DNA of 64,000 nucleotides from NCBI GenBank assembly GCA_000091205.1, contig AP006501.2. One strand, written 5' to 3'. Numbering within the stretch: position 1 is the first letter of the stretch; the number at the start of each line of letters is the position of its first letter. The position numbers and the translations under genes were made by a program. Positions 1 through 64,000 of the stretch are shown one piece after another. Below the pieces are notes generated by a model. It did not search any database. It saw only the letters and a program-made list of their open reading frames with translations, and was not told the DNA's origin. The DNA comes from Cyanidioschyzon merolae (taxonomy: Eukaryota).

Positions 1-1166
1 GTTTCGGCACCTCGTATGGATCATCGTCACCGTCTCGAATATTCAGCTCATCATAGTGCGTGCCGTGTATCACTAGCGAAATATTCATTGTTTTGATCAT
101 GTCCTCGGTTACTTTCCAGGGCGCACCAATGATCACCTCGTCGACGTACCGGATACTGAGCACCATCAGCGTGCGCTCATGAAGGTTCAGAATCGGATAG
201 TTGCGTCCTCGATGCTGATTCACCGCGTGATCATCATGAATACCGACTAGGAGGAAATCGCCAAGCTCACGGCACTGTTTCAGGAAGCGAATGTGCGCCA
301 CGGTGAGCATATCCCATGCCCCGTCGGCGTAGATGACTCGATCCCCGGGCCGTGGCTTGCTCCCCGAGCTGAACTGCATCAAACGACGAGAAGTCGGGAG
401 AAAGCACGACGCCCTTGGTTGCTGATATCCTTGTTCGGGTTGCTGTGATTGTTCGCTCTTCGCTGTTGGCCCATTTGTCAGCATTGGGCGCTCTTCTGCT
501 GGCGATTGGGCATCCTCTGGTCCGTCAAGTTCAGCAGACTGACTTCGCGACGGCGGTAAATGATGCGAAGTCGTACAGAGGAGCATCCTACCCACGATAT
601 CCGTCGAGGAGACGCCCTCAGTGCGGGCAATGGTTCGAAATTTCCCCGCCTGCTTGACGGCCTCGTAGACATCGCGACCCGACGCATCGAGGCACGGGTC
701 GTCACCGTGCACCACATAGTCAATCTCGTAGTCACGCACAAGCGTTTCCAGGAACTCGGGCGTCACGTTATATGGAACACCACGGATGACGTGATCCACC
801 CATTTGACGGCCTCCACGGTCTCGTAGCGCTCCTCCTCGGTCATGACTGGAGGACCCTTGTGTTTCGTGATCTCCTCATCGCTACAGACACCAACAATGA
901 GTTCGTCCCCAAGGGAGGCTGCCTGGCGTATTGCGTTCGCATGCCCATAGTGCATCAAGTCAAAGCAACCGTCTAGATATATTCGCACTTTCTTCCGGGG
1001 CTCTGCGGGTGCTGAGGCGGTTAGTGCCGCCCCACCATCCTTCGATCGCGTCAATCGCCAACGAAAGTACGCTTTCAGGAAACCGTAAACAGCTCGAGTG
1101 GAGAGCGCCACGTCAAAAACCAGCAAAAGCCGTGAAAAAGCCGAGCGACCGGGGTTGTTATCCATC
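1..1166 (-). CDS. Ethanolamine-phosphate cytidylyltransferase (two tandem CTP-transferase domains), partial. The 3' end runs off the window start.
   Basis: Hand translation of the minus strand gives MDNNPGRSAFSRLLLVFDVAL...KKVRIYLDGCFDLMHYGHANAIRQAASLGDELIVGVCSDEEI...WVDHVI... for domain 1, with the HxGH motif. A second domain follows: RVIYADGAWDMLTVAHIRFLKQCRELGDFLLVGIHDD...YVDEVIIGAPW. The ATG (cat on the plus strand) is at 1164-1166 with an in-frame stop just upstream. The track's plus-strand ORF 560..976 is the antisense shadow of this gene. The N-terminal hydrophobic stretch suggests a membrane anchor. Confidence 0.7.
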
Positions 1167-1815
1167 AACCCGGCAAGCAAGCGCGGTGGCGACACCGCCG
1201 CTCAGGAGCGCTCTGAGCAGCACCTGCAAACAGGCTCGCGGATAGCCGACGGCTTCCAAACGAGAACGTTCAACGGCAGGCCAGTCTTCGTGGTAAGAAG
1301 GACGCGTAAACCTGGTATTCTCAAGCGAGATCTTTGCTGAACGCTCAGGTCTTGAATCCTTCCACGAAGCCTGCAGACTAGCTGCGCTCGCCGAACGCTC
1401 TCGTGCAAGCCGGCGCGACGCAAGTCGTGAGGAGCGTGCGCAGCACTCGAGCGCCTGCGGAACGCTGCGACTTGTCAGCGGCCGTCACCAAGGACGTCTG
1501 TACCGCCATAGACGGTTCAGGGTCTGATCTTGTAGTGCTTCAGCCATAGAGAGGTTTGCTTTGATCCCGGCAATCTTTGGTTGGTGCGTCTGTGGCGCAA
1601 CTGAACGCATCGGACGACAACGAGCTGGTACCGCTCGTCTCGGAAGCGACGCGGTGAGCACTTTTGCTGCTATGCTGAAGCGGTGAGCCGCGTTTACGGG
1701 CGCTTCGGAAACGCGTCCGACTTGTTCTGCAGGTTTTGTGGTTCCAACCGGCGCATTGTAACGCGATTTTGGACGAAAGAGCCGCGGTCATCGAAGAACG
1801 CATAGAAACACTTTT

Positions 1816-3417
1816 ATGTTCACTGCTTTAGTGAGCAGTACGGGGCTCTCGCTTGCGCTTGGACGCCGAGGTTTCCCCCGCACCCCGAAAGGCACCTGGA
1901 CGCCAGCAATAGTGAGGCACCTCGCGGCCGGAAGCCGAGCAGGTAAGCCGTCGCAACGCTTCGGGCAAGGGCGTCATTGGGCCAACTTCGCGCGCATGCA
2001 TCGTAAAAACAACCACGACTACGTGGAACTTCCCCAAGAGGAAATGGATAACTTGAAAATCCAACCGGAGACGCATTCGCAGAGAGTAGCTCGTGTGCAT
2101 GTGCCAGTGCTTGCAGATGCTGTGCGACAAGCCTTCGCAGGGCGCTCTATGACCCACTTTGTTGACGGCACGCTCGGTGCGGGCGGGCATGCCACGATGA
2201 TCATCGCTGACCATCCCGAACTGGAGCATTTTATCGGCATCGATCGAGATCGATCTGCCCTTGAGCTGGCATCGAAACACTTGGAAGAACAGTTTGCGGG
2301 GCGACATGCCCCCCAGATGCATTTTCTGCACGGGAATTTTCGCGATATTATGGCACTCTGCCAAGCCAGATCCATTAACGCGGTGGATGGCATTCTCCTG
2401 GATTTGGGAGTGTCTTCGATGCAGCTGGACCACCCTGAAAGAGGGTTCAGTTTCGGCGGAAGCGCTCGCGCTCGAAGCGATTTCAGCCAGGGAAAGCGTA
2501 CAGACGCGCCTTGGGATGCGCCTCTCGACATGCGCATGGATCAGCACGCTACAGGCGCACTCACTGCTCAGGATATCGTGAACACCTGGAGCGAATCCGA
2601 GTTGTATCGCATATTGCGAGCGTACGGCGAGGAGCCTCGTGCACGCCAAATCGCCCGAGGCATCGTGGAGGCGCGACGGCGGGCGCCCATCGAGACCACA
2701 GGGCAACTCGCCACCATCGTACTCGAGGCCAAGGGCATCCGCCGTCGAACACATGCACAACACCAAGACGCCTTGACGGGATCGAGCGAGCAACCAGCCA
2801 TAGGGACGGCGGCTTCCAAGCGACGGCTTCCAGTGATGGAGCAGGTCGGCGTTTGGCACCCCGGAAGACGACGGCACCAGCACGGCGGAACGCTGCATCC
2901 GGCGACGCTCACGTTCCAGGCGTTACGCATTGCTGTGAACGACGAGCTTGGATGCCTCGAGCAGGGCCTCCAAGCATGCATTCGACTGCTGCGTCCGGGT
3001 GGACGCTTGGCTGTCATCTCGTTCCATCGACTCGAGGATCGCATCGTCAAGTGGACTTTTCGGGCATTTGCTGAAGGGCAACGCACGCCAGCGAGCGGAT
3101 GCGCTGCGATACCCGCCGTCTCCCGGCGGGCGTCAGGAGCGCACGAGGCACGCCCTGCGACACGCATCAGCGATGAGGACACGTCATCGGATGATGCGTG
3201 CACGGAGGGCGCACGCATCGCGCAACTCTGCTCAGTGGAGGTGCCGCGGCAACCGGCGAACGATTCAGCATATGCTGAGCAGCTCGAGGATCACGAATGC
3301 TGGCGCATCATCACGAAGAAGCCCATTGTGCCGAGCCCCGAAGAGGTGAACCAGAATCCGCGAAGTCGCTCGGCAAAATTGCGGATCATCGAGAACGTTG
3401 CAGGTACGTGTGGTTGA
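1816..3417 (+). CDS. 16S/12S rRNA (cytosine-N4)-methyltransferase RsmH/MraW family, METTL15-like, with an N-terminal presequence
   Basis: FVDGTLGAGGHATMII, ILLDLGVSSMQLD, LRPGGRLAVISFHRLEDRIVK and IITKKPIVPSPEEVNQNPRSRSAKLR are RsmH signature blocks. The ATG is at 1816. About 60 aa of R/S/T/G-rich extension precede the core, and there are internal insertions relative to the bacterial enzyme. Confidence 0.8.
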   Translation: MFTALVSSTGLSLALGRRGFPRTPKGTWTPAIVRHLAAGSRAGKPSQRFGQGRHWANFARMHRKNNHDYVELPQEEMDNLKIQPETHSQRVARVHVPVLADAVRQAFAGRSMTHFVDGTLGAGGHATMIIADHPELEHFIGIDRDRSALELASKHLEEQFAGRHAPQMHFLHGNFRDIMALCQARSINAVDGILLDLGVSSMQLDHPERGFSFGGSARARSDFSQGKRTDAPWDAPLDMRMDQHATGALTAQDIVNTWSESELYRILRAYGEEPRARQIARGIVEARRRAPIETTGQLATIVLEAKGIRRRTHAQHQDALTGSSEQPAIGTAASKRRLPVMEQVGVWHPGRRRHQHGGTLHPATLTFQALRIAVNDELGCLEQGLQACIRLLRPGGRLAVISFHRLEDRIVKWTFRAFAEGQRTPASGCAAIPAVSRRASGAHEARPATRISDEDTSSDDACTEGARIAQLCSVEVPRQPANDSAYAEQLEDHECWRIITKKPIVPSPEEVNQNPRSRSAKLRIIENVAGTCG

Positions 3418-4294
3418 GTTCATAAGCTGGCACTCATCTCGGTGCATGATGTTCGGAAGCGTGCTGCTCAATTGCCGGGGTGATAGGAGTCGTCCCGCTT
3501 GGCTAGTGATTGATGCTCGCGAACTGATCAGGGGATTGGTCGAGAAGAACCAGCTTTGATACATGTTCCATGATGGTATTGGTAGCGGTTGCGATACAGG
3601 TTACTGCTTGTGTTACAATGGTACGTGCTCGTGCAAGCACGCTCGACACCGCGATACGCGCCTTGGCCGGGGGCAAACGTCGGCGACGCGTCGACTCGTG
3701 TTGCGCGGATGCCGCCTACGCGGGGTGCGCGCGGACCCGCAGCGCCCGTCAATTAGTGCAGGTTGCTTGCGCACGTCCAACCGGTATCCCAGATACCCGC
3801 CTCGGTCGTTAGCAATGGCGGGCGGGACAATGTCGAGGCAATCGTTGCACTGATGGACGCGGACGCTCGGTCCGATACGTCCTTGATCAAGTAAAGTCCG
3901 TTGTGGTCGGTGAACAGCGCTTACTTCGGTGCGAAAATCTGCAGATAGCTCTCTGACGGAAGGAAGCTTTTACGCGTAGTATAGAGCAGGCTTCGACACC
4001 TTGAGCCTGCTCGCGACTGAAGGCTAGGTGCACTGGCGGTCGCGCTACATCCAGAACGAGAACTGCGTCATCGTATGCCAAGACTTGGTCGATTCGTCGC
4101 GAAGCGACCACGCAATTCCCGAGTACATCACATAGCGCGGTTGTGTATTCGCATAACCGCAGCGATACCGTAGCTCTACCGAGTGCTTTCGGCCCATATT
4201 CGCGTGCTGGACACCAGCATGCAACAGATTCGTGCCTAGTCGCCCACGACGACGCCGCGTACCTGCTGGTCATTTTCATCTGCTGGTGTATTGT

Positions 4295-4314
4295 ATTGCA
4301 TTGCATTGCATTGC
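4295..4314. repeat. (ATTGC)4 pentanucleotide microsatellite
   Basis: tattgcattgcattgcattgcg. Confidence 0.85.
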
Positions 4315-4657
4315 GTTACATATATCCTGTTGGTACCAGGCGAGGCTTGGGTACTGCGAGGCAATGCGCGGCGGACCCCGAAGTGAACGCCATTCGCTGG
4401 CCCAAAACCCGAAGCCATCGACAAGAACGGCAGCATCCTGCCTCCCGCATCTGCGCGAATCCTCCGCTATTCGGGGCAATCCGTATCTGTCCATTCGGTG
4501 TGCTTCGCAACAGCTCCGCAAAGACTCGTGGTATGGTCGTCTGAAAAACGAGCGCGAAGCATCCACGTCACCTCGGTATCGTCGATTCCGGATCCGTGTG
4601 GTCGACGCGTCACCTTTGGCGCCGAACACGCCACGGTCCACAGGAGCTCCACCACGC

Positions 4658-5983
4658 TCATTTGTTCCGATTCTTCTTCGGTGCCGAGTCTGTATTGGGC
4701 GCTGCAGACGCATTCGAAGTTTCGTTCTGCGTTTCTGTGATGACGCGCGTGTAGCAGCTCGTGTATGAAACCGCCCCAAAGCCTTCTGAATCATCAATAA
4801 TCTCGGCTTCCTGGAAACGACTTTCATCGAAATTCAGACGCTGCAGAAGCTCTTGCATGCGCGGAGAAAGGGTCTGCGGCTCGCTCGAGTAGCGCGGGAT
4901 CTGGTTTCCTCGATACCGGTGTCGATACGCTCCTCGACTCGTCATTCTCGACGTGTTAGCGAGCTTTTTCAGCTCCTGAGGCGCCATCGACTGGTCTGGC
5001 GTGCGTCGGCCAACCGCACTCCGGGAACCGGGGCCAGAGCTGGACGCGTCTGGACGTTTGTCGGCAGTTGGCTTCGCTCCTGGAACGGAACCTCTGCGGC
5101 TGCCGGCGGTTGCGTCGCGCCCCAGACCGGGAGCCGACGCAGACGATTCTCGTCGAGCGGTTTCGAGCCCGTTGCTTGGTGCGATGCTACTCGGGTGCGG
5201 GTCGCTGGGCGGCGGCCCCGTGCCTTGACTCCAGTGACCCTGCGGATGACGCCCCTGAGTATCAGATGAACGCCGTTGCGTTGGTGCTGGCGCGGGTTCA
5301 TGCGGCAACGGCACCGCTGGTGATGTAGGTTTCGATTCTGGAGGCGTCTTGAGCGCAGCTCTTGTGCGCGGTTTTCTTTTCTCCGACTTTGATGTGGTGG
5401 ACGACTCCGAAGGCAGTGGAGTCACAGAAGCGGAGGGGCGTTCAGGAACACGCGGGTGCTTCAAGTCGCGCGTTGACTTTGGGTCCCTCTGTTTCGGGCG
5501 CGGACGGAATGCGCGCCGCCGCTCTGGCGGCCCAATGTCGGCGTCCTCCGCGTGATCCTCCTCGAAGTCTAAGCGCATCCAACAGGGCGAAATCGCTGTC
5601 CTTTGTGCACAGTGGTGTCGCCATCGCCGCGTACGACACGTACCGGAGCAGTTAAAAGCAGAGCAGCGGCTCTCGTTGCGAAGTGCGCCGAACACCGAGA
5701 CAAAAGCGCAGTCGCGATGCGCGCCCATGGTAGACGCTCCCTGATCCACTTGGAAGCAATGGAAAAGCACCATCGACGACAAAGCGTGCGCGTGCGGCAC
5801 AGACGGGTTGGTAAAATACGTCCTCAATGAACAACGACGGGTTGAACAAACGCACCCCACTGTCGACAACCGGTCGTCAGTGCGTCTCGACGGGTCCGTC
5901 TGGGAACCGCCCTTGCGCCAAAAACTGGGTACGGCCGACCTTGAATCCGATGAGAAGCCCCGTTGCCTGTGTGTGCGCTTCAC
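4658..5983 (-). CDS. Hypothetical Ser/Pro/Arg-rich low-complexity protein. It may be a disordered protein or a spurious ORF.
   Basis: A 441-aa ORF opens with a GTG codon. It contains long S/P/R/T-rich stretches and a more ordinary C-terminal tail (LSPRMQELLQRLNFDESRFQEAEIIDDSEG). No recognisable domain was found. Confidence 0.25.
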   Translation of the reverse strand: MKRTHRQRGFSSDSRSAVPSFWRKGGSQTDPSRRTDDRLSTVGCVCSTRRCSLRTYFTNPSVPHAHALSSMVLFHCFQVDQGASTMGAHRDCAFVSVFGALRNESRCSAFNCSGTCRTRRWRHHCAQRTAISPCWMRLDFEEDHAEDADIGPPERRRAFRPRPKQRDPKSTRDLKHPRVPERPSASVTPLPSESSTTSKSEKRKPRTRAALKTPPESKPTSPAVPLPHEPAPAPTQRRSSDTQGRHPQGHWSQGTGPPPSDPHPSSIAPSNGLETARRESSASAPGLGRDATAGSRRGSVPGAKPTADKRPDASSSGPGSRSAVGRRTPDQSMAPQELKKLANTSRMTSRGAYRHRYRGNQIPRYSSEPQTLSPRMQELLQRLNFDESRFQEAEIIDDSEGFGAVSYTSCYTRVITETQNETSNASAAPNTDSAPKKNRNK

Positions 5984-6169
5984 TCCTGCGTTCTCTGTAA
6001 CAGCTCTAGGGCCTTCTGCAAGTGCCAGGAGAAGCCCACTGGCAGAGCGGGGTTCACGAAACCGAAAAGGCTACGCTTTCCGACCGATTCCACACGGTGG
6101 AACGTTTCAAGCTCGCAACAGTGCCCCTGGTTTCCTGTTCTCCAACAAGTACTGGGTCAAAAACCGTAC

Positions 6170-8340
6170 ACAAAAAGCACACACCGCCGGCAACAAACGC
6201 TTTTCAAAAGAAAGACGCTGCCGCCAGCGGTGTACAGTAGTCGCGACCGGCGCCCTAGAGGAAACGTCTCCAATTGACGTGCAGACGCCTTCCAGCTTTT
6301 TTCCACTGGCCACCCACTACGGCTTCCAACTTTATCTCATATAATTCCACATTCAGAGATTGTTCAATAAAGAGTTCTCTTGTCAACTCTGGGGGTCTCT
6401 TCTCCATCAACGCATATTTCCTTATATTGATGGCAGCATTAAAGTCTCGATTCATAAACTCCATCAGTTTCTTGCCGTTGGGAGTTGTACTCACTAATGC
6501 AAGTAGTCCACGAACTTTCGCGCTCCTTTCCATTTGCTCTTCCGTCAGCGTACCGTACTTTCTTATAACCTCAGGACTCCTCTGGCACTTTTCCATCTCG
6601 ACCCTCTGAAGTGTACACCCCAGTTCATGGTGTGTATAGGACGTTCGAAACTCATCTACAGGTATCGTGCCGATACGCCGTGCACACTCTTTGTACGTTC
6701 TTGTCGTTGGAGCTGGCGAAGTTCCTTGCTTGGGTCTTCCGTCGCCCTGCTCCGTACGCTACTACGAGCCTCTGACTTTCATCCTCCTTCAAGGCGCTCA
6801 GCTGATTGAAAAAGTTCGCGAATGCACGCTGCTTCCCACAATACAAATTCATTCGCAGTCGAACCCGCCGGGGCTTGGTCTACTCCTCCTACAGCGCATC
6901 CCAATGAGCAACACGAACTTCCATGAATTTCCGTAGAGCCTGAAAGTCCGCTCCTCGGCTTGTCACCTCGCTCAAAGCTTCCAGGTGCTCTTTCATTCCT
7001 GCATTTCACTTCTCAATTTTCTTCCTCGCATTCATTATACCGGATTCTCGATAGAATCTCGCTCTCGAGAACCCCAAAAGACGCATGTCTTTCTGACGTA
7101 AGTTAGCATCAGTACCATCTTCCGCACGCTAGGGTACTGCGATGGTTATGTTATTTGTGTTTCCGGGATCCGCGCCAACGACAAAGTCGTTATCTTGCAC
7201 CTCCTGCGTCGCAGGATCCGCCTCCTTCTCATCTTCATGCATCGTCGCGCCAACGACAAGGTCGTTATCTTGCACCTCCTGCGTCCCAGGATCCGCCTTC
7301 TGCTCATCTGCATCCTTCGTCACGGGCGCAGCCGAGGGAGGGACTGGGCGATCTGTCTTCAACCGCCGATAGTGTATACACAAGGCTACTCCATCGGTTT
7401 CGATCATCTCAGTGAATACCTTTTGTTTGCTGACTTTGAGACGTTTGAAATCGAAGATACTCTTCCAGTACGTCTCACGGTTTTCACCGGAGAATTTCTT
7501 CCTGCTAACATCGGACTCAGGACTGATCTCGCTCATGATGCTGCAAAGACGCCAGAGTGGATAGTCACAAAATGTGACTTGATATTGTACATTGGAACAA
7601 CGTTGAAGCGCTTCCCCATTAGGAACGCCTTCCGTCTCTCCCACTCTTCATTTTTTCCTCATTCAGCCTCATCTCTGCCGTGCGTTCGAGTTCGCGGTCC
7701 AAAAACACGAAATACCTCAAGATGAGGAGGTAGTATCTTTCCTTATCTTTTCCAACTCTGATATCTTGTCTGCTGGATTAACCAGCCCCAAGACTGCACG
7801 GTGTTCCTGTATAACCGCACGGATTAGAGAAGCTTCATTCGTGCACTCATTCGACGCCTTCTTGTCAACGAACTCGATCTCATCTTCATGATGGCGATCG
7901 TTCGTGATGCAACTGATAATTGCCCATTTTCCTGCGCGAGACAGACCCAGGTAGAGTGCAACCACGGTGCGTATCATGAAACGTTCGAAGTTCGCTGTCA
8001 AATGGTTCTTCAGATTCGCGAGGTACTTCATCGCCCCATAGCTGTAAATATCCCAGTCACCCTTGTACCGAGTACCCTCGAACCCGTCAAAGGGATGTTT
8101 TTCGTGGAGAGCATGCACTAGCACATTTTCCCTCCGCGCTTTCTCTGTACCAAGCATCAGGTGACGAATAAAGGTCTTGTCGAAGAACTCGCCGGGAATC
8201 TCGACCGTTTCCATGTGCGTCCCGTCGCGATACATCTCTCTCACCAAATGCATCAGTCTTGACAACGCGTTGACAATACTCTTGGAGTACGACGCAAAAC
8301 GTTTTTCGATAGCGTCTCGCAACTTTTGTTTATGGGGATC
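6170..8340 (-). mobile_element. Diverged, 5'-truncated copy (copy 1) of a TnpB-like, Fanzor-type element
   Basis: Roughly 90-95% similar by eye to the elements at 45450-48005 and 52281-54800. Similarity ends near 8340, just upstream of the MRDAIEKR N-terminus, and near 6170, about 90 bp past the last coding piece. Confidence 0.7.
6255..8322 (-). pseudogene. Fanzor/TnpB-like nuclease remnant (copy 1), interrupted by in-frame stops
   Basis: The pieces are 7717..8322, 7129..7644 (contains ..[18 protein letters not shown], RuvC-I-like, followed by a private TAG), 6652..6852 (FANFFNQLSALKEDESQRLVVAYGAG..., TnpB-like pre-zinc-finger block) and 6255..6596 (...MEFMNRDFNAAINIRKYAL, RuvC-III-like). 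The copy has private stops and indels relative to copies 2 and 3. Confidence 0.65.
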
Positions 8341-8995
8341 CTTGATATATCCAAAAGGGTCCGCCAGGCTCGCGCTTCATGCTCCCGCCAGTACTTACTG
8401 CTGTAGCGATATCTAAGCGACTCGTCGAGAAACGCTGGTCATTCTGGGCTCGGGGCGGGTAGCCTGCGTCAGGGGCGTCGCCCTGGTCGCAGTGGACTCC
8501 TAGCGTATCGCTTCGCGCTGCTGCAGGCAGTAGGTCTAACTGCACATCTCCCAGGCTTCCAGAATGTTGACGAATCCCGATTCCGTATTCAATGAAGCAT
8601 TCCTCGATCCGATACCCCCATGGATATGGCAAAACCGTTCTGTCTCCATTCAGCATCCGCACTAGCAGCATCGGCTCTATTGCGGATGCAGCAATGCAGG
8701 TACTCAGCGCACGATGGAACATACGAAATTACCAGTATATCCGAGAACAGACCATGAAACTTGGCGTAAGAGCGAAGCATATTGAGCACTGGCATTGATT
8801 CCAATATCCACCCCACAATCTAGAATCCATGATCCATACAAACGTCTTCTCATCGAAGAAATGGCTTCAGCAGCCACAACGCTACCGACGACGACGTCAA
8901 TTACAATAACGCAATCTGGCATACATTATCTGGAGCTAGCGTTGTACCGGGAGTCTGCGTGCCTCGGTCGCTAGTCGACGTCCTTGCCCAAGGAT

Positions 8996-10315
8996 ATGTG
9001 GGTGTCTACAGTGCACGGGTGGCAAGCGCTACCCCACTTGGAAGGCGTGCGACAGCACCGACGAGCACCGTGCCGACGACCTCCGCGAACCGCGAGGCGC
9101 TCTGACGCTGGAGTCTCGCTGCCTCGAACTGCGTTGCCGACTCGAGGGCGCTTCACTGCTGGGGTACCGACGTCAGCAGACTGCTCCGCGGTGCCGCGTT
9201 TGCGCTGCTTGGATGCGACACCAGCCAGCAGCGATGGAGCGGACACCGCTTCGACTCCAGCTGCAGCGGCAGGTGCGGGCGCTCAAAGCGTAGGGAGCGC
9301 AGTGGTTGCCTCCGAGCGCCCAGCGGACGCGAGAAGTGCAGCCTTGGTAGCTGCGGTGGCCACTACGCGTCCGGCACGTGATCTGGCTGTCCGAGTGGTG
9401 TCCGGCATTGTTATGGGTTTGGTTGCCACGACCTGGATTCTGGCGGGTATCTGGGTGTTTACGGCCGGTCTGACAGTTGTCGCAGTGCTCGGTCAACTTG
9501 AGTATTATAACATGGTGCGGGCAAAGGGCATCCGACCGGCACAACGCGCTGGGATAGCGGCGTCCATTTTGGCGCTGTGGGTAGCCGCAGCAGCACCGCA
9601 GGCATCAGAGGCCGTGTTCCCGGTCTCAGCGACGCTGATCTGTACCTACATGCTGTTGCATCGCCGGGAGAAGTTCGCTACGATCGCCGACATCAGCACA
9701 ACGTTCATGGGAATGTTTTACGCTGGATACCTGCCGACCTTCTGGGTTCGCATGCGAGCTCTCGGCGGCATTGAGCAGACGCGCTTTCCAGCGGTGGTAT
9801 CGCGTCTCCCCGATGTGCTGTGGCCAGGCTGGTTGCCACCACCGGAAGGCTGGACCGTAGGCGCAGCCCTAACCTGGTGGACCTGGCTCTCAGTGGCAAG
9901 TAGTGATATCGGTGCGCTGTTTATTGGCCGCGCGTTCGGGCGCCGCAAACTCAGCGACATTTCGCCGAAGAAGACCGTCGAAGGCGCCATCGGAGGCTTC
10001 CTCTGTTCTGCACTCGTTTCGATATTGGGAGCTTTCTTGATGAGATGGCCGCTCTGGTGGCTCACCGGCACCCTCTACGGAATCCTGATTGGCGTCGTGG
10101 GCCTTCTGGGAGATTTGACAGCCTCCCTCTTCAAGCGTGACGCTGGATTCAAGGACTCGCCTGCAACAGCGTTTGGGGGACGTTTCCGCTGGGCGCTCCC
10201 CGGCCACGGAGGAATTCTCGATCGAACCGATAGTTTTGTATTTACAGCGCCCCTCGTATATTATTTTGTCACCATGTTTTTGCCTGCGTTGCGCGCCTTT
10301 ATTTTGAAGAGATAG
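8996..10315 (+). CDS. cdsA: Phosphatidate cytidylyltransferase (CDP-diacylglycerol synthase, CdsA type) with a long N-terminal presequence
   Basis: C-terminal signature SLFKRDAGFKDSPATAFGGRFRWALPGHGGILDRTDS, plus KKTVEGAIGGF and multiple transmembrane segments. The track ORF starts at a TTG (8984). The first ATG is at 8996. About 130 aa of Arg/Ala/Ser/Pro-rich sequence precede the roughly 300-aa core. Confidence 0.8.
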   Translation: MWVSTVHGWQALPHLEGVRQHRRAPCRRPPRTARRSDAGVSLPRTALPTRGRFTAGVPTSADCSAVPRLRCLDATPASSDGADTASTPAAAAGAGAQSVGSAVVASERPADARSAALVAAVATTRPARDLAVRVVSGIVMGLVATTWILAGIWVFTAGLTVVAVLGQLEYYNMVRAKGIRPAQRAGIAASILALWVAAAAPQASEAVFPVSATLICTYMLLHRREKFATIADISTTFMGMFYAGYLPTFWVRMRALGGIEQTRFPAVVSRLPDVLWPGWLPPPEGWTVGAALTWWTWLSVASSDIGALFIGRAFGRRKLSDISPKKTVEGAIGGFLCSALVSILGAFLMRWPLWWLTGTLYGILIGVVGLLGDLTASLFKRDAGFKDSPATAFGGRFRWALPGHGGILDRTDSFVFTAPLVYYFVTMFLPALRAFILKR

Positions 10316-12262
10316 AGCGCGTCTGCAACCATCGCCTCGATGTTCGCATCATTCGACCATGCGAATCGCTGGATGCCGTGGACTAGGGCGCTGGGGGCAG
10401 TGACGCGTTGGCCTGAACGCTGCCACCACAATGTTGGTGCCGGTCTGAACGATTCAGGATGCAACGCAAGCACGATGAGCAGCTGTAAGGGACGCGAGAT
10501 GCCCTGTCGCTCTGCGGCAGGTTGCGATAGCCTGCTACGCGCGTCCGCATTATCGTTGGTTGCCTCGGGTGGTGGTATGCATATCGCGAGCGCTTCATTA
10601 TAGCGGGTTTGCATGGATATTGGCGAGCTTGGCAACTCCGTTTACGAAACGATCACCGCTTCGGTGTACGCTGTACTGGACACATTCGGTGCCGCATGCG
10701 ATACCCCTGAGCCGATGTACCCTGGACGCACCGCTCTCGCGTCGGTACACGATACCCGTTTCAGGTGAAGCTAAAACTCTGCGCTGCTTGCTTTCTTCGT
10801 GTCTGGCGACTCTTCTCTTTTCTTTCTGCGGATGGTATTTTAGATATACAGACTCGACATTCCAAGCAAATCCATATCGGATTGCGGGTGCAAAAGCGGA
10901 TCTAGGAGTCTCGGTCGTACGTTCGGAGTCGGCGCTTGGATGATCGGCCGCTGGAACGCTAGAAGGCAGTGGAATTCAGATGAGGTGCAGCAACCTCAAA
11001 AAAGCGGGATTGTAAACTAACCGATATCACGAGTCCAACAGCTCTCTACAAGCCTATACGCTTATCCATCGCTTGCATCCTTCGGTTCTTCGAGTGCTCT
11101 TTTCCAAGGCAGACCGTGAGCGCACCCAGAAAAGCTCAGCTGGATGCACGAGTGAATCTACTTGACATCATCATTTGGCGCCACGATCACAAGCATATGC
11201 TCGTCATTGACTTACATTTGTACTGCAAATAATCGCTGGCGTTCGAAGGACAAATACTTCGCGCTTTGCGGTTACTGGTGAAACGGCATTCGCCAACAGC
11301 AGCGTCATACCGATCACGTGATGGATACTCCCAGGCGCTCTACTCTTCGTCTGGCAACGGATACAGTCTTGCACTCAGACTTGAGTCATCATCGGTGTTA
11401 TCACTTGTTCTAGTCGAGCGTGCGTCATCGTTTTGCACGAAGGCGGCACAACGCGGGGTCGGAGACACAATGAATATCTGGGAACACCCGACAGCACCCA
11501 AGTGTCAACGCGGTGAGGCACACAACGATGCACTGCACTGAAAAAGATGCACACGGCAAGCGAGACGCTGACCGCTACGTCTTGCCTATGCGATCAATGC
11601 ATAGAGAACAGCTGGAAATAGCGTCATCGGGATTGGAACGCTACCATCACCATCCCTCGACTGCTGACCGCTGAAGTGCAGGCGTATCAGATACCGACCC
11701 ACGTAAAAACCGTTGATAAGGGAGACGAACACGAACCAGTCTCCGATAAAGCACACAAACGCTGGTGTTCTTGATGCCGGAAACAGACCTAAGCTTGACA
11801 GTGAATGCCCGAGTTCGTGGACCTGTTCGCATTCATACCAACAGGGCTACGAAACATCGATAGCCTGGAGATTGTAGAAGCGCGCCGTTCACCGCCTCTG
11901 AAAGTGAATATTGTGGCACAGGAGTCTTGGACCTCTGATAGGTGACGGCGATGGGCTTCGTGGCACCTTTTTCTCAGAGCGTACGCCACTGGTACCTGCA
12001 GGAAACGAATCAGCGGAGCTTACAGCGTCAACGACCTAGAGCTTCTCTGGGAATCCGATGTAGATGCTAACGATGAAGCGCACGCTGGAGGTCGGCGACA
12101 CGTGTCCGTTTCTCTGGTCGCTGGAACGCAGATCGCAGCTCAGCGCGTGGCGTGCGGTGGTGTGTGTGTGGCGCACGAGCGCTCCCCAGCCGGGACGCCA
12201 GCTTATTTGTTGAGTGCTTCATTGGCTTCAGTCCGGCAGTGTCTGCGCCCTCTCCAAGCACG

Positions 12263-13162
12263 ATGATCGGTTTCGTATTGCTGCTGTCAGGTCAGTCGAA
12301 TGCGCAAGTTTCTTCGCGGCTACGGAGATCCCTATGCAAAGGCGACACATGTGCGTGTCTGAGAGAGGATGAATTGGTGCCCGTTGGGAGGGCACGCTCG
12401 CCCCGCGGTCATCGCTCAGTTGCTGGACCGTCGAACGTGCGGCTGAGGCGTCAGCGCTGCTGCCACTTGCGTACTGTTAGTGAAGGTGCCACTGGAGGTG
12501 GCGGCGGCAGCGGGGGTAGAGGCGGCGGAAGTGGCGGTGGCGGCAGAGGTGGCGACGCCTCCGGAGCTTCGCCTCCACAGCAGCCTGGCTTACTGTTGGC
12601 GCTTTTCGAGCGTTACTGCAGGGCTCTCGAACGCCGTCCTATCTTCACAAAGTCGATAACAGCAGCCCTTTTGAATTTTTTCGCTGATCTTACTGCGCAG
12701 TACTTTGAAGCGCGCAAGCACCCCTCGGATACCCCGCCGGGGTGGCAGCGTCGGCGCACGTTGTCGTTCGCCATCATTGGCCTGTGCTTTGTTGGGCCTG
12801 GGCTCCACGGCTGGTTCTCGTTTTTGGAGAGAGCCTTCCCTCCATCACGGTTGTCACTTGTTGGAAAGTTGCTAATTGATCAGACTTTAGGAGCGGCGGT
12901 TTTCAACGGAGTTTTACTGGTCATGTTGTACTGGCTGGAGCACGGTGGCAAGTTCCAGGACGCGTGGCAGTCAATGAAACATCGTTTGCCACCCACAATG
13001 ATAGGAAACTGGAAAGTATGGCCGGCTGCTCAGCTCGTGAATTTTGCGTTCGTGCCACCAGCATTCAGGGTGCTCTACGTGAATAGCGTATCCTTCTTTT
13101 GGACCATCTATTTGTCGGAAATCGCGCACCGCACGATCACGAAGGAAGAAAAAAAGAGCTGA
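12263..13162 (+). CDS. Mpv17/PMP22 family membrane protein. The 5' end is unresolved.
   Basis: The domain from about 12590 onward reads ...LLALFERYCRALERRPIFTKSITAALLNFFADLTAQ...VGPGLHGWFSFLE...LIDQTLGAAVFNGVLLVMLYWLEHG...VWPAAQLVNFAFVPPAFRVLYVNSVSFFWTIYLS. The track ORF starts at a GTG (12152). The only in-frame ATG (12263) is followed by an odd (GGN)n Gly-rich segment. A missed intron or a non-ATG start is possible. Confidence 0.65.
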   Translation: MIGFVLLLSGQSNAQVSSRLRRSLCKGDTCACLREDELVPVGRARSPRGHRSVAGPSNVRLRRQRCCHLRTVSEGATGGGGGSGGRGGGSGGGGRGGDASGASPPQQPGLLLALFERYCRALERRPIFTKSITAALLNFFADLTAQYFEARKHPSDTPPGWQRRRTLSFAIIGLCFVGPGLHGWFSFLERAFPPSRLSLVGKLLIDQTLGAAVFNGVLLVMLYWLEHGGKFQDAWQSMKHRLPPTMIGNWKVWPAAQLVNFAFVPPAFRVLYVNSVSFFWTIYLSEIAHRTITKEEKKS

Positions 13163-14376
13163 GAATTATGCATTTCGTGGTGCATTTCTCGCAAAAGTCC
13201 AAAAACGTGGTTGTGATGGGAAACTCGTCGTCGAACAAGGCTAAGGTTTATGGGATTCGATGAGCTCGCGGGGCGCGTCACGTTGGGGCTGCGGACGCGT
13301 GCGGGCCGTTCATGACGACGACTATGGTGTGCAACGTCACGATAGTGACAGTTGGTAGATTAGAGACTCCAAACCGAGTACTCATCATGCTAGCATTTGG
13401 TGTTTGTCATATCCATGGTAAGGAGTCTGCGTGGACATGTCTGAGGGATTCTGCGCTGCCAAATGCAGCAGCGTGGGCGCTGGAGCGGAGCGTTTTATAC
13501 AGCGGCGCATCCGCTTGCTATTGATGCTGCCGAGCCGCCCGACTCGAACGCCAACGCTCTCGACATGTCAAATTTGCCTCGATGCTCCATCCGGGCTGCG
13601 ATAGAATCAGACACTCCCGTGGAAATCGTCCAGATCACAGAAATGATACACCAGCGCGACTCGCGTGAACGTATGAATGAATGTATGTATGCTGCCAGGG
13701 TATACGATTCGAACGACGCTTACATGGCAAGCGATTTGCGAACGACAAGAGCGGCGAGGTTTACATTTTTTAGCACGCGCAGTTCGAAGAAGCATTCAGG
13801 AAGATCGCACCTGTCCACCGACCGCGCGCACCGTGCGAAACGCATTCCCAGACGCCCAAGCCAGTGCTTGATTTGCTGCTCTCCTCTCTGATTCATGTTG
13901 TCCAGATCCAGTGAAAACTTACTGGGGAGGCTCTTCAGTCGGTGATCGCGCGCTCTGTCTAGTGGCTGCGGCGTGACAAGGCGGTTCTGGTGCGACACCT
14001 TCATCGACATCATGCAATGCAAATACAGAGCATTCATCCATTTGCAGAAGAATGTCCGGCTTTGATCTAGAGACGGTCGTGCTTGCGGGCGCTGCGACGC
14101 ATCTTCCGGATTCGTAGCAACGTACCTGCTCCGTCTGTGGAGTTTCCATTCTTGGGATGACTCGTTGAACATAGGTCGAGCTCCGGACACCAGATACCCA
14201 AAGCTGCAGCACGCTGTGCCAGAAACAATCGCATCTGCATTGGTCGCCTGAGCACCGAATGCGCTTGCCAGGTGCCTTGCAGTTCCAAAGGGCGTGTATG
14301 CTTGCAACCTCGGCATACTGCCTGGATGCGCTCGAGTCGGTGTGCGCTTCGTCATCAGCGTGCAGCCTGGCGGAGG

Positions 14377-15741
14377 TTATCGATGCGGATCTGCATGGAG
14401 TTCGCGCAATACCTCTCGTATCTGTGCGGATGGCAGCGGAATTCTCAAGCAATCGGGAATACTTCGGCTGTTCTCAAGGCCCGAGGCCCCGGTTCGCCAA
14501 CCCGGGACTGCAGACTCCAATAGATTGTGGTCTTCGAGTTCCCGAAGAATTGCCTGCAGGGAGTTGGCATTGCTCACGAAAAACTTTGAACGGCAAATGC
14601 GGTAAAAATCTGAGAACGAGATGCCTTGTTTCACTCGGTCGCCTCTCGTGCGATCTTCCGCACTGGCGGCAGACTCGAGCTGCATCTGCGCCAGCAACTG
14701 AAAAATGCGTCGGGCATTGGGCGTTAATCCAGTAAGAAGCATGATAGCGCCGCGAACGAGCTGCTCCGCCGACAGGGTCTTGGCACTTTCGGCATGGCCT
14801 CCGGTCTCCACGACATGGGGCAAATGCGTTGGGCAATGCTGCCAAATCCATTGGAATCGTTCGTAACATGATCCTACAGGCCACAGAATTGTCACCTCCA
14901 TTCGATCTATGGAGGCGATTAGATGAACGCGAGGCTGCGAGGCAAGGTTCGCCAGCAACGTCTGTGTCTCGGTGGTGGACAAGGTCTGCCCATCGATGTT
15001 GTGGACCACGAGGAAAAGCCTCCGCGGTGCTTCCGCCTTGTACAACTCGCCGAGCATTCGCAACTGCGCCGCCAGCGGACGCCCCCGTCTCGCGTGCGGC
15101 TCATGCTCGTGCTCGTGCTTCCTAGAGTGAGGCGATAACCGCCGCGCTCCAGCTGCATCGGCAATTTCCTGGACCAGCGCACGCACCTGGACGAATGGAT
15201 TGAATCCGTTCACAACCAGCACAGCGGAGGCGATGTTCGGTGCATCAACAGCGTTTCTCTTCACCAAGTCAGCTGCGAATGCTTCCAAGACAGCAAATTT
15301 GCTTCCTTCGCCATGAAGTAATACCGAAAAGCCGCCAAGTACGAGCAAGTGATACCAGAGATGGAATTTTGCACGCGCCGCTTCGACGGCTGCCGAAATC
15401 GACGCTTCCGGACAGGCGCCTCCGCTTGCCGGTGGTTCGTTTTCCGCTCCAGCTGGTCTGCACTGGACAGACGAAACCGAGCGTGCATGGGCCCCTGGGG
15501 CGCGCTCGTGCGTCTGGCAACCCAGCAGCCGTGACCTATCGTTCGCATTCGACGAACGCGCTTCCCGAAGGTCCCGAGGTTTCCCCAGTATGCCGCGCTG
15601 CGAACGAGCACGCGAACGAGTGGCACGCAACGCTGCCCGAGCCGCTGCCGCGGCACCAGCGTCACGACACGCCCGCCTCAGTTGACTTTGTCGCGTTGCG
15701 GCCCCTGCAGCCACCTCACCGTCTACGTCGTCACGTCGCAT
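14377..15741 (-). CDS. ORC2: Origin recognition complex subunit 2 (ORC2)
   Basis: FHLWYHLLVLGGFSVLLHGEGSKFAVLEAFAADLV...VLVVNGFNP and RRLFLVVHNIDGQTLSTTETQTLLANLASQPRVHLIASIDRMEVTILW match the conserved ORC2 C-terminal blocks (LL.YGFGSK...; HNIDG...IASIDH). The N-terminus is R/A-rich and low-complexity. The track ORF opens at a TTG (15840). The first ATG is at 15741. Confidence 0.65.
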   Translation of the reverse strand: MRRDDVDGEVAAGAATRQSQLRRACRDAGAAAAARAALRATRSRARSQRGILGKPRDLREARSSNANDRSRLLGCQTHERAPGAHARSVSSVQCRPAGAENEPPASGGACPEASISAAVEAARAKFHLWYHLLVLGGFSVLLHGEGSKFAVLEAFAADLVKRNAVDAPNIASAVLVVNGFNPFVQVRALVQEIADAAGARRLSPHSRKHEHEHEPHARRGRPLAAQLRMLGELYKAEAPRRLFLVVHNIDGQTLSTTETQTLLANLASQPRVHLIASIDRMEVTILWPVGSCYERFQWIWQHCPTHLPHVVETGGHAESAKTLSAEQLVRGAIMLLTGLTPNARRIFQLLAQMQLESAASAEDRTRGDRVKQGISFSDFYRICRSKFFVSNANSLQAILRELEDHNLLESAVPGWRTGASGLENSRSIPDCLRIPLPSAQIREVLRELHADPHR

Positions 15742-16117
15742 GCCAGGGAAGTGCTTCGCGATGTCGTTCAGTGTCCGTAAAAGTCTAGAGGTTTTGGTGG
15801 AATCAGAAACTTTCACCGACAGTGCGTGATGCTTCCACAAACGTGCACCAGAAGAGTTCGTGCACCTAACCAGCGCTCGCGTCCGCGTTGAGTTAAGGAG
15901 CGTCTCACGCTGGGTTCAATGGAGTGCAACTGCTGCCGTTCACAACCGCGTTTGACCAGCGGTTGCACGCTCTCGTTTCCAGGTACCTAGAAATGCTTCG
16001 ACGCAAGTCGCTTTCTCGTAGACAGTGCCTTGGCGTTACCATTTTCCCGCGAAAAATTGGTACACGCATCGCGCTGCGCTGTCGAATCGATGCATGGCGT
16101 CGATGGTGGCAGCGCAC

Positions 16118-16316
16118 ACCACGGCACGACGATAGGATGTACGAAACGACCAGAATATCCGAGAAGAAGTGCAGGTAATGTAACTTGGAGGTAGCGGGTT
16201 TGATGGATACTTTGCCGCGTACTGAGAAAAAAACACACAAAAAAAGCAGGAAAAGAAAAATGCGCATAATCGGAGAACGCTGGACTAAGTAAACGTTTTG
16301 TCAATGAAAAAAAAAC
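16118..16316 (+). mobile_element. Solo 5'-truncated 3' tail of the same non-LTR retrotransposon family as 48560-52276, ending in an A-run
   Basis: 16118-16316 aligns with 52080-52276, with shared strings such as gtacgaaacgaccaga, ggtttgatggatac and gtaaacg..ttgtc.atgaaaaaaa. The overlapping antisense ORFs encode similar peptides (KYPSNPLPPSYITCTSSRIFWSF vs RYPSNSLPPSYSTYTSPRILWSF). It terminates in (A)9 at about 16306-16316. Confidence 0.55.
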
Positions 16317-17727
16317 ACGGAGCGGCCGCTCGGCGCAACCAGTGCGCACCCTGGAGGCGACACGAACGGCACCGGAGGCGCGCCATTGCGATGCTTGCGC
16401 TAACGATTGTGCTGCTCAGGAAGGATATACTGGGAGGCACGGCTCATGCTCGGGAAGCGAGCAGATTCGCGAACAGCATGCCAACGTGATCGTTGTCGCA
16501 GGGGCTGGGGGCGGGCATCGAAGAGCAGGCGACTATCCGGTCAGCGATGCACCATCGAGTCGTGTGCATGTGAACGATACCGAGTGCTAGAGCCGGTGTA
16601 TCAACTCGTCACCAGGTCGTTATCTTACCCAGGTATCGTTGGAGTACTTGGGTATCGTCAAAGTTGTGGATGCTGGCATGCTACTCCTGGAGGTCCTTCG
16701 TGAATGCATCTGTACTGATCGGTTGCCACGATGTGGGGGAATTCGCAGCAACGACGCCAACAGAGACGTCGTCGATGTCGGTCGTTTGACGTTTTGCACT
16801 TGTCTCGATGCAGAGGATCTGATCGCGTCCGTTTGCTGCTTATCCAAACGTGTGCCTCCAGCTAGCACTGCCTACGAACAAGATGCGGTTCCGCTGATGC
16901 GAATGCGCAGCATCCTGACGAGTTCCCGCGGAAGCGCACATACGTCGATTGCTCAGCACCCTCAAACACGAGATACGAGGATATGGTCGCTATGTGGTTT
17001 ACGATCTACATGGATGTAATGAGCGTGTGACGATGGTTTGGGAGCGATGCGGGCCTCGTCGATATCACCGCCGAATCTGAAGTATGCGCCGTCGATGTGG
17101 CATCGTCGCAGAGAGAACATAGAGCGCAGCGTTTTTCACGGTCAACGGTATGTGAGTGTATCTGACAATGGACCAGCAAATGCGTACTTTGAGCAGGAGT
17201 GACCGCCGTGCACCATTGGTGGTGAAGGGAGTCTCGGGCGAGATAGCGGGGACCGCCAGCATCACCTCGTCTTTCTGGAAAACCCCATGAATTCAAAGAA
17301 ACGAGAATCGACGCGAATGCTCACAATAGCAATCATATCGTTCTGATCGTCCAATTGTTGAAGACGTCAACTGCAAAAACTCAGTTTACGTCAGAAAACG
17401 GGATCGGATGCGAATCCATACCATATCATCAAGCCGCTGCACTGTTGCGTGTCGAAGACGTGAAACTCGAATCCAAGTGCGCATTCCCTTGAGGCAGTTG
17501 CATCGTCGCACCTGGGCCTGGAGCTCCTGGTAAATCTGGGTGTCTTGCAAATGTTCCGCTTCAGGGGCGATGCGCGGCACTACAGGGGAAACACCCAAGG
17601 TCAACGGCGGCCTCGCTCAAGCTGGTGACACCCTACTCGAATGTCGATGCGCGAGATCCCAGCTTGCATGCCCTACTGCGGCATCTGCTGCTCAGCCTCT
17701 TGTGCGCGTTTTGCATCATCGTGACAG

Positions 17728-19680
17728 CTATATACTACGATTCACCAGGCTTTGCAGACGTTCCTCGACTGCAGTCACATCCCGCAAATGCAAACGTTCG
17801 ACATCTTCCGCAGAAAACGCTCCGCTCTCAGAGATTGCGGAAACCAGCTGTCGATACTTTGCGAGCAAAGCAGAGGCAAGCCCGAAGAGCAGCTTCTGCC
17901 GCGTAGCGAGGCTTCGAATACGTGTCGCAAGCGGTGGCGGGAACCAGTCCGATACGGGCGCGTCGAAGAGCAACGACTCGAACGCGCGCATGCGCAGTGC
18001 AAGCGCTTCGAGGCTGGGCCAGGACGCTTCGCGCTGTTGTCCATGTTCAGTTGCAGCCGAGAATGGATCCCCATAGGAGCCGGCAAGCTTACTGATCTCC
18101 AACAGACGACACCGCTGCAGCAAGGAGTCCACTGCTGCAGCAATGTACGCGGCCATGTGCTCCTGGAGCAAGTGCTCGAGGCGCGCGCGTTGCACCTCAG
18201 TCCAGAAATGAGCTAAAACGTTGACGATTGCATCCAGGGTATTCCCGACGAAGACCGAACGCCCCAATGGGTCCAAATCTCGAACAGCCAGCACACGCAC
18301 CAGCGCATCGACGCTCTCAAGAACGACATCTGTCAACTGGGCAGTGTCTACCGACTGTGATGTGCGCGGCAGACCTGGGTCAGCTTGAATCTCGAGACAG
18401 GCACGCAAATGCTCTGCCTCATGCAGCAGTAACGGCGGTATTGATAAATCGTGCGGTATGATCAGGTTATTTTGAAGCAACCTCATGAACCGTTCACGCC
18501 AACCCGAAACGCAGCGCCCCAGAACCTCACGACGAATCGATGCCAACGCCAGCGGGAGTACTGCTTCCGTACCCAGAACTCGTTGGAAGAAATGTTCGTA
18601 GAGAACCAAGAACTTGTGCACCTCGTGTAATGCTGACAGCGGCAGCGACTCATTGTCAATCCACATCTTCAGACGAGAGCTCATGGCGTCGGCGTAAACA
18701 TCACTGCTTTGCCGTAGAATCGTCTGCACCAGGTCTGTCGCGCGTGCCGCATTGTGCTCAGCGGCGGCATGTCGTCCAGCGTTGTGCGCATTCTCGTGCG
18801 GATGCTGTACGGCGAACGCTCGGAGCCATTGCTCTTTCTCTAGCTCAAGCTGCTGATGCACAATCGCAAACAAATCGTTGATGAGGCGCAATACCTCATC
18901 ACCGGCGGTAGACCGATCTGCTGCTGGACTCAAGTTCCGAACATGCTCATCCCATTGTCGTTGGAGCTCCCGAAGTAGCACCTGTTGGCGACCCGCGACA
19001 ATAGGTTGCAGGCAGGACGCTAACAGCGGTAACCAGGCTCGAATCAGGAGCAGAACATGCGATTCCGGTGCTTCGATGGGCAGTTCTGGCTTCGCCCAAT
19101 CCAAAGCGCGCACCCAGGATTGCACTCGATCCCATGCAGACTCGAGAACGATGTGCAGCTCACGTTGAGCATCCTGAATCAACTTCCAAGACCGCATTTC
19201 AGCGGGTAACTCCTTGAGGCGAGACTCAATTCGTTGCACACGCCCCAATGCATCCAAGACGGCGACATCGAGGTCGTCTCGACGCAGCTGTGCGGCATCA
19301 TCCTCGTGAATCGATAGGGCTCGCAGCAGCACTTCGAGAGTGTGCTGTCGTTTTTGGACTCTATGCAGTGCGCTTTCCATGGACTGGAGGTCATCGGCCC
19401 AGCGTTGCATATGCGCATCGCTGCGGAGGTCGCTCAGTCTGCTCCTGTGGGCATACAGCTGCGCTCGACTCTCTTCGATTGTAGGATCAAATGCAAGACT
19501 TGGTATACGTTGTTCGCTGGCTTGATGTACTAGTTCCTGCAGCGCTGCGTTCCTTTCTCTTTCAATGACATCCAAGTATTCTAGTGAATGTCTAGTGCAG
19601 AATGCTTGTGCCAAGTAAAGCGCCGGTTTGAGGCTGGCATCACGTTCAACGTCCGCGTCCACATCATGTGCAAGCGGCAT
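17728..19680 (-). CDS. Hypothetical conserved alpha-helical protein. It may be a vesicle-tethering or CATCHR-like subunit, but this is not established.
   Basis: A 677-aa uninterrupted ORF with ordinary, non-repetitive composition and leucine-rich heptad-like stretches. The track ORF opens at a GTG (19761). The first ATG is at 19680. I could not match a specific family from sequence alone. Confidence 0.4.
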   Translation of the reverse strand: MPLAHDVDADVERDASLKPALYLAQAFCTRHSLEYLDVIERERNAALQELVHQASEQRIPSLAFDPTIEESRAQLYAHRSRLSDLRSDAHMQRWADDLQSMESALHRVQKRQHTLEVLLRALSIHEDDAAQLRRDDLDVAVLDALGRVQRIESRLKELPAEMRSWKLIQDAQRELHIVLESAWDRVQSWVRALDWAKPELPIEAPESHVLLLIRAWLPLLASCLQPIVAGRQQVLLRELQRQWDEHVRNLSPAADRSTAGDEVLRLINDLFAIVHQQLELEKEQWLRAFAVQHPHENAHNAGRHAAAEHNAARATDLVQTILRQSSDVYADAMSSRLKMWIDNESLPLSALHEVHKFLVLYEHFFQRVLGTEAVLPLALASIRREVLGRCVSGWRERFMRLLQNNLIIPHDLSIPPLLLHEAEHLRACLEIQADPGLPRTSQSVDTAQLTDVVLESVDALVRVLAVRDLDPLGRSVFVGNTLDAIVNVLAHFWTEVQRARLEHLLQEHMAAYIAAAVDSLLQRCRLLEISKLAGSYGDPFSAATEHGQQREASWPSLEALALRMRAFESLLFDAPVSDWFPPPLATRIRSLATRQKLLFGLASALLAKYRQLVSAISESGAFSAEDVERLHLRDVTAVEERLQSLVNRSI

Positions 19681-20778
19681 GACTCCCTGAAATGGCTTCA
19701 GGCTCGAGAACCGGCCAAATGAGCAGTCGCACGTGCTATAGTTGCTCAGGTTCCAGGACACCTTCCAGAGGGCGTTCCGAACGACTACGCGCGTTCAAAA
19801 CACACCCGCGCTGACAACTGACGGACGCGAAACCCCGTGAAGCACCTACCTTCCTTGGCTCCGTTCTTTCGGTTTAGAAAGCGGGTTCTCGCAAAACTGC
19901 AGGGTGCTCCGCCAGAGTCCGGAGAAGATTCACCTAGTAACACAGCTGAAATGGTGCACGAAGAAACCTGCAGTACAGGCGTAAAGGCAGCCGCAACCGA
20001 TATGACGAACGATATCCACACCGTATCCTGGTGACACACTGCGACTTGTTGCGAGTTGCGGTCGATGTGGTGACCCCTGCACCATGAGCCAACTTGCCAC
20101 TGGAACTGAAACCGCCCGCAGGTAGAGCGGATCGTCGCTAGATGCTCTTGCTCGACGTCGATTAGGCGTGAAGACCTGGCGACTCTTCCCGATGGTCCAC
20201 GCCAACGGAGTCGTGAGCTGCACGAGTGCTGCTGAACAGGAGCGTTCAAATAGCGATGCCGCGCCCAGTATATGCCTTGCGTTGTCTTATCTTCGTGTCG
20301 GAGAACAGGCAGTTGTACAATCGGGAAATGCAGCGCGTTCAGGTAGAGCGTCTTGCTGCTCGCGCTATGTATCGACTTGGATGACCATGCGAAGCCGCCT
20401 CTGCATACACCATCATATCAACCTTAACCGGTACGCGCTTGTCTGCATGCCATGGAAAAGGCCCAGCTACCGAACTCGAGAATGGACCCTGGATTGTGTG
20501 TCTCTAACTGATGCATCCAACAGCAGCGTTCGCGGCTTTCTCTGCGACCGCTTCCTCTCTTTCTCGCTTACCGCTTGCGCTGAATACGGAGCTCCATCTT
20601 GTCCGTGCATCTTCGTTATAAGCAGTCGATGGATGTTGATCTTTGTGTTCAAGTCCTGATTTTGCTGCTTTCGGTAGTTGCCAATGCATTCCATGTGTGA
20701 ACGGAAGTTGCGATGTTCATCTTGTTTGTGCACAGCCTGGTTGCGCGCTTTGCAAATGTTCTATTTGGCCGTGGTCAG

Positions 20779-20888
20779 GTGTTCCTATATGTTCACCGTG
20801 TATGCGTATCCTCGGCGCGTCGTCTTGTGGAAGGTGTTCCTATATGCTCACCGTGTATGGATATCCTCGGCGCGTCGTCTTGTGGCGC
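20779..20888. repeat. 2 x 55-bp tandem duplication
   Basis: gtgttcctatatgttcaccgtgtatgcgtatcctcggcgcgtcgtcttgtgg is repeated head-to-tail with 3-4 mismatches. Confidence 0.6.
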
Positions 20889-22168
20889 GTCGACGCGTGT
20901 ATCATCGCTTGGTATACGCTCTTGACGAGTACGGAAAGCTGCCGTCGATGGTCTCTTATGCTTACGCTTCTGTGTGATTCCGTCGGCAGCGACTCTGCTC
21001 GTTGCACACACAAGCGCACGCTGTCCTAGTCGATTGGGAATTTGCGGAACGCGATGCTGTCCACAATGAGACAAGAACCGGAACGAATATCCAGGATGCA
21101 GGAGAGGCTGAGCACTGCCGATCCGTCTACGCTCCATTCTTGAAAAGCGTTGACACACGAATCACTGGAAGAGATCGCTGCGATGAATCAGACTCCAGTC
21201 GAAGATGCTTTCTCATTCAAACAGAAGGGATGGGTGCGTCTAGTCGCATATCCCTTGAGAGGGATTTGCTGCGGTGGAATGCGGTTTTTTGTTAACGGCC
21301 ATGAAAAGAATAAAAAATTCGTCGTTCCAACGGTATCGCTCATTTTTTGGTATGAGAAGTTTGGTGCGCATTTAGCATGAGCTTTTGCACTGGCCATCAA
21401 GCGACGACTTCGAGTTCCTGTCCCCGTCAATCCAGCAGCGCGAATTGCTGCGCCCACATGCTGCCTTGGTACAGAGAGAACCCAAGCTTAAAGAATGCGT
21501 AATCGAACACGCTTCAGGCATGGAAAGGAGAATACTTGACGCTCGTGCGAATGAGTGTGTTCATGATTCCGGTTCTGACACGATGCCGTGCTCGAGAACA
21601 TCGCGAATTATCTTGACTCCTAAATCGTATTCTATTCCAGCTGAGAAGCGTCAAAAGAGTCACTCCGAACAGACTTCAGAGCATCCGAAACCTACGTATG
21701 CGTTCGTTAACTACTATCCGTATTCCGCCAATGTCCAGATTGTGTATCAGAAAAGTTTTGGGAAACATCGCAAGGCAGGTACACAGCGCGTCCTCCAATG
21801 TTTTGTATTCAAGAGGTACGTGTAATCTGTCCATATATTCTAATATTGGGTATAAAGGAACAGACCCTGACATACAGTCTGGAGAATTTGTCCGTATTAG
21901 TTACAAAATATACATCTATGTATCATGACATAGAGCCTGCAACGAGGGCGCCCATTTCCCCATACATCAGCGGTGTCGTCGATGACTCGCCGCTTCGCCA
22001 GCCGCGGACGCCGAACTCATTCTGCCAGCCTATTCAAGAGGGAAAGAAAGCCCAGTGTACTTCGGTTGCTGGAGAACCCACACGTGGCGTCAGCGGTAAC
22101 GCCCAAAGGCCTCTTTCGGAAGCAAGGGCATCCGCAATAAAATTCGCTTGCGGAAGAATTTCTTGCGC

Positions 22169-25100
22169 ATGGGCGGTAAACCACCAGCACCAGCCCAAAC
22201 GGACCGCAAGAAGGTTGCAGTTGCGCGGCCGAAAGCGTCGGCTCGCAACGTCCAACGCCAGGCGAACCGCGAACTGCACCGCATCCACGCCCCTATAGAG
22301 GATCGTTCTGGCGGAGATGCAGCGCCAAGAATCGTTGCTGTGGTTGGACCCCGTGCGTCTGGCAAGTCGAGCATCATTAGAGCGCTCGTCAAACACTACA
22401 GCCACCGCAACCTCGAGCAAGTCCGGGGTCCGCTCACTATCGTCACCAGCAAAACTCGACGATTGACCCTGGTTGAAGTGCCTCCTGAACTTCCCAGTAT
22501 GGTGGACGCTGCTAAAATTGCGGATCTAGTTCTTCTCGTCATCAACGCTGCCGAGGGTTTCGAAATGGAGTGTTTCGAGTTTCTCAGCGTCGCTGCCGCC
22601 CACGGTATGCCGCGAGTGCTCAGCGTTTTGACGCATTTGGACGCAATCAAAGACACGGAGAAGATGCGGCGCACAAAGAAGCTCTTGAAAGATCGTTTAG
22701 CGTCAGAAATTGTTCAAGGCGCCAAATTATTCTACTTGACCGGTATGCGAGAGAACGGTGCGTATTTGAAACGAGAGGTTCAGAATCTCGCCCGTTTTAT
22801 ATCCATTATCAAGTATCGCCCGATATCCTGGAGAAATGAACATCCGTTCGTTCTCGTGGATCGCATTGAGGATATCACACCGGCTGGGCGAACGCCTGAC
22901 GAGGCTGCCGCGGATCGCCAGCTGCTCGTCCATGGATTCGTGCACGGCTCGCCGTTGCGACTGCCCACAATGTTTCACGTGCCCGGTCTAGGCGACGTCT
23001 TTGTCGAAAGTGCCGTAGCGCGTGCGGATCCCATTCCTCCACCAGCAGCTACCGAGCCAGATACCTCGAACAAGACTGGTCCCAAACGGCGAAGAACATT
23101 GCAGCAGAAAGAGCGCCTGCTGTACGCACCGATGTCCAGCTTGGATGGTGTCTTTTTTGATCCTGATGCTTTGTATGTGAACATACCCGATTCGTACGTT
23201 CGATTTACGCCAACCGGCAAAGACAGCATATTGAATACAGAAGCTACTGATGTGTCGGTCGCCTCTGCCGTGCATGATGAAGAGGCCGGACTATCGGTTG
23301 GAGAGCAGATGGTGCGAGCGCTCCAGAATCCCCAGCACGCTCCACTGCAGACGTTGTCGGCGAAAGCGATTCGACTCTTTGGGGACGCTCACCCTGTGAC
23401 TTGGGAGACCAACTTGTCTGCAGCATCTTCTGAGGACGAAGGTGCCCAAGTGGGTTCTCTCGGCAAATACGGCGAACATGCTAGGGACGGGCGCCTGGCG
23501 GCCACTACCGCTTCCGACGATACCGACACCTCAGCGGGCTCGGAGACTTGCAGTTCCGACACGTCATCCGCGCGCGCACAGGATGCACATGTGTACGAAG
23601 CAGGTGGCGCTCGCGACCTGGGCAGAGTCCACAGCACTCCAGAGCGCCGTCGACCAGCGGAGCGGATGGCATCTCGTTCGGAGCCCTGCGACTGGCCAGT
23701 TGTCCCTACACTGGATGCAATCCGGTATCCAACGATCACCAAGGCCGCCCGACTGCGTCGCAGCGCCTCGGAACTAGGCCAAGATGCCGTTCCAGTCGAC
23801 GATACGCGCTCTCTGGGGAGCGACCAAGAAGACAGCACATCCTCTGCAACCCAGGGGGAGTTCTTCCGCACCGTGAAACGAAATCGTTTTGCAACACACG
23901 AACGAGGCATTCGTATCGACGATGAATCTTACGTGTCACCATCACCATCATCATCATCAGACGACGAGGAAGACGCCACAGAATCGGATTCCAGTTTTCT
24001 CGCTCGTTTCGCCGGAGCAGCGCGGCCTGTTGATCGTTCTAGTGACAGCAGCAAGCGACCTGCAGTTAGGATCGTGAACGGTGCCAGCGAGCGCACGCCC
24101 ACTCCTTGCCGTGGAGTTGTCAGCAGTGCCAGCAGCGACCAAAGCTTCTCCACGGAGACTGGCGCAGTTCATGCTGAGAACGGCGATGCCGTTTCGAGCG
24201 ACTCTGACATCGCACATTCGCCCTCTGCGGCTAGCGCTGAAGGCTCCTCCACCGACGATGCCCTCACAGACGCCAGCAGCGAAACGGACGCATCGCTTGG
24301 ACTGAGGAAACGGCAGCCAGCGCTGACTTCGGCTTTGTCAGAATGGCTGCAGCAGCAACCAGATCGTTCGAAAAGTGAGGCCGATTCCTCCGAAGCTACC
24401 TTCGGAAACATGTCGACTGGCGATTCTGCAACGTCACATGACTCCAGACGCGTACGACCACCTTGTATGGCTCCCGATATCGATTCTGATCATGCTCTAA
24501 CAGGAGAGCGTTCAGCAAAAGCGCTGGATGAAAGCGAACCAACGATTCTTCTGGATGCAAACTTTGATCAGCGCTGCTTCGCGCCGGGTACCTATCTTCG
24601 CTTGGAGCTGCGCGGTGTACCAGCTGCTTTCGTTAGCAACTTTGATCCCATGCGTCCGCTGATTCTCGGTGCGCTGCCGCTCCCAATGGAACGAACTAGG
24701 GCCATGATGCGCATTCGCATCCTGCGACATCGGTGGTTTCGTCGGCTTCTCAAGACCCGAGATCCACTGCTGTTCTCCGTTGGCTGGCACCGCTTCGAGT
24801 CGGTGCCGGTGTTTTGTGTCGAGGATTCGACTGGTCGCCACCGGATGCTGAAGTACACCCTCGAACACATGCACTGTGAAGCAATGCTCTATGGGCCGGT
24901 AGTCGCGCCCGGGACTGGGGTTGTCTGTTTCCAGAGCCTCGGTTCCGAGCGCAGCCGCGACTTTCGCATTGCTGCGACCGGTGTGGTCTGCGAGATCGAC
25001 CACAAGTTCCGTATTGTGAAGAAACTGAAGCTTGTTGGCGAACCGTACCGCATTTTTAAGAATACTGCCTTCATTAAGGGCATGTTCAATTCTGAGCTCG

Positions 25101-25786
25101 AAGTGAGCAAGTTTGTGGGCGCACATCTCCGCACGCCAAGTGGATTACGGGGCGTCATCAAGAAATCCGTCCGGGACGGTCCACCGGGTACATTTCGAGC
25201 CACCTTTGAGGATCGATTGCTCATGAGCGACCTGGTCTTTCTTCGAACCTGGGTGCCGGTGGAGGCGCCCACCTATTACCATGCGGTTCGGAACCTGCTG
25301 GAACCGGCACCATGGGCAAGCAATGATCCTCATCGCACCTATCGATGGATGCGTACTGCGCGTGAACTGCGCACAGCTTACCAGACTCCTCTGGAGGTGA
25401 AGGCGGATTCAGTATATCGACCGGTTGAGCGTTTGCCGCGTCGCTTTCATCCGTTGCGTATTCCACGAGCACTGGAGGCCGCACTGCCATTTGCATCGAA
25501 ACCGAAACAAGTCGAGGCGTTGAGCGAGCGCAAGCGTCGTCGATTGGAACGTGCAGTGCCGGGTCTCGCAGAGCGTATGCCAACCGCAGCAACCGCGGAG
25601 CGCAAGGAGGCTCAGTTCCTGCAGATGCTTCGGACCGTGCGACGGGAGCGCGAAAGTCAACGGGCAGAGGCCCAGAAAAAGAGACGAGAAGTGCACCAGC
25701 GACAGCTGGAAAAAGAGGAACGCCAACGGCTGGCTGCAAGACGTGTTCGAAAGAAACAAGAGTACGCGAGTGGCGCTCACAGGTGA
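22169..25786 (+). CDS. BMS1: Ribosome biogenesis protein BMS1 (GTPase of the Bms1/Tsr1 family)
   Basis: PRIVAVVGPRASGKSSIIRALVKHYSHRNLEQVRGPLTIVTSKTRRLTLVEVPPELPSMVDAAKIADLVLLVINAAEGFEMECFEFLSVAAAHGMPRVLSVLTHLD...GAKLFYLTGM...REVQNLARFISIIKYRPISWRNEHPFVLVDRIEDIT is collinear with the Bms1 N-terminal GTPase and AARP2CN domain. The length (about 1205 aa), the acidic Ser-rich middle and the basic coiled-coil C-terminus fit Bms1. The track start (22148) is a TTG. The first ATG is at 22169 and a TAA lies in frame at 22097. Confidence 0.9.
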   Translation: MGGKPPAPAQTDRKKVAVARPKASARNVQRQANRELHRIHAPIEDRSGGDAAPRIVAVVGPRASGKSSIIRALVKHYSHRNLEQVRGPLTIVTSKTRRLTLVEVPPELPSMVDAAKIADLVLLVINAAEGFEMECFEFLSVAAAHGMPRVLSVLTHLDAIKDTEKMRRTKKLLKDRLASEIVQGAKLFYLTGMRENGAYLKREVQNLARFISIIKYRPISWRNEHPFVLVDRIEDITPAGRTPDEAAADRQLLVHGFVHGSPLRLPTMFHVPGLGDVFVESAVARADPIPPPAATEPDTSNKTGPKRRRTLQQKERLLYAPMSSLDGVFFDPDALYVNIPDSYVRFTPTGKDSILNTEATDVSVASAVHDEEAGLSVGEQMVRALQNPQHAPLQTLSAKAIRLFGDAHPVTWETNLSAASSEDEGAQVGSLGKYGEHARDGRLAATTASDDTDTSAGSETCSSDTSSARAQDAHVYEAGGARDLGRVHSTPERRRPAERMASRSEPCDWPVVPTLDAIRYPTITKAARLRRSASELGQDAVPVDDTRSLGSDQEDSTSSATQGEFFRTVKRNRFATHERGIRIDDESYVSPSPSSSSDDEEDATESDSSFLARFAGAARPVDRSSDSSKRPAVRIVNGASERTPTPCRGVVSSASSDQSFSTETGAVHAENGDAVSSDSDIAHSPSAASAEGSSTDDALTDASSETDASLGLRKRQPALTSALSEWLQQQPDRSKSEADSSEATFGNMSTGDSATSHDSRRVRPPCMAPDIDSDHALTGERSAKALDESEPTILLDANFDQRCFAPGTYLRLELRGVPAAFVSNFDPMRPLILGALPLPMERTRAMMRIRILRHRWFRRLLKTRDPLLFSVGWHRFESVPVFCVEDSTGRHRMLKYTLEHMHCEAMLYGPVVAPGTGVVCFQSLGSERSRDFRIAATGVVCEIDHKFRIVKKLKLVGEPYRIFKNTAFIKGMFNSELEVSKFVGAHLRTPSGLRGVIKKSVRDGPPGTFRATFEDRLLMSDLVFLRTWVPVEAPTYYHAVRNLLEPAPWASNDPHRTYRWMRTARELRTAYQTPLEVKADSVYRPVERLPRRFHPLRIPRALEAALPFASKPKQVEALSERKRRRLERAVPGLAERMPTAATAERKEAQFLQMLRTVRRERESQRAEAQKKRREVHQRQLEKEERQRLAARRVRKKQEYASGAHR

Positions 25787-25855
25787 AAGCGGTGACGGTG
25801 GTGGTGTAGTCACCGTCGTGCATAGGCTCACGGGGAGGCGCAGCTCCACTGGAAC

Positions 25856-26773
25856 GGCAGTAGACTTCGATGGCGGACTGGTTTTTGTATGCATATGTGA
25901 TACGGTATATGTAAAACTGGGTATCGAACTTGCAGCGCTGATAAACGTGGCAGTAGACTTCGATGGCGGACTGGTTTGTATGCATATGTGATACGGTATA
26001 TGTAAAACTGGGTATCGAACTTGCAGCGCTGATAAACGTGGCAGTAGACTTCGATGGCGGACTGGTTTGTATGCATATGTGATACGGTGTGTGTAAAACT
26101 GGGTATCGAACTTGGAGCGCTGATAAACGTGGCAGTAGACTTCGATGGCGGACTGGTTTGTATGCATATGTGATACGGTGTATGTGAAACTGGGTATCGA
26201 ACTTGGAGCGCTGATAAACGTGGCAGTAGACTTCGATGGCGGACTGGTTTGTATGCATATGTGATACGGTGTATGTGAAACTGGGTATCGAACTTGGAGC
26301 GCTGATAAACGTGGCAGTAGACTTCGATGGCGGACTGGTTTGTATGCATATGTGATACGGTGTATGTGAAACTGGGTATCGAACTTGGAGCGCTGATAAA
26401 CGTGGCAGTAGACTTCGATGGCGGACTGGTTTGTATGCATATGTGATACGGTGTGTGTAAAACTGGGTATCGAACTTGGAGCGCTGATAAACGTGGCAGT
26501 AGACTTCGATGGCGGACTGGTTTGTATGCATATGTGATACGGTGTGTGTAAAACTGGGTATCGAACTTGCAGCGCTGATAAACGTGGCAGTAGACTTCGA
26601 TGGCGGACTGGTTTGTATGCATATGTGATACGGTGTATGTAAAACTGGGTATCGAACTTGCAGCGCTGATAAACGTGGCAGTAGACTTCGATGGCGGACT
26701 GGTTTGTATGCATATGTGATACGGTGTATGTGAAACTGGGTATCGAACTTGGAGCGCTGGTAAACGTAGAGAG
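25856..26773. repeat. Minisatellite of about 10 tandem 91-92-bp units
   Basis: The unit ggcagtagacttcgatggcggactggtttgtatgcatatgtgatacggtgtatgtgaaactgggtatcgaacttggagcgctgataaacgtg repeats with a period of 91-92 bp. The only variants are gtatatgt/gtgtgtgt/gtgtatgtg and cttgcagcg/cttggagcg. It begins 70 bp after the Bms1 stop. Confidence 0.9.
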
Positions 26774-27379
26774 CGCGCCACCCAGCCAACGCCGATGCTG
26801 ACTAGGATCCCCGCGCAATACCATAGTCACCTGTCTGACGTTTCCTTGGCGCAGTTGTTTTCAGTCTACCAAATAAGAGCGCCGCGTGTGTACTGAGGAT
26901 TGCTAGCGCTGCACACCGGATCGAGTAGCACCTGCCGTCGTGTGGAACGCCTCGACTAGAGCGTTTGCTGTTTCGGCGCCCTGCGTTGCTTCCAGATCTG
27001 CTGCTCATGTTGCTGTACGTAGTATGGTGGACGTGCATGGCCATGGACCCCTGGTCGAAGCATTGAAAGTAGCGAGCATAGGCATGCACGAAACAGCTGT
27101 TGTCTCAATGCAAGTTCGCTGTATCGAAACGCGTACCGGATGCAAGGTTAACGTTATTTTAGAGGGACATTAAAGCACTCGGATGGCTGCTCGGGTACCA
27201 GGCACCTCGGAAGCTACACCCACACCTACGCGATCAACAAGCGCGTCCACCAGTCCAGGATGCTTCGGAATCGTGCGTTCTGCAGACATCGATGCAAGCA
27301 TCTATTCGCAACTGGACAGGTAATGATAGAAGCAGCTGCCTCTGACGTACAATTCGTGCTGAGCATCGTGGACGCGATG

Positions 27380-27609
27380 CATCCTAATGGCAAAAATACA
27401 GATATTCGACGGCATCTGATGAATCAATCGAACAAGCACGACCTAGGATGTCTACCCTGCACACCGATCACCGTCACTGAGCGATAGATGCTTACATCCT
27501 AATGGCAAAAATACAGATATTCGACGGCATCTGATGAATCAATCGAACAAGCACGACCTAGGATGTCTACCCTGCACACTGATCACCGTCACGGAGCGAT
27601 AGACGCTAT
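27380..27609. repeat. 2 x 115-bp tandem duplication upstream of msrA
   Basis: catcctaatggcaaaaatacagatattcgacggcatctgatgaatcaatcgaacaagcacgacctaggatgtctaccctgcacac.gatcaccgtcac.gagcgataga.gct.a is present twice, with 3-4 differences. Confidence 0.8.
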
Positions 27610-27797
27610 TGTACGAATGGCAACATGGCATCTGTTGCGATTCCCGCTAGCGCAGATCGAAACAGATACGAAGCGTCGCTGCACCTGTTCCGCAATCTTC
27701 AGCCGCAACGTGCATCCCGCTGTTCTGTTCAGTGGAAGCGTGAACGAACATTCTGCGCGTTACCATTCTGGTCGGAAACGGGATTCTTGCAGACATT

Positions 27798-28640
27798 ATG
27801 GCGTTTCTGGCACCTGGTTTCCTCTCCTTGCGTTGCGTTTTCATATCCAGGACAAGATACATTCGTTTCACCAACCGCGCGCTCGCTTTGCGACAGTGTC
27901 GATACACGAGAACTCGCTCTAGTCGTGGCACGAGCTCGCTTGCGATGGGCCTTTTCAGTGGCCTGTTTGGACGCGAGAGCGCTTCACCGGCCGCAGGGTC
28001 ACGAAAACCGATGCCTGTTCCCGAGAAACACTACGTTCTGGGGACACCGTTGAAGACCGTTCCAGAGGGCATGCGCGTGGCTGTTTTCGGGGGCGGCTGT
28101 TTCTGGGGACTGGAACGGCGCTTCTTCCAGACACCAGGCGTGTACAGTACCGCTGTGGGGTACGCAGGCGGCAGCTTGCCGGACCCGACCTACTACGAGG
28201 TATGCTCAGGGCGCACTGGACACGCTGAGGTGGTGAGAGTGGTCTATGATCCTCAGAAAGTCGATTATTTGACGCTGCTCGACGTGTTCTGGTCTGCGCA
28301 CGACCCGACCCAGTTGAACCGACAGGGAAACGACGTCGGCACGCAGTACCGCTCCGTGATTATCTATGCGGATGATGAACAAAAGCGACTTGCGGAAGCA
28401 ACACGGGCTGCGTTCGACAAGACGTTAAGAGAGAACGGGTACGGAAGGATTGTCACCGAGCTCCTACCTGCCGCTGATAACCCGTTTTACTTTGCAGAGG
28501 AATACCATCAGCAGTACTTGGCGAAGAACCCGGGTGGCTACTGTGGACTGGGCGGGACAAGACTGTATAATCCCGAGGCGATACGAAGCGCGCTGAAAGA
28601 GATGGAGGCGGCAGCAGCAGCAGCAGCAGCGCGTGAGTGA
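27798..28640 (+). CDS. msrA: Peptide methionine sulfoxide reductase MsrA with an N-terminal extension
   Basis: [32 protein letters not shown]...[13 protein letters not shown]...[13 protein letters not shown]...EEYHQQYL is the canonical MsrA core, including the GCFWG active site. The ATG is at 27798. A 50-aa R/S/T-rich leader is followed by an internal MGLFSGLF. The C-terminus ends in an (Ala)8 run encoded by (GCA)n. Confidence 0.85.
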
Positions 28641-29034
28641 TATACGGGGAGGATGTGTGAGGCCCAAGTCACCGAGGCAAGGCGCTCGAGTTCGAGAAAA
28701 CAGCAGCGGATGTAAAAGCGCGCACTGGTTTAAACATCATGCTTTTAGAGCTGCGCACTGTTACCTGAGAACAAACGCAACGAGTCGCGGCAAACTAGTA
28801 TCCATGAATGCCCGGCTACAGATAGATGCCCAAGTGTGGAGAATGCGCTTCGCGTCGCCGCTCGAGAGCGTTTAGAGAGGATGAATCTGGACAAGCAGCT
28901 GCCGGGCGACTTGCGAGCCGTCACGCAACGAGCTGTGCACCCAGTGCACTGATTCTTCTTCATCCGGTAACCATACATGCTGTTTCAAGGCCACCATGCA
29001 ACTCGGATTCAGACTGAACCCCCATGACCTGGGG

Positions 29035-32000
29035 TCAGGTAGAATTCGAGCTCCAGGCCGCAAGTGAATGCAGCGAGCGCGACGATGCCGTGCGGCTTGC
29101 GCCTTTCTCGGCCGGGCTGGATTGGGTGAATTGCAATAGCCGCTCCGCGACTCTCGCAGAGAGATGAGCGGATTTCCGTGCTAACGCTGCAGCCGCGCGT
29201 ACCGATGGCCCACCTGCGGCCACGGCTGTGTTGCTTGAGGTTTCCTCGGGTCGCGCTGGAGCATCAGCGCTTGGCGCCGCATCTGCATCGATCGCTGGAC
29301 GTTTCGGATGCGACTCTGTGCCGGTCGCTGCTTCCTCGGGATCAGAAGTTGACCTAGATCTACGCGCATCATCGTTTCCAGACGGTTGAGCAAGGAAGCT
29401 CGGTGCTCGTTCGCTCGCTATATTCGCTTGTGCGTCAGCATGCGCTGCAGCGAGCAGCTGCTCGACAACGGACTTAGAGGACTCGAGCTCCTCTATGCGA
29501 ATCTGTGCGAACTGGGTGATTTTCTCGGCGAGAATCGCTCGTTTGAGACGGTTGGCAATCTGTACAGCTACCTTGAAAGCAGCAGCACTCGACAGTCGTG
29601 AAGCCAAGTCAAGGACGCGGCGGTCACGTTGTTTCTCGCAAGCTTCCTCGATGAGATACAGAAGGGTCTTATCTGCTTGGCGCTGCAGTTCCCGTGCTTT
29701 TTGCGCGAGCGCCTCAAGCATTTCGTGTTCGCTATGCTGGTATTGTGTGCCATCTACTGTCGTTGTCCGGGAAAAAGCGATTGCGTCAAACAACGCAGAC
29801 CGCGTGGCGCGGATTGATGCAACCGTCCTGAGATAGGCTTGCTCGAGTTCCGAATACTGGCTATCCTGGGCAAGCGGCCAAGGGAATCGTTCGAGCGGTA
29901 CCTGGCGCAGTTGCGATCGAGGATACGGCAGAGGACTCGTCGCGTCTGCAGGCAAGATAATGCCATGAAGAACGCGATTCTTCACGCCGAGCGGATAAAA
30001 CCATTGTCGGTCGGGATCGAAAATCTCTTCACCATCTGCTTCGGCCAATGCTTGCCGAGTTCGTTCACTTGTCAGTGCCAGGTGCCAGGTCAAGTGCATG
30101 GATCCGCGTTGGAGACTGGACAACGGATGGCAACCGTGCGTCCAGTTCCAAGTGGCTGAACGGTAGCAGCCAAAGGTCCACGCTCGCAGCGTAAAAAGGT
30201 GACCAGACGCGAAATATATCCATAGCGCGCAATCCTCACTCGCATCCGACGTAGAATCGGCAGCTTCGGAGGATGTGTCTCGTTTTGTGTCCGTAAGACC
30301 GACCCAAACCAGACGCGACGTCTCAAGGTGCTGAAGCCTCTTCGCCCGAGGGCGAGCGCGCACAGCGGGGCATATCGGCAGGTTGCCGCGAACGAGACAT
30401 TCGCTCACGTATCCATTCTGGTGAATGCGCAGCAGCATATACTCCCCTGCTCCATCGGGCCCGTGACTCCGCGAAAGAATGCACAAGAGATTTTCACTTG
30501 CTACCATCGTCAGAATGCTGCCATTCAGACCAGGGTGGAAACTGTCGGTGATTAGTCCCGTGAAAGAGTAGAGGTGAACCGACTGGGCGCTGGTCGCCAC
30601 TGCAACCCAGAACTTACTCATGCAGAGGGCAATAGGGTCCTCCTGTGGCGGCAGGAATCGTATCCAGTCGCTCTGTAGAGACCACGACTCGTGAGGACGA
30701 TAATATATCAATGCAGGACGATCTGATCCGCCCTGCCCGCTCTGGGCCCCTAGCAGTATCCCATATGCATTCAAGGTGCCGTACTGGAAACCATAACGGT
30801 CTGGAAATCGAATGGATCGCTTGCTAACATCGCTAAACTCGAGCTCAATCTGTCTGGCGGGTTCCTCGCTCGTCGCAACTGCTGAGCCAGCGGGCAATGA
30901 TGTCAGGCAGCCTGTGAGGTTCCACTGTAAAATTCGCCGCTTCGCGCCCAAATCGAGCGTGGATCCGATCTGGAACGGCTGTTGGCACGTACGGTCGCAG
31001 CAGCAGGAAGATCGCCCATGAGACAACCCTGTTGCGAAGCGGCGACGCTTTCGCGAGCTCAGTGTCGTGTCGCCCACATCCGAATCGTCATTCCCATCAT
31101 CATCATCATCATCATCAGTTTCGCCTGCAGGCTCCCGTTGAGACACGCTTGACACACGTTCGGAATCATCATCGCTCGGGGTGCTTCCACCTTGAGACGG
31201 CCTAGAAGCTGCCTCTTTGAATGTCAACGAATTTGAAGTCTGCACCTGCAGCGAAGTGCCGCGCACCAATTTTGTGGTCGACCCGGGCGTCTCTGCGTTT
31301 CTCGTCGATGCCTCACCAGTGTGGGCGCCTTCTCGACTTTGGTGATGTCCGCAATGCGCATCCACGGTTCCATTATCCAACAGAGACGTAGAGAGTCTCT
31401 CGCTCCCTCTGGAGGAGATCGTTCCGCGCTCAGCTGGCAGCGTGACAACCCCAAGTTGCCCCAAAAGATCAAGATAATAGGTCACCGAGGAAACAGGGCA
31501 ACAAGCCAATGCCCGAATCTCTGCTTCAGCGACGCCTAGTTGCCGTGATGCTGCATCAGCGAGGTCATAGAGAATGATCGTGTCACCATTATCCTCCTGG
31601 AGCTTCGCGGTTACCACCAAACGTGTCGTCGAGCGAGCATCCCATGCGAGCGTCGATATGGAGATGGGCTTATCGACATGCGAACCAGCCGGGCACTGCG
31701 CTCGTGCCCAGACCTGAACATCAAAAACAGGATACCCCGCATTCTCCCAGGAGTCGCGTTCTAGAAAGTGCACCCGACCTGTGCGATCTCCAACAGCCAG
31801 AATCTGCCCGTCTGGTGAAAATCGCGCGCAACATGCATGACGTATTCTTCCGACCCCGAAGCCAATGACCCGTTGGGCATCAACAGACCAGAGACAAACG
31901 TTCGCCATTGCGGCAGGAGTTCGGGCAGTGGACGTTGCGCGTCCTTGCCCCGAGGGCACCTCATGGACGGTGGCAAAGTAGCAGCCAAGCGGATCGACCG

Positions 32001-32523
32001 CCAGATCTATGACGCTGTACTGCACGACCTCATCGTAGGCCGGGTCCTCCTCGCTCGGCCGCAGAATATCGATGCGAGGACCCTCGTCCAGATACACGAG
32101 GCGAACTGTCGCCGGCTCGCGCCCACATACAATCACGTACTCGCCTGCACCACCAAAAGCGACATAATTTGCCGGTACAGGGGTCCGACAGAGTACGGCG
32201 AGCGTCTCTCTCGTCGATACGGAAACAAGCGACACTTGTGATGCGTCATCTGCAACCACAAGAAAGCTGCAGCAGGGCGAAAGCGCCAGCGACCATATAG
32301 CGCTGACTGCACCGGGACCATTCGGTTCAGCTTCCCATACCCAGTCACACTCTTTCGTGACCGAGAGTCGATTCCCTGCGTCCGTCTTCACCGAACGTCC
32401 GAGCACTCTTCCGTCTGATCCGCCTGTGAATACAAACGTTACTGGAGAAGCACCAGCGCCGGGACTCTGAGCACCAACAGCCAGCGAACAAGTGCCAGGT
32501 GGGTGACAAACTATCGTTTCCAT
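29035..32523 (-). CDS. WD40 beta-propeller protein, possibly a Ctf4/AND-1/WDHD1-like replisome factor (family assignment tentative)
   Basis: A 1162-aa single ORF with ATG at 32523. The N-terminal region has WD-repeat-like blocks (SPDGQILAVGDRTGRVHFLE...). The middle has propeller-like repeats (SVHLYSFTGLITDSFHPGLNGSILTMVAS...). The C-terminus is a helical bundle (LDLASRLSSAAAFKVAVQIANRLKRAILAEKI). A poly-Asp run is encoded by (GAT)n at about 31080-31115. Confidence 0.45.
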   Translation of the reverse strand: METIVCHPPGTCSLAVGAQSPGAGASPVTFVFTGGSDGRVLGRSVKTDAGNRLSVTKECDWVWEAEPNGPGAVSAIWSLALSPCCSFLVVADDASQVSLVSVSTRETLAVLCRTPVPANYVAFGGAGEYVIVCGREPATVRLVYLDEGPRIDILRPSEEDPAYDEVVQYSVIDLAVDPLGCYFATVHEVPSGQGRATSTARTPAAMANVCLWSVDAQRVIGFGVGRIRHACCARFSPDGQILAVGDRTGRVHFLERDSWENAGYPVFDVQVWARAQCPAGSHVDKPISISTLAWDARSTTRLVVTAKLQEDNGDTIILYDLADAASRQLGVAEAEIRALACCPVSSVTYYLDLLGQLGVVTLPAERGTISSRGSERLSTSLLDNGTVDAHCGHHQSREGAHTGEASTRNAETPGSTTKLVRGTSLQVQTSNSLTFKEAASRPSQGGSTPSDDDSERVSSVSQREPAGETDDDDDDDGNDDSDVGDTTLSSRKRRRFATGLSHGRSSCCCDRTCQQPFQIGSTLDLGAKRRILQWNLTGCLTSLPAGSAVATSEEPARQIELEFSDVSKRSIRFPDRYGFQYGTLNAYGILLGAQSGQGGSDRPALIYYRPHESWSLQSDWIRFLPPQEDPIALCMSKFWVAVATSAQSVHLYSFTGLITDSFHPGLNGSILTMVASENLLCILSRSHGPDGAGEYMLLRIHQNGYVSECLVRGNLPICPAVRARPRAKRLQHLETSRLVWVGLTDTKRDTSSEAADSTSDASEDCALWIYFASGHLFTLRAWTFGCYRSATWNWTHGCHPLSSLQRGSMHLTWHLALTSERTRQALAEADGEEIFDPDRQWFYPLGVKNRVLHGIILPADATSPLPYPRSQLRQVPLERFPWPLAQDSQYSELEQAYLRTVASIRATRSALFDAIAFSRTTTVDGTQYQHSEHEMLEALAQKARELQRQADKTLLYLIEEACEKQRDRRVLDLASRLSSAAAFKVAVQIANRLKRAILAEKITQFAQIRIEELESSKSVVEQLLAAAHADAQANIASERAPSFLAQPSGNDDARRSRSTSDPEEAATGTESHPKRPAIDADAAPSADAPARPEETSSNTAVAAGGPSVRAAAALARKSAHLSARVAERLLQFTQSSPAEKGASRTASSRSLHSLAAWSSNST

Positions 32524-34364
32524 CGTAGAAGAAAACCGGTTGACTCTAAGACGTGCGCAGATGCTCAGATACGTTGCTCAGCACACAAAGCGCATATACA
32601 CAACATTTGCCATGCACTTGGATACGCTTCACACTGCCGCACGCATGCATGCACGCAATGTCAAGTCCGCTGAGAGGCGCTTCGCGCGTGCAGAGCCGTT
32701 CGGAGGCGCACTCCAGATTTGGCGCGAAACGCGTGCAGTTTCGATTCCCTGAGACACGACAGCACCAAGGCGTGCGTCGGGATCGCAGCACCCGCGGAGG
32801 CAGATCGGAGCAAATGAGCCGGCGGTACCTGCCTGCAGGTCCGATGCAGACCATGTTTGTGTGTGTGCGCGCGCGTTTTTTTGCTGACTCACACAAGGCG
32901 ATAGGATACATGCCCCGCACATTTTGGCGAGCTTCGTGGACATGAAGCAGCATGTCAGGGCAGTATCCCTGACCAGGTGTCGAACGAACGCCGCTCTCTA
33001 TCGCGCGGATGACGTCTCGTCGTAGAACGCGATCAGGTACTACTCCTGCGGCGGAGAATTTTTTTTTACAGAAGCAGCGCCTTGCAATCCCAAGATCGCT
33101 TATAAAGCGCGTGATCTTTGAGCGTCCAGCAGAAGCATACAGAGAGTTGGATGTTCAGCAGGAACGCGCTTCGCGTGCGTGGACGCAGCCTCTACGAGCC
33201 TCTTGTTTGCGAGACCACTAACCTCAGGTTCATACATCGGAAAAGGTGTATCGGCATTGAGACAAGAATGGAAGCAAACGACCCAAAACTTTCGATTTGA
33301 TAGTTCCAGGTGCCACCATCCAGGTACACTGTGCTGGATTCGGACTTGCGATGTGTTTCCACAAACGATATGTGTCGCCTACTTTTCCAGAAGCTTTGGC
33401 AGTTACATCACGCAGCGCGGATTCAGCGTTTCTGTATCGCCTTCGCTATGCACAGCTGCATTCAGAGACCCAATGGGGGCAATCCATAATATTTTCAGTG
33501 ATATCGAATAATGCGACACCATTATCGTACACCATTTGCCGGGGAAAACAGATCATGTGTACTTAGAAGGCGCTCTTGCTTTTCTGGATTGCTGAACGGC
33601 GTCAAACCAGTTCCTGTCTCCAGGGGAAGATCTAGTGCCCTCTATCCTGGTCACTGACCATTTTCCAAGGTAAGCCTGCAGCGTTTGAGCACAATAGCCG
33701 CTCCGATTACAGAACGATTGCCTCGAATGTTCGCCCGACACGAAGCCGCTGGAAGCTCCCGAATCACAACGCATATCCGAATGTAGATCGAGGCGTTCAC
33801 GTCTTGGTAAAGATATTGTTTGCGCGCAATGCTGCTGGTGGAATCTCACACCATTGCGAACCGTTCACCCGCAATTACTCGTCATCTGAAGTTCGACCAG
33901 CTTGCATAAATGCCATCTCGTGTGTGCATCTCTTTTTCGCGCTCTTCCTCTATACCTGTTTCAGCGTGCGCTCGTGGTCATGATCCACGTATGTTGCCGT
34001 CAACGCATCCATGGGAATCGTACAGCATCGACTCCGGTACACGTTCAATGCTCTGGGCGAGGGTCAAGGATGTAGCGCCTGCGCCCAACACTCCATCCAG
34101 CGCCGTGGGCTGTCCCCAGACGACGCACCTCATCGGACCATGGCTTTTCCCACTCACGGAACAAATTCGCGAAAGCACCCTTCTTGCGTACGCAGAAACG
34201 AAACTCGTGGCGACCGCAGCGCGCACCTAAGCACTCCTAAAAAAATGATCCTCACTTGCGTTTCAATGCTCATGGACTCTCTGAATAAAATGTACAATGC
34301 AGCCCGCTTTGCTTGATGCGTGGTGCTCAGAGCGTCGAGACGAGTGCTGACGCCATCACTGCAC

Positions 34365-35904
34365 TTATCGGTATGCCTCCTGGCATCCGTCACACCGACT
34401 CCGGGTCGTAATGCTCCCTCGAAAAAACAGGTCGCATGGCATCTGCTGCTTCGAGCATCCATTATGTTGTGGCATGAAGCTTAGATCGAAATATTCCAGA
34501 TGAATATGGACAGCTAGCAGCCCTGCTTTCGGAATACCTACGATCTGTCGCTTGACGAGGAACGTCGAGGCGAGACAAGTTACGCTAGCCTTCATCGAGG
34601 GAGACGCTACAAAGCCCTTCATAACGTCCCGCATCTCGAAGTTCGCAAGATGCTCTCCGTCGATTTGTGTTCGTGCTGAGTTCACGAAAACGGTTTGAGA
34701 CGGATTCTTTCGCTCCGGCAGTTTTCCCGTTCTCGTCATCATCGTCCATTTTTGAGAAGTATCGTTCTGCTCTTGGTCTCGTACATCAATCGCCTTCTCC
34801 TTTACATCACTGAGTGGCATGAACCGGTTGCCATCCTCCAAAATCGTTTTCGATCGAGACTCAAAGGAATTGAGTGTAAGTTGGAACCGAATCTCACCTT
34901 TCCTATCAAAGCATCTGGGATTCCGCAAGCGCCGTATCAACTCATTCATGTTCGCGAGCAGACCCACGGAATGCAGCTCGCGTGTAGGTCCCGAACCCAC
35001 GCATCTGCGCACGAGCGGAGGAGTATCAGAGCAGTTCAGGGCTATTGAAAGTAGAAAACGAATTTTCCAAGGAACATTAGCTGAAGAACGGTGTCGCGGG
35101 TGCGAAAAACTCGTCTATGGAACCACGAGCATAAGAAAGGTACTTGCGAACAGCGAAAATGCTTGCGGCTGAATTGAAACCCGGGAAAAACGCTCGCACG
35201 AACAGCAGCTCAACACCGATCTCAGCTGCGTACTCCATGGTCGTGTTTGCGTGATGGAGGGCGAGTTTGCCAAGGTACAAGCTAAAAGGGTGTGGGAAGC
35301 AGAAGACCTCAATACTGCTTCGACGGAGAGTGATTTCTTGAACAACACCTGTCTGTTTGGAGATGTACGGGCGACTACATGATAGAATCGTCGCCTCGGC
35401 TAATGTTGTAAGGGTGCTCGCTTTTCCCTTCTTTGCAAACAGCGCTTTGCCGGTTACTGAACACCTGTACAAAGATCTACAATTTCTTCCGAGTGCAGCC
35501 GCATCGAGTGAGACGACCACGAATCCGTCCGGTGATAAGCGTTCGTGCTTCACGGTGGAATCGATTAAGTTTTGTTCCATACGCCATGGTCTCGCTCGGA
35601 AGCGTACCTTTGCCCTTGCCCATCGGCATACCTTCGTACCCACTCGTACCAACGGTACGAAATCTTTAGAAACTGTGGCATCTCCAATCGTTTCTCTTAG
35701 TGAACACATGGCGTGACCTTGATTGACAATGACACCTTCATGCAGAGCGTCTTTGACAAGCAATGTTTGGGGTGCACGACGTCCACTGTCTGAACTCCGC
35801 GATTGCATCGTGCATCTACCGCTTGACCGCAGGATAACTGAAATGTATCCATGAGTGTGTTTCCCGCATGCTTGCAGTCCCGGAATAAAGTCTTTCGCAG
35901 ACAT
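34365..35904 (-). CDS. Hypothetical gene, or possibly two genes (ORFs 35077..35904 and 34365..35012 in different frames). Function unknown.
   Basis: Two adjacent minus-strand ORFs (275 aa and 215 aa) have ordinary, non-repetitive composition. They lie in a lower-GC region. No domain was recognised. A frameshift or small intron could join them. Confidence 0.25.
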
Positions 35905-37012
35905 TTCTCCAGTCTACAGGAGCAACCCCCATTGTTCGATATTTGCGCGATAAGCAACCAAAATCAAAAAGGGCGTGCTGATACAGCTGTTCTAGAATGG
36001 ACTGCTCTGGGCGCAACGAACTTGGTGCAGCTGCAGGGCCGACGTCCTAACATAGCCACAGCCAAATTCATGCCGCTTACAGCCCGAGGCCAAGCACGTA
36101 TCCAGAGCCAAGAGTGCACCCATGCAGGTTCCAGCAGACTAGACACGCTAGAGTCATCAGCGCCCTATCCGGGGGGTTTAGTCTAAAAGCGATACGAGCA
36201 CGACATGGCGCCGCAGCGCTGGAGCCCGAGTTCAGTTCTCCACATAACCGTTCCAAAACAAAGTTTCACACCTCGCGCTCCGCGATCAAGGAGCCCCTAA
36301 ACCAGCGAAGTATGTTCCATGATACCGCGGCCTATATGCAGTTCACCATTTGCCTGCGGCACCGGGCCGGAAACACACTCTTAGCTTGTCCATGCAAGCC
36401 AGCAGACGACCATGTTGTGAGAACGTTCCGGGGCCAAGACCAATGCGAGTGCGACTAGTCCCATTCCCCCGGATACGCTTCGAGTGTCGACGCGCCTCGG
36501 TTACCTAGCCTCTGGATCGTGCACCTATCCACGTTTGCAGCTTTCAATGCTTTCGTCAGTATGCTGTAACCAGTCCGGTCTAGGCGCCTTTTTCATGACA
36601 GACTTGTCGGGAAGAAGTGAACTGTCGAAGTCCCATATACAAACTGTGAAACAGACGTTCAAGCGCAGAGAAGTTACGTGCACCCTGCAAACATCAAAAC
36701 TGACCCAGAAACGATGAAGTGTTTCTCTCTCTACACATTGAAAGATTCTATCGGCGTCATTTGGCCTCAACTTTTTCGCGAACACTCGAGCCTGCTATTC
36801 CATTCACGCGAGATCTCATATCATTAACCGACACGTTGCAGCGCCTAAAGTTGTGCCAGCACGCCTCACCTGCCTCAATACTGACCACGCTCGCAATATA
36901 CCTATAGGAACAGGCTGCAGTCATACCCAATACGTCGCGCCTTGGCGCTAGTTTGTTTCCGCGCACGCTTTTCATGGTATAGAATCAGTGCAATGAACCA
37001 GTATCTACGACG

Positions 37013-40000
37013 ATGGACACAGGTTGCCGGTACTCGGGGCGTAACGCTTTCCACCTCAGCAGAAAGGTGGGCCTGCAGCGCCCCCATAACGCGCGCTCGC
37101 TCCATCGGACGCTCCTCGAGTTGGTACGCTCCGTTGCGCATCAGGGACGGCGAGACGTGCCCTGCGAGTCCGAGGCACCCGTCACCGCTATGCGTTCAAG
37201 ATGCAAACTCTCTGAGTCCCCTTGCACTTCAGTGAACCCCCCAAAAAAGCTCAAGGTACCGCAGAAGAGAACTCCGTTCTGCCGTATGGGCACCTGCGCT
37301 CCGAGAGCGCTCAGCCGAAACCCTCCGGTGCACGTCGCACGACGGCTGCTGCAACGCCGGACATCCATCGCACGGCCGCACACAAGCCGTTCGTACTGGA
37401 GCCGTCAAGGAAGCCTTTTGGCGATAATCTGCTCTCTGAGTTTCTGCAAGTGCCTTTATCCTATGGACGCTTTCATTTGCGTGAAGATACACAGTACAGC
37501 TTTGGTGAGGTCACCGGCTTGGAACCTTTCCCGTTTCGATGGCAGACACAGCTGCGTATCCGGTTGGCGACGCAGCCGCGGACGCCGTACTGCGGAAACG
37601 CTTCGACTGTTGCAGGATGAGGACGCGGTGCCTGAACCGCGGACACAGAAGCAGTCGCCCTTCTCGGGGATAGCGACTAGTGAGTCGGTGCAAAATGTAT
37701 CCAAGTATGCGGAGGTTCTGCTCCAAAAGAATAAGGCACTCCAAAAGTGGTCGGAGAAGAGTCTGGAGCGAGAAAACCCCGGGGCAGGGACGACGCTGCT
37801 CGAGGACGTGGCTCACGACGCCACCAACGAGGAAACCTCAGCGCTCAGTGCAGAAGAATCAAAATTTGCCCCCAGGGGGAAACGGGGCCGCCGTCCTCAT
37901 CGGGAACAGAGGCCCGCTGGTTACTGGAACGCCGACAACGTCGTTCGTGAGGTTCTCGAGTTCGTGCGCTCGCGCCCAAACTCCGGAAACGGACCCCAAT
38001 ACATGCCCACTTCGAACGAGCTGCGAGAGGCAAAACGCTCTGATCTCGTTCGAGCCATCATTGTTCACGGGGGCTACGCGAAGGTAGCAGAGCGCTGTGG
38101 CCTCCAGCCGCATCGACGATCGTTTGGGTACTGGCGCAAGGACTTTAAGAACCTCGAACGAGAGATTTGGAGTTTTATAAGAGAACGTGACGGCCCCGAA
38201 GCAGTTCCTCGTGAATTTAGAGGCGATTCCTCAACAAGGTCACGTAGGAAGAGCACCGCCGATGCCAGCGCTTCACAGGCGACCCCAAATGAACCAACGA
38301 CTCGGCCGCGTATGCCTACCTACAATGAGCTCGTAGCAGCAAAGAAGCGGATTCTTGCTTACGCGATTGCGGAAAACGGTGGCTTTCTCGAGGTAGCCAG
38401 AAGAATGAACCTGCAGCTCAGCAGCGATGAGACCCCCTGGCGCGATCGCGATGCACTCGTTGCGGAGCTGCTGCGTCTTTTCCCGGACTTGATGGGAAAA
38501 CAGAAACGCTTTCCGCGGCAACAGGATCTCGTTCGACTTGGTCGTTATGACCTCGACTGGGCCATTCATCGTTGGCATGGCGGTTACACACGACTAGCTG
38601 CCGAGCTTGGATACCTGCGATCTCGGCTACCGTGCAAGCCGCGAAACTTTTGGTCTGATGAACGGAATTTAGAGAATGAGTTGCGAGCGCTGCTGCAAGC
38701 GAACAATATGGGTTGGCGGATGCCGAATCGAAAGGAGCTCGAGGCTCTCGACAGGCACGACCTGATCTACGCCATTCGCAAGTTCGGCGGTTTCCTCACG
38801 GTCGCAACGAAACTGGGGCTATCGCGGGATGCGCTTACTCATACGCGGCCTCGAGGGTACTGGTCGGATTTCGAAAATCTGCGCACTGAATTGCAAGCTT
38901 TTGTTCAAGAAAATGGCTATCCCGGCATTATGCCGCGCCTCGAGCAGCTTCGTATGTACAACCGGGAGGACCTGATCAATGCAATCCATCGCCACGGCGG
39001 AGCAGCGAATGTGGCACGCCGCTTGCATCTCTTCTGGTACGGCCCGAAGACTTTCTGGCGCAAGTTCGAAAACCTCGGACAGCGACTGAGGGCATTTTTG
39101 CACAAGTCGCGCTTTTCCCATGACAAGATGCCTACACAGCAGGAACTCATAAGCGCTGGACGTGTGGATGTGGCGTACGGTGTCCATCTGCACGGCGGTG
39201 TGTATGAGGTGGCACGGCGCCTTCGACTGCAGGTTCTCGATCCTCCGCGAGCGCCGTTCTACTGGAACGATATCCAGAACGTGGAGACGGAACTCATTGC
39301 TTTTGTTAACAGTGCAGTTCACGCCGCATGGATACAGAACGGTGTCATGCCCACGAGCATGACCATCGTTCGAAGTGGGCGGCGTGATCTCGCTGCCGCT
39401 ATCCGACGTCATGGTGGATGGGATGCGTTTGCTCGCCGTTTGAACCTGCGCCCAGCCGCACCCAAGCGCCCGAAAGGCTACTGGAATACCCTGCGCAACG
39501 TGGAAGCAGAGTTGCTGCTCTACGTACAACAACGCGAACAAGTGATTGCAGAGTTCGTGCGAAACTACGCTGCGGACTTTGTACGTCGCCCAGGAGACGA
39601 CGAAGACGACCCTGACGCAGCAGGAAAAATAGCATATTCCGATGTTTCTGAAATCCTCGCTGGGAACGTCGGCAACAAGCGCTGTCGCACTGTCGTGGGT
39701 GCGATACGCAACGGTGCGTACGTACCAGTGATGCCCACCGCTGAGGAACTTCGCCTCGACGGACGTGCAGACCTTGTTTTCGCCTGTGAACGCATTCATG
39801 GCGGGCTTGCTACTGTTGCCCGCGGTCTCGGGTGGCCACTACTCGCGGAGCGACTACCCCCTGAGTCGTTGAAGAAGGATCGCAACGTTCTCGTTCAGGC
39901 GCTGATGACCATGTGGATACCGATTTACGGGACTGCAGGTGAGATGCCCACTGAGGCAGATCTGTTACGAACCGGTGGAATCGACATCCATGAGGCTATT

Positions 40001-40189
40001 GTTTGCCATGGCGGCTACGTAGAGGTTGCACGCTCCTTGAATTTACGCCATCCGGAGGATCCAGAATGGACCGATTGGTCTGCGAAACGCTTCTCAAAGC
40101 AGCGCATGTCGCGGCCTTTGCAACCGCGATCGAAGAAGGGCTCCAAAGCATCTCCAGAAACGAGCGGTGATTCTGCTGATGAGGTCTGA
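37013..40189 (+). CDS. Large protein made of about 10 tandem ~68-aa modules of an unrecognised repeat family, with a low-complexity Arg/Ser-rich N-terminal 300 aa
   Basis: From aa 303 (nt about 37919) to about aa 1030 (nt about 40100) the sequence is built from repeated modules. Examples are PAGYWNADNVVREVLEFVRSRPNSGNGPQYMPTSNELREAKRSDLVRAIIVHGGYAKVAERCGL, RPRGYWSDFENLRTELQAFVQENGYPGIMPRLEQLRMYNREDLINAIHRHGGAANVARRLHL and RPKGYWNTLRNVEAELLLYVQQ. The consensus is [GF]YW.D..N.E.EL..F......G.MPT..EL...GR.DL..AI..HGG...VA..LGL. The true start is uncertain. Confidence 0.6.
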   Translation: MDTGCRYSGRNAFHLSRKVGLQRPHNARSLHRTLLELVRSVAHQGRRDVPCESEAPVTAMRSRCKLSESPCTSVNPPKKLKVPQKRTPFCRMGTCAPRALSRNPPVHVARRLLQRRTSIARPHTSRSYWSRQGSLLAIICSLSFCKCLYPMDAFICVKIHSTALVRSPAWNLSRFDGRHSCVSGWRRSRGRRTAETLRLLQDEDAVPEPRTQKQSPFSGIATSESVQNVSKYAEVLLQKNKALQKWSEKSLERENPGAGTTLLEDVAHDATNEETSALSAEESKFAPRGKRGRRPHREQRPAGYWNADNVVREVLEFVRSRPNSGNGPQYMPTSNELREAKRSDLVRAIIVHGGYAKVAERCGLQPHRRSFGYWRKDFKNLEREIWSFIRERDGPEAVPREFRGDSSTRSRRKSTADASASQATPNEPTTRPRMPTYNELVAAKKRILAYAIAENGGFLEVARRMNLQLSSDETPWRDRDALVAELLRLFPDLMGKQKRFPRQQDLVRLGRYDLDWAIHRWHGGYTRLAAELGYLRSRLPCKPRNFWSDERNLENELRALLQANNMGWRMPNRKELEALDRHDLIYAIRKFGGFLTVATKLGLSRDALTHTRPRGYWSDFENLRTELQAFVQENGYPGIMPRLEQLRMYNREDLINAIHRHGGAANVARRLHLFWYGPKTFWRKFENLGQRLRAFLHKSRFSHDKMPTQQELISAGRVDVAYGVHLHGGVYEVARRLRLQVLDPPRAPFYWNDIQNVETELIAFVNSAVHAAWIQNGVMPTSMTIVRSGRRDLAAAIRRHGGWDAFARRLNLRPAAPKRPKGYWNTLRNVEAELLLYVQQREQVIAEFVRNYAADFVRRPGDDEDDPDAAGKIAYSDVSEILAGNVGNKRCRTVVGAIRNGAYVPVMPTAEELRLDGRADLVFACERIHGGLATVARGLGWPLLAERLPPESLKKDRNVLVQALMTMWIPIYGTAGEMPTEADLLRTGGIDIHEAIVCHGGYVEVARSLNLRHPEDPEWTDWSAKRFSKQRMSRPLQPRSKKGSKASPETSGDSADEV

Positions 40190-40547
40190 TTCGTGCTCTC
40201 GTTTTCCGGGGGACACGTTCACACGTGTGAAGTACTCGTATCGAGCGGCAGATTCCGGTAGGTAGTGCGATTGCGATACGCCCCAGGGCATACAGAAGGC
40301 ATCTGTTTCGAAGCGGGGAATCCTCGCAATGAACCCGTCGCCGAGCGGCTCACGCTTACGAACCGAACCGCAGTGCGCAAGGCTTTGGTTCATGCGGGTC
40401 TTCCGGCTGGTGACCCTTGTCGTAGCGTGTTCTGCAAACAGACGATAGACGGTACAATATGATTACCTGCACGGACGTCTTAGACTCGATTTCGCCGTCT
40501 GAAAGGTTTTCGGGCCCGGAAGGCAAGTACGATGCGCTACACCGGAT

Positions 40548-41876
40548 TCAGATAAACATGGAACATTGACCCATCCGCTATGTTCCTTTTCATATGATTT
40601 TTTCTGAGCGATCTTAGATGCACCATTGGCATTCGAGGTGCAGCAGTAGGTGCGTACGGATTCATACGTGGTTTCGGGGCTCCAGCTTGTCTATTCAGTG
40701 TGCCGCTATCGACTAGTTGGTGCTGGAATTTTTTAGTGCGCTGGAATCAAAACATTACGTGTTGCTATCGAATACGGGATCGCAACAGAATACATGTCAC
40801 TGACCAAATCGTATGTACAAGCGTCCGCTCTCCTCCTTTGCTACCGTTTCGTATGCTTCAGTCACACAATCTTCGTGTTTTCCATCTTTCCGTATCACAG
40901 AGGCTCGTGAGTGCGGCTACTCGTACCGCCAGATTGACGCGGATAATACCTCGACAACGCCCCGTAGCGGCCGCTTTGTAAGCGCATCCCCAACAGTCAC
41001 TGAACCTGTCACGTCAAATGATCCTGATCGATTGAACGGCAAATCCGTCTGCCTTCGTGGGCATCGACGGAACTGCATTCACGCTCAGCTTGATCCATCT
41101 CACCGGGCTATGCTGGCAGGGTCTCCCGTCTCTCCTGCTAGAATGTGAGAGCATCGTCGACTAGGGCTTGGGTTAGCGCAGCGATCGCTTCCGGGGCGGC
41201 GAGCGCCTCACCGCTTCTGACCGAGTCAGCGTCGACGCATCGAGAATGCTCGACATCGTGCACCGACCTGGACTTTGCTGCAGATACCTCTATTATCCTG
41301 GATACGATCGCGTTCCGCATACGCTCTATCGAACGGAGCAGCGTGCGCTTTCGAGTGCAGCGGACAGCGTACTTGCCAAGCGTCCGCTCAGGAGTGGAAA
41401 CAGCGGCGGGTTCCATGTCGAACCTCGTTTACTGCGAATAGCACGAACACGGGCAAAGCGTGTAGGCATCACGCGCGATAGGGCGACGCTCGGATGACGA
41501 GGGTGTTTGGCGAACACACGGGAACGACTACCGTTATCCAAGCGTCGCTGCTGCAGCGCACGAATCTATTCTGTATACGAGCAAGATGAGCGCGACGAGG
41601 GAAGCGAAGCTCGTAACGTCCGCCTGGACGTGACCTGCATTGAGCACAGCCAAAAGCAACGAGACCGACACATGAGCGCTGCACTCCATGTCCTTCGACG
41701 AAGGAGAACGCTGCTGGCGTGAGAGGAAACGGAGGCGTATGGAAACACGGAGAGAAGCGAAAGGACCGAGAGGCAGTCGCACCAGAAACCGTAAGGGCTG
41801 GTCTTGACGACGCCCGAGAACACACTTAAACTTTAGCTCGCATACCCGCATAAGAGGTGCATTTTCATACTACGCT
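40548..41876 (+). repeat. 1.33-kb dispersed repeat, copy A. It is the direct-repeat partner of 60131-61452.
   Basis: tcagataaacatggaacattgacccatccgctatgttcc ... cttaaactttagctcgcatacccgcataagaggtgcattttcatactacgct is shared with copy B, with only a handful of substitutions. Flanks diverge immediately outside. No convincing protein domain was found in any frame. Confidence 0.85.
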
Positions 41877-42593
41877 GACATGGATGTAGAGTGCACCCCG
41901 AATGGAACCATCTGAACGCGCTCCACCTTGTTCTAATTTGGGTGCAGCACACGGGCTCACCACCTGTTCGAGACAAACGTTGCGAATGATCTGCAAGTGC
42001 GGCGCCCTACCAGTGCCTCTACGCATGGAGATTTCCATAGATATTCGAGCAGTTCTTGTAGGGCGCTCTAGCGCCATTACATGGAAAACATTCTGTGCTG
42101 CACACTCGAATCGGTGCCCTGGTTGAAACCAGTCATTCAGGATGCTGGAGCAACAACCATCTCAGCGGACATGGACCGAGCATCCCCGGTTCTAAAAGAA
42201 GCAGTGTTGCAGATCGGTGATACGGCAGGCCTCTCTAGAGAGTACCCAGACAGGCATGTATGAATCTGGGGTATTTTCGAATGCTTTCAGGACGATCATG
42301 ATGATGCGTTGCTTGCTCGGAAGCATCTGCAGCGTACCTGTTTGTGTACCAGCGCACGCGGGTGTGCGCCCTGTGCACCTGCGCAGCGACGTACGTGATT
42401 GTCTACCCAGGCCTCCTTGTCTGTTGTATCGTCACCGACTACTAGACGAGTTGCTGCACATGCGCAGCAGGAGAGAGGTCTCGTCGATGTAACAAGCTGG
42501 TGTGTTGAGCCCTGGTGAGCTGTTCACTGCGTTCTGTCTGGTTTCGTCGGGACTCTTGAACGCCCGGTTCGTCGTTGCTGAGTTTAACCAGCG

Positions 42594-43535
42594 ATGACGT
42601 TGCTGCACTTTAGAGGAAGGCGTCAAGCCGAGACCAGCCGCGCAAGCACCGAGATAAACTCTGAAAACCGCTCGCACTCTTCAACTGGTGGTGCTTTGAA
42701 TCCAAGCGAGGCGAACACAGAGCACGACGAGGTGATGGCGGAGCTTCACGACCTTCTGGTTCGTGAGCTGACCGATTGCGGTCTCATTGACTTGTTTACG
42801 TCGCAAAGCTTGCCTCAGTATGCATCAGAAAAGGATACCCTGACCGATGCAGGGTCAGAGAAGCAGCACAAAGCGACCGAGCTGGGAAACGGCGCCTCGG
42901 GCGGCGTGTTTCAACACTGGACCGGACCCTCGCGGCCTGCACCAGCTGACTTGTTAACCGTAGAGTCGCCACACGGTCGCACGGAGGAGCCAAGCGGTAA
43001 CCGCGGGTCCTTTCAGCGGGACGTACCGCCACTCGAGGACCAAAATGAGCCCATTTCCAGGGCTATGCAGCGCATCCGAGCTGCACTGCGACGCTGGAAA
43101 CCGCTCCACGGCGAGGTCGACCTCGAGACCCTCGAGCGCCTCAAGAACTCGATCGTTGAGCGCTCTGCCTGGTTTTTACGCGAGCAGGCAGAACAACGAG
43201 CCCGCTGGAAGGCAATGCGTCAAAACCCTGCCTATGTCGTTGAAGACTTTACAGCGAACCAGCGAACCTTCTTCTCATGGATTCGGACCAGTTTCCGTAT
43301 GGTCCTTACGGGAGCAGCCATTGGAAAGCTCTTGCACGGAACCAGCGTCATTATTCTCGGGGTACTGTATGCTGCCCTTGGCCTAATCTGCATTGCAGCG
43401 GGCACGATGCATTTTTACCATTGGCAGCGAACATTGTACAATCATCGATATTTGCGGGATTCGCGTCCTTTCATCGTGGTGTTCCTGGGAATCACTGCGA
43501 CCAGTGTCGTCGCTCTAATGGCTTGTTGGAAATAG
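42594..43535 (+). CDS. DUF202 (YidH-like) domain membrane protein, possibly VTC-family-like
   Basis: The C-terminal NQRTFFSWIRTSFRMVLTGAAIGKLLHGTSVIILGVLYAALGLICIAAGTMHFY matches the DUF202 consensus (ER.FLAW.RT.L.....G.A.) followed by hydrophobic helices. The ATG is at 42594. Confidence 0.5.
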   Translation: MTLLHFRGRRQAETSRASTEINSENRSHSSTGGALNPSEANTEHDEVMAELHDLLVRELTDCGLIDLFTSQSLPQYASEKDTLTDAGSEKQHKATELGNGASGGVFQHWTGPSRPAPADLLTVESPHGRTEEPSGNRGSFQRDVPPLEDQNEPISRAMQRIRAALRRWKPLHGEVDLETLERLKNSIVERSAWFLREQAEQRARWKAMRQNPAYVVEDFTANQRTFFSWIRTSFRMVLTGAAIGKLLHGTSVIILGVLYAALGLICIAAGTMHFYHWQRTLYNHRYLRDSRPFIVVFLGITATSVVALMACWK

Positions 43536-44042
43536 GTGCCAGCCCGGAGTAAGCGCCGCTGACCGTGACCCGACGCTGCACCACTGAGCGAGCGCATTCT
43601 CTTGTGCACATGCGAATGCGTCGCTATATCCGTATCGTATCGACCTGTATAATACTATCCATGACATTGCAGGCGCACCGCTGCAGCATTGGGCATCTGC
43701 TGACACCCGACTAGGCCAGGTGCGGTGTTGTCTTCAAGTGAATCTGGGTTACCACGGCGGATAAACATGCGAACCTCGACGACATTCCGGATCTGACTTG
43801 TTCCCCTCGCCCGCTCTGTCTACGGATGACGTCAACTCGACCAATGTGCAGCGCTTCTCCGCTCACAACCAGCGATGCTTCAGGCAAAGTCCTTCACCGT
43901 TATGCTCGATGCTGTGCGCATGCGGTTATTGGAAAAGGCGACCCCGATGCTGATACTCTGTTTCGTACATATCTCAGTGCATTGCGCTCTGGTCTGAATC
44001 AACGTCACTGGATATGTTCGTCGGCTTTGCCCAGAGAAACTG

Positions 44043-45326
44043 CTATGAAGCCGTTGGGCTCGACACGGGATCTTCGCTGGCGATGTCCTCGGCCTCGTCC
44101 TCGGAGTCTATTTCATCCGTCGCTGGCCAGATGCTCGGAGGCATATGCTTCATCTGGACAGAGGGAGCACCTTCTAGTTGGCGCAATTGTTCGATAACTT
44201 TGCTCTTCACCTTCTCTAGATAATCTCTCGAATTCTGGTTCTCCAGTTCACGCATTGGTTGAATATGGAGAGAATATTCTGGAGCGAAGTATTCCCAGTA
44301 ATCATTGTATGGAATCTGGGCGTCTACCGATATGCCTAGAAGCACCGAGGTCTCAAAGAGCCAGCAGCGGGCAACGTTTCGGATGTTGTAGCCACCACCG
44401 CCGAGGACCAGCATCGGGATTCGGAACGAACGAACAAAAGCCACCGCATTCGCATGTCCCTGTACCGTCAAGTTAAAGCACCCGAGTCGATCATGGGCCA
44501 GAGAATCCGCGCCACACTGCATCACGATTGCACCCGGTTGATATACTTCGATGACCTTGGTTATTATCGGCTCGAAAATGCGACTGAAACCTGCATCATC
44601 CATGCCGTCTTTCAGGGGCACGTTCACCGCGTATCCTTCACCGCGCCCGTAGCCGCGGTCCCATACATCTCCGGTTCCCGGGAAAAAGTTGTCTCCGTAT
44701 TTGTGGAAGGACACCGTGAGCACTCGATCTGTGGTGTAGAAGGCTTCTTCGACACCATCACCATGATGCACATCAATATCGATGTAGAGCACACGCGGGT
44801 AGAGACGCAGCAGTTCGAGAATTGCCAGTACGATATCGTTCACATAGCAGAAACCGCTCGCTTCACTTTTCTTGGCATGATGAAGACCACCTGCCCAGTT
44901 AATCGCAATATCACTGGTACCCGACATGAGTTTTCTGGCACCGTCGATACTACCGCCGGCAGATACGGCGCAAAAGTCCCAAAGACCGTCAAACAGCGGA
45001 CAGTCGCCGTGTTGTCGTCCGACGTTAAACCGCTGTAGCTGGTCCAAAACGTCGTCGGTTATGGTGTCCGGGGTTGTGTTTCGCAGGAACTCTATATAGT
45101 CGTGGGCGTGGAACTTTTCGCACTCCTCAGGGCTCGCTTTACGAGGCTTGTAGACGTCCATATGGCGATAGAGACCGTACGCGAGACATAGGTTGTGCGT
45201 GATGGCCATTCGGTGCGGTTTCATGGGATGATGCTGTCCATAATAGTAGCCCCCAACATCAAAGTCCATAAAATAGGCCACGCGCAAACGGTCGGTGGAA
45301 CCATACAGAGCCTGGCTCGACAGCAT
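44043..45326 (-). CDS. Class I histone deacetylase (Rpd3/HDAC1-2 type)
   Basis: [67 protein letters not shown]..., [63 protein letters not shown] and [15 protein letters not shown] are canonical class I HDAC blocks, including the catalytic HH and D.H.GDG motifs. The ATG is at 45326. The acidic Ser-rich tail is typical. Confidence 0.9.
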
Positions 45327-45449
45327 GAGTCCAGTGAAGATCGAGACGTTCGCTAGAGCACCGAAAACAAGCGAGGAACCTGAAGCGTCCGGGTGGCTTT
45401 GTATGCACGGATGCTCGAAGCCTAGCTAGCGCACAACTTGGCTGAGGAT

Positions 45450-48005
45450 GCGCACCCCTGGAAACAAACGTCTTTCAAAAGAAAAACGTTGCTGCCAGTG
45501 GTACAGTAGTGGCGGCAACCGCACCCTAGCCAAGAAGTCTCCAACTGATGTGCAGACGCCTTCCAGCTTTTTTCGACTGGCCACCCACTACTGCTTCCAA
45601 CTTTTTCCCATATAATTCCACATTCAGAGATGGTTCCATAAAGTTTTCTCTTGTCAGCTCTGGGGGTCTATTCTCCATCAACGCATATTTCCTTATATTG
45701 CTGGCAGCATTAAAGTCTCGGTTCATAAACTCCATACGTTTCGTGCCGTTGGGAGTTGTACTCACTAATGCAAGTAGTCCACGAACTTTCGCGCTCCTTT
45801 CCATTTGCTCTTCCGTCAGCGTACCGTACTTTCTTATAACCTCAGGACTCCGCTGGCACTTTTCCATCTCGACCCTCTGAAGTGTACACCCTAGCTCATG
45901 GTGTGTATAGGACGTTCGAAACTCATCTACAGGTATCGTGACGATACTCCGTGCACACTCTTTGTACGTTCTTGTCGTTGGAGCTGGCGTAGTTCCTTGC
46001 TTGGGTCTTCCGTCACCCTGCTCCGTACGCTACTACGAGTCTCTGACTTTCATCCTCCTTCAAGGCGCTCAGCAGATTGAAAAAGTTCGCGAATGCACGC
46101 TGCTTCCCACAATACAAATTCATTCGCAGTCGAACCCACCGGGGCTTGGTCTACTCTTTCCACAGCGCATACCAGTGAGCAATACGAAGTTCCATGAATT
46201 TCCGAAGAGCCTGAATGTCCGCTCGTCGGCTCGTCACCTCGCTCATAGCTTCCAGATGCTCTTTCATTCTTTCATTCCATGCAGCAATTTTCTTCCTCGC
46301 ATTCATTATACCGGATTCTCGATAGTATCTCGCTCTCGAGAACCTCAAAAGACGCATGTATTTCTGACGTAAGTTACCATCAGTACCATCTTCCGCACGC
46401 TGGGGTACTGCGATGGTTATGTTATTTGTGTTTCCGGGATCCGCGCTGACGACAAAGTCGTTATCTTGCACCTCCTGCGTCGCAGGATCCGCCTCCTTCT
46501 CATCTTCATGCATCGTCGCGCCTGCATCCTTCGTCTCGGGCGCAGCCGAGGGAGGGACTGGACGATCTGTCTTCAACCGCCGATAGTGTATACACAAGGC
46601 TACTCCATCGGTTTCGATCATCTCAGTGAATACCTTTTGTTTGCTGACTTTGAGACGTTTGAAATCGAAGATATTCTTCCAGTATGTCTGCCGGTTTTCA
46701 CCGGAGAATTCCTTCCTGCTAACATCGAAATCAGGACTGATCTCGCTCGTGATGCTGCAAAGACGCCAGAGTCGATAGTCACAAAATGTGACTTGATATT
46801 GTACATTGGAACCACGTTGAAGCGCTTCCCCATTAGGAACGCCTTCCGTCTCTCCCACTCTTCATTTTTTCCTCATTCAGCCTCATCTCTGCCGTGCGTT
46901 CGAGTTCGCGGTCCAAAAACACGAAATACCTCAAGATGAGGAGGTAGTATCTTTCCTTATCTTTTCCAACTCTGATATCTTGTCTGCTGGATTAACCAGC
47001 CCCAGTACCGCACGGTGCTCTTGTATAACCGCACGGATTACAGAAGCTTCATTCGTGCACTAATTCGACGCCTTCTTGTCAACGAACTCGATCTCATCTT
47101 CATGATGGCGATCGTTCGTGATGCAATTGATAATCGCCCATTTTCCTTCGCGAGACAGACCCGGGTGGAGTGCAACCACGGCGCGTATCATGAAACGTTC
47201 GAAGTTCGCTGTCAAATGGTTCTTCAGATTCGTGAGGTACTTCATGGCCCCGTAGCTGTAAATATCCCAGTCACCCTTGTACCGAGTACCCTCGAAGCTG
47301 TAGAAGGAATGTTTTTCGTGGAGGGCATGCACTAGCACATTTTCCCTCCGCGCTTTCTCTGTACCAAGCATCAGGTGAGGAATAAAGGTCTTGTCGAAGA
47401 ACTCGCCCGGAATCTCGACCTTTTCCATGTGCGTCCCGTCGCGATACATCTCTCTCACCAAATGCATCAGTCCTGACGACGCCTTGACAATATTCTTCGA
47501 GTACGACGCAACACGTTTTTCGATAGCTTCTCGCAACTTTTCCCTGTACGGATCCTTGATCTGTCCAAGAAGAAAGGTTTTCACCACCATCTCGTCGCAC
47601 AGTTGTCTTTCTTGCCGCTTTCGACGTAGGGCCTCCCCCGTTTTTGCGTTTTCTTCTTATCCTGCTCTTCTGGAATCGGCACTGTTTTTTGTTTTTTTTC
47701 TGGCACCCGGCGACACTGGGCCTCCAGGATCGTAGACTTGCTTTTTCATAGCTTTCCTTTTTTAGTTTTTTTTGAGAAAGAACGCTCTTTGAACTCTTCT
47801 GTTATATACTGCGAAAAAAACACTTGATTAGACTTGTTCGAAGTTTGAAACACAATTGAAATGAAAAACTGTACTTGGCTATGAAGTTAACGAAAATACA
47901 ACTTTTACATTAGATCTACATGCTAGAGATCAGGATCACGTTCCCCTTCAACAACGGCATGTGCGTAGCGTCTCATGCCTGCCTGATCTCCGAGGTGCAC
48001 TCACC
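45450..48005 (-). mobile_element. TnpB-like (Fanzor-type) element copy 2. It forms the left arm of a 2.5-kb inverted repeat.
   Basis: It is the reverse complement of 52281-54800 at near identity. Coding remnants are 47060..47590 (the N-terminal piece, ending KKASN then TAG), 46151..46858 (the middle piece with [15 protein letters not shown]) and 45526..45867 (C-terminal MEFMNRDFNAASNIRKYAL...). A Lys/Arg-rich putative NLS segment lies further 5'. Confidence 0.75.
45526..47590 (-). pseudogene. Fanzor/TnpB-like nuclease remnant (copy 2). It has in-frame stops and lacks one 20-aa internal repeat present in copies 1 and 3.
   Basis: The middle piece reads ...[51 protein letters not shown]..., which has a single [11 protein letters not shown] unit compared with two in copy 3. 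Confidence 0.65.
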
Positions 48006-48559
48006 GAGCGCGATGCAAACTAGTCACAAATTATTTATTAAAGAACAACTATCTTAAAAGCCCCATACAGCACGCGCGCCTATGGGGTCTAGTTTTTCCG
48101 AAGAAGCTCTGAAAGTGGGTTAAACCGGGGTGCTTGGGCGACGACGAAGGAAGCCCACGCCAGGGACCATGACCGCAACGAACGGAGGGGCGGAGGCAGT
48201 GGCAGCAGAAAATATTGACGAGAGTTCTGAGTAGTTATCCGCTGCTCCCGAAACAACGCTGCAGGTTCCGGCGCAAATCCTGGATCCATCCTCGAACTCG
48301 GGCTACGTTTTACCTCCCACCTTGAGCACCTACCTCAACTTTGGAAACACTCTCGGCGGATACTTCGGAAGGCGGCTATCGATATGCTCGTGGTCGAAGC
48401 TGGAATAAGCGACTTACCCGCCTATGTGTTTGGGGAACGGATACGTAACCGCTGAACGGGTGCTTTGCAGACTGTTCCCAATGGTTGAGGGTAGCTTCAC
48501 GCGTCCGGCAAGATAAAGTTCGCATTCGAATCGACCTTGACTAATGTACTTCTGATTCT

Positions 48560-51500
48560 ACGCTAGCGCTGCGGCAGACACTCAATGAACGACTGGAATG
48601 CAGGAGGCGCTGGTGGCATGTGCTCTCACACACCTTGTGGAGGGTGCATCTAAATGGACGACGCATCTCTCGAGTACCGCAGCGTTACTCCTATACCCTT
48701 ATGCGCTACGACTCGATAGGTTTCGCATCATGGAATATTTGCGGTGTGGCCTCGATACTAGACGACGAGATATCGAATTACCAGTACAGTAATGAAGAAC
48801 TGATACAAGTCGAGGACTGTACAATAGGAAAAGAGACCCAACCAGACACGGAGAAGGAGACACAGAAACCTCATGATCCACCTAGATGCAAAATAACCAG
48901 AGAAAGTAGCTCAGGAAAGAGCCCGAAGAAGAAAAAGACCAGCAAGAAATAAACAGAAGAATAGAAAAAAGAACTCCCAAATGAGCCCATCACAAGGTAT
49001 CCCCCGAGAGGGCACCCCAGCTGGAACTCAAGAAAGCCGTCGCCAAACCCAGGCACCTACTCACAGCGCTGAAGATCCGAAAAGCCGTGCATACAAATTT
49101 TTTGACCAATTGACACGCGAGTTTGTAGATGGGAATCAGAAGATTGCCAGAGAGCTGGGACTGCTTGCACCAGAACGCAACAGTTGCAAACCTCGGTACC
49201 TGAAACGACGTACCAAAACTCGGATTGATGAATGCTACCGAGTCTATAAGATCGTCAACCGCACCGCCATACACGCCAACGCCGGAGACAAAGAAGCGAA
49301 GGCAGCGCTACCGGCGCTACAGGCGCAACATGAAGAAGCTATCAAAAGAAAGAAGAAACTTTCCAGAGAAGACAAACGAGAGGATCGAAACCGCAGAATC
49401 GCCTCCCTGGCGAAATCTATGCTGGAGAGCACCAACGAAGATGAGATCTGGCGCTACATTCGATCGAGACTCGACCCACCAAAAAAGTGCTTGGGGCTCA
49501 CACCAACTCTGTATAAGGAAGAGCTGAGGACGGAGCGTGCCTCAGTGAATGAGGCCTGGACAGACCACTGGACAGAGCTGCATGAAGAAGCAACTGGACA
49601 CTGCTAAGACCCAATCTATTGGCACCAATATGCTGCAGAACTACCGCGCCTCGACCCGGTACCGGAATGGAACGACCCAATCTTCTGGCCTGAATCTGTC
49701 CGGACTCTGCTATGCTCAAGCAACCGCAAAACACCTGGCTTTGACGGTATCCCTACGGAGTGGATGAAACTGGTGATCCCAAAAGACGGGACAACAGGGA
49801 CACCATCGATACCAGATGAACCTGACAGAATCTTAGGCAAGCGCCTTCTGGAGCTCATCCAACGCATGTTCGAAGAAGCGTACATCCCAGATGTATGGAG
49901 GACTGCCGAGGTCGTATCGATCCTCAAAAAGGACTCCGAACCCCACAGACATGAATATCTACCGGACTATGCGCCTCATCCCGTCAATCATGAAGCTACT
50001 TTGCGCCAACCTCACGAACCGGACTCAGAGGGGCCTTGAGGAACGCAACTTCCTCGCCCCAGAGCAGGCTGGATTCCGGAGCCGCGAGGAGTGCATGAGC
50101 CATGACCTGACCTTCATTGAAGTGGTGCAACGTCGCTCCATTAGCTGCCAACAACCAACTTACGTATGCTTCATCGACTTTCAAAAGGCCTTTGACACGG
50201 TCCCGCACGAGGCTCCATTTCTGAAGATGGAACGTGCCAGAGTCTCCGGAAAGTGCTTAGCGTTCTTCCGTGCGCTCTATGCAGACTCGTGGATGTGCAC
50301 CCGACTGGGCGACTGCTCAAGAACCCCTTCGATAAGAATCCGCCGTGGACTGCGACAGGGCGACCGCGCATCCCCGCGCCTTTTCAACATCTTCATCAAC
50401 GATCTGCTGAACAACTGCAGACAATACGGGCTTCAGGTGTCGTGGATAGACTGTGGAGAACCCGGTGAGGAGCGCCTACATAGAAACCGCCTCGCAGGCC
50501 TTCTACTTGCGGACGATGTCGTGCTGTTGGCACCCGCCCCGGAAACGCTTGCGGCTAGCATGCAACAAGTCAGCGCCTGGGCCGATCGCTGGGTTATGAA
50601 CATAGGAGCATCGAAGTGCGGCGCCATGGTCATCCTTGGAGACTCGCAGCGCATTCGCAATCGCTCGTGGCGGTTGCAGAATCAGGAAATTCCGATCGTG
50701 GAAAAATATCGCTACCTGGGGGTCTGTCTCACGCCGACGCTCGACGAAAAGGCACAAGTCGACGAGATGATCGCCAAGATGCATAGACGTACAGAGATCG
50801 CACGTCCATTCTTATCCGACCCCTCTATCTGCATAGCAATCCGTACGAGGGCACTAAGGATGTGTATCATCCAGCCTTCGACCTGGGGTGCTGAATGGTG
50901 CGGCATGAAGCACACAAATGCCTCGCGTCTGCATACAGCCGCCAACAGGGCAATGCGACTCGTTGGTGTTGGATGCTCAGTGCAGCGCAGAGCGACCAAC
51001 CCGCTGGCACTCGGACTTGAACTCCAAATAGCCTCGATAGAAGCGATAGCAGCAGGCTGCCGGGCATGTATACGGGCCAAAGGGCCCACTATGCGCACCT
51101 CCTTGAGTCGGATTTTCATGCAGACCCCAACGCACCGCTAGAACACTTGGATGAAATCAGCGCAGATTTGGCTGAAGCGCCTCTTACGCGAAAACACGCT
51201 ACCCAATCGTTCCCCAGGAATGTAGAAGACTTCAGACGCCTCAAGCGAACGGTCCAAACAACAATATGGGAAGGTAGACACGGTACCAGTCGCGCTAGTA
51301 ACGCCGGCTTGACTCTATATCGGAACTACAACCTAGCATACACATGCAAGTACTGGTGGGAGGCGCTGGAATTCCCGGGACTTGCTCGCGGTACCCTGTG
51401 GCTTGCCAAAATCCGTGTTAGTGGCATCTGGCTACCAGCACCGGCTCTAAGCCGTACGGGAACACTGGAACCGCACTGGGAGTCACACTGTCCCTGCTAT

Positions 51501-52276
51501 CGAGACGAAATCCCCGAGACGCTGACATATTTAAGCTTACAGTGCCCGCGCTCGAAGCAGGAGCGCAGCGAGCTCCTTGAAGGACAGCAGGAGCTCGGCA
51601 TCACCGTGATAGTCGAAGGCCGGACACTCACTCTGAGTGTAGCACTGGCAACTGATGGTCCGCTAACGGAGCCTCAGCGCTCATGAGTGGCGAAGAAACT
51701 CACATGCTACCTTCTAGGCAGCAGGTCCAACGAATCGGATGAGCACACGGGTTTAGTGCTCTTTGTGCCTACCCACTGTGGTGGGTGTCAAGCACAAACC
51801 CGCATTGCCAACCGACAACACATTCAATGCATGATCACGAAGGAAAGAGGCGGCTCGCACGATATATCCTAACAGCCAAGTTTCTCCAGCGTGTCGTGCA
51901 GCGAAGACAAGCCTGCATCCGCAGACTGTCCGAGCACAAACTGACGACGAGACCCGATTCTACTTCGGTTGAACCACGCCTCGAGCCGACGCGCTCTGGG
52001 GTATAGAAAAGCTGCTCTAGCTCGATGAACTATCTGCTCCAGCATTTAAGGTCCAAAGGCGGATACGGAAAGGCAGGTACTAGGCACACACGATAGGACG
52101 TATGAAACGACCAGAGTATCCGAGGTGAAGTATAGGTACTGTAGCTTGGAGGCAGGCTGTTTGATGGATACCTAACCGCGCACTGAAAAAAATAACATAA
52201 AAAAGTAAGAAAAGAAAAAGCGCACAATTGGAAAATGCTGGCACAAGTAAACGTCTTGTCCATGAAAAAAAGAATC
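48560..52276 (+). mobile_element. Degenerate non-LTR (LINE) retrotransposon with APE-like, RT and CCHC remnants and a 3' A-rich end
   Basis: 48620..48952 carries IGFASWNICGVAS, an AP-endonuclease-like start. 49764..50039 and 49891..51141 carry RT blocks (VWRTAEVVSILKK..., YRTMRLIPSIMKLL, CFIDFQKAFDTVPHE, GLRQGDRASPRLFNIFIND, LLADDVVLLA). 51066..51686 has a CCHC-like knuckle (CPCYRDEIPETLTYLSLQCP). Frameshifts separate the pieces. The 3' end (...catgaaaaaaag) abuts arm B at 52281. The 5' boundary is approximate. Confidence 0.75.
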
Positions 52277-52280
52277 GCGC

Positions 52281-54800
52281 TCGGTGAGTGCACCTCGGAG
52301 ATCAGGCAGGCATGAGACAAGACGCGCGTGCCGTTTTTGAAGGGAAACGCGATCCTGATCAGTAGCGTGTTGTTCTGCTGTAAAAGTCGGATTCCCGTTC
52401 AGATCATAGCAAAGTATAGTTTTCATTTCAATTGTGTTTCAAACTTCGAACAAGTCTAATCAAGTGTTTTTTTCGCAGTATATAACAGAAGAGTTCAAAG
52501 AGCGTTCTTTCTCAAAAAAACTAAAAAAGGAAAGCTATGAAAAAGCAAGTCTACGATCCTGGAGGCCCAGTGTCGCCGACTGCCAGAAAAAAAACAAAAA
52601 ACAGTGCCGATTCCAGAAGAGCAGGATAAGAAGAAAACGCAAAAACGGGGGAGGCCCTACGTCGAAAGCGGCAAGAAAGACAACTGTGCGACGAGATGGT
52701 GGTGAAAACCTTTCTTCTTGGACAGATCAAGGATCCGTACAGGGAAAAGTTGCGAGAAGCTATCGAAAAACGTGTTGCGTCGTACTCGAAGAATATTGTC
52801 AAGGCGTCGTCAGGACTGATGCATTTGGTGAGAGAGATGTATCGCGACGGGACGCACATGGAAAAGGTCGAGATTCCGGGCGAGTTCTTCGACAAGACCT
52901 TTATTCCTCACCTGATGCTTGGTACAGAGAAAGCGCGGAGGGAAAATGTGCTAGTGCATGCCCTCCACGAAAAACATTCCTTCTACAGCTTCGAGGGTAC
53001 TCGGTACAAGGGTGACTGGGATATTTACAGCTATGGGGCGATGAAGTACCTCGCGAACCTGAAGAACCATTTGACAGCGAACTTCGAACGTTTCATGATA
53101 CGCACCGTGGTTGCACTCTACCCGGGTCTGTCTCGCGAAGGAAAATGGGCGATTATCAATTGCATCACGAACGATCGCCATCATGAAGATGAGATCGAGT
53201 TCGTTGACAAGAAGGCGTCGAATTAGTGCACGAATGAAGCTTCTGTAATCCGTGCGGTTATACAAGAGCACCGTGCGGTACTGGGGCTGGTTAATCCAGC
53301 AGACAAGATATCAGAGTTGGAAAAGATAAGGAAAGATACTACCTCCTCATCTTGAGGTATTTCGTGTTTTTGGACCGCGAACTCGAACGCACGGCAGAGA
53401 TGAGGCTGAATGAGGAAAAAATGAAGAGTGGGAGAGACGGAAGGCGTTCCTAATGGGGAAGCGCTTCAACGTGGTTCCAATGTACAATATCAAGTCACAT
53501 TTTGTGACTATCGACTCTGGCGTCTTTGCAGCATCACGAGCGAGATCAGTCCTGATTTCGATGTTAGCAGGAAGGAATTCTCCGGTGAAAACCGGCAGAC
53601 ATACTGGAAGAATATCTTCGATTTCAAACGTCTCAAAGTCAGCAAACAAAAGGTATTCACTGAGATGATCGAAACCGATGGAGTAGCCTTGTGTATACAC
53701 TATCGGCGGTTGAAGACAGATCGTCCAGTCCCTCCCTCGGCTGCGCCCGAGACGAAGGATGCAGATGAGCAGAAGGCGGATCCTGAGACGCAGGAGGTGC
53801 AAGATAACGACCTTGTCGTTGGCGCGACGATGCATGAAGATGAGAAGGAGGCGGATCCTGCGACGCAGGAGGTGCAAGATAACGACTTTGTCGTCAGCGC
53901 GGATCCCGGAAACACAAATAACATAACCATCGCAGTACCCCAGCGTGCGGAAGATGGTACTGATGGTAACTTACGTCAGAAATACATGCGTCTTTTGAGG
54001 TTCTCGAGAGCGAGATACTATCGAGAATCCGGTATAATGAATGCGAGGAAGAAAATTGCTGCATGGAATGAAAGAATGAAAGAGCATCTGGAAGCTATGA
54101 GCGAGGTGACGAGCCGACGAGCGGACATTCAGGCTCTTCGGAAATTCATGGAACTTCGTATTGCTCACTGGTATGCGCTGTGGAAAGAGTAGACCAAGCC
54201 CCGGTGGGTTCGACTGCGAATGAATTTGTATTGTGGGAAGCAGCGTGCATTCGCGAACTTTTTCAATCTGCTGAGCGCCTTGAAGGAGGATGAAAGTCAG
54301 AGACTCGTAGTAGCGTACGGAGCAGGGTGACGGAAGACCCAAGCAAGGAACTACGCCAGCTCCAACGACAAGAACGTACAAAGAGTGTGCACGGAGTATC
54401 GTCACGATACCTGTAGATGAGTTTCGAACGTCCTATACACACCATGAGCTAGGGTGTACACTTCAGAGGGTCGAGATGGAAAAGTGCCAGCGGAGTCCTG
54501 AGGTTATAAGAAAGTACGGTACGCTGACGGAAGAGCAAATGGAAAGGAGCGCGAAAGTTCGTGGACTACTTGCATTAGTGAGTACAACTCCCAACGGCAC
54601 GAAACGTATGGAGTTTATGAACCGAGATTTTAATGCCCCTATCAATATAAGGAAATGAGCGGTGCTGGAGGAAAGACCCCCAGAGTAGACAATAGAAAAC
54701 CTTTTTGGACAACCTCTCAAAGTCGAACTATATGAGATAAAGTTGGAACCAGTATTAGGTGGCCGATCCAAAAAGGCTGGAAGGCGTCTGCACATCAGCT
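52281..54800 (+). mobile_element. TnpB-like (Fanzor-type) element copy 3. It forms the right arm of the inverted repeat.
   Basis: Coding remnants: 52434..52690 is a K/R-rich NLS-like stretch in another frame. 52696..53226 is the N-terminal piece. 53428..54192 is the middle piece (...[27 protein letters not shown]...RIAHWYALWKE). A continuation lies in the same frame after a TAG (TKPRWVRLRMNLYCGKQRAFANFFNLLSALKEDESQRLVVAYGAG). 54476..54658 reads MEKCQRSPEVIRKYGTLTEEQMERSAKVRGLLALVSTTPNGTKRMEFMNRDFNAPINIRK. A conserved 3' noncoding tail of about 140 bp follows. Confidence 0.75.
52560..54658 (+). pseudogene. Fanzor/TnpB-like RuvC nuclease remnant (copy 3)
   Basis: The domain order matches TnpB/Fanzor. 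There is an N-terminal region, a RuvC-I-like hydrophobic-D-P-G motif, then a F..F..L..K.E....VV block, then a Cys-containing region, then the RuvC-III-like NRDFNA.INI. In-frame stops occur after KKASN, after TTSSS (four stops within 25 codons), after ALWKE and after YGAG. Confidence 0.65.
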
Positions 54801-54953
54801 GGAGGCGTTTCGTCTAGGGCGCGTTCGCCGGCACGACTGTACACGGCCGCCGGCTGTGCGTCACGTGGAGCCGCGAGCGGCGGGCTTCTACCAAGTGCCG
54901 CTTGTACCAAACGCACTTGCACCTCGTGTGGACACAGACGCATACCTGAGTGC

Positions 54954-57875
54954 ATGGCCGATTCTGGAGATGAAACGGAGTGGGAACTTGCTGCCGAGAA
55001 GTTTGTAGCGACTGTTGCACCGAAAGAAACTACTCCGTCTCGGGGGAGGCCCTCGAGTCGGGCGACGCGCTCGCCGTTGCGCGAGGCTCCGCCCGAGGCC
55101 GCGCCCAACGCGGGAGCCGGCACTGCAGGCCGACCTGGACGCAGTGCGGGCAGCTCGGGGCCCTCGGAACCCACCGCAGACACCACCACAGGCACCACAC
55201 GCGTCGCTCGAGGTGCCCAACCGAAACCTGCAGGCAAGCCGAGCGGCGTGGGTGGAAACAGAGGGAGCGACGTGGCTGCGGCCCCGTCTCAGGTTATTCA
55301 GGTTTTGCGTTTCAGCAGTGATGCGTCGCTCACAGCAACCGTTCGGGGGAGTCAAGCAAACCAGCAGGCGCTCTGGGATCGGGCGCGATCGGCGTTCGAG
55401 TCGGCGCTGCGTCGGAACGCAACACGACTGGAGCTCGATGCGCTGGCAGCGGCCCTGCAGACTGTAGGCGTCGACATCTCTCTTGGTCGAAACGCAGGCA
55501 CACGCGGCGGCGGACCTGCAACGAACGGGCCCACTGACGGCAGCGGTGGACGGCGTTCGGGAGCCGCTGCGGGCGGCACGGCGTCGCGAACTCCGCAGCC
55601 AGCGCTCACGCGAGGCCGCAACGCCTGGACCCCCTCGTTTCTGACCAAAACTGCGGATACGTCCGCTACAGAGGGGGAGAATCTGGTCAATTCCTCTCGA
55701 CGAAAAGCAAAAGCTATACTGAACAAACTCGTACCGGAGAAGTTCGTCACGCTAGCGCAGCAGATTCTTGATATGCCGCTCCATCATTACGACGTACTGG
55801 AAGCGGTGATTTCAGAAATCTTTGATAAAGCGCTTGCGGAGCCGTATTTTTGTGGAGTCTACGCAGATCTGTGTGAAGTTTTGAACCGCGCGCTTCCGAG
55901 CATCGCGATCGAGAGTGCTTCGGGGACCAAACAAACCAACTTTCGCAAAATGCTTCTCGCGCGCTGCCAAGCTGAGTTTGTGCAGCGCGCCCTAGCCTCG
56001 GAAGAGCGCGCAACAGACGAGCAGGAACTTGAGGTTTGCGCCCACAACCGACGCCGCACGCTAGGAAATACAATTTTCGTGGGTGAGCTCTTCAAGCGGC
56101 ATCTGCTGAGCGAAAAAATCATTCATGAGTGTGTACAGATGCTGCTGAAAGAGGGCGAGAACGAAGATAGCATCGAAACGCTTGCCAAGTTGCTCTCCGT
56201 CGCCGGCAGCAGCATGGATCGCCCTGAGGCTCGGTCCTACATGGACGCCTACTTTACCAAGATCGAAGAAATGGCAAACAACGCACAAATTCGAGCTCGT
56301 TATCGGTTTATGCTCAAGGATTGCGTTGAGCTGCGTAAGCAGAAATGGAAGCCGCGACGAGCCCAAGAACGGCCAGCGACACTGGATGAGATTCACGGGA
56401 AAAAGTCCGGCCGTGCCGCTCGGCAAGCGAGTCAGTCGCTGGCACGCAAAGCTGCTCAGCTGCGCTTCACGGGAGCTGATGCAGAGGCGCCCAAGCCGGA
56501 GGCGGAATCCACAGTTCCAGCAGGGCAAGTGTCCGCGTCTGCCACTGTCCAGGGTCGTGTTGAGAACGCCCGTAACCAGAACGTTGCCGGCGAGACGGTC
56601 ACGGACGCTGCACACGCCAAGTCGGAGTCGGGACCGGTCCCCGATCGGACTGTCGTTTGGACCGAAAACCCTGAACTATTGCGGACGTATATTCGTGGTA
56701 TCATTGAAGACTACGTGGTGAATCCGTATCCGGCAGAGGTACAGGTGGCGCTCACCGAGTCCGGACTTGCCGCACAGCCTGACCTGCTGGCTTTGGCTGG
56801 CGTTCAGGAACTCTTCTCCATGGTCTGCAGTGCGCGCGGGCATGAACGGCAGCCGCTTGTTCGATCCTTTGGAGATGCCTTCCAGCATGTACTTTCTAGG
56901 GAGAAGCTGCTCGAGGCTCTTGTATCGATTACGTCCAATTTGCTTACCTTCGAAGACGAGCTTGATATGCCTACAGCAGGCAAAGTTCTCGGCGAGTTTC
57001 TCGGGACGTTATGCACTAGCCACTGCGCTACGTTCTTACACGACGCTGCTGATATTCATACAGTACTGGCAGCGGTTCCGCCTAATAGACAGGCATCCGT
57101 GCTGCGTTCCTTCTTGGAAACGCTCTTCCGACAGTATCCTTCAGATATGCGAGAGCGCTTCGGCGCTTCCCTGCGAGCACTACGTCCGCTTTTCGTGTCG
57201 CTCCCGCAAACGGAACAGCGCGAACTCGAAGAGCTACTTGCAAAATATGAACTGCTTGAGCTCGTTCCCGAATGGCAGCTCCGACGCCAGCTCCAATACT
57301 ATCTGGAACCTGGAAAGGAGCGTATCGCAGATGCAGCAGACTGGTTGCGAAGCTTCCTGCCCAGAGTGCGGGAAACGCTACGCTCCGAGGACGCAACAGC
57401 ATCCACTGCAAAGTCCAGTCTGAACGAATGGTACGCCTTTTGTCGATTCACTGCGGACCATATCCTATCAACTTATGTCATGGAAGCGCAATCGAGTAGT
57501 ACGATGGATATCATGCGGCGACTACGCCTGATGGTGCCGCTTCTTCGTGAAACAGCCGGAAACATGCCCGCGACCGATGAAACCGACGACGACGACGACG
57601 ACAGTGACCCCGCGGAAGACAAGGAGTGGCGTCAAGCCCAAGTGGCTTTTGCAGTGCAAGCAGGTTGTTATCGTTTGGACTTTCCCACTGATCTCATAAG
57701 CGGCATGTTCCAGGTGCTGTACGACGCGGATGTGATCTCAGAGGAGGCATTCGATCGCTGGCGGGAAGATGTACACGATACGACACCAGGAAAGCTCAAG
57801 GCGCTATTTCATGTGAATGCTTTTCTGAATTGGCTCAAGGAGACTGATGAAGAACCGGAGAAATCCGATGTGTAA
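54954..57875 (+). CDS. eIF4G-like translation initiation factor (MIF4G, MA3-like middle and C-terminal W2 domains)
   Basis: The MIF4G block reads RRKAKAILNKLVPEKFVTLAQQILDM...LEAVISEIFDKALAEPYFCGVYADLCEVL...NTIFVGELFKRHLLSEKIIHECVQMLL. The C-terminal W2-like block reads ISEEAFDRWREDVHDTTPGKLKALFHVNAFLNWLKE, followed by an acidic tail. The track ORF begins at 54759 inside the Fanzor 3' tail. The first ATG, MADSGDETEWELAAEKF at 54954, is the more plausible start. Confidence 0.75.
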   Translation: MADSGDETEWELAAEKFVATVAPKETTPSRGRPSSRATRSPLREAPPEAAPNAGAGTAGRPGRSAGSSGPSEPTADTTTGTTRVARGAQPKPAGKPSGVGGNRGSDVAAAPSQVIQVLRFSSDASLTATVRGSQANQQALWDRARSAFESALRRNATRLELDALAAALQTVGVDISLGRNAGTRGGGPATNGPTDGSGGRRSGAAAGGTASRTPQPALTRGRNAWTPSFLTKTADTSATEGENLVNSSRRKAKAILNKLVPEKFVTLAQQILDMPLHHYDVLEAVISEIFDKALAEPYFCGVYADLCEVLNRALPSIAIESASGTKQTNFRKMLLARCQAEFVQRALASEERATDEQELEVCAHNRRRTLGNTIFVGELFKRHLLSEKIIHECVQMLLKEGENEDSIETLAKLLSVAGSSMDRPEARSYMDAYFTKIEEMANNAQIRARYRFMLKDCVELRKQKWKPRRAQERPATLDEIHGKKSGRAARQASQSLARKAAQLRFTGADAEAPKPEAESTVPAGQVSASATVQGRVENARNQNVAGETVTDAAHAKSESGPVPDRTVVWTENPELLRTYIRGIIEDYVVNPYPAEVQVALTESGLAAQPDLLALAGVQELFSMVCSARGHERQPLVRSFGDAFQHVLSREKLLEALVSITSNLLTFEDELDMPTAGKVLGEFLGTLCTSHCATFLHDAADIHTVLAAVPPNRQASVLRSFLETLFRQYPSDMRERFGASLRALRPLFVSLPQTEQRELEELLAKYELLELVPEWQLRRQLQYYLEPGKERIADAADWLRSFLPRVRETLRSEDATASTAKSSLNEWYAFCRFTADHILSTYVMEAQSSSTMDIMRRLRLMVPLLRETAGNMPATDETDDDDDDSDPAEDKEWRQAQVAFAVQAGCYRLDFPTDLISGMFQVLYDADVISEEAFDRWREDVHDTTPGKLKALFHVNAFLNWLKETDEEPEKSDV

Positions 57876-58297
57876 AAGCGACGCGATGCTAGCGCTCCAG
57901 TGCAACGTCCCGAAACTCGATGGCGCTTCGGTCCAATGCGTCCTGGATGAACGCACCCGTTCGTCGTGCCGCGGAGCCTGCTGTCCGATGGATGCGGTAT
58001 ATCGAAGATCCCGCATCACCGCGCTGCACGAGGGGTTATGCGAATATACGCTTCATTGCAGAGTCGCGAATATGGTCATTCTGAAACTTGCTGTTTGCTC
58101 CGCCACTGGGACCCGATCAACCGCAGTGCTCGGGTTTCGACGCCAGTCACAGAAGACGCCTGTTGAACATTCGCTGGATGCAGCCGGTCTGCGATGTGAA
58201 ACGACACCCATGCGTTCGCGTACGCATACATCTATAACATACCTCCCGTCCGGTCGACGCCTCGAGAGCTCGGTCGTAAGTCATGCAAACCGTACGT

Positions 58298-58890
58298 TTA
58301 TGCCGTGGATATGACCTGAGCAATAACGAGCTCGACATCGCCGTCACAGATCGCTTGCTTCACCAGTCCTCCGTACGAACGCAACAGAGGTACTTGAGCG
58401 TCGCTTTTCCCGTCGATCGTATCCCGCCACGGGCGATCATCGAGGATACTCAAGACCCAGTTAAGTTCTGCTGTCATCGCAGGCCCATCACGCTGACTAT
58501 CGTAACAACCCTGCAGACTCTCGATGAGGAAAGCTTCACCAGCGGCGAAAAGCTCCTCTTCAGCCGATGCTGCCTTTGCTGCTGTCTCGTTGTTCGCGTG
58601 ATAGGCATAGCGCTGAAAGCGGATCCCGCGCAAGTGACCGGAGCAGCCCAAGACCACTGCTGCGTCAAGCTGTCGACCTGTAAGAATCTTCCGCACAGCA
58701 GTCATGAGCTCGGATCCCGAGCGTACCCGTGAAACGTACATGCGGCTGTTGCTCTGATCGTCTGGAACGGCCATTCCGAAAGCTACACGAATACCGGGTA
58801 CTGCGACTTGCGTCCCGTGATCTAACAAGCCTACTTGCACGGCGTGCGCTTCGAGTTCGTCTACAACAGGTCCATCGTTTGGCGCTGAAC

Positions 58891-58936
<46 letters not shown>

Positions 58937-59599
58937 TTCGGCGCTGGACGGCATCCGGTCCGGCTGCGTTTCTCCTGGTTCCTCGGCGGCCGCTGCCTTA
59001 CTGCCTCGCGTGTGTGTTCCTTCTTCGCTGATGCTCCTTCGTTCAGGACGGAGATGTCCACTGGCAAACAGGAAGAAACGATCTCCAAGAGACCGTCGTC
59101 GACCACCCTGAATGTAGGACACAACAACCGGTTGTTGATAGCGGCTGCCGTGCGCTGTGCACCAGTCTGCTGCCTCGATAACAAACGGCTGGAATGCGTT
59201 TGCTCCTTCTAAAGTGAACGCAAGCCGATTCTGTTCTTGAGATGGGTGGGCGCGTTCTGCTTCCCATGCCTTCCACTGGGACTCGCCAACCACGTGCTCG
59301 AGACGCTGGGGCGCGTCATAGGTTCGGCACTCCTGCTGAATACCAAGGCGCTGATGGAACTCATCCAGGATGGCCTCTGGCGTCTCTGGACGCGGCTCGA
59401 GCGGTTTCCGAACTCGACCGCACGTCACCACGCCGTAGCTTGACACCGTAAACGCCATAGGGAGTGAAGCGGAGTTCATAAACTCCACGAGGCCGTTGAG
59501 CAAGTCGACACCAGGCTCCAACACGCAAAATAGAATGCGCAACGGGAGTGAACTCGGAGGGCGTACCGAGACGCGCGCTTTTGATGTTGGTGCGTCCAT
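58298..59599 (-). CDS. Hypothetical protein. It may contain two PPC/DUF296-like domains, separated by a poly-Thr/poly-Ala linker.
   Basis: ATG at 59599. Two similar halves (LRILFCVLEPGVDLLNGLVEFMNSASLPMAFTVSSYGVVTCGRV and VQVGLLDHGTQVAVPGIRVAFGMAVPD...AVVLGCSGHLRGIRFQ) are reminiscent of the DUF296/PPC fold. The TTTTTAAAAAAAAAA linker is encoded by (GCA)10(GTA)4 at 58893-58936. Confidence 0.35.
58893..58936. repeat. (GCA)n(GTA)n trinucleotide microsatellite inside a coding region
   Basis: agcagcagcagcagcagcagcagcagcagcagtagtagtagtagt. Confidence 0.9.
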
Positions 59600-60130
59600 G
59601 TTTGCAGGCTAGCACCAGTGTGTCCCTGGGTCGCTCGAAACGAGAACCAACGCACCGTGCGTGTGTTCGTCGAACGAGCAGTCTCTGGTGGTAGCGACGA
59701 GTGAATGCGGAGTGTTCAAGAGAGTTCCTCACGATCAGCAGAGTGACTCGAGAGGCACGTACCAAAGAATAGAGTTAATCGGTTCCCTGGCCTGTCTACG
59801 AGGGGACGCAAAGGCGTCCTTGGGGTTGTTCTACGAAAACGACTCGTTCCACCTGCGCAGCGCACTTGAATGGACTCCACCAGTGGTGAAACTTTGACAC
59901 CTGTAAACCAACCTGGGTCCAACGGGCCTCTCTTCGCGCTATCACCGTACCCATCGAAAAGCAACGCTCAACAGTGGTGCGCAGTACATTGCAAGTGGCT
60001 GTCAGTCGAATGCTCTGGAGAGAAACATCTCCTCGTTCCGTCGGGATTGTGCGGTGCGGTGCGGTGCGGTGCGCGTGGAGCGGCGTCACGATAGCAGGAA
60101 GGAGGATTATGTTGACGTTTAGCTCAGATA

Positions 60131-61452
60131 AACATGGAACATTGACCCATCCGCTATGTTCCTTTTCATATGATTTTTTCTGAGCGATCTTAGATGCACC
60201 ATTGGCATTCGAGGTGCAGCAGTAGGTGCGTACGGATTCATACGTGGTTTCGGGGCTCCAGCTTGTCTATTCAGTGTGCCGCTATCGACTAGTTGGTGCT
60301 GGAATTTTTTAGTGCGCTGGAATCAAAACATTACGTGTTGCTATCGAATACGGGATCGCAACAGAATACATGTCACTGACCAAATCGTATGTACAAGCGT
60401 CCGCTCTCCTCCTTTGCTACCGTTTCGTATGCTTCAGTCACGCAATCTTCGTGTTTTCCATTTTTCCGTATCACAGAGGCTCGTGAGTGCGGCTACTCGT
60501 ACCGCCAGATTGACGCGGATAATACCTCGACAACGCCCCGTAGCGGCCGCTTTGTAAGCGCATCCCCAACAGTCACTGAACCTGTCACGTCAAATGATCC
60601 TGATCGATTGAACGGCAAATCCGTCTGCCTTCGTGGGCATCGACGGAACTGCATTCACGCTCAGCTTGATCCATCTCACCGGGCTATGCTGGCAGGGTCT
60701 CCCGTCTCTCCTGCTAGAATGTGAGAGCATCGTCGACTAGGGCTTGGGTTAGCGCAGCGATCGCTTCCGGGGCGGCGAGCGCCTCACCGCTTCTGACCGA
60801 GTCAGCGTCGACGGATCGAGAATGCTCGACATTGTGCACCGACCTGGACTTTGCTGCAGATACCTCTATTATCCTGGATACGATCGCGTTCCGCATACGC
60901 TCTATCGAACGGAGCAGCGTGCGCTTTCGAGTGCAGCGGACAGCGTACTTGCCAAGCGTCCGCTCAGGAGTGGAAACAGCGGCGGGTTCCATGTCGAACC
61001 TCGTTTACTGCGAATAGCACGTACACGGGCAAAGCGTGTAGGCATCACGCGCGATAGGGCGACGCTCGGATGACGAGGGTGTTTGGCGAACACACGGGAA
61101 CGACTACCGTTATCCAAGCGTCGCTGCTGCAGCGCACGAATCTATTCTGTATATGAGCAAGATGAGCGCGACGAGGGAAGCGAAGCTCGTAACGTCCGCC
61201 TGTACGTGACCTGCAGTGAGCACAGCCAAAAGCAACGAGACCGACACATGAGCGCTGCACTCCATGTCCTTCGACGAAGGAGAACGCGGCTGGCGTGAGA
61301 GGAAACGGAGGCATATGGAAACACGGAGAGAAGCGAAAGGACCGAGAGGCAGTCGCACCAGAAACCGTAAGGGCTGGTCTTGACGACGCCCGAGAACACA
61401 CTTAAACTTTAGCTCGCATACCCGCATAAGAGGTGCATTTTCATACTACGCT
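60131..61452 (+). repeat. 1.33-kb dispersed repeat, copy B
   Basis: See copy A (40548-41876). More than 99% identical, in the same orientation, about 19.6 kb apart. Confidence 0.85.
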
Positions 61453-61904
61453 AAAACGGGACTACTCATGCGCATACGGAGGTACAGATGTCGTGCACCG
61501 ATAGCGTTCCAAGCGCATCCACTTCGGAGTATCGATTCCCGAACCGCTCTCTTCAGTCTATATATGGTGACGCCTCATCGCCCTTGTGCCCTTCTTACCG
61601 TGTACGAAAGTAACTCGGGCCGCACGAAACACGTCATCAAAGTAGTGCTGCCTGCGGCGGCTGGCCCTCGAGCCTCCACTGTCACGCGGAACGTTTTCGT
61701 TGCGACGTCGACGGCGAGGACGCGCTTGGGGTCGCTTTGACGAGAGGCACTCACGTTTACGTCACTGGACCAGTAAAGGCGCTGGTTTCACGCGAAAGTT
61801 ACCAGTTCATCTTTCGCGACACGTCTGACGTTGTTTGTGAAGAACGCCCTGTCGAGGCCGTCAACAACGAAAACGCCCCTGTGTCCCATGCAGTTGTTAC
61901 CCAA

Positions 61905-62738
61905 ATGCAAGTTGTTCGCTGGCAACCCCGTCTTCCAGACACTTTCGTCGAGGAGCGGTTTTCGACGATTAGTGTGAGCGAGAGAAAAACAACACTCGTC
62001 GACACCGAAGATGCCGAGGACAGCACCACACTCTACCGACGAGCTGGCGAAACACCGGGCCTTCGACCGCAGTCCGTCGATACCGAGTCCGGTTTCTGGC
62101 TCTGGGAAGGTGCCCTGGACCTCGTTCACTACCTTAGTCAACTTGGCGAATCATGCTGCTGTAAGCAGATAGGTGTTCGTCATGGAGCGCTCGAAATACT
62201 CGAGATCGGTTGTGGTCACGCTCTACCCGCAATCTACTTGGCCCGCCAAGGGCACTGCGTCCGCGTCGACTTCCAGGATCATAGCTGTCAAGTTTTAGAG
62301 ACGATTACGCAGCCAAACGTATGGCGTAACGGTATCTGGAAACAACTGCACCATGAACCGCAGTTTTACGCTGGCTCGTGGCAGTCCTGGCTCGAAGATG
62401 CGTCTATGGATCGGCGTTACGACTTGATTCTGGCCAGCGAGACAGTCTACAGCAGAGCGTCTACAAGATTATGCCTGCAGGTATGTCGGAAGCTTCTGAA
62501 ACCGCACGGGATGGCTCTTTTTTCCGGAAAAACCGTGTACTTTGGTTTAGATGGTGGAATGGTTGAGTTGGTGGATATCTTGCACGAAATCGGTGGCCAG
62601 TCGCATTTGCTCTGGTGCACGAGTCAGCAGATAGCTGCGACTCGACGAGAGATTCGATCCGTAGCGTTTGATATTGGTGCAAGACCGACTCCAGCGAATC
62701 CCGCTTGCCCTATTTCCGCTGCTCCCAGCGGGGGATAA
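61905..62738 (+). CDS. Class I SAM-dependent methyltransferase, Methyltransf_16-like (METTL18/METTL21-type protein methyltransferase)
   Basis: WLWEGALDLVHYL and ILEIGCGHALPAIYLARQGHCVRVDFQD (a GxGxG SAM motif) are followed by ILASETVYS and a GGQSHLLWCTS region. The track ORF opens at a TTG (61737). The first ATG is at 61905 (MQVVRWQ...). An upstream exon cannot be excluded. Confidence 0.5.
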   Translation: MQVVRWQPRLPDTFVEERFSTISVSERKTTLVDTEDAEDSTTLYRRAGETPGLRPQSVDTESGFWLWEGALDLVHYLSQLGESCCCKQIGVRHGALEILEIGCGHALPAIYLARQGHCVRVDFQDHSCQVLETITQPNVWRNGIWKQLHHEPQFYAGSWQSWLEDASMDRRYDLILASETVYSRASTRLCLQVCRKLLKPHGMALFSGKTVYFGLDGGMVELVDILHEIGGQSHLLWCTSQQIAATRREIRSVAFDIGARPTPANPACPISAAPSGG

Positions 62739-63073
62739 GGCTTCTGCGCATCGTCTCTGCGAAACGTGCTGAACGAAATGCATTTTGTACCGAACCGATG
62801 CGCTCTCCTGACCGGGATGAAAAATGAGCTCGTCAAAGTCCAAAAATTGCTCCGTGTAAAGAGAAATGTGATTGGTGGAAGCTGGCGTTCATGTTGAACC
62901 ACCACGAAGTCGCTTTTGGCGTTGATGGGGTCGCAGGAACTGCGGCGGCAGCAGCGCGCAGCGTACGGTACTGCTGGCTTCAAAAGTAGAAAAGAAACAA
63001 TGTATAGAGCTATAGCGCTCATCGTGCGAATAAATCCAGGTTTGCAGATGAAATGCTCACTGCTTATAACCAT

Positions 63074-63098
63074 GTGTGTGTGTGTGTGTGCGTGTGTG
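63074..63098. repeat. (TG)n dinucleotide microsatellite
   Basis: tgtgtgtgtgtgtgtgtgcgtgtgtg. Confidence 0.9.
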
Positions 63099-64000
63099 AG
63101 GTCGCGCTGTGCACCTCGTGGACCCGCTGGTGTATCAGCATCCGTCAAGTACTGCTTTCAAACTCCTGAACACGTTCATGAGATGACTAAAGAGCGTTCC
63201 CCATGAAACATACGTCATAAACGGGAGCATCTCCCAGTGCTAGCCAGGAGGAGTCCGTCCTCGACAGCCTTTCTATAATGTAGCTCCGAATGCGGGCGCG
63301 AAACAAGAGCCGCCCTCCGCCGCTGGGGACGCAGCACGAGTCTACCGGAGGAGCTTTTCCGGGCACATGCCCCGTTGTGGCTGCTTTCTGCGCACTCGAC
63401 GCTCTGGCTCCGAACACCGCATCGTTGTTGTTCGCAGCAGTCAATTTTGCATCCGACGGAATCGTTTTTAGATCAAGGATTGGTGCATGATGCCCGGAAA
63501 ATCGTATCAAAGCTTCTCAGCGTGTCGATCATACTCCATTGAACACACAGGGCGAAGATGCTCGCGCTCCTGAGCATACAAAGCCGCAGGTTTCGACACG
63601 GTGGTAATGCATCTGCCTCAGATCGGACGCTACGTTGTTCTGGCCTCGTATGGTAGGCTGGATGCCTGCAACGCTGCCAAATACTCGACACCAGAGGCTG
63701 CTCTGAACACGCACATGTTCTTTTCGATGCGTCTCCAGGCAGTTCATCGTCGCGGCGGCGGTCGCCATGTTGGAATCAACGAGCAAACAAAAGCGATAAT
63801 CACCAGATAGAGGCCTCGCAGGAAGCGCAGCACTCTGGTAGACAGCGGTTCCTGCCTTGAAGTCGCCGCCGCTTCGAAGGATGCGTCTCGTCCAGAGGCG
63901 GATGAGGAATTCCTGGGCACCGGTCGCGCTCCACTTTCACCAGTTGCTGGAACAAGCGTTTGCATCTGCATTCGAGCCCAGAGTTGGCTCGATAGCGACT

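Follow-up and report, generated by a model that had tools for sequence, protein, structure and literature searches.

The Fanzor-like element on the minus strand at positions 6182 to 8354 of the window (the whole stretch of 64,000 nucleotides that was analysed) is a dead copy of the already described Fanzor1 family CMe-1A, and its state is that of ordinary transposon decay. The joint explanation, to which we assign a probability of roughly 0.8, is that this copy is a defunct CMe-1A member, that the stop-rich segment in its reading frame was produced by deletions and is not an intron, and that the bodies of the copies in the window were homogenised by gene conversion. The copy itself is of little weight, being a decayed member of a transposon family that has been catalogued since 2013, in a model alga with a complete genome sequence. 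The analysis removes a false lead, there being neither an intron nor a hidden intact gene. It also attributes the stops common to the copies to conversion between linked old copies and not to a recent burst, which matters for the dating of transposon activity by copy identity.

Three copies are present in the window, and when an intact relative was used as a tblastn query, no others were found there:
6182..8354, minus strand: c1, core of a CMe-1A-type Fanzor1, pseudogene (self-BLAST, alignment and tblastn)
45453..48014, minus strand: c2, complete core (BLAST and alignment)
52274..54854, plus strand: c3, core whose terminal 3' hairpin is gone (BLAST and alignment)

BLAST comparisons among the three copies gave E=0, and the identity of c1 is 94.0% to c2 and 92.9% to c3 with gaps excluded. 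The first-pass annotation had placed c1 about 5–10% away from the two other copies, which form the arms of an inverted pair, and had judged all three to be related at the nucleotide level beyond short motifs; both statements were upheld. The first 441–446 nt of the core common to c2 and c3 are missing from c1, and the tblastn alignment of an intact relative (P0001) to c1 needed two frames and ran through stops. A histone deacetylase ORF in the window is identical to BAM82711.1 of Cyanidioschyzon merolae 10D, and the window belongs to 10D or to a strain nearly identical to it. Exact-protein look-ups with three c1 ORF fragments and a neighbouring phosphatidate cytidylyltransferase-like ORF did not find the c1 locus on record in other strains.

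CMe-1A was described as a family of about 150 copies of about 3 kb, approximately 80% identical to their consensus, without terminal inverted repeats (TIRs), with undetermined target-site duplications (TSDs), and with 635 bp at the 5' end in common with TE-N2_CMe (Bao & Jurka 2013, Mobile DNA 4:12, PMC3627910). The assignment of the window element to this family was made by host and published description. The element occurs in the same host species, encodes the same kind of protein, and is old, multi-copy and mostly degenerate. Its full length of about 3 kb is made up of a 567-nt 5' module and a 2.58-kb core. Neither c1 nor c2 has TIRs, and the search for TSDs revealed no common flank words of at least 8 nt at seven elements and none for units composed of the core and the upstream module found in c1 (the U module). 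Among 41 related non-identical copies, 15 have the 567-nt module ahead of the core; the 41 were taken from contigs of metagenomes, and some of them are alleles of one locus from different strains. The module is absent from the window. Unlike the published family, c1, c2 and c3 have no such TE-N2_CMe-like 5' module, its place at the junction being taken by LINE-derived DNA, which makes them 5'-variant or rearranged CMe-1A members. Lesions, conversion tracts, LINE junctions and 3' hairpins do not appear in the CMe-1A description (PMC3627910). In hot-spring metagenome contigs, 324 relatives were found, most of them 12–21% apart.

The Fanzor-like identity proposed by the first-pass annotation was borne out by protein comparisons. 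In Pfam, the ORF fragments had a single match, below the threshold (Cas12f1-like_TNB), and the full-length relatives had none except PF07282 in one distant relative; because Pfam was almost silent, homology was shown by a profile comparison with PDB sequences and by comparison of folds. With a profile of 17 full-length relatives, the E-value was 1.3e-9 for SpuFz1 (8GKH) and 1.1e-4 for GtFz1 (9CER), and the D, E and D motifs were aligned in these matches. An AF2 model with a pLDDT of 75, made for the intact relative P0001 and not for the broken window copies, matched SpuFz in a Foldseek search with E=2.8e-15 (TM 0.55/0.67), followed by PpFz and GtFz, the three lying in the E range from 3e-15 to 2e-11; matches to TnpB, Fanzor2 and Cas12f were weak (E>=0.01). 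With its WED, REC and RuvC parts, the modelled fold is nearer to that of Fanzor1 than to those of TnpB, Fanzor2 or Cas12. The codons of the catalytic motifs and a repeat were located in c1 as follows:
7153..7173, minus strand: RuvC-I motif ADPGNTN, aligned to SpuFz1 vvvIDPN
6639..6659, minus strand: RuvC-II motif VDEFRTS, aligned to SpuFz1
6435..6452, minus strand: RuvC-III motif NRDFNA(AINI), aligned to SpuFz1
7171..7321, minus strand: in-frame tandem repeat of two 75-nt (25-aa) units, found by Tandem Repeats Finder and alignment

All three motifs are present in c1, c2 and c3, the third one reading NRDFNAPINI in c3. Intact members encode a Fanzor1-type RNA-guided RuvC endonuclease. Profile and fold similarity to SpuFz1 (8GKH, 9CEU-9CEZ), GtFz1 and PpFz1 extends over WED, REC and RuvC, but the identity to SpuFz1 is only about 14%, and the family has a disordered 25-aa tandem repeat ahead of RuvC-I, the copy number of which differs across the family. 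The CxxC...CxxC zinc finger after the RuvC-II glutamate is missing in the family, where at most one or two Cys/His residues are left: SpuFz1 DEYKTSSVCPRCSS...GLLGCTNPNC aligns with DEFRTSYTHHELGC...GLLALVSTT, three of the four aligned zinc-finger cysteines being absent. This loss is clade-level variation. SpuFz1 also differs in residing in an element with TIRs and TA TSDs; the window family has neither, and the window copies are pseudogenes.

The lesions of the three copies are the following:
7550..7753, minus strand: out-of-frame stretch of c1 between three 1-nt deletions common to all copies (near 7753, 7654 and 7550), with a frame walk 1→3→2→1
6880..6882, minus strand (c2 46153-46151; c3 54190-54192): nonsense change TAT (Tyr)→TAG common to all copies, from the alignment
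about 6729..6730, minus strand (c2 about 46000; c3 about 54343): +1 insertion after YGAGRxKTQ common to all copies, position approximate
53224..53226, plus strand, in c3 (47062-47060 in c2): TAG after KKASN in c2 and c3 only, the c1 codon being GAG
54328..54330, plus strand, in c3 (46015-46013 in c2): CGA→TGA after YGAG in c2 and c3 only, the c1 codon being CGA
7129..7131, minus strand: c1-private TAG after AVP, where c2 and c3 have CAG; present also in strain allele L002 of the c2 locus
7006..7008, minus strand: c1-private TGA (Trp), inside a 17-nt haplotype that the c2 locus also carries in strain allele L003
6889..6891, minus strand: c1-private TAG (Trp)
54656..54688, plus strand: two c3-private stops, TGA 54656-54658 and TAG 54686-54688, in the unconverted 3' end of c3

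Five disabling lesions are thus common to c1, c2 and c3, namely the three 1-nt deletions, which fall within 204 nt, the Tyr→TAG change and the +1 insertion. In total, c1 has four frameshifts and four premature stops; c2 and c3 have more, including two frameshifts in their N-terminal part. The stops listed by the first-pass annotation after TTSSS (in all three copies), KKASN, AVP and YGAG are every one at the place given. The Tyr→TAG change, the +1 insertion, the extra private stops of c1 and c3, the N-terminal frameshifts of c2 and c3 and the readability of the stop-rich segment in other frames had been missed by it. The longest ATG-initiated ORF is 176–178 aa, against 722–746 aa in the two best relatives, and none of the three copies contains an ORF able to yield a full-length nuclease. 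No nuclease is made by c1, and at most its 3' hairpin region is kept intact.

Each of the common 1-nt deletions is visible against the intact copies L005 and L023. Two of them are in A-runs, where the alignment is ambiguous and recurrence is possible, and the same gap occurs in a few unrelated copies. The stop-rich segment at 7645-7716, for which the first-pass annotation had offered an intron as an alternative, lies inside the out-of-frame stretch and encodes conserved protein in the other two frames. With the three deletions restored, its translation is collinear with close relatives at 74–78% identity, the same value as for the frame-corrected window copies as a whole, and its residues are kept also in relatives of only 35–40% identity. 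The suggestion that the gene is intact, with the 72–78 nt segment and perhaps other stops being spliced out, could draw on a GT just past the TGA (GGTATTT) at the start of the segment and on several AG dinucleotides inside it. However, the residues of the segment are uninterrupted both in the intact relatives and in the 35–40% identical ones, more in-frame stops and the +1 shift are found within conserved motifs such as YGAG|R and EY|TKPRW, and the neighbouring long genes of the window are uninterrupted ORFs. Introns are, moreover, very few in C. merolae genes. The intron alternative therefore fails, and its probability is next to nil.

Rescue of the ORF at the level of expression, by three successive -1 ribosomal frameshifts or by transcriptional slippage in A-runs, would leave the copies functional. 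It could appeal to the sum of the three deletions (-3), which brings the original frame back after 204 nt, to the A-runs at two of the sites (GGAAAAG and GGAAAAAAT) and to the divergence between c1 and c2/c3, which is lowest over this 200-nt stretch (2 mismatches per 200 nt). However, a conversion patch accounts equally well for the low divergence, the third site (GCGT-CTTTGC) is not slippery, and the zero frame has no canonical X XXY YYZ heptamer. Downstream, c1 has four more stops and the +1 insertion, c2 and c3 carry at least three stops together with the two N-terminal frameshifts, and the substitutions are neutral with respect to codon position. Programmed or transcriptional frameshifting was rejected on account of these further stops and of the third site, which is not slippery, and we regard functional copies of this kind as extremely improbable.

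The relationship between c2 and c3 is defined by a single tract:
52420..54627, plus strand: gene-conversion tract in c3, corresponding to c2 47867→45716

Within it, the copies differ by eight substitutions and by two indels, one in an A-run and one of 57 nt (0.4% divergence). Outside it, 24 substitutions were counted over the 101 nt that precede it and 44 over the 214 nt that follow, so that the ends are about 21–24% diverged (tract vs. ends, Fisher p=1e-54). The ends of c3 are 15–16% from c1 and c2, as far as from unrelated members. The combination of a near-identical internal tract with diverged ends indicates that c2 and c3 are old inverted copies homogenised by gene conversion. The description of them as young in the first-pass annotation does not hold, their near-identity being confined to the internal 2.2 kb. 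The divergence between c1 and c2 is over-dispersed along the element (p=3e-4), and the c2-locus alleles found in other strains combine c1-type with c2-type haplotypes in a mosaic fashion. The strain allele L004 of that locus is 20–28% different in the middle and c2-like at the 3' end. Differences between c1 and c2 are distributed over the codon positions as 40/31/41 (p=0.44), vs. an excess at the third position in distant family pairs (p~1e-5). This even spread indicates neutral decay since the split of c1 from c2/c3, and the data support the view that the sequence was already dead in the last common ancestor of the c1 and c2/c3 bodies.

The three copies are old insertions, each structured separately, whose bodies were homogenised by conversion between linked copies, as is shown for c2 and c3. 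The body of c1 was probably homogenised in the same way; plain copying of a dead element is the less probable origin of its similarity, though one to be taken seriously. The common lesions would have been in one donor sequence and would have spread with it as a consequence of conversion, the private ones arising later under neutral decay. A different history was proposed by the first-pass annotation, in which transposition in trans multiplied an already defective master, c1 arising first and the arm copies recently, with independent decay thereafter. The five disabling lesions in all three copies with further ones nested, the neutral-looking substitutions since the c1/c2 split, the extension of c1–c2 homology over the whole common core including the right-end hairpin, as copying of a whole element would give, and the occurrence of the structure of U module, deletion and core at more than one locus, so that defective units did spread, are in line with it. 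Yet c2 and c3 are strongly diverged on both sides of the near-identical tract, the ends of c3 are no nearer to c1 and c2 than to unrelated members, the 5' junction is different in each of the three copies, the junction of c1 is also found in paralogs with cores about 18% diverged and no special affinity, and the c2-locus alleles of other strains are mosaic for the two haplotypes. Amplification from a defective master is thus unlikely: the common and private lesions and the dead ancestor stand, and the recent arm copies give way to conversion and differing 5' junctions. A dispersed subfamily with the same five lesions may exist elsewhere in the 10D genome; the comparison covered the window and the metagenome copies.

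Conversion between the old copies of the window resembles the concerted evolution of palindrome arms and duplicated transposons in its near-identical tract with diverged flanks, in the arrangement of the inverted copies 4.3 kb apart and in strain alleles that are mosaic for paralog haplotypes. Here, however, the converted sequence is a pseudogene, so that conversion spreads lesions and does not preserve function.

The 5' junctions of the copies involve two stretches of LINE DNA:
8355..8862, minus strand: U module of c1, antisense 3' fragment of a diverged LINE, with 66–75% matches upstream of the Fanzor core at many loci
48015..52271, plus strand: degenerate non-LTR retrotransposon between the inverted c2 and c3, with an RVT_1 domain and an A7 tail

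The outer end of the U module, a fixed boundary near 8862, is the reverse complement of a LINE A-tail (ATTTCTTCGATGAGAAGACG...), and the module is joined to the c1 core by a deletion of about 640 nt. The same deletion junction is found in L020, L021, L031 and L081, and the paralog cores are about 18% diverged. A special kinship of the c1 core with L020/L081 was considered and rejected (59 vs. 61 informative sites, c1 vs. c2 core). The first-pass annotation had called c1 5'-truncated, which is correct in so far as the first 441 nt or so of the core are missing; the cause is an internal deletion that keeps the upstream module, with a junction common to paralogs. In c2, the core begins right next to the 5' end of a LINE that is full-length and in antisense; in c3, it begins next to the A-tail of a sense-oriented LINE.

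On the left, the Fanzor core has a fixed boundary (c3 52274, ATCGCGCTCGGTGAGCGCAC), the sequence of which includes a small palindrome. In 24 of the 41 family copies this boundary is joined to LINE-derived DNA, which is found in either orientation and ends at differing points (full length, 1.27 kb or about 0.7 kb), the Fanzor end being constant. A LINE bridges an inverted pair of Fanzor copies in the window (c2-LINE-c3) and at L009 and L055. The first 45–68 nt of the core were considered as a possible part of the LINE 3' end; since solo LINEs end at the A7 tail, this was rejected. Speculatively, and with a low probability in our estimation, the left end may be recurrently nicked or broken by transposition chemistry or the Fanzor nuclease, the break priming endonuclease-independent LINE reverse transcription, or template switching or twin priming may allow the LINE reverse transcriptase to co-mobilise Fanzor transcripts. 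If true, this would be the first mechanistic link of a Fanzor1 element of unknown class to a retrotransposon, and the recurrent junction is the only feature perhaps worth further work. Signs of a retrocopy or a SINE-like element were not found, there being no A-rich tail past the Fanzor 3' end and no TSDs. Random 5' truncation was dismissed as a sign of retrocopying, the apparent truncations being internal deletions that retain the upstream module.

In Chlamydomonas, the Fanzor1 genes of CRe-1/2/3 are carried by Helitron2-type transposons (Bao & Jurka 2013, PMC3627910). The window family is similar to them in its nearly always intact 3' ends with a terminal hairpin, in the lack of TIRs and in variable 5' ends that are truncated or chimeric, with internal deletions; it differs in that its variable 5' partners are LINE fragments. 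Features of Helitron or Helitron2 were sought at both ends: there is a 3' hairpin, but it is not followed by CTRR, and neither a common target motif nor a TTTT target was detected. No Rep/helicase ORF adjoins c1, c2 or c3. In IS200/IS605 elements with TnpB, the 3' end of a RuvC nuclease gene serves, together with right-end hairpins, as a guide-RNA scaffold; this is the ancestral architecture, which the window family may have kept. Like the window family, these elements lack TIRs and TSDs and have small palindromes near both ends; in contrast to them, the window family has no TnpA (Y1) gene, a eukaryotic host and a much larger protein, and it shows no sign of the excision and homing cycle.

The 3' end of the copies is structured, and in c1 it is located as follows:
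6186..6258, minus strand: small hairpin over the stop codon, conserved ACTACTGTACAC and long terminal hairpin

The conserved two-hairpin end stops where the conservation between copies stops. Its minimum free energy in c1 is -40.4 kcal/mol (z -3.69); in c3, which has lost the terminal hairpin, z is +0.27. Rfam gave no match in the window at the gathering threshold, and RNAalifold on a plain MAFFT alignment of the 3' ends produced a meaningless consensus (-4.5 kcal/mol). Hairpin length is not the same in all subfamilies, and the structure was therefore captured with a covariance model seeded by hand. This model matches the structure at all three copies, with 74.8% of cells paired vs. 34–56% when the partner is slid and with compensatory changes in 18 of 28 pairs; the observed values were reached by none of 500 shuffles. 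Judging from the sequence, this 3' end is a candidate for the end of an ωRNA scaffold or for a right-end hairpin, and its extension to the element boundary resembles that expected of the ωRNA gene of characterised Fanzor1 elements. By analogy with characterised Fanzor1 and TnpB, intact members would use an ωRNA derived from the structured 3' end. The lesion map and the positions of the conserved 3' hairpins would be of help in the choice of an intact C. merolae-type Fanzor1 and its predicted ωRNA.

Self-comparison of the window revealed three copies of a single element, 2.2–2.6 kb in length.

Copies of the element
8354→6182, minus strand: c1, called copy 1 in the first-pass annotation
48014→45453, minus strand: c2, first arm copy
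52274→54854, plus strand: c3, second arm copy

With gaps excluded, c1 shares 94.0% identity with c2 and 92.9% with c3, which confirms the relatedness at the nucleotide level that had been noticed by eye; the first 441–446 nt common to c2 and c3 are absent from c1. With an intact relative as the query, tblastn found no fourth copy in the window. The G+C content of the window is 55%, and its host ORFs are long and uninterrupted, including a histone deacetylase ORF (44043–45326, minus strand) identical to C. merolae 10D BAM82711.1.

The search with a frame-corrected translation of the copies found 63 relatives, all from hot-spring metagenomes, including the near-intact protein P0001 (752 aa) and several proteins that are full-length yet only 28–40% identical. 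A profile of 17 full-length relatives matched SpuFz1 of Spizellomyces punctatus (8GKH, E=1.3e-9) and the Fanzor1 of Guillardia theta (E=1e-4), with all three RuvC motifs aligned. The AlphaFold2 model of P0001 (pLDDT 75) matched the Fanzor1 structures SpuFz, PpFz and GtFz with E=3e-15 to 2e-11, and TnpB, Fanzor2 and Cas12f much more weakly. The profile and fold matches bear out the description of the copies as Fanzor-like. The CMe-1A family of C. merolae was previously reported by Bao & Jurka in 2013 as ~150 copies of ~3 kb, ~80% identical to the consensus, with no terminal inverted repeats (TIRs), undetermined target-site duplications (TSDs) and a few intact ORFs (PMC3627910). The element is a member of this family, known since 2013, and its behaviour is ordinary for decaying repeats.

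An in-frame tandem repeat of 75 nt (25 aa, acidic) lies directly before the catalytic motif RuvC-I (7171–7321 and 53751–53901); c2 lacks 57 nt of it at ~46523, the number of units ranges from ~1 to 5 among family members, and the repeat is predicted to be disordered in the P0001 model (residues 374–471, pLDDT below 50). Throughout the clade, DEFRTSYTHHELGC...GLLALVSTT stands after the RuvC-II glutamate in place of the canonical CxxC...CxxC zinc finger (family alignments A1 and A2; c1 6560–6640); the residues of SpuFz1 aligned with it include four cysteines.

A codon check found a stop after TTSSS in all three copies. At three further sites, c2 and c3 agree and c1 differs: KKASN is followed by TAG (c1: GAG), AVP by CAG (c1: TAG) and YGAG by TGA (c1: CGA), all as first read. 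The proposal that the stop-rich segment of 75 nt is an intron was refuted. Three-frame reading showed that the c3 protein continues after TTSSS in frame 3, then in frame 2 and then back in frame 1, and the residues of this stretch are unbroken in the relatives P0001, P0002 and P0004 and in others only 35–40% identical. The segment codes for conserved residues in shifted frames, and its stops are explained by three separate 1-nt deletions relative to a family consensus of 56 non-identical copies.

Lesions of the three copies
c1 ~7753; c2 ~46967; c3 ~53319: first 1-nt deletion versus the family consensus
c1 ~7654; c2 ~46868; c3 ~53418: second 1-nt deletion versus the consensus
c1 ~7550; c2 ~46764; c3 ~53522: third 1-nt deletion versus the consensus
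c1 6882; c2 46153; c3 54190: Tyr to TAG, common to all three
c1 ~6729; c2 ~46000; c3 ~54343: +1 insertion after YGAGRxKTQ, common to all three
c2 and c3 only: KKASN-TAG and YGAG-TGA
c2 and c3: two N-terminal frameshifts, in a region absent from c1
c1 only: TAG 7131, TGA 7008, TAG 6891
c3 only: TGA 54656, TAG 54686

The three deletions total −3 and two of them are located in A-runs. Rescue by programmed or transcriptional frameshifting was rejected, because the third site is not slippery and the remaining stops would persist. The stretch 7554–7754 of c1 (c3 53324–53474), which contains the three deletions, is the least diverged between c1 and c2/c3 (0–2 mismatches per 100 nt versus 3–15 elsewhere). 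The probable explanation is a conversion patch of later date, and no evidence of constraint on the stretch was found.

The differences between c1 and c2 fall on codon positions 1/2/3 as 40/31/41 (p=0.44), and distant pairs in the family show a clear third-position excess (e.g., 105/87/153, p~1e-5). These counts indicate that the family was formerly under selection at the protein level and that the window copies are not. Only 2 of ~60 non-identical copies retain an ORF longer than 700 aa, and c1, c2 and c3, with ORFs of 176–178 aa, are among the most fragmented. The lesion map and the flat codon-position counts agree with the earlier suggestion of shared and private lesions followed by decay.

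The near-identity of c2 and c3, which had been called young, is limited to an internal tract with diverged ends.

Segments of c3 compared with c2
52274–52318: identical; conserved throughout the family
52319–52419 (101 nt): 24 substitutions
52420–54627 (2.2 kb): 8 substitutions, one A-run indel and one in-frame 57-nt repeat indel
54628–54841 (214 nt): 44 substitutions
past 54841: terminal hairpin lost in c3

The contrast in mismatches between tract and flanks is strong (Fisher p=1e-54). Both end segments of c3 differ by 15–16% from c1 and c2, a distance equal to that from unrelated family members, while in the body the three copies form a tight group at ≤6%, versus 12–17% to all other copies. 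The relation of c2 to c1 is the same at the c2 ends as in its body, and the simplest reading is that c3 was overwritten by a c2-type body. Two inverted copies 4.3 kb apart, near-identical inside and with old flanks, bear the signature of gene conversion and not of recent duplication.

The description of c1 as 5′-truncated holds in that the first 441–446 nt of the core (the Fanzor part of the element) are gone, but the upstream module is retained. Positions 8355–8862 represent a module of ~500 nt that many other copies also have upstream of their core, likewise oriented (66–75% identity); its outer end is fixed and reads as the reverse complement of the 3′ end and A-tail of a LINE (non-LTR retrotransposon), ATTTCTTCGATGAGAAGACG versus TTTTTTTCATGGACAAGACG. 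Complete copies of this type have, in between, ~200 nt of additional module and the 441 nt at the start of the core, so c1 carries a deletion of ~640 nt spanning the junction. The same junction is found at another locus, represented by the metagenome loci L020/L021/L031/L081, whose cores are ~18% from c1; the c1 core has no special affinity to them (59 versus 61 informative sites against c2). The c1 junction is old, whereas the c1 body is 5–6% from c2. The 5′ structure of c2 is unlike that of c1, and the divergence of the two copies is unevenly spread over the element (dispersion p=3e-4). In other strains, the orthologous alleles at the c2 locus (L002, L003, L004), with flanks 97–99% identical, are mosaics: L002 carries the AVP-TAG of c1, L003 has the 17-nt TGA haplotype of c1, and CGA in place of TGA, and L004 has a c2-like 3′ end and a body 20–28% different. 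The old junction, differing 5′ structure, patchy divergence, mosaic alleles and lack of affinity to the L020 group argue, with a probability of roughly 0.65, for an exchange of sequence among linked copies rather than copying of the whole element; a copying of an already dead element is a possible source of the c1/c2 likeness. The three copies would then be old, structurally distinct insertions, the bodies of which were later homogenised through gene conversion, and this history replaces that of one old copy and two young arms amplified from a master.

L001–L004 are orthologous to 42043–47269, and the c2 locus is polymorphic among strains; in L001, homology to c2 starts only at 46023, and L002 and L003 combine c1-type and c2-type haplotypes.

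The anatomy of the family was studied using 80 related loci taken from metagenome contigs. In most copies, the core begins at the position corresponding to c3 52274 and ends 75–85 nt past the stop codon. The 3′ end comprises a small hairpin across the stop codon (UAGGGCGnG...CGCC.CUA), the conserved ACTACTGTACAC and a long terminal hairpin, the stem of which varies by subfamily with pairing kept (CACCGyTGGCG-CGTTCGA-CTT-TCGAACG-CGTTnnTGGTG in one, ...AACGTTTTTC-TTTT-GAAAGACGTT... in another); beyond it, the sequences are unrelated from copy to copy. A hand-seeded covariance model gave 55 matches, within the window only at c1 (6186–6258, minus strand), c2 (45457–45529, minus strand) and, partially, c3. 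The model alignment has 74.8% of its cells paired, versus 34–56% with partners slid; 18/28 pairs show compensatory change, and no shuffle reached the observed pairing values; these figures lean towards structure, since the alignment was fitted to the model. Folding-energy z-scores are −3.7 for c1, −4.0 for c2 and +0.3 for c3. The two-hairpin end, which shows compensatory base changes between subfamilies (family alignments A3 and A5), is retained by the dead copies c1 and c2, and c3 has lost it. The hairpins lie where a Fanzor or TnpB system would have its ωRNA scaffold and right end and, by analogy, are likely to be the end of an ωRNA scaffold or a right-end hairpin. The 3′ end matched no Rfam family. 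Neither TIRs nor TSDs were detected, which fits the 2013 description.

A degenerate 4.26-kb LINE (48015–52271, plus strand; RVT_1 domain E=3e-22, broken frames, A7 tail) occupies precisely the interval that separates c2 and c3, inverted copies whose 5′ ends face it, and a solo 185-nt LINE 3′ fragment, 82% identical and with the same A-tail end, is located at 16129–16313. Of 41 non-identical copies whose core start is intact, 15 possess a conserved 567-nt 5′ module, giving a total of ~3.1 kb, consistent with the CMe-1A / TE-N2_CMe description. Antisense LINE DNA adjoins the core in 16/41 (full-length 5′ ends, or 3′ fragments with the A-tail pointing outward), a sense A-tail in 8/41 and unique flanks in 2/41; the left boundary therefore adjoins LINE-derived DNA in either orientation in 24/41.

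LINE junctions at the left end of the core
52274 (c3) and 48014 (c2) in the window
L005, L006, L009, L011, L018, L019, L024, L026–L028, L035, L036
further loci: L040, L043, L049, L051, L055, L061, L069, L074, L075, L086

At these junctions the Fanzor end is always the same, and it is the LINE end that varies. A LINE enclosed by two inverted Fanzor copies is seen repeatedly (c2-LINE-c3, L009, L055/L077). That the core start is part of the LINE was rejected, as solo LINE 3′ ends stop at the A7 tail, which places it outside the LINE. Recurrent breaks at the left end of the element priming LINE reverse transcription are one candidate explanation, and template switching or twin priming on a Fanzor transcript is another; both are weakened by the lack of TSDs and of an A-tail, none being found at the Fanzor 3′ end. 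Composite units spreading as such are a third candidate. A 2026 review reported no evidence for retrotransposon-encoded Fanzor (PMC13565253), and the junction data do not contradict it. The recurrent junction is the sole lead here that deserves specialist attention.

A direct repeat of 1,329 bp (40548–41876 and 60124–61452, 99.2% identical, 18 kb apart), without a long ORF, flanks the histone deacetylase gene, c2, the LINE, c3 and an eIF4G-like gene, and has a weak third match at 20992–21234. The window also contains ten 91-nt units arrayed in tandem, matching at 98% (25856–26767), near which are two-unit repeats of 115 nt (27380–27607) and 55 nt (20777–20885).

What the first reader, a model, noticed from the sequence alone, without database searches (positions are those of the whole stretch)
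37013..40189. Protein built from about 10 tandem ~68-aa modules of an unrecognised repeat family
Residues from about 303 to about 1030 are a near-continuous array of modules. Each has an aromatic G/F-Y-W motif (RPAGYWNAD, SFGYWRKD, PRNFWSDE, PRGYWSDF, PKTFWRKF, APFYWNDI, PKGYWNTL). Then comes a short helix-like N..[EN]..EL..F segment, a Gly/Pro turn, and then MPT..EL...GR.DL..AI..HGG...VA..LGL. I do not recognise this as PPR, OPR, HPR, mTERF, SAP, ankyrin, TPR, HEAT or any other catalogued repeat. The second half of each module (basic residue, then DL..AI, then HGG, then VA..LGL) resembles a helix-turn-helix. That points to a tandem array of nucleic-acid-binding modules, as seen in organellar RNA-binding helical-repeat proteins of algae. 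The N-terminal 300 aa are Arg/Ser-rich and could hold a targeting peptide or be misannotated 5' sequence.
Basis: partly seen in the sequence, partly recalled or inferred. Interest (0 to 1): 0.75.

Follow-up and report, generated by a model that had tools for sequence, protein, structure and literature searches.

The report
Red-algal protein with nine TMR repeats
The repeat array is real, but it belongs to a known family: this is a red-algal nuclear gene with nine copies of the ~68-residue "TMR" module that the plant chloroplast factor HCF145 uses to bind and stabilise the psaA messenger RNA.

Summary
ORF 37013-40189(+) carries nine tandem ~66-73-aa modules, not ten; two are split by 32- and 62-aa inserts. 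Each module has the pattern GYW – helix – MPT..EL..GR.DL..AI..HGG..VA..LGL.

The claim of an unrecognised family does not hold. A profile built only from land-plant HCF145-type proteins (2 SRPBCC domains + 2 C-terminal repeats) hits the ORF at E = 4e-66, scaled to 1.8 billion sequences. A profile built only from the window's own modules hits those plant proteins at E = 1e-17 to 1e-29. The module is therefore the transcript-binding motif repeat (TMR) of HCF145. [quoted passage not shown]

The family is large, with 3,293 representative proteins. It grades into Pfam PF18780 (homing-endonuclease-associated repeat). In bacteria it is fused to SNF2 helicase/methyltransferase and Mrr/helicase enzymes.

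The gene is syntenic and conserved in two other Cyanidiales. Its real start is probably Met151 (nt 37463), followed by a presequence-like, unconserved N-terminus.

The most likely function is sequence-specific binding of an organellar, probably plastid, RNA. DNA binding is the main rival. This is a new member of a known kind.

The parts
37013..37462 (+). In-frame upstream extension of the ORF (residues 1-150), probably not coding
   Evidence: No similarity upstream of the orthologous genes. In the 99.6%-identical contig L001 a stop lies 17 codons upstream of the Met151 equivalent, and the alignment to the window begins only at 37421. Gene callers start the near-identical protein P0001 at Met151, and the orthologues are 894-908 aa.
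37463..40189 (+). Probable true coding sequence (908 aa, from Met151 to the stop) of a nine-module TMR protein
   Evidence: Syntenic orthologues P0002 and P0003 (Cyanidiococcus yangmingshanensis) are 63-65% identical.
37463..37654 (+). Presequence-like N-terminus (ORF residues 151-214): unconserved and net positive, with a Phe within the first six residues in all three orthologues
   Evidence: 7-10% identical columns, net charge +5. Conservation begins at SPFSGIATSESV. Organelle targeting is inferred, not shown.
37655..37762 (+). Short conserved N-terminal segment (SPFSGIATSESVQN.SKYAEVLL...) before the array, function unknown
   Evidence: 63% identical columns among the three orthologues. No Pfam match.
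37913..38119 (+). TMR module 1
   Evidence: A4 profile, i-E 1.4e-23.
38126..38428 (+). TMR module 2, split by a ~32-aa low-complexity insert (halves 38126-38212 and 38297-38428)
   Evidence: A4 profile positions 3-30 and 23-66. The insert is poorly conserved.
38438..38611 (+). TMR module 3 (degenerate first helix, no GYW)
   Evidence: i-E 5.3e-09; alignment.
38639..38830 (+). TMR module 4
   Evidence: i-E 2.1e-24. Hit by the plant-only TMR profile.
38849..39037 (+). TMR module 5. This is the module modelled alone: pLDDT 95.2, four helices
   Evidence: i-E 5.4e-28; structure; plant-only profile 44.4 bits.
39044..39247 (+). TMR module 6
   Evidence: i-E 1.2e-24.
39257..39466 (+). TMR module 7
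   Evidence: i-E 7.2e-24.
39470..39832 (+). TMR module 8, split by a ~62-aa acidic insert (halves 39470-39538 and 39722-39832)
   Evidence: A4 profile positions 1-23 and 25-60.
39860..40060 (+). TMR module 9 (no GYW)
   Evidence: i-E 2.8e-16.

Best explanation
This is a nuclear gene of a Cyanidiales red alga. It encodes a ~908-aa protein made of a presequence-like N-terminus, a short conserved segment, and nine tandem TMR (transcript-binding motif repeat) modules.

Shown here:
- The modules are homologous to the two C-terminal TMRs of land-plant HCF145-type proteins.
- Each module is predicted with high confidence to be a compact four-helix unit.
- The array is strongly basic (net +25) and its modules are under purifying selection.
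- The gene is single-copy in the window and syntenic in two other Cyanidiales.

Inferred by analogy with HCF145, whose TMRs bind the psaA 5' UTR, protect the psaA-psaB-rps14 mRNA from degradation and also promote psaA translation:
- The protein is imported into an organelle, most likely the plastid.
- The concatenated modules lie along a specific stretch of an organellar transcript, shielding it from exonucleases and/or opening it for ribosomes.
- Module-specific residues set the target.

It is not an HCF145 orthologue, because it lacks the SRPBCC ligand-binding domains. It is a TMR-only array protein of the kind the literature already reports for red algae.
For: Family membership:
- Those plant proteins have 2x Polyketide_cyc (SRPBCC) followed by the two modules. 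That is the HCF145 architecture given in review PMC5897788.
- The plant-only TMR profile hits the window ORF at E 4.3e-66. The window-only profile hits the plant proteins at E 6e-17 to 7e-29.
- The only hit among 72,556 plasmids is in Microcoleus/Allocoleopsis PCC 7113. From memory, that is the cyanobacterium named in the original 2015 abstract.

Structure: the single-module model has pLDDT 95.2 and pTM 0.81, with four helices.

Reality of the gene: synteny Ctf4 – gene – DUF202 – HDAC in three genomes, and conservation concentrated in the modules.

Function of the founder: HCF145 TMRs bind the psaA 5' UTR, and hcf145 mutants also show a translation defect (PMC12449265).

Targeting: the first ~64 aa are unconserved and net positive.
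Against: - No binding, localisation or expression data exist for this protein.
- No targeting predictor could be run.
- Bacterial relatives of the module are fused to DNA-acting enzymes: SNF2/ResIII helicase + methyltransferase, Mrr nuclease, REase domains, and resolvase-type HTHs next to a recombinase. The ancestral ligand may therefore be DNA, and the red-algal array could bind DNA.
- Inter-module geometry is not reliably predicted (4-module model pTM 0.41).
- HCF145 works with two modules. How a nine-module array reads its target is unknown.
Confidence: 0.6

Rival explanations
1. The array binds double-stranded DNA (plastid nucleoid, mitochondrial or nuclear) rather than RNA, and so keeps the function the module seems to have in bacteria.
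For: - Family members are fused to an SNF2/ResIII helicase plus Methyltransf_8, to Mrr_cat plus a helicase, and to MTES_1575/DUF559 nuclease domains.
- A Methyltransf_8 gene lies next to the array gene in a Chloroflexia MAG.
- The PCC 7113 protein combines the modules with four resolvase/terminase-type HTHs and sits beside a recombinase.
- 18 of 104 relatives match PF18780, the 'homing endonuclease associated repeat'.
- Local sequence matches to DNA-binding HTH families.
Against: The only experimentally studied member, HCF145, binds RNA sequence-specifically through these modules. No eukaryotic member is known to bind DNA. The DNA-binding role of the bacterial modules is itself inferred from domain context only.
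Confidence: 0.25
2. The array is a protein-protein scaffold or has another role that does not involve nucleic acids.
For: Small helical repeats often mediate protein contacts. HCF145 was reported to interact with GUN1 in yeast two-hybrid and BiFC assays (PMC8583188).
Against: The array has net charge +25. TMR domains have demonstrated RNA binding. Relatives are consistently fused to nucleic-acid enzymes.
Confidence: 0.08
3. This is a genuinely unrecognised, uncatalogued repeat family.
For: The window protein has no Pfam, NCBIfam or PDB sequence match above threshold, and the local Pfam copy has no TMR model.
Against: Reciprocal profile hits to HCF145 TMRs at E 4e-66 and 1e-17 to 1e-29. The TMR motif and its multi-copy red-algal proteins are described in the literature. 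Relatives pass the PF18780 threshold. A newer Pfam release already assigns PF26683 to bacterial array proteins.
Confidence: 0.02
4. Spurious ORF or pseudogene.
For: The first 150 codons of the listed ORF are probably not coding.
Against: The 908-aa reading frame is intact in four genomes or contigs, syntenic, and conserved specifically in the modules.
Confidence: 0.01

Closest known systems
TMR (transcript-binding motif repeat) domains of HCF145 (Arabidopsis AT5G08720; Manavski et al. 2015, Plant Cell 27:2600, as summarised in PMC5897788)
   Same: Homologous ~68-aa four-helix module with the same signature: GYW..N.E.E...F, MP...., GR.D...A....GG...V...L.L. The plant TMR2 reads RGYWDNLENLQEEI..FQ..WGMDP.YMPSRK.FERAGRYDIARALEKWGG.HEVSRLLSL. 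Modules are tandem. The family is reported in red algae with up to ten copies.
   Different: HCF145 has two TMRs preceded by two SRPBCC ligand-binding domains. This protein has nine TMRs, no SRPBCC domain, and two modules split by inserts. It is a paralogous architecture, not an orthologue. Its RNA target is unknown.
Pfam PF18780 HNH_repeat (homing endonuclease associated repeat)
   Same: Same module layout. Single modules of close relatives score high for both profiles: P0089 117-181 scores 72.9 bits on the TMR profile and overlaps that protein's best PF18780 stretch (145-177; the protein scores 36.2 bits on PF18780). The plant and red-algal 'HGG' turn corresponds to the 'YGSW/FGSW' of PF18780. 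18 of 104 relatives match it.
   Different: The window protein itself gives no PF18780 match even at E <= 10. PF18780 is defined on prokaryotic endonuclease-associated proteins, presumed to bind DNA, and has no solved structure (PMC8078820).
PPR, OPR, HAT and other organellar helical-repeat RNA-binding proteins
   Same: Nuclear-encoded tandem helical modules that bind specific organellar transcripts and protect them from exonucleases. The review itself draws this functional analogy.
   Different: No sequence relationship and no Pfam hit. The module is ~68 aa with four helices, rather than a 35-38-aa helical hairpin. No recognition code is known.
Bacterial TMR-array enzymes (array + SNF2 helicase + Methyltransf_8; Mrr nuclease + helicase + array) and the PCC 7113 HTH + 3-TMR protein
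   Same: The same module in tandem arrays of 3 to 17 copies.
   Different: These are prokaryotic and fused to or adjacent to DNA-acting enzymes. The red-algal protein has no enzymatic domain.

Membership tests
TMR repeat family (HCF145-type) | Sequence homology to the TMR1/TMR2 domains of HCF145 | tested here: met
TMR repeat family (HCF145-type) | ~70-aa predicted helical motif occurring in tandem | tested here: met
   Nine modules of 66-73 aa. The AlphaFold model of one module has pLDDT 95.2 and four helices.
TMR repeat family (HCF145-type) | Sequence-specific binding of a plastid transcript | not testable with these tools
   Needs EMSA, RIP or CLIP. Known only for HCF145.
TMR repeat family (HCF145-type) | Chloroplast localisation | tested here: inconclusive
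   The first ~64 aa are unconserved and net +5, and all three orthologues have a Phe in the first six residues. This is consistent with a rhodophyte transit peptide (own knowledge). No predictor or experiment was available.
HCF145 orthologue | Two N-terminal SRPBCC (Polyketide_cyc) domains followed by two TMRs | tested here: not met
   No Polyketide_cyc match in the window protein. Plant proteins show 2x PF03364 at E 1e-38 to 1e-41. It is therefore a family member at the repeat level only.
Pfam PF18780 HNH_repeat | Score at or above the Pfam gathering threshold (26 bits) | tested here: not met
   The window protein has no match at E <= 10. Relatives P0074 (29.9 bits), P0089 (36.2), P0136 (35.6) and P0157 (30.7) do pass, so the two families are contiguous.
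PPR / OPR / HPR / TPR / HEAT / ankyrin / mTERF / SAP | Match to the corresponding Pfam repeat models | tested here: not met
   None are listed even at E <= 10.
Canonical helix-turn-helix DNA-binding domains | Significant sequence or fold match to an HTH domain | tested here: inconclusive

The most novel reading that the evidence does not exclude
TMR/PF18780 modules may form one ancient superfamily of concatenable nucleic-acid-reading units. Bacteria would use them to aim helicase-methyltransferase and restriction-type enzymes at DNA, and the ancestor of plastid-bearing eukaryotes would have re-purposed them for RNA. Under this reading the nine-module red-algal array reads a long plastid RNA (or DNA) target module by module. 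Specificity would sit at the positions that differ between modules but are conserved between orthologues (profile columns 22, 23, 31, 36, 37, 44 and 52). That would be a PPR-like, potentially programmable code in a lineage that I recall (not checked here) as having very few PPR proteins.
Probability: 0.2. Interest if true: 0.7.

Novelty: new member of a known kind. Interest (0 to 1): 0.35.

Why it matters
The gene adds a well-delimited nine-module TMR protein from a third Cyanidiales lineage to a family whose only studied member is plant HCF145. TMR has no model in the Pfam copy used here, no solved structure, and no known recognition rule. Long natural arrays with conserved orthologues are therefore the best material for working out how the module reads nucleic acid.

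The survey run here also shows two things about the family. It is large (3,293 representative proteins). It is continuous with PF18780 and with bacterial helicase, methyltransferase and nuclease fusions, which bears on where a chloroplast RNA-stabilising domain came from. I did not find this link stated in the papers I could read, but I could not read the 2015 paper that defined the motif.

Tried and rejected
- Pfam, NCBIfam and PDB sequence searches of the whole protein gave only sub-threshold HTH noise. The PDB search with the module profile found nothing significant.
- The AlphaFold-database library was unavailable.
- The word-indexed search with the 66-aa module profile returned only short fragments.
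- The 2015 paper that defined the motif (PMC4815088) is not held, and a phrase search for the motif name found nothing. PF26683, which a newer Pfam release assigns to the bacterial arrays P0004 and P0173, could not be identified.
- Plant HCF145 sequences were reached with a synthetic 690-aa bait. It joined two plant-like modules written from memory to real modules. The bait served only to fetch real sequences. All homology statistics come from profiles that exclude the bait.
- An overlapping-window alignment meant to deepen the MSA (A2) was discarded because MAFFT staggered the rows.
- Rejected readings: a DNA-level recent tandem duplication; other TMR genes in the window (none); the ORF's first 150 codons as coding sequence.
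Full report
**What is there.** The window holds an uninterrupted ORF at 37013-40189(+), 1058 aa. An HMM built only from the modules of an unrelated 1312-aa metagenomic protein (P0004) gives 11 significant segments in the ORF, with i-E down to 3e-23. These assemble into nine modules of 66-73 aa. Modules 2 and 8 are each split between the first helix and the MPT half, by inserts of about 32 and 62 aa. Tandem Repeats Finder sees no DNA periodicity, so the array is ancient and is maintained at the protein level. No other reading frame in the window carries the module.

**Gene model and context.**
- The closest database protein, P0001 (three amino-acid differences), starts at Met151 of the ORF and is 908 aa long. 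The orthologues P0002 (65% identity) and P0003 (63%, Cyanidiococcus yangmingshanensis) are 896 and 894 aa.
- The first 150 codons have no counterpart upstream of the orthologous genes. In contig L001, which is 99.6% identical, a stop lies 17 codons upstream of the Met151 equivalent. The probable CDS is therefore 37463-40189.
- The gene order Bms1/Tsr1-like – PMSR – Ctf4/Mcl1(-) – this gene – DUF202 – histone deacetylase(-) – MIF4G/W2 is shared with both orthologous loci. This is a nuclear gene of a Cyanidiales red alga.
- Among the three orthologues, the first ~60 residues are almost unconserved (7-10% identical columns) and net positive. Conservation starts at SPFSGIATSESV. Module blocks show 57-83% identical columns and the inserts 20-37%. 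The array carries net charge +25.

**Why it looked unrecognised.** Pfam, NCBIfam and PDB sequence searches give nothing above threshold. There are only weak local matches of the AI..HGG..VA..LGL stretch to HTH families such as YdaS/Cro, HTH_50 and LysR HTH_1.

**What it is.**
- A review of chloroplast RNA stabilisers describes the TMR (transcript-binding motif repeat) domains of HCF145. They are about 70 aa, predicted helical, and responsible for binding the psaA 5' UTR. [quoted passage not shown]
- To test this directly I needed plant sequences. The original paper is not held, and word-indexed searches with the short module profile returned only fragments. I therefore used a synthetic bait made of two plant-like modules written from memory plus real modules from three proteins. 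It was used purely to fetch sequences.
- The bait returned about 100 land-plant proteins of 700-750 aa. Their precomputed domains are PF03364/PF10604, and their source names include 'polyketide cyclase/dehydrase/lipid transporter'.
- Pfam confirms two Polyketide_cyc (SRPBCC) domains in the rice, spinach and Perilla members. [quoted passage not shown]
- The decisive tests exclude the bait:
  - Profile A4 holds only window, Cyanidiales and bacterial or metagenomic modules. It finds exactly two full-length modules at the C-terminus of 17 of the 18 plant proteins tested, and three in the Rhynchospora protein P0211. Scores are mostly 48-58 bits each, and whole-protein E is 1e-22 to 1e-41 when scaled to 1.84e9 sequences.
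  - A profile of plant TMRs alone hits the window ORF at E 4.3e-66.
  - A profile of the window's own modules alone hits the plant proteins at E 6e-17 to 7e-29.
- The modules are TMRs. The protein is not an HCF145 orthologue, because it has no SRPBCC domain.

**The wider family.**
- An exhaustive profile search of 1.84 billion representative proteins finds 3,293 with E <= 1e-3 and 541 with E <= 1e-30. Arrays range from 3 to 17 modules.
- Extra domains in members include:
  - SNF2/ResIII helicase plus Methyltransf_8;
  - Mrr nuclease plus helicase;
  - MTES_1575/DUF559 nuclease domains;
  - the N-terminal domain of Mg-chelatase subunit H, in Galdieria;
  - a RimM PRC barrel, in the green alga Micractinium and in the unassigned protein P0005.
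- A 71%-identical relative of P0004 lies in a Chloroflexia MAG, next to a Methyltransf_8 gene.
- The only match among 72,556 plasmids is on plasmid pMIC7113.04 of Allocoleopsis (Microcoleus) PCC 7113. That 498-aa protein has four resolvase/terminase-type HTHs plus three modules and sits beside a recombinase gene. From memory, PCC 7113 is the cyanobacterium named in the 2015 abstract.
- 18 of 104 relatives match Pfam PF18780, the 'homing endonuclease associated repeat' (best E 1.2e-20), and several exceed its threshold. The PF18780 matches fall inside modules that also score about 70 bits on the TMR profile, and the 'HGG' turn is replaced there by 'YGSW'. TMR and PF18780 therefore form one continuum. 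PF18780 has no known structure.

**How it most likely works.**
- Shown: membership of the repeat family, the module fold prediction, basic charge, purifying selection, and the nuclear syntenic locus.
- Established for HCF145, which I take (from the architecture match above) to be the Arabidopsis member of the plant proteins retrieved here: its TMRs bind the psaA 5' UTR and stabilise psaA-psaB-rps14, and the mutant's translation defect exceeds its RNA defect more than four-fold (PMC12449265).
- Inferred: the red-algal protein is imported into the plastid, and its nine modules bind a defined stretch of a plastid transcript to protect or activate it.
- An exploratory comparison flags profile columns 22, 23, 31, 36, 37, 44 and 52 as variable between modules yet conserved between orthologues. 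These are candidate specificity positions, drawn from only 9 modules x 3 species.
- The main rival is DNA binding, because the bacterial relatives are attached to DNA enzymes.

**Verdict.** The nucleic-acid-binding array interpretation is supported, and the 'unrecognised family' claim is refuted. This is a new member of a known but little-studied repeat family. Interest is moderate to low for the gene itself. The continuity between TMR, PF18780 and the bacterial enzyme fusions is somewhat more interesting.

Noticed in passing
window 45453-54854: About 9.4 kb lies between the HDAC and MIF4G genes, against about 1.1-1.6 kb in the two related genomes. It is bounded by ~2.5-kb inverted repeats (45453-48014 and 52274-54854, 95-96% identical) and contains a reverse-transcriptase ORF (49891-51141, RVT_1 E 2.7e-22). 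This looks like a retroelement with inverted terminal repeats (DIRS-like?). GC content is lower and strand skews are strong here.
   Followed up: partly
window 6182-8357: A third copy of the same ~2.1-kb repeat, 93-94% identical to 45453-47572 and to 52714-54854 in reverse orientation. It may be a solo terminal repeat or another element copy.
   Followed up: no
window 40548-41876 and 60124-61452: A 1,329-bp direct duplication at 99.2% identity. It starts about 360 bp downstream of the TMR gene's stop codon. At least the first ~930 bp of the first copy is also present in the near-identical contig L001. Its content was not identified.
   Followed up: no
window 25856-26767: A tandem array of about ten 91-bp units at 96-98% identity, just after the 1212-aa Bms1/Tsr1-like ORF. 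A 113-115-bp tandem pair lies at 27380-27607.
   Followed up: no
window 32524-37462: The intergenic gap between Ctf4 and the TMR gene is about 4.9 kb here, against about 2.4 kb and 1.3 kb in the two related genomes. ORFs in the gap (35077-35904(-) and 34365-35012(-)) have no Pfam match. Similarity to contig L001 breaks off at window 37421.
   Followed up: partly
P0146 / P0123 (Galdieria partita GJQ11684.1 and a relative): These Galdieria-type proteins join an N-terminal domain of Mg-chelatase subunit H (DUF3479) to five TMR modules. This may be a parallel to HCF145's ligand-binding domain plus TMR design, linked to chlorophyll synthesis.
   Followed up: partly
P0196 (Micractinium tetrahymenae), P0193, P0194, P0204, P0005: A family, including a green-algal member, that combines a RimM-type PRC barrel (plus a WW domain in P0196) with TMR modules. 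This suggests a link to ribosome or rRNA maturation.
   Followed up: no
L002 6001-12007 (Chloroflexia MAG CAVSHN010000012.1): A 1003-aa TMR-array gene is followed by a Methyltransf_8 gene. This mirrors the single-chain bacterial fusions of array + SNF2 helicase + methyltransferase, so it appears to be a conserved bacterial system of unknown function.
   Followed up: partly

What the first reader, a model, noticed from the sequence alone, without database searches (positions are those of the whole stretch)
40548..61452. Two >99% identical 1.33-kb direct repeats bracket an 18-kb block (DUF202 gene, HDAC, Fanzor/LINE cluster, eIF4G, PPC-like gene)
Copy A (40548-41876) and copy B (60131-61452) are in the same orientation. 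They differ by only a few substitutions and have sharp boundaries with unrelated flanks. I see no TG..CA termini, no terminal inverted repeats and no matching target-site duplication around the pair. An LTR-retrotransposon explanation is therefore unlikely, and host genes lie between them. The repeat has no recognisable coding capacity. It is either a young non-autonomous dispersed element or a segmental duplication. In either case it sets up the intervening 18 kb, including an essential HDAC and eIF4G, for NAHR deletion or circle excision.
Basis: seen in the sequence. Interest (0 to 1): 0.5.

Follow-up and report, generated by a model that had tools for sequence, protein, structure and literature searches.

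The report
Twin copies of a dead transposon relic

Summary
Copy A is 40548-41876 and copy B is 60124-61452 (not 60131). Each is 1,329 bp, with 10 substitutions and no indels (99.25%).

The window is Cyanidioschyzon merolae 10D chromosome 19. Independent wild-population assemblies contain all four repeat/flank junctions, so the pair is not an assembly artefact.

The unit is not an arbitrary segmental duplication. The window holds two more copies at about 50-56% identity (C 20437-21816 minus strand, D 10761-11846). Three further copies lie outside the window. Homology among the old copies starts and stops where the A/B identity does, within about 15 nt.

No single copy codes for anything. The family consensus, however, restores a frame ending "TASKCHSC…RNRDLNATINI". 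It matches Pfam PF07282, the TnpB/Cas12f zinc-ribbon domain, at E=3e-5, just under the curated threshold. A profile comparison also aligns it with the alga's known Fanzor1 family. That known family likewise has no inverted terminal repeats and no defined target-site duplications.

The sister genus Cyanidiococcus has the same gene order and short spacers at both sites. Both copies were therefore added to an ancestral arrangement.

Two short-read contigs show the reciprocal recombinant junctions. They are most likely assembly path switches.

The parts
40548..41876 (+). Copy A of the 1,329-bp unit. It lies in the 2.4-kb spacer between the 1058-aa ORF (gene X, ends 40189) and DUF202 (CMS067C, starts 42594). 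Family homology probably continues 7 nt further, to 41883 ('GACATGG').
   Evidence: the copy is present at the same junctions in wild contigs L002-L010
60124..61452 (+). Copy B of the unit. It lies in the divergent spacer between the PCC-domain gene (start 59599, minus strand) and the Methyltransf_16 gene (ORF from 61737).
   Evidence: the copy is present with both flanks in wild contig L014
20437..21816 (-). Copy C, an ancient full-length family member about 56% identical to A. It carries an internal 55-bp tandem duplication at 20777-20885.
   Evidence: nhmmer E=8e-71
10761..11846 (+). Copy D, an ancient family member about 50% identical to A, with an internal deletion of about 200 nt.
   Evidence: nhmmer E=2e-15 and 1e-9
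41201..41719 (+). Relic of the TnpB/Fanzor-type reading frame inside copy A. About 173 codons remain in frame with one stop, and the frame is 44% identical to the family consensus protein over 160 aa. Codons 41498-41719 read '…LSKRRCCSAR…CIEHSQKQRDRHMSAALHVL'.
   Evidence: tblastn of the consensus against the window; Pfam PF07282 hit on the consensus
60780..61316 (+). The same relic frame in copy B: 179 codons with 2 stops, 43% identical to the consensus protein.
41877..60123 (.). The bracketed 18,247-bp block: DUF202, HDAC, Fanzor1-LINE-Fanzor1 cluster, eIF4G-like gene and PCC gene. The gene order is ancestral, being the same in Cyanidiococcus.

Best explanation
Shown: A and B are two copies of one discrete, coding-dead element that belongs to an old dispersed family in the Cyanidioschyzon lineage. 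Seven members were found. A to D lie in the window, E and F lie 8-18 kb to its right, and G lies elsewhere in the genome. The old members are about equally distant from each other (50-56% identity), which points to one ancient burst.

Supported but not proven: the founder was a Fanzor/TnpB-type element. Its consensus restores the C-terminal zinc-ribbon (TNB) and RuvC-III 'RDxNAxxNI' part of such a nuclease. Like the alga's known Fanzor1 family CMe-1A and bacterial TnpB-only, IS200/IS605 and IS607 elements, it has no inverted termini. The bacterial types make no target-site duplication, and none could be determined for CMe-1A.

Shown: both copies sit in spacers of a gene order that predates them. 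The sister genus has the same six genes in the same order with short spacers at both sites.

Inferred: one copy was made from the other by an end-to-end copying event of the whole relic, by transposition in trans or a related element-specific process. Gene conversion between the two copies has probably blurred their age since then.

Inferred: as 1.3-kb direct repeats in a recombination-proficient haploid, the copies are a substrate for deletion or circle formation. Loss of the intervening HDAC and eIF4G-like genes would be selected against, which would explain why the arrangement is stable across wild lineages.
For: Discrete family:
- nhmmer finds C and D, and a family profile finds exactly four copies in the window.
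- E and F were found in wild contigs and G in an unrelated locus.
- Pairwise identities are 0.49-0.58 for all old pairs.
- Family conservation rises from about 0.3-0.4 to 0.53-0.62 exactly at the A/B left boundary. It returns to background within 7-15 nt of the right boundary.
- No flank pair is similar (z<1.5), and the flanking genes are not paralogs.

Fanzor/TnpB origin:
- The consensus regenerates a 181-codon frame.
- That frame hits only PF07282 among 24,736 Pfam models, at E=3.1e-5 over profile positions 6-60 of 60. An independent second consensus gives E=3.1e-3.
- hhalign against a 25-sequence Fanzor1 profile from the same genome gives E=0.002-0.0045. None of 100 column shuffles reaches that score, and the reversed profile scores 13.3 against 29.8.
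- The motif order fits the published signature [TS][TS]-x-x-Zn finger-x(5,50)-RD.
- CMe-1A lacks TIRs and has no determinable TSDs.

Real and fixed in the population:
- Nine wild contigs span A with reference flanks, and one spans B.
- Many assemblies yield a stand-alone contig of 1305-1329 bp that equals the unit.

Added to an ancestral gene order:
- Cyanidiococcus loci L039 and L041 are collinear with the window.
- The PCC-methyltransferase spacer there is 609 bp, against 2,137-2,305 bp in C. merolae. The DUF202-gene X spacer is about 470 bp, against 2,404 bp.
- The family profile gives no hit at E<10 in about 29 kb of Cyanidiococcus sequence.

Neutral evolution: divergence between 10D and wild lineages is 1.0-1.35% in the repeat, 0.6-1.25% in the adjacent spacers and 0.07-0.64% in the genes.
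Against: The Fanzor/TnpB assignment rests on sub-threshold profile signals:
- The Pfam score is 24.5 bits against a cut-off of 26.3.
- NCBIfam gives no hit.
- Solved TnpB, Fanzor and Cas12f structures give no hit with either the consensus or the family profile.
- BLASTP and tblastn against the resident Fanzor1 are at shuffle level.
- Block-shuffled profiles reach the hhalign score in 7 of 100 trials, so most of the signal comes from the RD motif.
- No single copy hits Pfam.
- No RuvC-I aspartate was identified.
- No conserved 3' RNA fold was found.
- No intact relative turned up.

On the origin of the pair: A itself is as decayed as the other copies, so recognition of its ends by a transposase is not obviously possible. 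The termini show no similarity to those of the younger Fanzor1 family or the LINE. No empty site was found in a close relative, so neither the copying event nor its date was observed.
Confidence: 0.6

Rival explanations
1. A and B are an old pair kept alike by concerted evolution. Both were inserted during the ancient burst, and continuous gene conversion between these two direct copies has kept them about 99% identical while all other copies drifted apart. Essential genes between them prevent loss of the pair by pop-out deletion.
For: No A-versus-B difference is fixed across lineages. At unit positions 136, 185 and 530, both 10D copies share one state and the wild A and B copies share the other, with L009 the exception at 136 and 185. 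The A/B identity stops 7 nt short of the family's apparent right end, and B's next 7 nt (AAAACGG) still match the family end (GACATGG) at 4 of 7 positions. Both copies occur in every wild lineage sampled.
Against: The wild 'haplotypes' come from short-read metagenome assemblies that cannot phase a 99%-identical 1.3-kb repeat, so shared states may be mixing artefacts. All 10 A/B differences lie in the interior: none falls in the first 318 nt or the last 139 nt. That is the opposite of the terminal erosion expected under long-term conversion. No other pair of family members shows any homogenisation. A 4-of-7 match is not significant (p about 0.07).
Confidence: 0.25
2. The pair is a plain segmental or repair-templated duplication. 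An arbitrary 1.3-kb piece of intergenic DNA was copied 19.6 kb away, for example during double-strand-break repair, and has nothing to do with mobile-element ends.
For: There is no TSD, no TIR and no poly(A). Only two near-identical copies exist anywhere in the public data searched: one ORF cluster and only A or B flanks in all contigs. The source copy is a long-dead relic.
Against: Both ends of the duplicated segment coincide, within about 15 nt, with the ends of an ancient family present in at least five other places. For arbitrary breakpoints in a 2.4-kb spacer, this is roughly a 1-in-1000 coincidence.
Confidence: 0.1
3. The repeats are the terminal repeats of one large mobile unit (a giant LTR element or composite transposon), or they mark an inserted 18-kb block. 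On this view the single-repeat arrangement seen in contig L011 would be ancestral.
For: The repeats are direct and bracket a block. Contig L011 joins gene X, one repeat and the methyltransferase.
Against: Cyanidiococcus has the order methyltransferase-PCC-eIF4G-HDAC-DUF202-gene X with no repeat at either edge, so the block is ancestral and in place. There are no TG..CA termini and no TSD around the pair. No LTR elements are known in this genome. L011 switches from A-type to B-type variants inside the repeat, as a chimera or crossover would.
Confidence: 0.01
4. The unit is a functional non-coding module, such as a promoter, a leader or a long non-coding RNA gene, duplicated for regulatory reasons.
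For: All copies are intergenic. Five of the seven lie 280-970 nt upstream of a gene on the same strand.
Against: Copies F and G break the orientation pattern. The unit diverges between strains as fast as the neighbouring spacers do. There is no Rfam family and no conserved fold in the 3' region. The family is absent from the orthologous promoters of the sister genus.
Confidence: 0.04

Closest known systems
CMe-1A, the Fanzor1-encoding element family of Cyanidioschyzon merolae (Bao & Jurka 2013, PMC3627910). It is very probably the '253-copy interspersed element with a WSV486-like ORF' of Nozaki et al. 2007 (PMC1955436).
   Same: It is in the same genome and is dispersed and old. It has no terminal inverted repeats, no determinable target-site duplications and an unknown class. 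The reconstructed C-terminal motifs line up in a profile-profile alignment: GQRAL with KQRAF, GNSGG with YGAG, and RNRDLNATINI with NRDFNAAINI.
   Different: CMe-1A is about 3 kb and abundant; one search found 243 protein clusters. Its copies are about 80% identical to their consensus, and some still code. It is represented in this window by the other repeat family (6179-8358, 45450-48015, 52273-54859). The 1.33-kb family is shorter and far more decayed (50-56% pairwise identity), and it yields only 3 ORF clusters. It shows no DNA similarity to CMe-1A-type copies and no significant pairwise protein similarity.
Bacterial TnpB-only insertion sequences of the IS200/IS605 and IS607 groups (IS1341-type)
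   Same: The size is similar (about 1.3-1.5 kb) and the element is essentially one tnpB-like gene. There are no TIRs and no TSDs. The C-terminal zinc-ribbon and RD motif matches PF07282.
   Different: No subterminal hairpin pair or conserved target motif was demonstrated. No guide-RNA fold was found. No N-terminal (WED/REC) region or RuvC-I residue was identified. The host is a eukaryote.
Dispersed low-copy repeats that mediate non-allelic homologous recombination (NAHR substrates, as in genomic-disorder loci or yeast Ty/delta pairs)
   Same: The pair consists of direct repeats of more than 1 kb, more than 99% identical, 19.6 kb apart. Both reciprocal junction types appear in assemblies.
   Different: No validated rearrangement is known. 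The recombinant junctions come from single short-read contigs, and one of them carries an inverted-end artefact.

Membership tests
LTR retrotransposon (the two repeats as LTRs) | TG…CA dinucleotide termini on each LTR | tested here: not met
   The unit starts TCAG and ends CGCT.
LTR retrotransposon (the two repeats as LTRs) | A 4-6 bp target-site duplication flanking the pair | tested here: not met
   The left flank of A ends …CCGGAT and the right flank of B starts AAAACG….
LTR retrotransposon (the two repeats as LTRs) | An internal region encoding gag/pol, not host genes | tested here: not met
   The internal genes are host genes in the same order as in Cyanidiococcus. The only RT belongs to a non-LTR element with an A-rich tail.
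Fanzor/TnpB-type element (Fanzor1 such as CMe-1A; TnpB-only IS200/IS605/IS607) | The C-terminal signature [TS][TS]-x-x-[zinc finger]-x(5,50)-RD (OrfB_Zn_ribbon / PF07282) | tested here: inconclusive
   The consensus frame reads 'TASKCHSC…KCIDNS…RNRDLNATINI'. Its PF07282 match is E=3.1e-5 at 24.5 bits, below the 26.3-bit cut-off, and a second consensus gives E=3.1e-3. Individual copies do not hit, and there is no PDB or NCBIfam hit.
Fanzor/TnpB-type element (Fanzor1 such as CMe-1A; TnpB-only IS200/IS605/IS607) | A RuvC-I aspartate 125-275 residues upstream of the [TS][TS] motif | tested here: inconclusive
   Only speculative candidates appear in the consensus frames ('WIDEDSNST', 'SLDIRG'). No profile support was obtained.
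Fanzor/TnpB-type element (Fanzor1 such as CMe-1A; TnpB-only IS200/IS605/IS607) | Homology to a bona fide family member | tested here: inconclusive
   hhalign against the Fanzor1 profile gives E=0.002-0.0045. None of 100 column shuffles reaches the score, but 7 of 100 block shuffles do. BLASTP and tblastn are not significant.
Fanzor/TnpB-type element (Fanzor1 such as CMe-1A; TnpB-only IS200/IS605/IS607) | No terminal inverted repeats and no target-site duplication (true of TnpB-only, IS200/IS605 and IS607 elements; CMe-1A lacks TIRs and its TSDs could not be determined) | tested here: met
   for the unit; the literature statements are.
Fanzor/TnpB-type element (Fanzor1 such as CMe-1A; TnpB-only IS200/IS605/IS607) | A structured guide RNA (omega/reRNA) gene at the 3' end | tested here: not met
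   RNAalifold on the 3' ~180 nt of six copies predicts 0 pairs, and there is no Rfam hit. Decay could have erased the structure.
TIR DNA transposon / MITE | Terminal inverted repeats plus a fixed-length TSD | tested here: not met
   Self-comparison finds only internal inverted matches of 17 nt or less, and there is no TSD.
Helitron | A 5'-TC and 3'-CTRR terminus, a 3' subterminal hairpin, and insertion between host A and T | tested here: not met
   The 5' TC is present, but the 3' end is CGCT. The host bases are T/G at A and C/A at B. The 3' 100 nt fold only weakly, at -6.9 kcal/mol.
LINE-mobilised retrocopy / SINE-like element | An A-rich or LINE-like 3' tail, a TSD, and variable 5' truncation | tested here: not met
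   The resident LINE ends …ATGAAAAAAAG, and the unit has no such tail on either strand. There is no similarity to the LINE, and five of the six independent copies share the 5' end (copy G diverges upstream of profile position 590).
Plain segmental duplication | An arbitrary segment unique to the two sites, with breakpoints unrelated to any element | tested here: not met
   Five further diverged copies share the same ends.

The most novel reading that the evidence does not exclude
A Fanzor/TnpB-type relic that lost its own coding capacity long ago was nevertheless copied end to end, without TIRs or a TSD, to a site 19.6 kb away in the recent past. That would imply trans-mobilisation of Fanzor-type elements by machinery still active in C. 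merolae. Candidates are the intact CMe-1A Fanzor1 proteins plus host homologous recombination, or an unknown recombinase. The result would be a precisely defined donor/target junction pair for studying how transposase-less Fanzor elements move, in a haploid alga in which gene targeting is routine.
Probability: 0.15. Interest if true: 0.6.

Novelty: new member of a known kind. Interest (0 to 1): 0.3.

Why it matters
C. merolae is a model organism with a completely sequenced genome and very few transposons, and how its Fanzor-type elements move is unknown. If the relic assignment holds, the genome contains a second, older layer of Fanzor/TnpB-type elements that standard annotation misses, because no single copy codes for anything. 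The A/B pair is also a ready-made natural test of two questions. One is how 1.3-kb direct repeats behave in a recombination-proficient haploid when probably essential genes lie between them. The other is whether gene conversion homogenises dispersed repeats in this genome. In practical terms, the pair breaks or mis-joins short-read assemblies of wild Cyanidioschyzon populations, as shown by the collapsed 1.3-kb contigs and the two chimeric joins. People who build genomes from hot-spring metagenomes should be aware of this.

Tried and rejected
- Known RNA families and tRNAs gave nothing.
- The unit's own longest ORFs gave no Pfam hit.
- A codon-periodicity test between copies was negative. I later realised it cannot detect copies that decayed after insertion.
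- Homology extending past B's right end, suggested by nhmmer, was rejected by shuffle controls.
- Paralogy of the flanking genes was rejected.
- The pattern 'every copy lies upstream of a same-strand gene' held for the first five copies but failed for F and G, so I dropped it.
- A LINE-mediated retrocopy was rejected because the LINE has an A-rich tail and the unit has none.
- Shared termini with the younger Fanzor1 family were not seen.
- A conserved 3' RNA fold (omega-RNA relic) was not found.
- The solved-structure sequence search returned only chance hits to beta-lactamases.
- NCBIfam gave no hits.
- The exact PCC protein was not on record, probably because its poly-Ala tract varies.
I worked around this through cluster-member ids.
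- The paper on 'highly diverged dispersed repeats' covering 72% of the genome (PMC11050394) does not describe discrete families and was not used.

Full report
**Observation.** A repeat scan and a gapped self-comparison confirm a direct repeat of 1,329 bp at 40548-41876 (A) and 60124-61452 (B). The copies differ by 10 substitutions and no indels, 99.25% identity. The differences lie at unit positions 319-1190. Identity ends abruptly on both sides, and the flanks of A and B score no better than shuffled sequence. The unit starts TCAG and ends CGCT. It has no terminal inverted repeat and no flanking duplication. It has no reading frame longer than 127 codons, no Pfam hit on its own frames, no Rfam family and no tRNA.

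**Organism and reality of the pair.** Exact protein look-ups identify the window as Cyanidioschyzon merolae 10D chromosome 19, with DUF202 = CMS067C. The same locus occurs in many hot-spring metagenome assemblies that are about 99% identical to 10D.
- Nine contigs run from HDAC through DUF202 and copy A into the upstream gene.
- One 44.6-kb contig spans PCC, copy B and the methyltransferase.
- Other contigs stop one k-mer inside the repeat.
- Seven independent assemblies produce a stand-alone contig of 1305-1329 bp that is the unit itself. This is the signature of a repeat with two flanks on each side.

The pair is therefore real and shared by 10D and wild lineages. No contig shows a third flank context. 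A protein-database search with an ORF that gene callers predict inside the unit returns a single cluster. Only two near-identical copies appear to exist.

**A discrete, old family.** A sensitive search of the window with the unit finds two diverged relatives. C is at 20437-21816 on the minus strand (E=8e-71), and D is at 10761-11846. A profile built from the copies finds exactly four in the window. Wild contigs that extend the region to the right contain two more, E and F. A profile search of the protein database leads to a seventh copy, G, in an unrelated locus. All old copies are 49-58% identical to each other, a star-like pattern. Conservation among them begins at the A/B left boundary and ends within 7-15 nt of the right boundary. 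No pair of flanks is similar, and the flanking genes are unrelated. The duplicated segment is therefore a whole element and not an arbitrary piece of spacer.

**What the element was.** Copies that decay after insertion carry no codon signal, so the negative periodicity test says little. The family consensus, in contrast, regenerates a 181-codon frame ending '…GGGYLVNIWEHLTASKCHSCKARNDAVYKKDEHGERSADRNFRLYMKCIDNSRKQRNRDLNATINILRLL…'. Its only Pfam match is PF07282, the zinc-ribbon TNB domain of TnpB/Cas12f (formerly OrfB_Zn_ribbon). The match is E=3.1e-5 over nearly the full profile, at 24.5 bits against a cut-off of 26.3. A second consensus that includes copy G gives E=3.1e-3. Copies A and B still keep about 180 codons of this frame with one or two stops.

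Bao and Jurka define the Fanzor/TnpB signature as [TS][TS]-x-x-zinc finger-x(5,50)-RD. They describe a C. merolae Fanzor1 family, CMe-1A, with about 150 copies, a 3-kb consensus, no TIRs, undeterminable TSDs and an unknown class. They also list a Fanzor1 in white spot syndrome virus, which links CMe-1A to the '253-copy WSV486-like element' of the genome paper.

The window's other repeat family (6179-8358, 45450-48015, 52273-54859) encodes a frameshifted protein with '[10 protein letters not shown]', 'VVAYGAG', 'VDEFRTS' and 'NRDFNAASNI'. It has 243 related protein clusters in wild data, so it is the CMe-1A-type element.

A profile-profile comparison of the 1.33-kb family with 25 of those Fanzor1 proteins gives one collinear alignment at E=0.002-0.0045. 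None of 100 column-shuffled profiles reaches the score, and the reversed profile scores 13.3 against 29.8. However, 7 of 100 block-shuffled profiles do reach it, so most of the signal is motif-level.

The evidence against the assignment is as follows:
- Solved TnpB, Fanzor and Cas12f structures give no hit.
- NCBIfam gives no hit.
- Pairwise comparisons are at shuffle level.
- No single copy hits Pfam.
- No conserved 3' RNA fold was found.

I put the Fanzor/TnpB origin at about two in three.

**Evolutionary setting.** Two loci from the sister genus Cyanidiococcus yangmingshanensis cover the whole region. They show the same order: methyltransferase, PCC, eIF4G, HDAC, DUF202, gene X. The spacers differ as follows:
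- PCC to methyltransferase: 609 bp there, against 2,137-2,305 bp in C. merolae.
- DUF202 to gene X: about 470 bp there, against 2,404 bp.
- eIF4G to HDAC: about 0.9-1.4 kb there, against 9.4 kb.

Neither the family profile nor the Fanzor1 consensus hits anything in those 29 kb. The 18-kb block is therefore ancestral and in place. Copies A and B, and the Fanzor1-LINE cluster, were added in the Cyanidioschyzon lineage. This excludes a composite or LTR-like mobile unit, and it excludes contig L011 as an ancestral arrangement.

Between 10D and wild lineages the unit diverges by 1.0-1.35%. That matches the adjacent spacers (0.6-1.25%) and exceeds the genes (0.07-0.64%). The unit is therefore not under detectable constraint.

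**Age and exchange.** The A/B divergence of 0.75% is no greater than the divergence between 10D and wild lineages, yet both copies occur in all lineages. No A-versus-B difference is fixed, and several sites are shared by both copies within a lineage. This fits gene conversion between the copies, in which case 0.75% does not date the duplication. However, short-read metagenome assemblies cannot phase such a repeat, so the pattern may be partly artefactual. An old pair kept alike by conversion remains a live rival, at about one in four.

**Recombination.** One Logan contig, L011, joins gene X, one repeat and the methyltransferase. One older JGI contig, L025, joins PCC, one repeat and DUF202. These are the two reciprocal products expected from crossing over between A and B. 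L011 switches from A-type to B-type variants inside the repeat. L025 carries a 92-nt inverted artefact at its end. Ten spanning contigs have the reference pairing. A deletion would remove the HDAC and eIF4G-like genes in a haploid. I therefore read both contigs as assembly path switches, while noting that only long reads or junction PCR can exclude rare real events.

**Verdict.** The finding is real and is now largely explained. It is a pair of copies of an old, coding-dead element, probably of Fanzor/TnpB ancestry, sitting in an ancestral gene order. It is a new member of a known kind and of modest interest.

Noticed in passing
window 45450-54859: Two inverted CMe-1A-type Fanzor1 elements (45450-48015 with the gene on the minus strand; 52273-54859 with the gene on the plus strand; 96-98% alike) bracket a 4.3-kb non-LTR retroelement carrying an RVT_1 ORF (49891-51141). 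The retroelement's A-rich tail abuts the 5' end of the right-hand Fanzor1 copy. In the sister genus the whole 9.4-kb cluster is replaced by a spacer of about 1 kb.
   Followed up: partly
window 6179-8358, 8560-8767, 16128-16382, 33762-34441: A third Fanzor1-type copy (93-94% identical to the others) is followed by a 5'-truncated LINE tail. A second isolated LINE tail lies at 16.1 kb. An ancient relic of the Fanzor1 family (nhmmer E about 1e-9) lies at 33.8-34.4 kb.
   Followed up: partly
loci L011 (Logan SRR29605859) and L025 (JGI 3300002182): Short-read contigs carry the two reciprocal A/B recombinant junctions: gene X-repeat-methyltransferase and PCC-repeat-DUF202. They are probably assembly chimeras, but they are also exactly what deletion and circle or tandem-duplication products would look like.
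   Followed up: partly
loci L029-L033: In several wild assemblies the collapsed-repeat contig is 1,315 nt and starts at unit position 15, not position 1. This suggests a variant within the first 14 nt of one copy in those populations.
   Followed up: no
window 25793-26911: Ten tandem copies of a 91-bp unit (97-98% alike), with a strong positive GC skew (0.26), start 7 nt after the stop of the 1212-aa ORF (22148-25786). A separate 115-bp doublet lies at 27380-27609.
   Followed up: no
window 40548-40607 (and 60124-60183): The left end of the unit can form a subterminal hairpin: GGAACAT/ATGTTCC with a 13-nt loop, closed by TCAGA/TCTGA, at -13 kcal/mol with DNA parameters. The GAAC/GTTC core is kept in copies E and F but not in C or D. 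Its significance is unknown.
   Followed up: partly
window 58298-59599: The PCC-domain gene contains a long poly-Ala tract. Its exact product is absent from the public protein collection although its neighbours are present, which suggests that the tract length varies among strains.
   Followed up: no
window 61737-62738: The methyltransferase frame is open for 333 codons from a TTG, and metagenome gene callers predict 333 aa. The 10D annotation (BAM82715) gives 277 aa. The Cyanidiococcus alignment starts near residue 95, so the shorter start is more likely.
   Followed up: no
left flanks of copies B, C, D and F (window 60114-60123, 21817-21826, 10751-10760; L034 ~2987-2996): A CGT or CCGT motif lies 2-10 nt upstream of the left end in four of six independent copies. 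After correction for the number of possible motifs this is not significant, but it could be a target-site preference or the true first bases of the element.
   Followed up: no

Follow-up and report, generated by a model that had tools for sequence, protein, structure and literature searches.

Two head-to-head Fanzor1 pseudogenes around a LINE in Cyanidioschyzon merolae, with centres probably homogenised by gene conversion

The window analysed here is a 64,000-nt stretch of Cyanidioschyzon merolae DNA (contig AP006501.2), in which a nest of mobile elements fills the intergenic region between the histone deacetylase (HDAC) and eIF4G genes (Table 1). Both flanking genes correspond exactly to annotated proteins of C. 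merolae 10D, as does the DUF202 protein of the window (CYME_CMS067C), and these matches identify the DNA as that of strain 10D. Within the nest, two Fanzor copies, arms A and B, lie head to head with their 5' ends inward and a LINE between them. Arm A extends to about position 45450, as judged from family homology and a terminal hairpin, which leaves 123 nt before the HDAC ATG (45326), and the eIF4G ATG at 54954 lies 108 nt beyond arm B; these 123 and 108 nt are the only non-repeat DNA before the two start codons. A sequence-only reading of the window had set the outer end of arm A at 45450, about 125 bp from HDAC, and had placed the nest between divergently transcribed genes, and both statements are borne out. 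Its further proposal that arm B overlaps the annotated 5' end of eIF4G proved wrong, as BAM82713.1 is exactly the ORF starting at ATG 54954, outside the arm, and only a mechanical ORF from GTG-54759 enters arm B.

Table 1. Coordinates of the nest, its flanking genes and a third family copy in the window.
Feature	Position	Strand	Remarks
Copy C, third CMe-1A copy (consensus 1-499 and 1084-3169)	6198..8855	-	keeps TE-N2 5' module
HDAC, BAM82711.1	44043..45326	-	Hist_deacetyl E=1.3e-89; exact protein match
Arm A, pseudogenised CMe-1A Fanzor1 core (consensus 648-3169)	45450..48014	-	inverted repeat with arm B; 5' end toward LINE
3'-terminal long hairpin, end of arm A element	45450..45506	-	MFE -28.1 kcal/mol, z=-6.1
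Putatively homogenised tract, arm A side	45716..47867	-	8 of 80 A/B mismatches
Degenerate non-LTR retrotransposon (LINE), whole spacer	48015..52273	+	RVT_1; several frameshifts
RT ORF, BAM82712.1 'retroelement' of C. merolae 10D	49891..51141	+	exact match; RVT_1 E=2.7e-22
A-rich LINE 3' tail AAAAAAAGAA	52264..52273	+	adjoins first base of arm B, 52274
Arm B, pseudogenised CMe-1A Fanzor1 core (consensus 648-3147)	52274..54846	+	3' end diverged or truncated; without terminal hairpin
Putatively homogenised tract, arm B side	52420..54627	+	99.64% identical to arm A
75-nt (25-codon) tandem unit, 2 copies, linker before RuvC-I	53748..53897	+	arm B
Span of RuvC catalytic codons, arm B	53902..54628	+	D 53902-53904 (ADPGNTN), E 54419-54421 (VDEFRTS), D 54626-54628 (NRDFNA)
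eIF4G, BAM82713.1, 973 aa	54954..57875	+	MIF4G and W2 domains; first in-frame ATG; exact protein match

An inverted-repeat search recovered four collinear inverted segments (45501-48014 versus 52274-54842) whose innermost arms are 4259 nt apart, and BLAST joined arm A to arm B in a single 2571-column alignment at 94.7% identity with 59 gap columns. The inverted repeat proposed earlier is thus real, and one of this length cannot have arisen by chance. Such repeats are a classic source of misassembly, and a single Fanzor copy might have been duplicated or misjoined in the reference; we found no positive evidence for this and consider it extremely improbable, as end differences and a 57-nt indel tell the two arms apart, and contigs assembled independently from several metagenome samples run across every junction. 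One of these contigs, L001 (11 kb), extends from HDAC through arm A and the complete LINE to take in 455 nt of arm B, and L061, L024, L012, L044 and L062 cover each junction at 95-98% identity. All four junctions are therefore independently reproduced in environmental contigs, which excludes an assembly duplication and establishes the structure as genuine, with the same architecture present in independent assemblies.

The arms had been read as Fanzor-like, and profile, fold and family comparisons agree. Single-sequence searches of Pfam and the PDB gave no match; a profile of arm homologues matched Parasitella Fanzor1 (9cf0, E=7.6e-11) and Guillardia Fanzor1 (9cer, E=0.011) in the PDB. Three-frame translation of both arms yields the RuvC motifs ADPGNTN, VDEFRTS and NRDFNA, whose D/E/D columns are invariant or nearly so in 14 homologues and align with the RuvC motifs of the Parasitella protein (PpFz1). 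The arms therefore carry the split RuvC expected of Fanzor1, with its catalytic D, E and D; in such nucleases the E comes shortly before the zinc finger. An intact 752-aa relative in contig L007, P0001, is 70% identical to the protein reconstructed from the arms. With its AlphaFold model (pLDDT 74) as the Foldseek query, the top seven matches are all Fanzor1 (SpuFz, PpFz and GtFz, E 1.9e-14 to 1.9e-12), with SpuFz the best (E=1.9e-14, TM 0.70), and TnpB and Cas12f come after them, only at E>0.03.

The family to which the arms belong, CMe-1A, was described in 2013 as a Fanzor1 family of C. merolae with a 3169-bp consensus, no TIRs, no recognisable TSDs, copies about 20% apart and a 5' module of 635 bp common to TE-N2_CMe (Bao & Jurka, PMC3627910). 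Aligned to this consensus (PMC3627910, supplementary file 2), arm A is 85.2% identical over 648-3169 (window 48012->45469) and arm B 84.5% and 88.6% over 648-3147; from 648 on both stand at 85-89%, where the family's usual level is about 80%, and the conceptual translation of the arms resembles the published CMe-1 protein. Both arms begin at consensus position 648, without the 635-bp TE-N2_CMe module, so on this alignment they are classed as core-only variants of CMe-1A. The module is present in copy C and in many environmental copies. When the last 80 nt were reverse-complemented and compared with the first 80 nt, there was no sign of TIRs, as 428 of 500 shuffles scored at least as high.

Neither arm retains an intact ORF. 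Relative to the 734-aa consensus ORF, arm A carries six frameshifting indels and three in-frame stops, and arm B has the same six frameshifts and three stops together with two more stops at 54656 and 54686, for three to five stops per arm. Judged by these lesions, a Fanzor nuclease cannot be made from either arm, so RNA-guided activity is not expected from them today. Of the tandem array before RuvC-I, arm A keeps 93 nt, with a 57-nt deletion at 46522/46523. The long hairpin at the 3' end of arm A is absent from arm B (z=0.15); copy C folds at the same place (z=-7.5), as do most family copies, by means of two different stem sequences. This hairpin may belong to the 3' region of an omega-RNA or serve as a signal for transposition. 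A search of Rfam gave no family match, and RNAalifold on the plain alignment gave no useful structure.

The spacer was thought to be mostly a degenerate LINE with its A-rich end directly on arm B, and both points stand: the RT ORF identifies it, as do independent copies of the same LINE, and the tail ends immediately before the first base of arm B. Frame correction gives an RVT_1 match at E=8.9e-22, and the copies in L063, L064, L031 and L041 match spacer positions 136-4259 (window 48150-52273) at 88-91% identity. The same A-rich tail closes independent copies beside host DNA in L063 and L064, its ending ...GTCCATGAAAAAAAGAA being common to L063, L064, L046 and L021, and LINE copies 5'-truncated at 2986 and 3171 also occur. 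In the frame-corrected translation (1047 aa), no APE or REL endonuclease family was detected at E<=0.1; only a short 'FASWNICG' stretch resembles, by eye, the start of an APE domain. The missing endonuclease fits an internally deleted LINE copy.

The LINE meets a Fanzor core exactly at both ends, its 5' end abutting base 1 of arm A and its tail base 1 of arm B; on either side of it lie the core starts, which are palindrome-like, and no duplication flanks it. LINE or SINE termini fall exactly on base 1 of a Fanzor core at several independent loci and in both orientations, whether as the tail of a LINE 5'-truncated at 3171 (L046/L021), as an inverted 5'-truncated LINE (L007/L020/L032) or as the 5' end of an inverted full-length LINE (L031/L023). 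Chance insertion does not account for the exact fit of the LINE between the ends of two cores. One complex retrotransposition could be proposed, in which twin priming and end-to-end template jumping from both nicks of one target laid down both arms and the LINE together, from LINE RNA and Fanzor-core RNA or from a LINE-Fanzor read-through RNA, the unit being a LINE with Fanzor copies as inverted ends. The abutment of both LINE ends on base 1 of a core, the recurrence of the same junction types and, by analogy with L1 twin priming, the internal A-rich tail as a natural second priming site would all suit such an event. Arms made at once should, however, match throughout, and here the ends differ by 16-22% about an identical centre. 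In addition, none of the Fanzor copies has a poly(A) or LINE-like tail after its 3' end, no TSDs were found, other LINE copies end beside host DNA without Fanzor, and most cores have no adjoining LINE; we regard this scheme as quite unlikely. The LINE may instead have landed on the 5' boundary of a Fanzor core (A^TCGCGC...), which would be a preferred site of the LINE/SINE family, a preference rather than strict site specificity because the LINE inserts elsewhere too. No direct repeat was found flanking the LINE or the whole nest (no target-site duplications), so a simple insertion history is not readable from the sequence. Neither an empty site nor a single-arm allele that would fix the order of insertion was found.

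The description of the arms as near-perfect holds for the centre, which is 99.64% identical (8 mismatches in 2208 nt), and fails at the ends, where identity is 83.6% (52274-52419) and 78.1% (54628-54846). Seventy-two of the 80 mismatches between the arms fall in the terminal 365 nt and eight in the 2.2-kb centre (binomial p=7e-52), and 1.5 kb of the latter (53120-54627) has one indel and zero mismatches. The divergence of the ends (78-84% identity) is the ordinary level within CMe-1A. Copy C, 75-89% identical to the consensus and sharing four frameshifts with the arms, is a mosaic relative to them as well, at 94-99% identity in the centre versus 75-83% over the last 190 nt. The mismatch-free 1.5 kb could suggest that one Fanzor copy was recently duplicated in inverted orientation, for example by fold-back or template switching in repair or replication, and then diverged. 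We consider this quite improbable, as neutral divergence cannot place 72 of 80 differences in the terminal 365 nt, and the concentration of mismatches at the ends contradicts such an origin of the arms. Both arms also stop at family termini rather than arbitrary breakpoints, and arm-specific inner-end variants already occur in environmental strains 2-4% from 10D: over its first 188 nt, arm A of L001 matches 10D arm A at 100% and 10D arm B at 87%, and the inner-end variants of L012 follow arm B. A young duplication whose ends were overwritten from other family copies could in principle give the same mosaic. The identity pattern of the arms is best read as that of two old copies with centres homogenised by gene conversion, which we infer to be the cause of the mosaic.

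Environmental alleles also bear on this pattern. The centre of arm A in L002 is only about 78% identical to that of 10D, versus 94-100% for its outer end and flank; L002 reads through at three 10D frameshift positions and has no close match among the other sampled copies. Arm A of L003 and arm B of L062, from other samples, are identical over 54078-54527 and both differ by 5-9% from 10D. These allele comparisons (L002, L003, L062 and L029) are weaker than the evidence internal to 10D because contigs from short-read metagenomes can be chimeric across repeats.

In the order of events that we infer for the nest, two CMe-1A cores, units of about 2.55 kb with no TIRs, TSDs or transposase of their own, began as ordinary diverged family members, presumably about 20% apart because their ends still show such divergence. 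Intrachromosomal gene conversion would later have overwritten the central 2.2 kb of both with one sequence that was already dead, bearing six frameshifts and three stops, and copy C, 38 kb away, may have been partly drawn into the same exchange. We consider this account, of old inactive elements comprising two CMe-1A cores and a LINE with the centres of the cores gene-converted, to be probable as a whole. Homogenisation by selection, with the inverted repeat maintained for a host role as a source of hairpin RNA, an insulator or a bidirectional HDAC/eIF4G promoter module, seems very unlikely to us. The short non-repeat DNA before the two start codons and the conservation of the architecture in environmental relatives would be compatible with it, but conservation among strains merely 2-4% apart is uninformative, Rfam gave no match, and a homogenised sequence with stops and frameshifts that includes a distant third copy fits neutral conversion. 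The nest is an ordinary group of old mobile elements whose components were already known. Cruciform extrusion requires short spacers, and hairpin or cruciform formation by the arms is unlikely because a loop of 4259 nt lies between them. Inversion of the spacer by NAHR is plausible, since the arms appear to recombine, as the pattern attributed to gene conversion suggests; the spacer is in the reference orientation in L001, the sole environmental contig spanning flank, arm and LINE.

A comparison with the solved Fanzor1 nucleases (SpuFz 8GKH/9CEU-9CEZ, PpFz 9CF0-3, GtFz 9CER-T) shows a like fold for P0001 and a like RuvC D/E/D, although sequence identity is only 12-15%, and the copies in the window give no full translation. 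CMe-1A itself (Bao & Jurka, PMC3627910) comes from the same genome and encodes the same protein as the arms; its consensus includes the 5' module, unlike the arms, which lack it and are both pseudogenes, and that paper describes neither two inverted copies enclosing a LINE nor the mosaic attributed to conversion. LINEs near Fanzor genes are noted in a review (PMC13565253) with reference to the 2023 Fanzor survey; according to the review, no evidence exists for retrotransposons encoding Fanzor. The present LINE likewise adjoins Fanzor, and no LINE-encoded Fanzor was found here either. The C. merolae 'retroelement' entries (BAM82712.1, which is exactly the RT ORF of the spacer, and those marked 'alive' or 'dead') are non-LTR retrotransposons that share with the LINE an RVT_1 domain, the A-rich 3' tail and the occurrence of 5'-truncated copies, and the copy in the window differs in having several frameshifts and no detectable endonuclease or TSDs. 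LINEs with specific target sites in other repeats, for example Tx1L (in Tx1D) or R1/R2 (in rDNA), also have ends recurring at one exact position of another element, but unlike them the LINE of the window inserts elsewhere too. As in inverted repeats that evolve in concert by gene conversion, such as the arms of sex-chromosome palindromes and plastid inverted repeats, the centres here are near-identical, with much greater divergence at the arm ends and among other family members, and the arms appear to co-vary between strains. Unlike those systems, the arms here are 2.5-kb dead transposons, and a non-palindromic copy 38-46 kb off appears to take part in the exchange.

The inverted repeat at 45450-54800 described by the sequence-only reading is present in the window. 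A repeat search resolved the arms into four collinear inverted segments (45501-48014 against 52274-54842) with inner ends 4259 nt apart, and BLAST joined them in a single alignment of 2571 columns at 94.7% identity. Global alignment of arm A with arm B gave 80 mismatches and three gaps, one of which is a 57-nt deletion in arm A. The outer limit proposed for arm A, 45450, is borne out by family comparisons and by the terminal hairpin, which place it at about that position. Environmental metagenome contigs (L numbers) were retrieved by look-ups with the proteins of the family, HDAC and eIF4G and by a single scan for a DNA pattern, and are 2-4% diverged from strain 10D. One of these, the 11-kb L001, has the orientation of the reference; it begins in the DUF202 gene, contains HDAC, arm A and the complete LINE, and stops 455 nt into arm B. 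Individual junctions of the nest (arm A, LINE and arm B, lying between HDAC and eIF4G) are covered by L061, L024, L012, L044 and L062. As independent environmental contigs span and reproduce the nest junctions, an assembly artefact is ruled out and the structure is taken to be real. Extrusion of a cruciform or hairpin is unlikely with a loop of 4259 nt.

Features of the nest, its neighbouring genes and the third CMe-1A copy (arm B segments are compared with arm A)
Feature	Coordinates	Strand	Details
DUF202 protein CYME_CMS067C	42594-43535		exact match, C. merolae 10D
Histone deacetylase (HDAC) BAM82711.1	44043-45326	-	exact match; Pfam Hist_deacetyl
Arm A	45450-48014	-	
3'-terminal hairpin	45450-45506 (arm A); 6190-6245	-	also at 3' ends of L007, L016, L031, L043, L059 and others
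Retroelement ORF, BAM82712.1	49891-51141		416 aa; exact match; annotated "retroelement"; RVT_1
Arm B	52274-54846	+	
Arm B, inner end	52274-52419		146 nt; 24 mismatches; 83.6%
Arm B, centre	52420-54627		2208 nt; 8 mismatches; 99.64%
Arm B, outer end	54628-54846		219 nt; 48 mismatches; 78.1%
75-nt tandem unit, two copies	53748-53897 (arm B)	+	57-nt deletion of arm A falls inside it
25-codon unit, linker before RuvC-I	53748-53897 (arm B); 46442-46529 (arm A)		P0001 residues ~374-471
eIF4G BAM82713.1	first in-frame ATG at 54954		973 aa; exact match; Pfam MIF4G and W2
Copy C, third CMe-1A copy	8855 to 6198	-	consensus 1-499 and 1084-3169

Three-frame translation of the arms shows a broken TnpB-like frame with the motifs ADPGNTN, VDEFRTS and NRDFNA. 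Neither the reconstructed arm protein nor any of four homologues, each searched as a single sequence, had a significant match in Pfam or the PDB (the best was Cas12f1-like_TNB, E=0.07-0.21), so profile and fold searches were needed. The reconstructed protein retrieved 58 homologues, including an intact 752-aa relative encoded on L007 (P0001). The D, E and D positions are invariant or nearly so in a 14-sequence alignment, which, used as a profile, matches the structurally solved Fanzor1 of Parasitella (9cf0, E=7.6e-11) and the Fanzor1 of Guillardia (E=0.011). The best PDB matches of the AlphaFold model of P0001 (mean pLDDT 74) are seven Fanzor1 structures (E 1.9e-14 to 1.9e-12, TM up to 0.70), with TnpB and Cas12f ranking far behind. 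The C. merolae family CMe-1A is reported to comprise about 150 copies, approximately 80% identical to a roughly 3-kb consensus, with no TIRs, undetermined TSDs, an unknown class and a 5' 635 bp held in common with a separate element, TE-N2_CMe (Bao & Jurka 2013, PMC3627910). Its consensus, taken from supplementary file 2 of that paper, aligns with arm A over positions 648-3169 (85%) and with arm B over positions 648-3147 (85-89%), and the published CMe-1 protein matches the conceptual translation of the arms. The arms are thus core-only copies of a known Fanzor1 family, and what had been called Fanzor-like is identified as Fanzor1 by profile, fold and consensus. No TIRs or TSDs were found at the element ends or the nest flanks. 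Copy C has kept the TE-N2 5' module and lost consensus positions 500-1083.

Judged from their reading frames, both Fanzor arms are dead. Relative to the 734-aa consensus ORF they have in common six indels that shift the frame (one of +2, two of +1 and three of -1, in the order +1, +2, -1, -1, -1, +1) and three stop codons (codons 229, 527 and 573); four of the frameshifts are also found in copy C, and the diverged 3' part of arm B holds two further stops. Introns were rejected as the cause of the in-frame stops, as the frame is uninterrupted in the consensus and in a divergent allele, L002, and single-nucleotide indels are what sets the window copies apart. The copy number of the 25-codon unit in the linker before RuvC-I is one in the consensus, about 1.2 in arm A and two in both copy C and arm B; P0001 has at least four, and in its model this region is disordered.

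The arms had been described as almost identical, which is accurate for their centre but not for their ends (Table). The shortage of mismatches in the centre is extreme (binomial p=7e-52), and the divergence of the ends is of the ordinary level seen between CMe-1A copies. In our reading the arms are old copies of separate derivation, and recent gene conversion has homogenised their centres. A single-event origin of both arms is disfavoured by the divergence of the arm ends and by the lack of any poly(A) or LINE-like tail on the Fanzor copies. Copy C, located 38-46 kb away, repeats the mosaic, being 94-99% identical to both arms in the centre and 75-83% over the last 190 nt; on this reading exchange is therefore not limited to the palindrome, and conversion reaches across 38-46 kb. 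The sequence spread in this way was a pseudogene beforehand. The arm-specific variants of the inner ends are kept in environmental relatives, indicating that arms A and B were distinct before the strains split.

Other contigs from the arm loci fit ongoing concerted evolution. L002 (positions 1-1640, arm A locus, JGI sample 3300050377) shares only about 78% identity with arm A of 10D over the centre, against 94-100% in the outer end and flank; it keeps the frame where 10D has three frameshifts, and both the RuvC-I D and the RuvC-II E are changed to G. No close match to it was found among the other sampled copies, and it could be either an unconverted allele or a chimeric contig. RIP-like hypermutation was rejected as the source of its divergence, the spectrum being balanced (155 of 253 changes are transitions, and all four types are similar). 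L003 (arm A) and L062 (arm B) are the same over 54078-54527, and both differ by 5-9% from 10D there. These contigs carry less weight than the comparison within 10D, since contigs built from short metagenome reads may be misjoined at repeats. For the same possibility L029 was left out: in it the flank of copy C is connected to a LINE/core junction of the A type. NAHR-mediated inversion between the arms is plausible, as the conversion tract shows that the arms recombine; no inverted spacer allele was seen in L001, the only contig able to show one. The locus offers a clean example, in a genome that is very compact and poor in repeats, of a dead allele passed between transposon copies by gene conversion, and the mosaic cautions against dating TEs, or inferring recent activity, from pairwise identity.

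The spacer had been taken for a degenerate LINE with its tail directly on arm B, and both points are upheld: the annotated retroelement ORF contains RVT_1, and the LINE tail GTCCATGAAAAAAAGAA stops at 52273, one base before the start of arm B at 52274. The other end of the LINE, at 48015, adjoins the first base of arm A. The LINE coding region is scattered over three frames, and its frame-corrected 1047-aa translation yielded RVT_1 alone, with no endonuclease domain. Independent LINE copies on environmental contigs match spacer positions 136-4259 (window 48150-52273) at 88-91% identity, and the LINE thus accounts for practically all of the spacer. The sequence ...GTCCATGAAAAAAAGAA is the 3' end of the family as a whole and likewise terminates the copies in L063 and L064 beside host DNA. 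The TE-N2 module (CMe-1A consensus 60-265) matches the LINE at 51970-52156 in reverse orientation; because its start, when reverse-complemented, is similar to the 3' end of the LINE, TE-N2 looks like a SINE-type derivative of the spacer LINE. A separate fragment at 16129-16313 is 81% identical to the same LINE 3' region.

In a survey of junctions at about 20 distinct loci of the CMe-1A family, the core (the consensus from about position 648 on) shows a sharp 5' boundary, between GCA and TCGCGC..., and ends 3' in a long hairpin, and the sequence upstream of its base 1 varies. Many loci carry an inverted TE-N2 module there, as in the CMe-1A form that was published. The tail of a directly oriented LINE or SINE lies on the core in arm B, in L046/L021 (where the copy is 84% identical and its LINE is truncated at 3171) and in L053. 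An inverted LINE has its 5' end on base 1 in arm A (full length), L031/L023 (an older copy) and L007/L020/L032 (truncated at 2986). A further sequence, "module X", precedes the core in L014, L016 and L018 and, in shorter form, in L056, L042/L040 and L034/L017. Its retained lengths of 206, 440, 565 and more than 1300 nt suggest a graded series in which the 3' end is constant and the 5' end differs; it also holds, about 700 nt upstream, a 98-nt piece resembling the Fanzor 3' end. L056 contains a head-to-head pair of cores (3920-6521, minus, and 12576-13384, plus) about 6 kb apart. The spacer of this pair has only unannotated ORFs and no LINE match, and the pair was not accepted as evidence of a recurrent unit.

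The terminal hairpin, which is absent from arm B, occurs at the same place in two sequence versions, one of the CGTTTTTC-TTTT-GAAAGGCG type and one of the CGTTCGA-CTT-TCGAACG type, which suggests that its structure is conserved. It was judged from individual folds; RNAalifold on 25 3' ends gave no useful consensus, the two variants lying in different registers. The hairpin could belong to an omega-RNA or could be a DNA transposition signal.

That retroelements of either orientation end on precisely the same base at independent loci cannot be coincidence. One possible but doubtful explanation is that the 5' boundary of the CMe-1A core is a specific landing site of the resident LINE/SINE family. 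The LINE endonuclease might favour the boundary sequence whichever strand carries it, or the putative transposase of CMe-1A might nick the DNA at this point and so prime reverse transcription. In that case the inverted repeat would result from a single integration in which the LINE linked two of its own target sites lying in inverted orientation, and canonical CMe-1A, with its inverted SINE-like TE-N2 and core, would be an older product of the process that was amplified later. The LINE is also inserted away from Fanzor, and most cores have no adjoining LINE. The flanks after LINE tails (CCCGCC, CCTGCA, CCCGCG, TCGCGC and TCGTGC) hint that the LINE prefers GC-rich targets, a preference the core start happens to meet; the observed structure is exactly what would be expected if one LINE integration had cut this motif on both strands, at two cores in inverted orientation. 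Alternatives are twin priming of a read-through LINE-Fanzor RNA, and priming at the end of the core from a nick introduced by a transposase. The landing-site explanation, if true, would for the first time connect a retroelement mechanistically with a Fanzor element and would give a first clue to the movement of the unclassified CMe-1A. The coincidence of retroelement ends with core base 1, if confirmed genome-wide, could show how CMe-1A and the C. merolae LINE/SINE interact.

Three flanking ORFs (the DUF202 protein, HDAC and eIF4G) are exact matches to deposited proteins of C. merolae strain 10D. The nest leaves 123 nt of unique DNA before the HDAC ATG, close to the 125 bp estimated earlier, and 108 nt before the eIF4G ATG. 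The annotated eIF4G start thus lies outside arm B, and the overlap of the repeat with the eIF4G 5' end claimed by the sequence-only reading is not supported; an ORF from GTG 54759 that enters arm B arises only from the mechanical way in which ORFs were listed. A regulatory role of the nest for both genes is conceivable, and its proximity to two start codons makes the locus a reasonable test case for TE-derived promoter sequence. A Rfam scan of 44.5-55.5 kb found no match to RNA families. A 1329-bp direct repeat (40548-41876 and 60124-61452; 99.25% identical, 19.6 kb apart), with no similarity to CMe-1A or the LINE, flanks the block of DUF202 gene, HDAC, TE nest and eIF4G; the whole block could be deleted or duplicated through unequal recombination of its copies. 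Elsewhere, at 25793-26911, a tandem array of about 12 copies of a 91-bp unit, mostly 97-98% identical, coincides with strong positive GC skew.

In conclusion, the CMe-1A (Fanzor1) family, its protein, its host and the retroelement annotation are already published. Little is added to Fanzor biology, as family, protein and host have been on record since 2013, the LINE already has an annotation and neither Fanzor copy is functional. Two features may be new, if modestly so: the conversion mosaic, and the repeated occurrence of LINE/SINE ends exactly at base 1 of the core. LINEs have been seen near Fanzor genes, without evidence of retrotransposons encoding Fanzor (2026 review, PMC13565253). Compared with these systems, we rate the locus as already known in kind, with one lead, the retroelement ends on core base 1.

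Follow-up and report, generated by a model that had tools for sequence, protein, structure and literature searches.

The stretch of DNA analyzed here, a 64-kb window, carries three copies of one element, which we delimited by self-BLAST and blastn. Copy A lies at 52274-54854 (+), copy B at 45469-48014 (-) and copy C at 6198-8855 (-), with nucleotide identities of 94.7% between A and B and 93.6% between A and C. An initial annotation of this DNA had reported a repeated element with broken reading frames, and such an element is indeed found where that annotation placed it. The flanking ORFs at 44043-45326 (-) and 29035-32523 (-) match BAM82711.1 and BAM82707.1 of Cyanidioschyzon merolae 10D exactly.

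The sequence at 52274-54854 is almost certainly a decayed CMe-1A, a Fanzor1-bearing TE of C. merolae, as are the further copies at 45469-48014 and 6198-8855. CMe-1A is the single Fanzor1-bearing TE family of this red alga and was described in the study in which Fanzors were defined (Bao & Jurka 2013, Mob DNA 4:12; PMC3627910), where it is given as ~3 kb long and present in ~150 copies, with TIRs absent and target-site duplications (TSDs) undetermined, and was left unclassified. Its consensus of 3169 bp, the 5′ 635 bp of which correspond to TE-N2_CMe, encodes a CMe-1 protein of 734 aa (PMC3627910, additional files). By blastn, the three window copies are 84-89% identical to this consensus over the Fanzor-specific part, with 84.5-88.8% over consensus 648-3169, and a conceptually repaired protein shows 78.1% identity over 707 aa with the CMe-1 protein of that study. 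They are also found in the same host species, C. merolae 10D, have an identical 3′ terminus (...TTTTGAAAGGCG), and show neither TIRs nor detectable TSDs. Their divergence of ~15% from the consensus is in line with the ~80% given by Bao & Jurka (PMC3627910). The family had been thought to be possibly an uncatalogued lineage, but these alignments place it with CMe-1A of the founding Fanzor paper (PMC3627910), and having been published in 2013 it is not new.

The copies nevertheless differ from the published element in their architecture. In copies A and B the 5′ 647 bp are missing; both begin exactly at consensus position 648 and, without the TE-N2_CMe part, are core-only variants of the CMe-1A family. 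Copy A covers consensus 648-3147 in two blastn segments, 648-2195 at 52276-53826 (84.5%) and 2122-3147 at 53828-54854 (88.6%), and stops ~22 bp short of the 3′ end, without the terminal hairpin. Copy B covers consensus 648-3169 (85.2% over 2549 bp) with its 3′ end complete; B and A stand head-to-head with a LINE between them. Copy C is of the CMe-1A type and has both a head and a core, with a TE-N2_CMe-like 5′ head at 8855-8359 (consensus 1-499, 75%) joined to consensus 1084-3169 (window 8354-6198). Consensus 500-1083 is therefore deleted internally from copy C, and its ORF start is gone.

Since CMe-1A was described in 2013 and the window copies are dead, the result contributes little to biology. 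What is newly noted here is modest: a Fanzor1 clade without a zinc finger, a core with interchangeable heads and end hairpins, and the recurrence of this core next to a LINE.

Ends and spread of the core

A scan of metagenomes with Cyanidioschyzon-type host genes yielded 71 related loci. Across the family, a 2.5-kb core with a hairpin at either end and a constant 3′ end carries interchangeable 5′ heads and recurs adjoining a LINE. In copy A, the first bases of the core read as a left-end hairpin, GCGCTC-GGT-GAGTGC (52277-52291, +); equivalent left-end hairpins, GCGCTC...GAGCGC or GCGCG...CGCGC, probably occur in other subfamilies, with one T-A to G-C exchange. We set the 3′ boundary of the element by aligning 53 3′ ends and by reference to the end of the published consensus (...GAAAGGCG). 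The 3′-terminal hairpin of copy B, CGTTTTTC-TTTT-GAAAGACG (45469-45488, -), stops at this boundary and folds at -10.1 kcal/mol in RNAfold (z=-2.1). Taken together, the end hairpins, the joining of heads at one fixed position and the recurrent LINE junction hint at a route of transposition undescribed for Fanzor elements, and this mobility of CMe-1, with its constant 3′ end, varied heads, hairpins and LINE association, may interest specialists. One relative, P0062, adjoins a Tc1/mariner transposase (DDE_3), a setting already reported for other Fanzor1 genes.

It is possible, although in our view unlikely, that the core was spread by the LINE, through read-through (3′ transduction) or trans-mobilization, and not by DNA transposition. 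The same junction between the LINE 3′ tail (...CATGAAAAAAAGA) and the core (ATCGCGCTCGGTG) was found in copy A and in the related loci L016, L019, L022, L025, and L033, where the 5′ truncation of the LINE part varies (~200 bp, ~860 bp, internally deleted, or full length). However, the same core meets the LINE 5′ end head-to-head in copy B, L049, and L006, lies at an internal LINE position in reverse orientation in L001, and is joined elsewhere to unrelated heads such as TE-N2_CMe. Nested insertion and segmental duplication within TE islands would explain these varied junctions no less well. Fanzor fragments in several loci are 5′-truncated but keep their 3′ ends intact (first consensus positions 1976, 2093, 2236, 2737, and 3073), the element has no TIRs, and dead copies with common frameshifts multiplied nonetheless, all of which would suit a LINE-driven process; against it, the Fanzor 3′ end has no poly(A) or A-rich tail, and no TSD rises above the null. 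Indeed, in 16 elements with defined ends, the longest shared string was at most 7, compared with a null 95th percentile of 8.

Slightly less probable still is movement of the core as single-stranded DNA by an HUH-type enzyme that would recognize the end hairpins, in the manner of IS200/IS605 or of Helitrons. This would account for an element with neither TIRs nor TSDs, for the GC-rich hairpin at the first bases (GCGCTC-GGT-GAGCGC or GCGCG-GTCGATA-CGCGC), and for a 3′ hairpin, known in two variants, that ends exactly on the last base. IS200/IS605 elements are the ancestral carriers of TnpB, and Chlamydomonas Fanzor1 genes are found on Helitrons (PMC3627910); CMe-1A itself, however, was left unclassified by the authors who reported it (PMC3627910). 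Moreover, neither the window nor the 71 related loci showed an HUH, Rep, or helicase gene, the region upstream of the left end has no conserved target motif, and z-scores for the hairpins are generally weak (mean -0.6, with 24% below -1.5).

Reading frame and decay

The pseudo-ORF of copy A extends from an ATG (MKKQVYDPGG) to the family stop TAG at 54815-54817 (52537-54817, +). We mapped its breaks by frameshift-aware protein-to-DNA alignment and three-frame translation; plain tblastn left the frameshifts unresolved. The reference for the alignment was P0001, the closest near-intact relative, which is 70% identical to the repaired protein. Copy A has five frameshifts (52647, 53321, 53419, 53520, and 54340), and at least one more lies upstream of the P0001 start, between 52537 and ~52604. 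Copy A also contains five premature stops, with codons ending at 53226, 54192, 54330, 54658, and 54688. There are five frameshifts and three stops in copy B, and four of each in copy C. The in-frame stops that the initial annotation had seen in all copies are thus real, at three to five per copy together with four or five frameshifts.

Four of the frameshifts are common to all three copies, a fifth is common to A and B, and one stop occurs in all three. That most breaks recur in several copies points to pseudogenes rather than spliced genes, and the common frameshifts and stop point to descent from an already defective template, with passive copying. Such copying would have relied on the machinery of another element or on DNA duplication. 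Read from their sequence, the three window copies are pseudogenes that can no longer produce the nuclease. Decay dominates the family: of 72 metagenomic loci of Cyanidioschyzon type (the 71 of the scan together with L001), a near-full ORF is retained in just one. According to Bao & Jurka, some copies of CMe-1A with intact ORFs do exist in C. merolae.

That the copies are live genes, with the stop-containing segments spliced out as introns or bypassed by programmed frameshifting, is very improbable. All catalytic codons are still there, and the three successive -1 shifts at 53321, 53419, and 53520 add up to 3 nt, which brings the frame back after ~200 bp. However, homologous protein sequence runs on through each break in the shifted frame, each copy has three to five point stops, some of them in one copy only, and copy C has no ORF start. 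The initial annotation had asked for splicing across the stop segments to be checked, but compared with the uninterrupted consensus and relative, every break is either a 1-nt deletion or a point stop, and no sequence is inserted; there being no additional DNA compared with the intact consensus, there is nothing to splice out. The C. merolae genome has only about 27 introns, which also counts against live genes.

Reading these pseudogenes in the restored frame changes several of the motifs first proposed. The repaired protein is 707 aa long from MVVKTF, against 734 aa for the published consensus, and not about 600 aa as first estimated. The hydrophobic run ending in D-P-G is present in copy A, in the ORF at 53428-54192, as is the F..F..L..K.E.....VV block (FANFFNLLSALKEDESQRLVVAYGAG). 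The C-terminal RuvC-III motif also exists, but the version originally quoted, MNRDFNAAINIRKYAL, is that of copy C and of the three-copy consensus; copy A reads MNRDFNAPINIRK, followed by a stop. The proposed nuclear localization-like stretch, KKNKKQCRFQKSRIRRKRK, is out of frame, although the true N-terminus is Lys/Arg-rich as that proposal implied. Deduced from relatives, it reads MKKQVYDPGGPVSPTARKK.. / ..VPIPEEQDKKKTQK / GEALRRKRQERQLCDEMVVKTF, and in copy A it is interrupted by the frameshift at 52647 and the one further upstream. Likewise, the cysteines in VCTEYRHDTC belong to an out-of-frame string, the true frame being GTTPAPTTRTYKECARSIVTIPVDEFRTSYTHHELGCTLQRVEMEKC, which includes a RuvC-II motif, VDEFRTS, that had been overlooked.

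Directly before the RuvC-I strand, and running into it, copy A has a tandem repeat of two 75-bp (25-aa) units of the form DE(Q/K)...(L/F)VV (53748-53901, +; 87% by self-BLAST). The number of units varies, with two in A and C, four in P0001, and five in P0034; in copy B, the second unit is mostly deleted (57-bp gap). Over consensus 2131-2940, identity is 0.84-0.90 at codon positions 1 and 2 compared with 0.70-0.79 at position 3, whereas the N-terminal half shows almost no difference between codon positions. This contrast reveals past selection on the nuclease half.

Fanzor1 nuclease, zinc-finger position, and putative guide RNA

Pfam gives little indication of what this protein is. The repaired protein had only a sub-threshold match to PF07282 (E=0.051, 14.2 bits against a cut-off of 26.3), on the NRDFNAAINI segment, and five homologs likewise had only sub-threshold matches to PF07282. 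In addition, we found no paper that mentions PF26935 (DUF8286), a precomputed family. A phmmer search of the repaired protein against the PDB returned no relevant match, and neither did a 12-member profile. With a profile of 86 members, by contrast, the PDB matches were PpFz1 (9cf0, E=1.4e-23), SpuFz1 (8gkh, E=7.5e-18), and GtFz1 (9cer, E=1.2e-12), with no others. Since neither the single sequence nor the 12-member profile found a PDB relative, recognition of the homology needs a deep profile or a structure. A Fanzor1 element with a sub-threshold Pfam signal had been correctly recognized from the raw sequence alone.

The structure prediction that the initial annotation had called for was made on P0001 and not on the broken window copies, and the AF2 model (pLDDT 84.7, pTM 0.82) is disordered across the repeat region (residues 381-469, pLDDT <50). 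In Foldseek, Fanzor1 structures took all of the first seven places (E=1.6e-15 to 6.7e-13), with target TM values reaching 0.73; behind them, at E of at least 0.015, came Cas12 proteins (Cas12o, 0.015) and the Fanzor2 structure 9b0l (0.031). The ancestral gene, as modeled from this relative, encoded a Fanzor1 of ~734 aa with the predicted REC/WED/RuvC/TNB fold of SpuFz1, PpFz1, and GtFz1. The family appears to share with SpuFz1 (8GKH), PpFz1 (9CF0), and GtFz1 (9CER) a bilobed fold, a length of 600-750 aa, and a Lys/Arg-rich N-terminus. It differs from them in its sequence, with only 12-15% identity, in the variable 25-aa tandem repeat before RuvC-I, and, in the Cyanidioschyzon members, in an extra helical insert (EKCQRSPE..EEQMERRAK).

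The three catalytic residues can be assigned by alignment with SpuFz1, for which D383, E541, and D606 have been reported (PMC11423790). In copy A, the RuvC-I Asp codon GAT (53902-53904, +), within SADPGN (53896-53913), aligns with Asp777 of chain 8gkh_P, that is, SpuFz1 D383. This Asp is invariant or nearly so, the Gly is invariant in our alignment (A3), and the Pro is found in at least 90% of members; DPG at RuvC-I is a Fanzor criterion (PMC10711439). The RuvC-II Glu codon GAG (54419-54421, +), within VDEFRTS, aligns with Glu935, or SpuFz1 E541, which is held in DEYKTS; this residue, E593, is invariant in the same alignment. As in Fanzor1 proteins, this Glu occupies the 'alternative' position, precedes [TS][TS], and lies six residues ahead of the zinc-finger site. 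The RuvC-III Asp codon GAT (54626-54628, +), within NRDFNA(P/A) (54620-54640), aligns with Asp1000, or SpuFz1 D606, in the NRD of SpuFz1; R661 is invariant and D662 is present in at least 90% of members. The spacings of 158 and 65 between positions 777, 935, and 1000 of 8gkh_P, an MBP-fusion chain, equal those between D383, E541, and D606. By their sequence, the RuvC residues thus fit the Fanzor signature of DPG, an 'alternative' Glu in DEFRTS, and NRD. The element is also multicopy (three copies in 64 kb), transposon-borne, and eukaryotic, as expected for Fanzor1, and the profile matches, Foldseek results, catalytic alignment, and C. merolae 10D host genes bear out the proposal of a Fanzor-class element in a eukaryote.

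Prokaryotic TnpB proteins (IS200/IS605 and IS607, e.g., ISDra2) share with CMe-1 a split RuvC with a D-E-D triad, and the IS200/IS605 and IS607 elements likewise have hairpins at their ends and no TIRs or TSDs. However, CMe-1 has DPG instead of D-hydrophobic-G and its Glu at the alternative position. It also lacks a zinc finger, a TnpA partner, and a significant Pfam OrfB match, its protein is far larger, with a bigger REC lobe, and its host is eukaryotic. The weak Pfam match to Cas12f1-like_TNB would favor a prokaryotic TnpB or Fanzor2, owed to contamination or to a recent bacterial or viral transfer, but this reading is of negligible probability given flanking C. merolae nuclear genes, the DPG and alternative-Glu signature, PDB profile matches limited to Fanzor1, and a Foldseek match to Fanzor2 (9b0l) at E=0.031 and TM 0.16-0.24 only.

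The zinc-finger region had been called atypical, and indeed no C4 motif lies between RuvC-II and RuvC-III. This position reads YTHHELGCTLQRVEMEKCQRS...VRGLLALVSTT, with no CxxC...CxxC, and the published CMe-1 consensus also has no C4 zinc finger. The CCCC zinc finger of the TNB is conserved in SpuFz1 and ISDra2 TnpB, whereas the CMe-1 family has a Cys-poor segment instead. Bao & Jurka included the C4 zinc finger in their defining Fanzor motif (PMC3627910) and yet filed CMe-1 under Fanzor1, so the motif is typical, not universal. The family profile matched 3,234 representatives of 50%-identity clusters, and we scored features in 86 sampled members; C-x(2-5)-C is absent altogether in 76 of these 86, and two such pairs occur only in four distant members. 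It is also possible that the 2.5-kb core is a discrete module. We tentatively suggest that CMe-1 belongs to a very large Fanzor1 sub-clade whose members have lost the CCCC zinc finger and keep their D/E/D under selection, both traits being seen in 76 of the 86 sampled members. Should these proteins prove active, the zinc finger would be dispensable for an RNA-guided RuvC nuclease, a statement that we did not find in the Fanzor literature searched. Such a clade bears on the engineering of compact editors and on what the TNB domain requires.

By analogy with characterized Fanzor1 enzymes, intact members of the family may perform omegaRNA-guided cleavage. The protein would bind a non-coding omegaRNA made from the 3′ end of the element, whose 3′ portion, derived from flanking sequence, would direct the RuvC site to matching DNA. 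The cut would fall next to a short target-adjacent motif and would favor retention or spread of the element. In the literature searched, no report of RNA-guided cleavage by a red-algal Fanzor was found. The extra 3′-end conservation expected of an overlapping omegaRNA is absent, with values of 0.66 for the 3′ UTR and 0.75-0.78 for position 3 of the last codons. Rfam gave no match within 45300-55000 at E≤1, and RNAalifold detected virtually no consensus structure in an alignment of 46 3′ ends (4 pairs, -0.58 kcal/mol). The 3′-terminal hairpin carries two compensatory exchanges: its variants differ by a G-C to U-A exchange, and locus L012 has another.

Copies of CMe-1A and their decay

By self-BLAST, one element of ~2.5 kb is present three times in the window: copy A at 52274-~54850 (+), copy B at 48014-~45470 (-) and copy C at 8354-~6200 (-), with 94.7% identity between A and B and 93.6% between A and C. 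Short ORFs are strung across all three forward frames from ~52430 to ~54800 (51800-55300 was read and its ORFs listed), and the GC content of the copy A region, 0.46-0.51, is lower than that of its flanks (0.56-0.63). A 707-aa protein beginning at MVVKTF could be stitched out of the three-frame translation of the three-copy consensus.

The initial annotation considered a possibly uncatalogued lineage, but the element is CMe-1A, published in 2013. In their definition of Fanzor1 and Fanzor2, Bao & Jurka (Mob DNA 2013; PMC3627910) listed CMe-1A as the one Fanzor1 family of C. merolae, with ~150 copies ~80% identical to a ~3-kb consensus, no TIRs, TSDs that were not determinable, a 5' 635 bp that is 95% identical to the repeat TE-N2_CMe, and some copies still coding for an intact protein. 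Their supplementary files give a consensus of 3169 bp and a protein of 734 aa. Compared with the window by blastn, consensus 648-3169 matches copy B at 48012-45469 (85.2%). Copy A is matched by 648-2195 at 52276-53826 (84.5%) and 2122-3147 at 53828-54854 (88.6%), and copy C by 1084-2195 at 8354-7246 (84%) and 2122-3169 at 7244-6198 (89%), with a 5' head, consensus 1-499, at 8855-8359 (75%). The stitched protein is 78.1% identical to the CMe-1 protein over 707 aa. The element is therefore already known, the observation being confirmed and its interpretation supported; what is left as new is a clade without a zinc finger and the movement of the core (consensus 648-3169). Besides Bao & Jurka, only one paper in the searchable literature names both Fanzor and Cyanidioschyzon, and its subject is the green alga Auxenochlorella.

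The broken frames of the repeated element, and in-frame stops in all copies, had been correctly recognized, as seen by self-BLAST, ORF listing and a frameshift-aware protein-to-DNA alignment against P0001, the closest near-intact relative. This alignment counts five frameshifts and five premature stops in copy A, five and three in copy B, and four and four in copy C. Four frameshifts are common to all three copies and a fifth to A and B; likewise, a stop at P0001 position 580 is shared by all three and two more by A and B, and A and C also carry private stops. Given the shared frameshifts and stop, A, B and C derive from a common template that was dead before they arose, and none of the three can make the Fanzor1 protein. 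Introns were ruled out: every frameshift is a 1-nt loss relative to the uninterrupted relative, the homologous peptide goes on in the next frame, and there is therefore no inserted sequence at any frame break. Among 72 metagenomic loci of Cyanidioschyzon type (L001 and 71 from the scan), L001 alone retains a near-full ORF, which runs for 722 aa from an ATG but is missing the last 37 residues as well as the basic N-terminus; L001 is flanked by orthologues of two neighbouring C. merolae genes. Across 69 aligned copies, identity in the RuvC half is 0.84-0.90 at codon positions 1+2 versus 0.70-0.79 at position 3, whereas in the N-terminal half these positions differ only slightly; this speaks for past selection on the nuclease half.

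Fanzor1 identity and the missing zinc finger

The element is a Fanzor, although only a deep profile or a structure reveals it as one. In Pfam, the sole match was PF07282 (Cas12f1-like TNB) on NRDFNAAINI, well under threshold (E=0.051). A database search returned 45 close relatives, all from JGI metagenomes, with DUF8286 as the sole precomputed family, and an exhaustive profile search collected 3,234 cluster representatives (412 at E<=1e-30), most of ~600 aa. When a profile of 86 full-length family members was searched against the PDB, exactly three sequences matched, all Fanzor1: those of Parasitella parasitica (E=1.4e-23), Spizellomyces punctatus (E=7.5e-18) and Guillardia theta (E=1.2e-12). 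The conserved Asp (DPG), Glu (DEFRTS) and Asp (NRD) align to positions 777, 935 and 1000 of 8gkh_P, an MBP-fusion chain. The spacings, 158 and 65, agree exactly with those between the SpuFz1 catalytic residues D383, E541 and D606 (PMC11423790). DPG and a Glu six residues before the zinc-finger position set Fanzors apart from ordinary TnpB (PMC10711439).

The AlphaFold2 model of P0001, from a 91-sequence alignment, is confident (pLDDT 84.7, pTM 0.82), the sole disordered stretch being a tandem-repeat linker at 381-469. Foldseek against the PDB placed seven Fanzor1 structures first (E=1.6e-15 to 6.7e-13, target TM <=0.73), followed by Cas12 variants and Fanzor2 at E>=0.015. The 86-member profile and the structure prediction thus showed neither of the refuting outcomes named beforehand, a lack of significant similarity or a fold without the triad; profile, fold and triad together therefore uphold the Fanzor reading, and the ancestral protein was a Fanzor1 whose RuvC triad looks intact.

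Most strings quoted from the sequence are present, including, in copy A, a 17-residue string and the FANFFN..LVVAYGAG block; two are out of frame. The RuvC-III motif is real, but the version given, MNRDFNAAINIRKYAL, is that of copy C and the three-copy consensus, copy A having MNRDFNAPINIRK and then a stop. The NLS-like stretch KKNKKQCRFQKSRIRRKRK was read in the wrong frame, although the true N-terminus, MKKQVYDPGGPVSPTARKK.. / ..VPIPEEQDKKKTQK / GEALRRKRQERQLCDEMVVKTF, is also Lys/Arg-rich. VCTEYRHDTC, taken for a Cys-bearing zinc-finger segment, is out of frame as well; the correct frame reads ...KECARSIVTIPVDEFRTSYTHHELGCTLQRVEMEKC... and holds the RuvC-II motif, which had been overlooked.

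A CCCC zinc finger is part of Bao & Jurka's defining Fanzor motif (PMC3627910) and is seen in the SpuFz1 and ISDra2 structures, whereas CMe-1 is without it. No C-x(2-5)-C lies between RuvC-II and RuvC-III in CMe-1 and 76 of 86 sampled relatives, and two Cys pairs are kept in only 4/86, among the most distant members. The published CMe-1 consensus also lacks the finger. In the alignment of 86 members, the consensus there is EFRTS........L..V........VRGLLWC.ST....KFVNRD, and the TNB region of P0001 is confidently modelled despite the absence. The searchable literature holds no mention of Fanzor1 proteins without a zinc finger, which may have been noticed elsewhere.

By analogy with SpuFz1, GtFz1 and PpFz1 (PMC10432273, PMC11423790), the proteins of intact members would associate with an omegaRNA produced from the element's 3' end and cut DNA using a flank-derived guide and a short TAM, and such guided cutting may help the element persist. 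At the 3' end, RNAalifold gave no consensus structure for an omegaRNA, and we found neither excess conservation nor an Rfam match.

A 25-aa (75-bp) tandem repeat at 53748-53901 lies directly before the RuvC-I strand (P0001 residues ~381-469, disordered in the AlphaFold prediction). Its number varies within the family: two in A and C, four in P0001 and five in another relative, P0034; in B the second unit is largely deleted. Outside the Cyanidioschyzon group, the nearest relative is P0062 (699 aa; brine metagenome, locus L076 435-3600), whose gene lies immediately 3' of one for a Tc1/mariner-type transposase (DDE_3, HTH_Tnp_Tc3_2), in agreement with the Mariner-borne Fanzor1 elements described in 2013.

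Boundaries and movement of the core

The 3' boundary ...GAAAGGCG, obtained from 53 aligned ends, is the published consensus end, and a hairpin ends exactly there. Its variants, CGUCGUUCGA-CUU-UCGAACGGCG and CGUUUUUC-UUUU-GAAAGGCG, differ by a G-C to U-A exchange, with a further exchange of this kind in L012; z-scores are weak overall. The core begins with a GC hairpin as well.

Upstream of the core stand at least four different heads, unrelated to one another and all joined to it at roughly one position; one of them is the 3' tail of the LINE in front of copy A. The junction at copy A, LINE tail | ATCGCGCTCGGTG, was met again at five paralogous metagenomic loci (L016, L019, L022, L025 and L033), among which the LINE is truncated at differing 5' points. 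Together with the start of both B and A at consensus 648 on either side of the LINE, this recurrence suggests that LINE and Fanzor core are associated site-specifically or mobilised together. There are also other arrangements: copy B adjoins the 5' end of the LINE head-to-head, and the core of L001 is joined, in reverse orientation, to a position inside the LINE. Fanzor fragments that are truncated at the 5' side but complete at the 3' end occur in several loci; neither a poly(A) tail at the 3' end nor a target-site duplication was found. With these mixed LINE arrangements, 5' truncations and no poly(A) or TSD, the core may therefore have spread through copying assisted by the LINE, through an HUH-type mechanism that uses the hairpins, or by plain nesting and duplication in TE islands.

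Copies B and A are inverted, one on either side of the LINE, and both begin exactly at consensus 648 (45469-54854). Just past the published 3' end, copy B (45440-45468), L040 and L069 share the sequence TTTGTTTCCAGGGGTG..., and many other copies have a TTTGTT-like or GGTGGTG-like sequence there; either certain subfamilies have a longer element or insertion favours particular targets.

Host genes and other repeats

Neighbouring ORFs carry MIF4G/W2 (eIF4G-like), histone deacetylase, Ctf4/Mcl1 and CDP-diglyceride synthase domains. The HDAC ORF (44043-45326, -) and the Ctf4-like ORF (29035-32523, -) exactly match BAM82711.1 and BAM82707.1 of C. merolae 10D, both on a 1.28-Mb chromosome, so that the window derives from this red algal strain. 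The B-LINE-A cluster fills the divergent intergenic region from the HDAC gene to the eIF4G-like gene, and copy C lies between two other divergent ORFs.

The LINE-like element between B and A is a degenerate non-LTR retrotransposon (48015-52273, +) whose RT ORF (49891-51141) matches RVT_1 (E=2.7e-22), with a remnant resembling an AP-endonuclease start near 48700 (..GFASWNICGV..) and, at its 3' end, an A-rich tail that runs to 52272; 25 of the fetched loci contain related copies. A 1329-bp direct repeat (40548-41876 and 60124-61452, 19.6 kb apart, 99.2% identical), with no ORF above ~118 aa and absent from the fetched Fanzor loci, could have arisen by recent duplication or be a non-coding repeat. 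A 185-bp repeat at 16129-16313 resembles both 52090-52271, which immediately precedes copy A (~82% identity), and, in reverse orientation, CMe-1A consensus 60-150 within the TE-N2_CMe part (81%); it is probably a solo fragment of TE-N2_CMe. Finally, about ten 91-bp units with 96-98% mutual identity are arrayed in tandem at 25856-26767, just 3' of a 1212-aa ORF (22148-25786).
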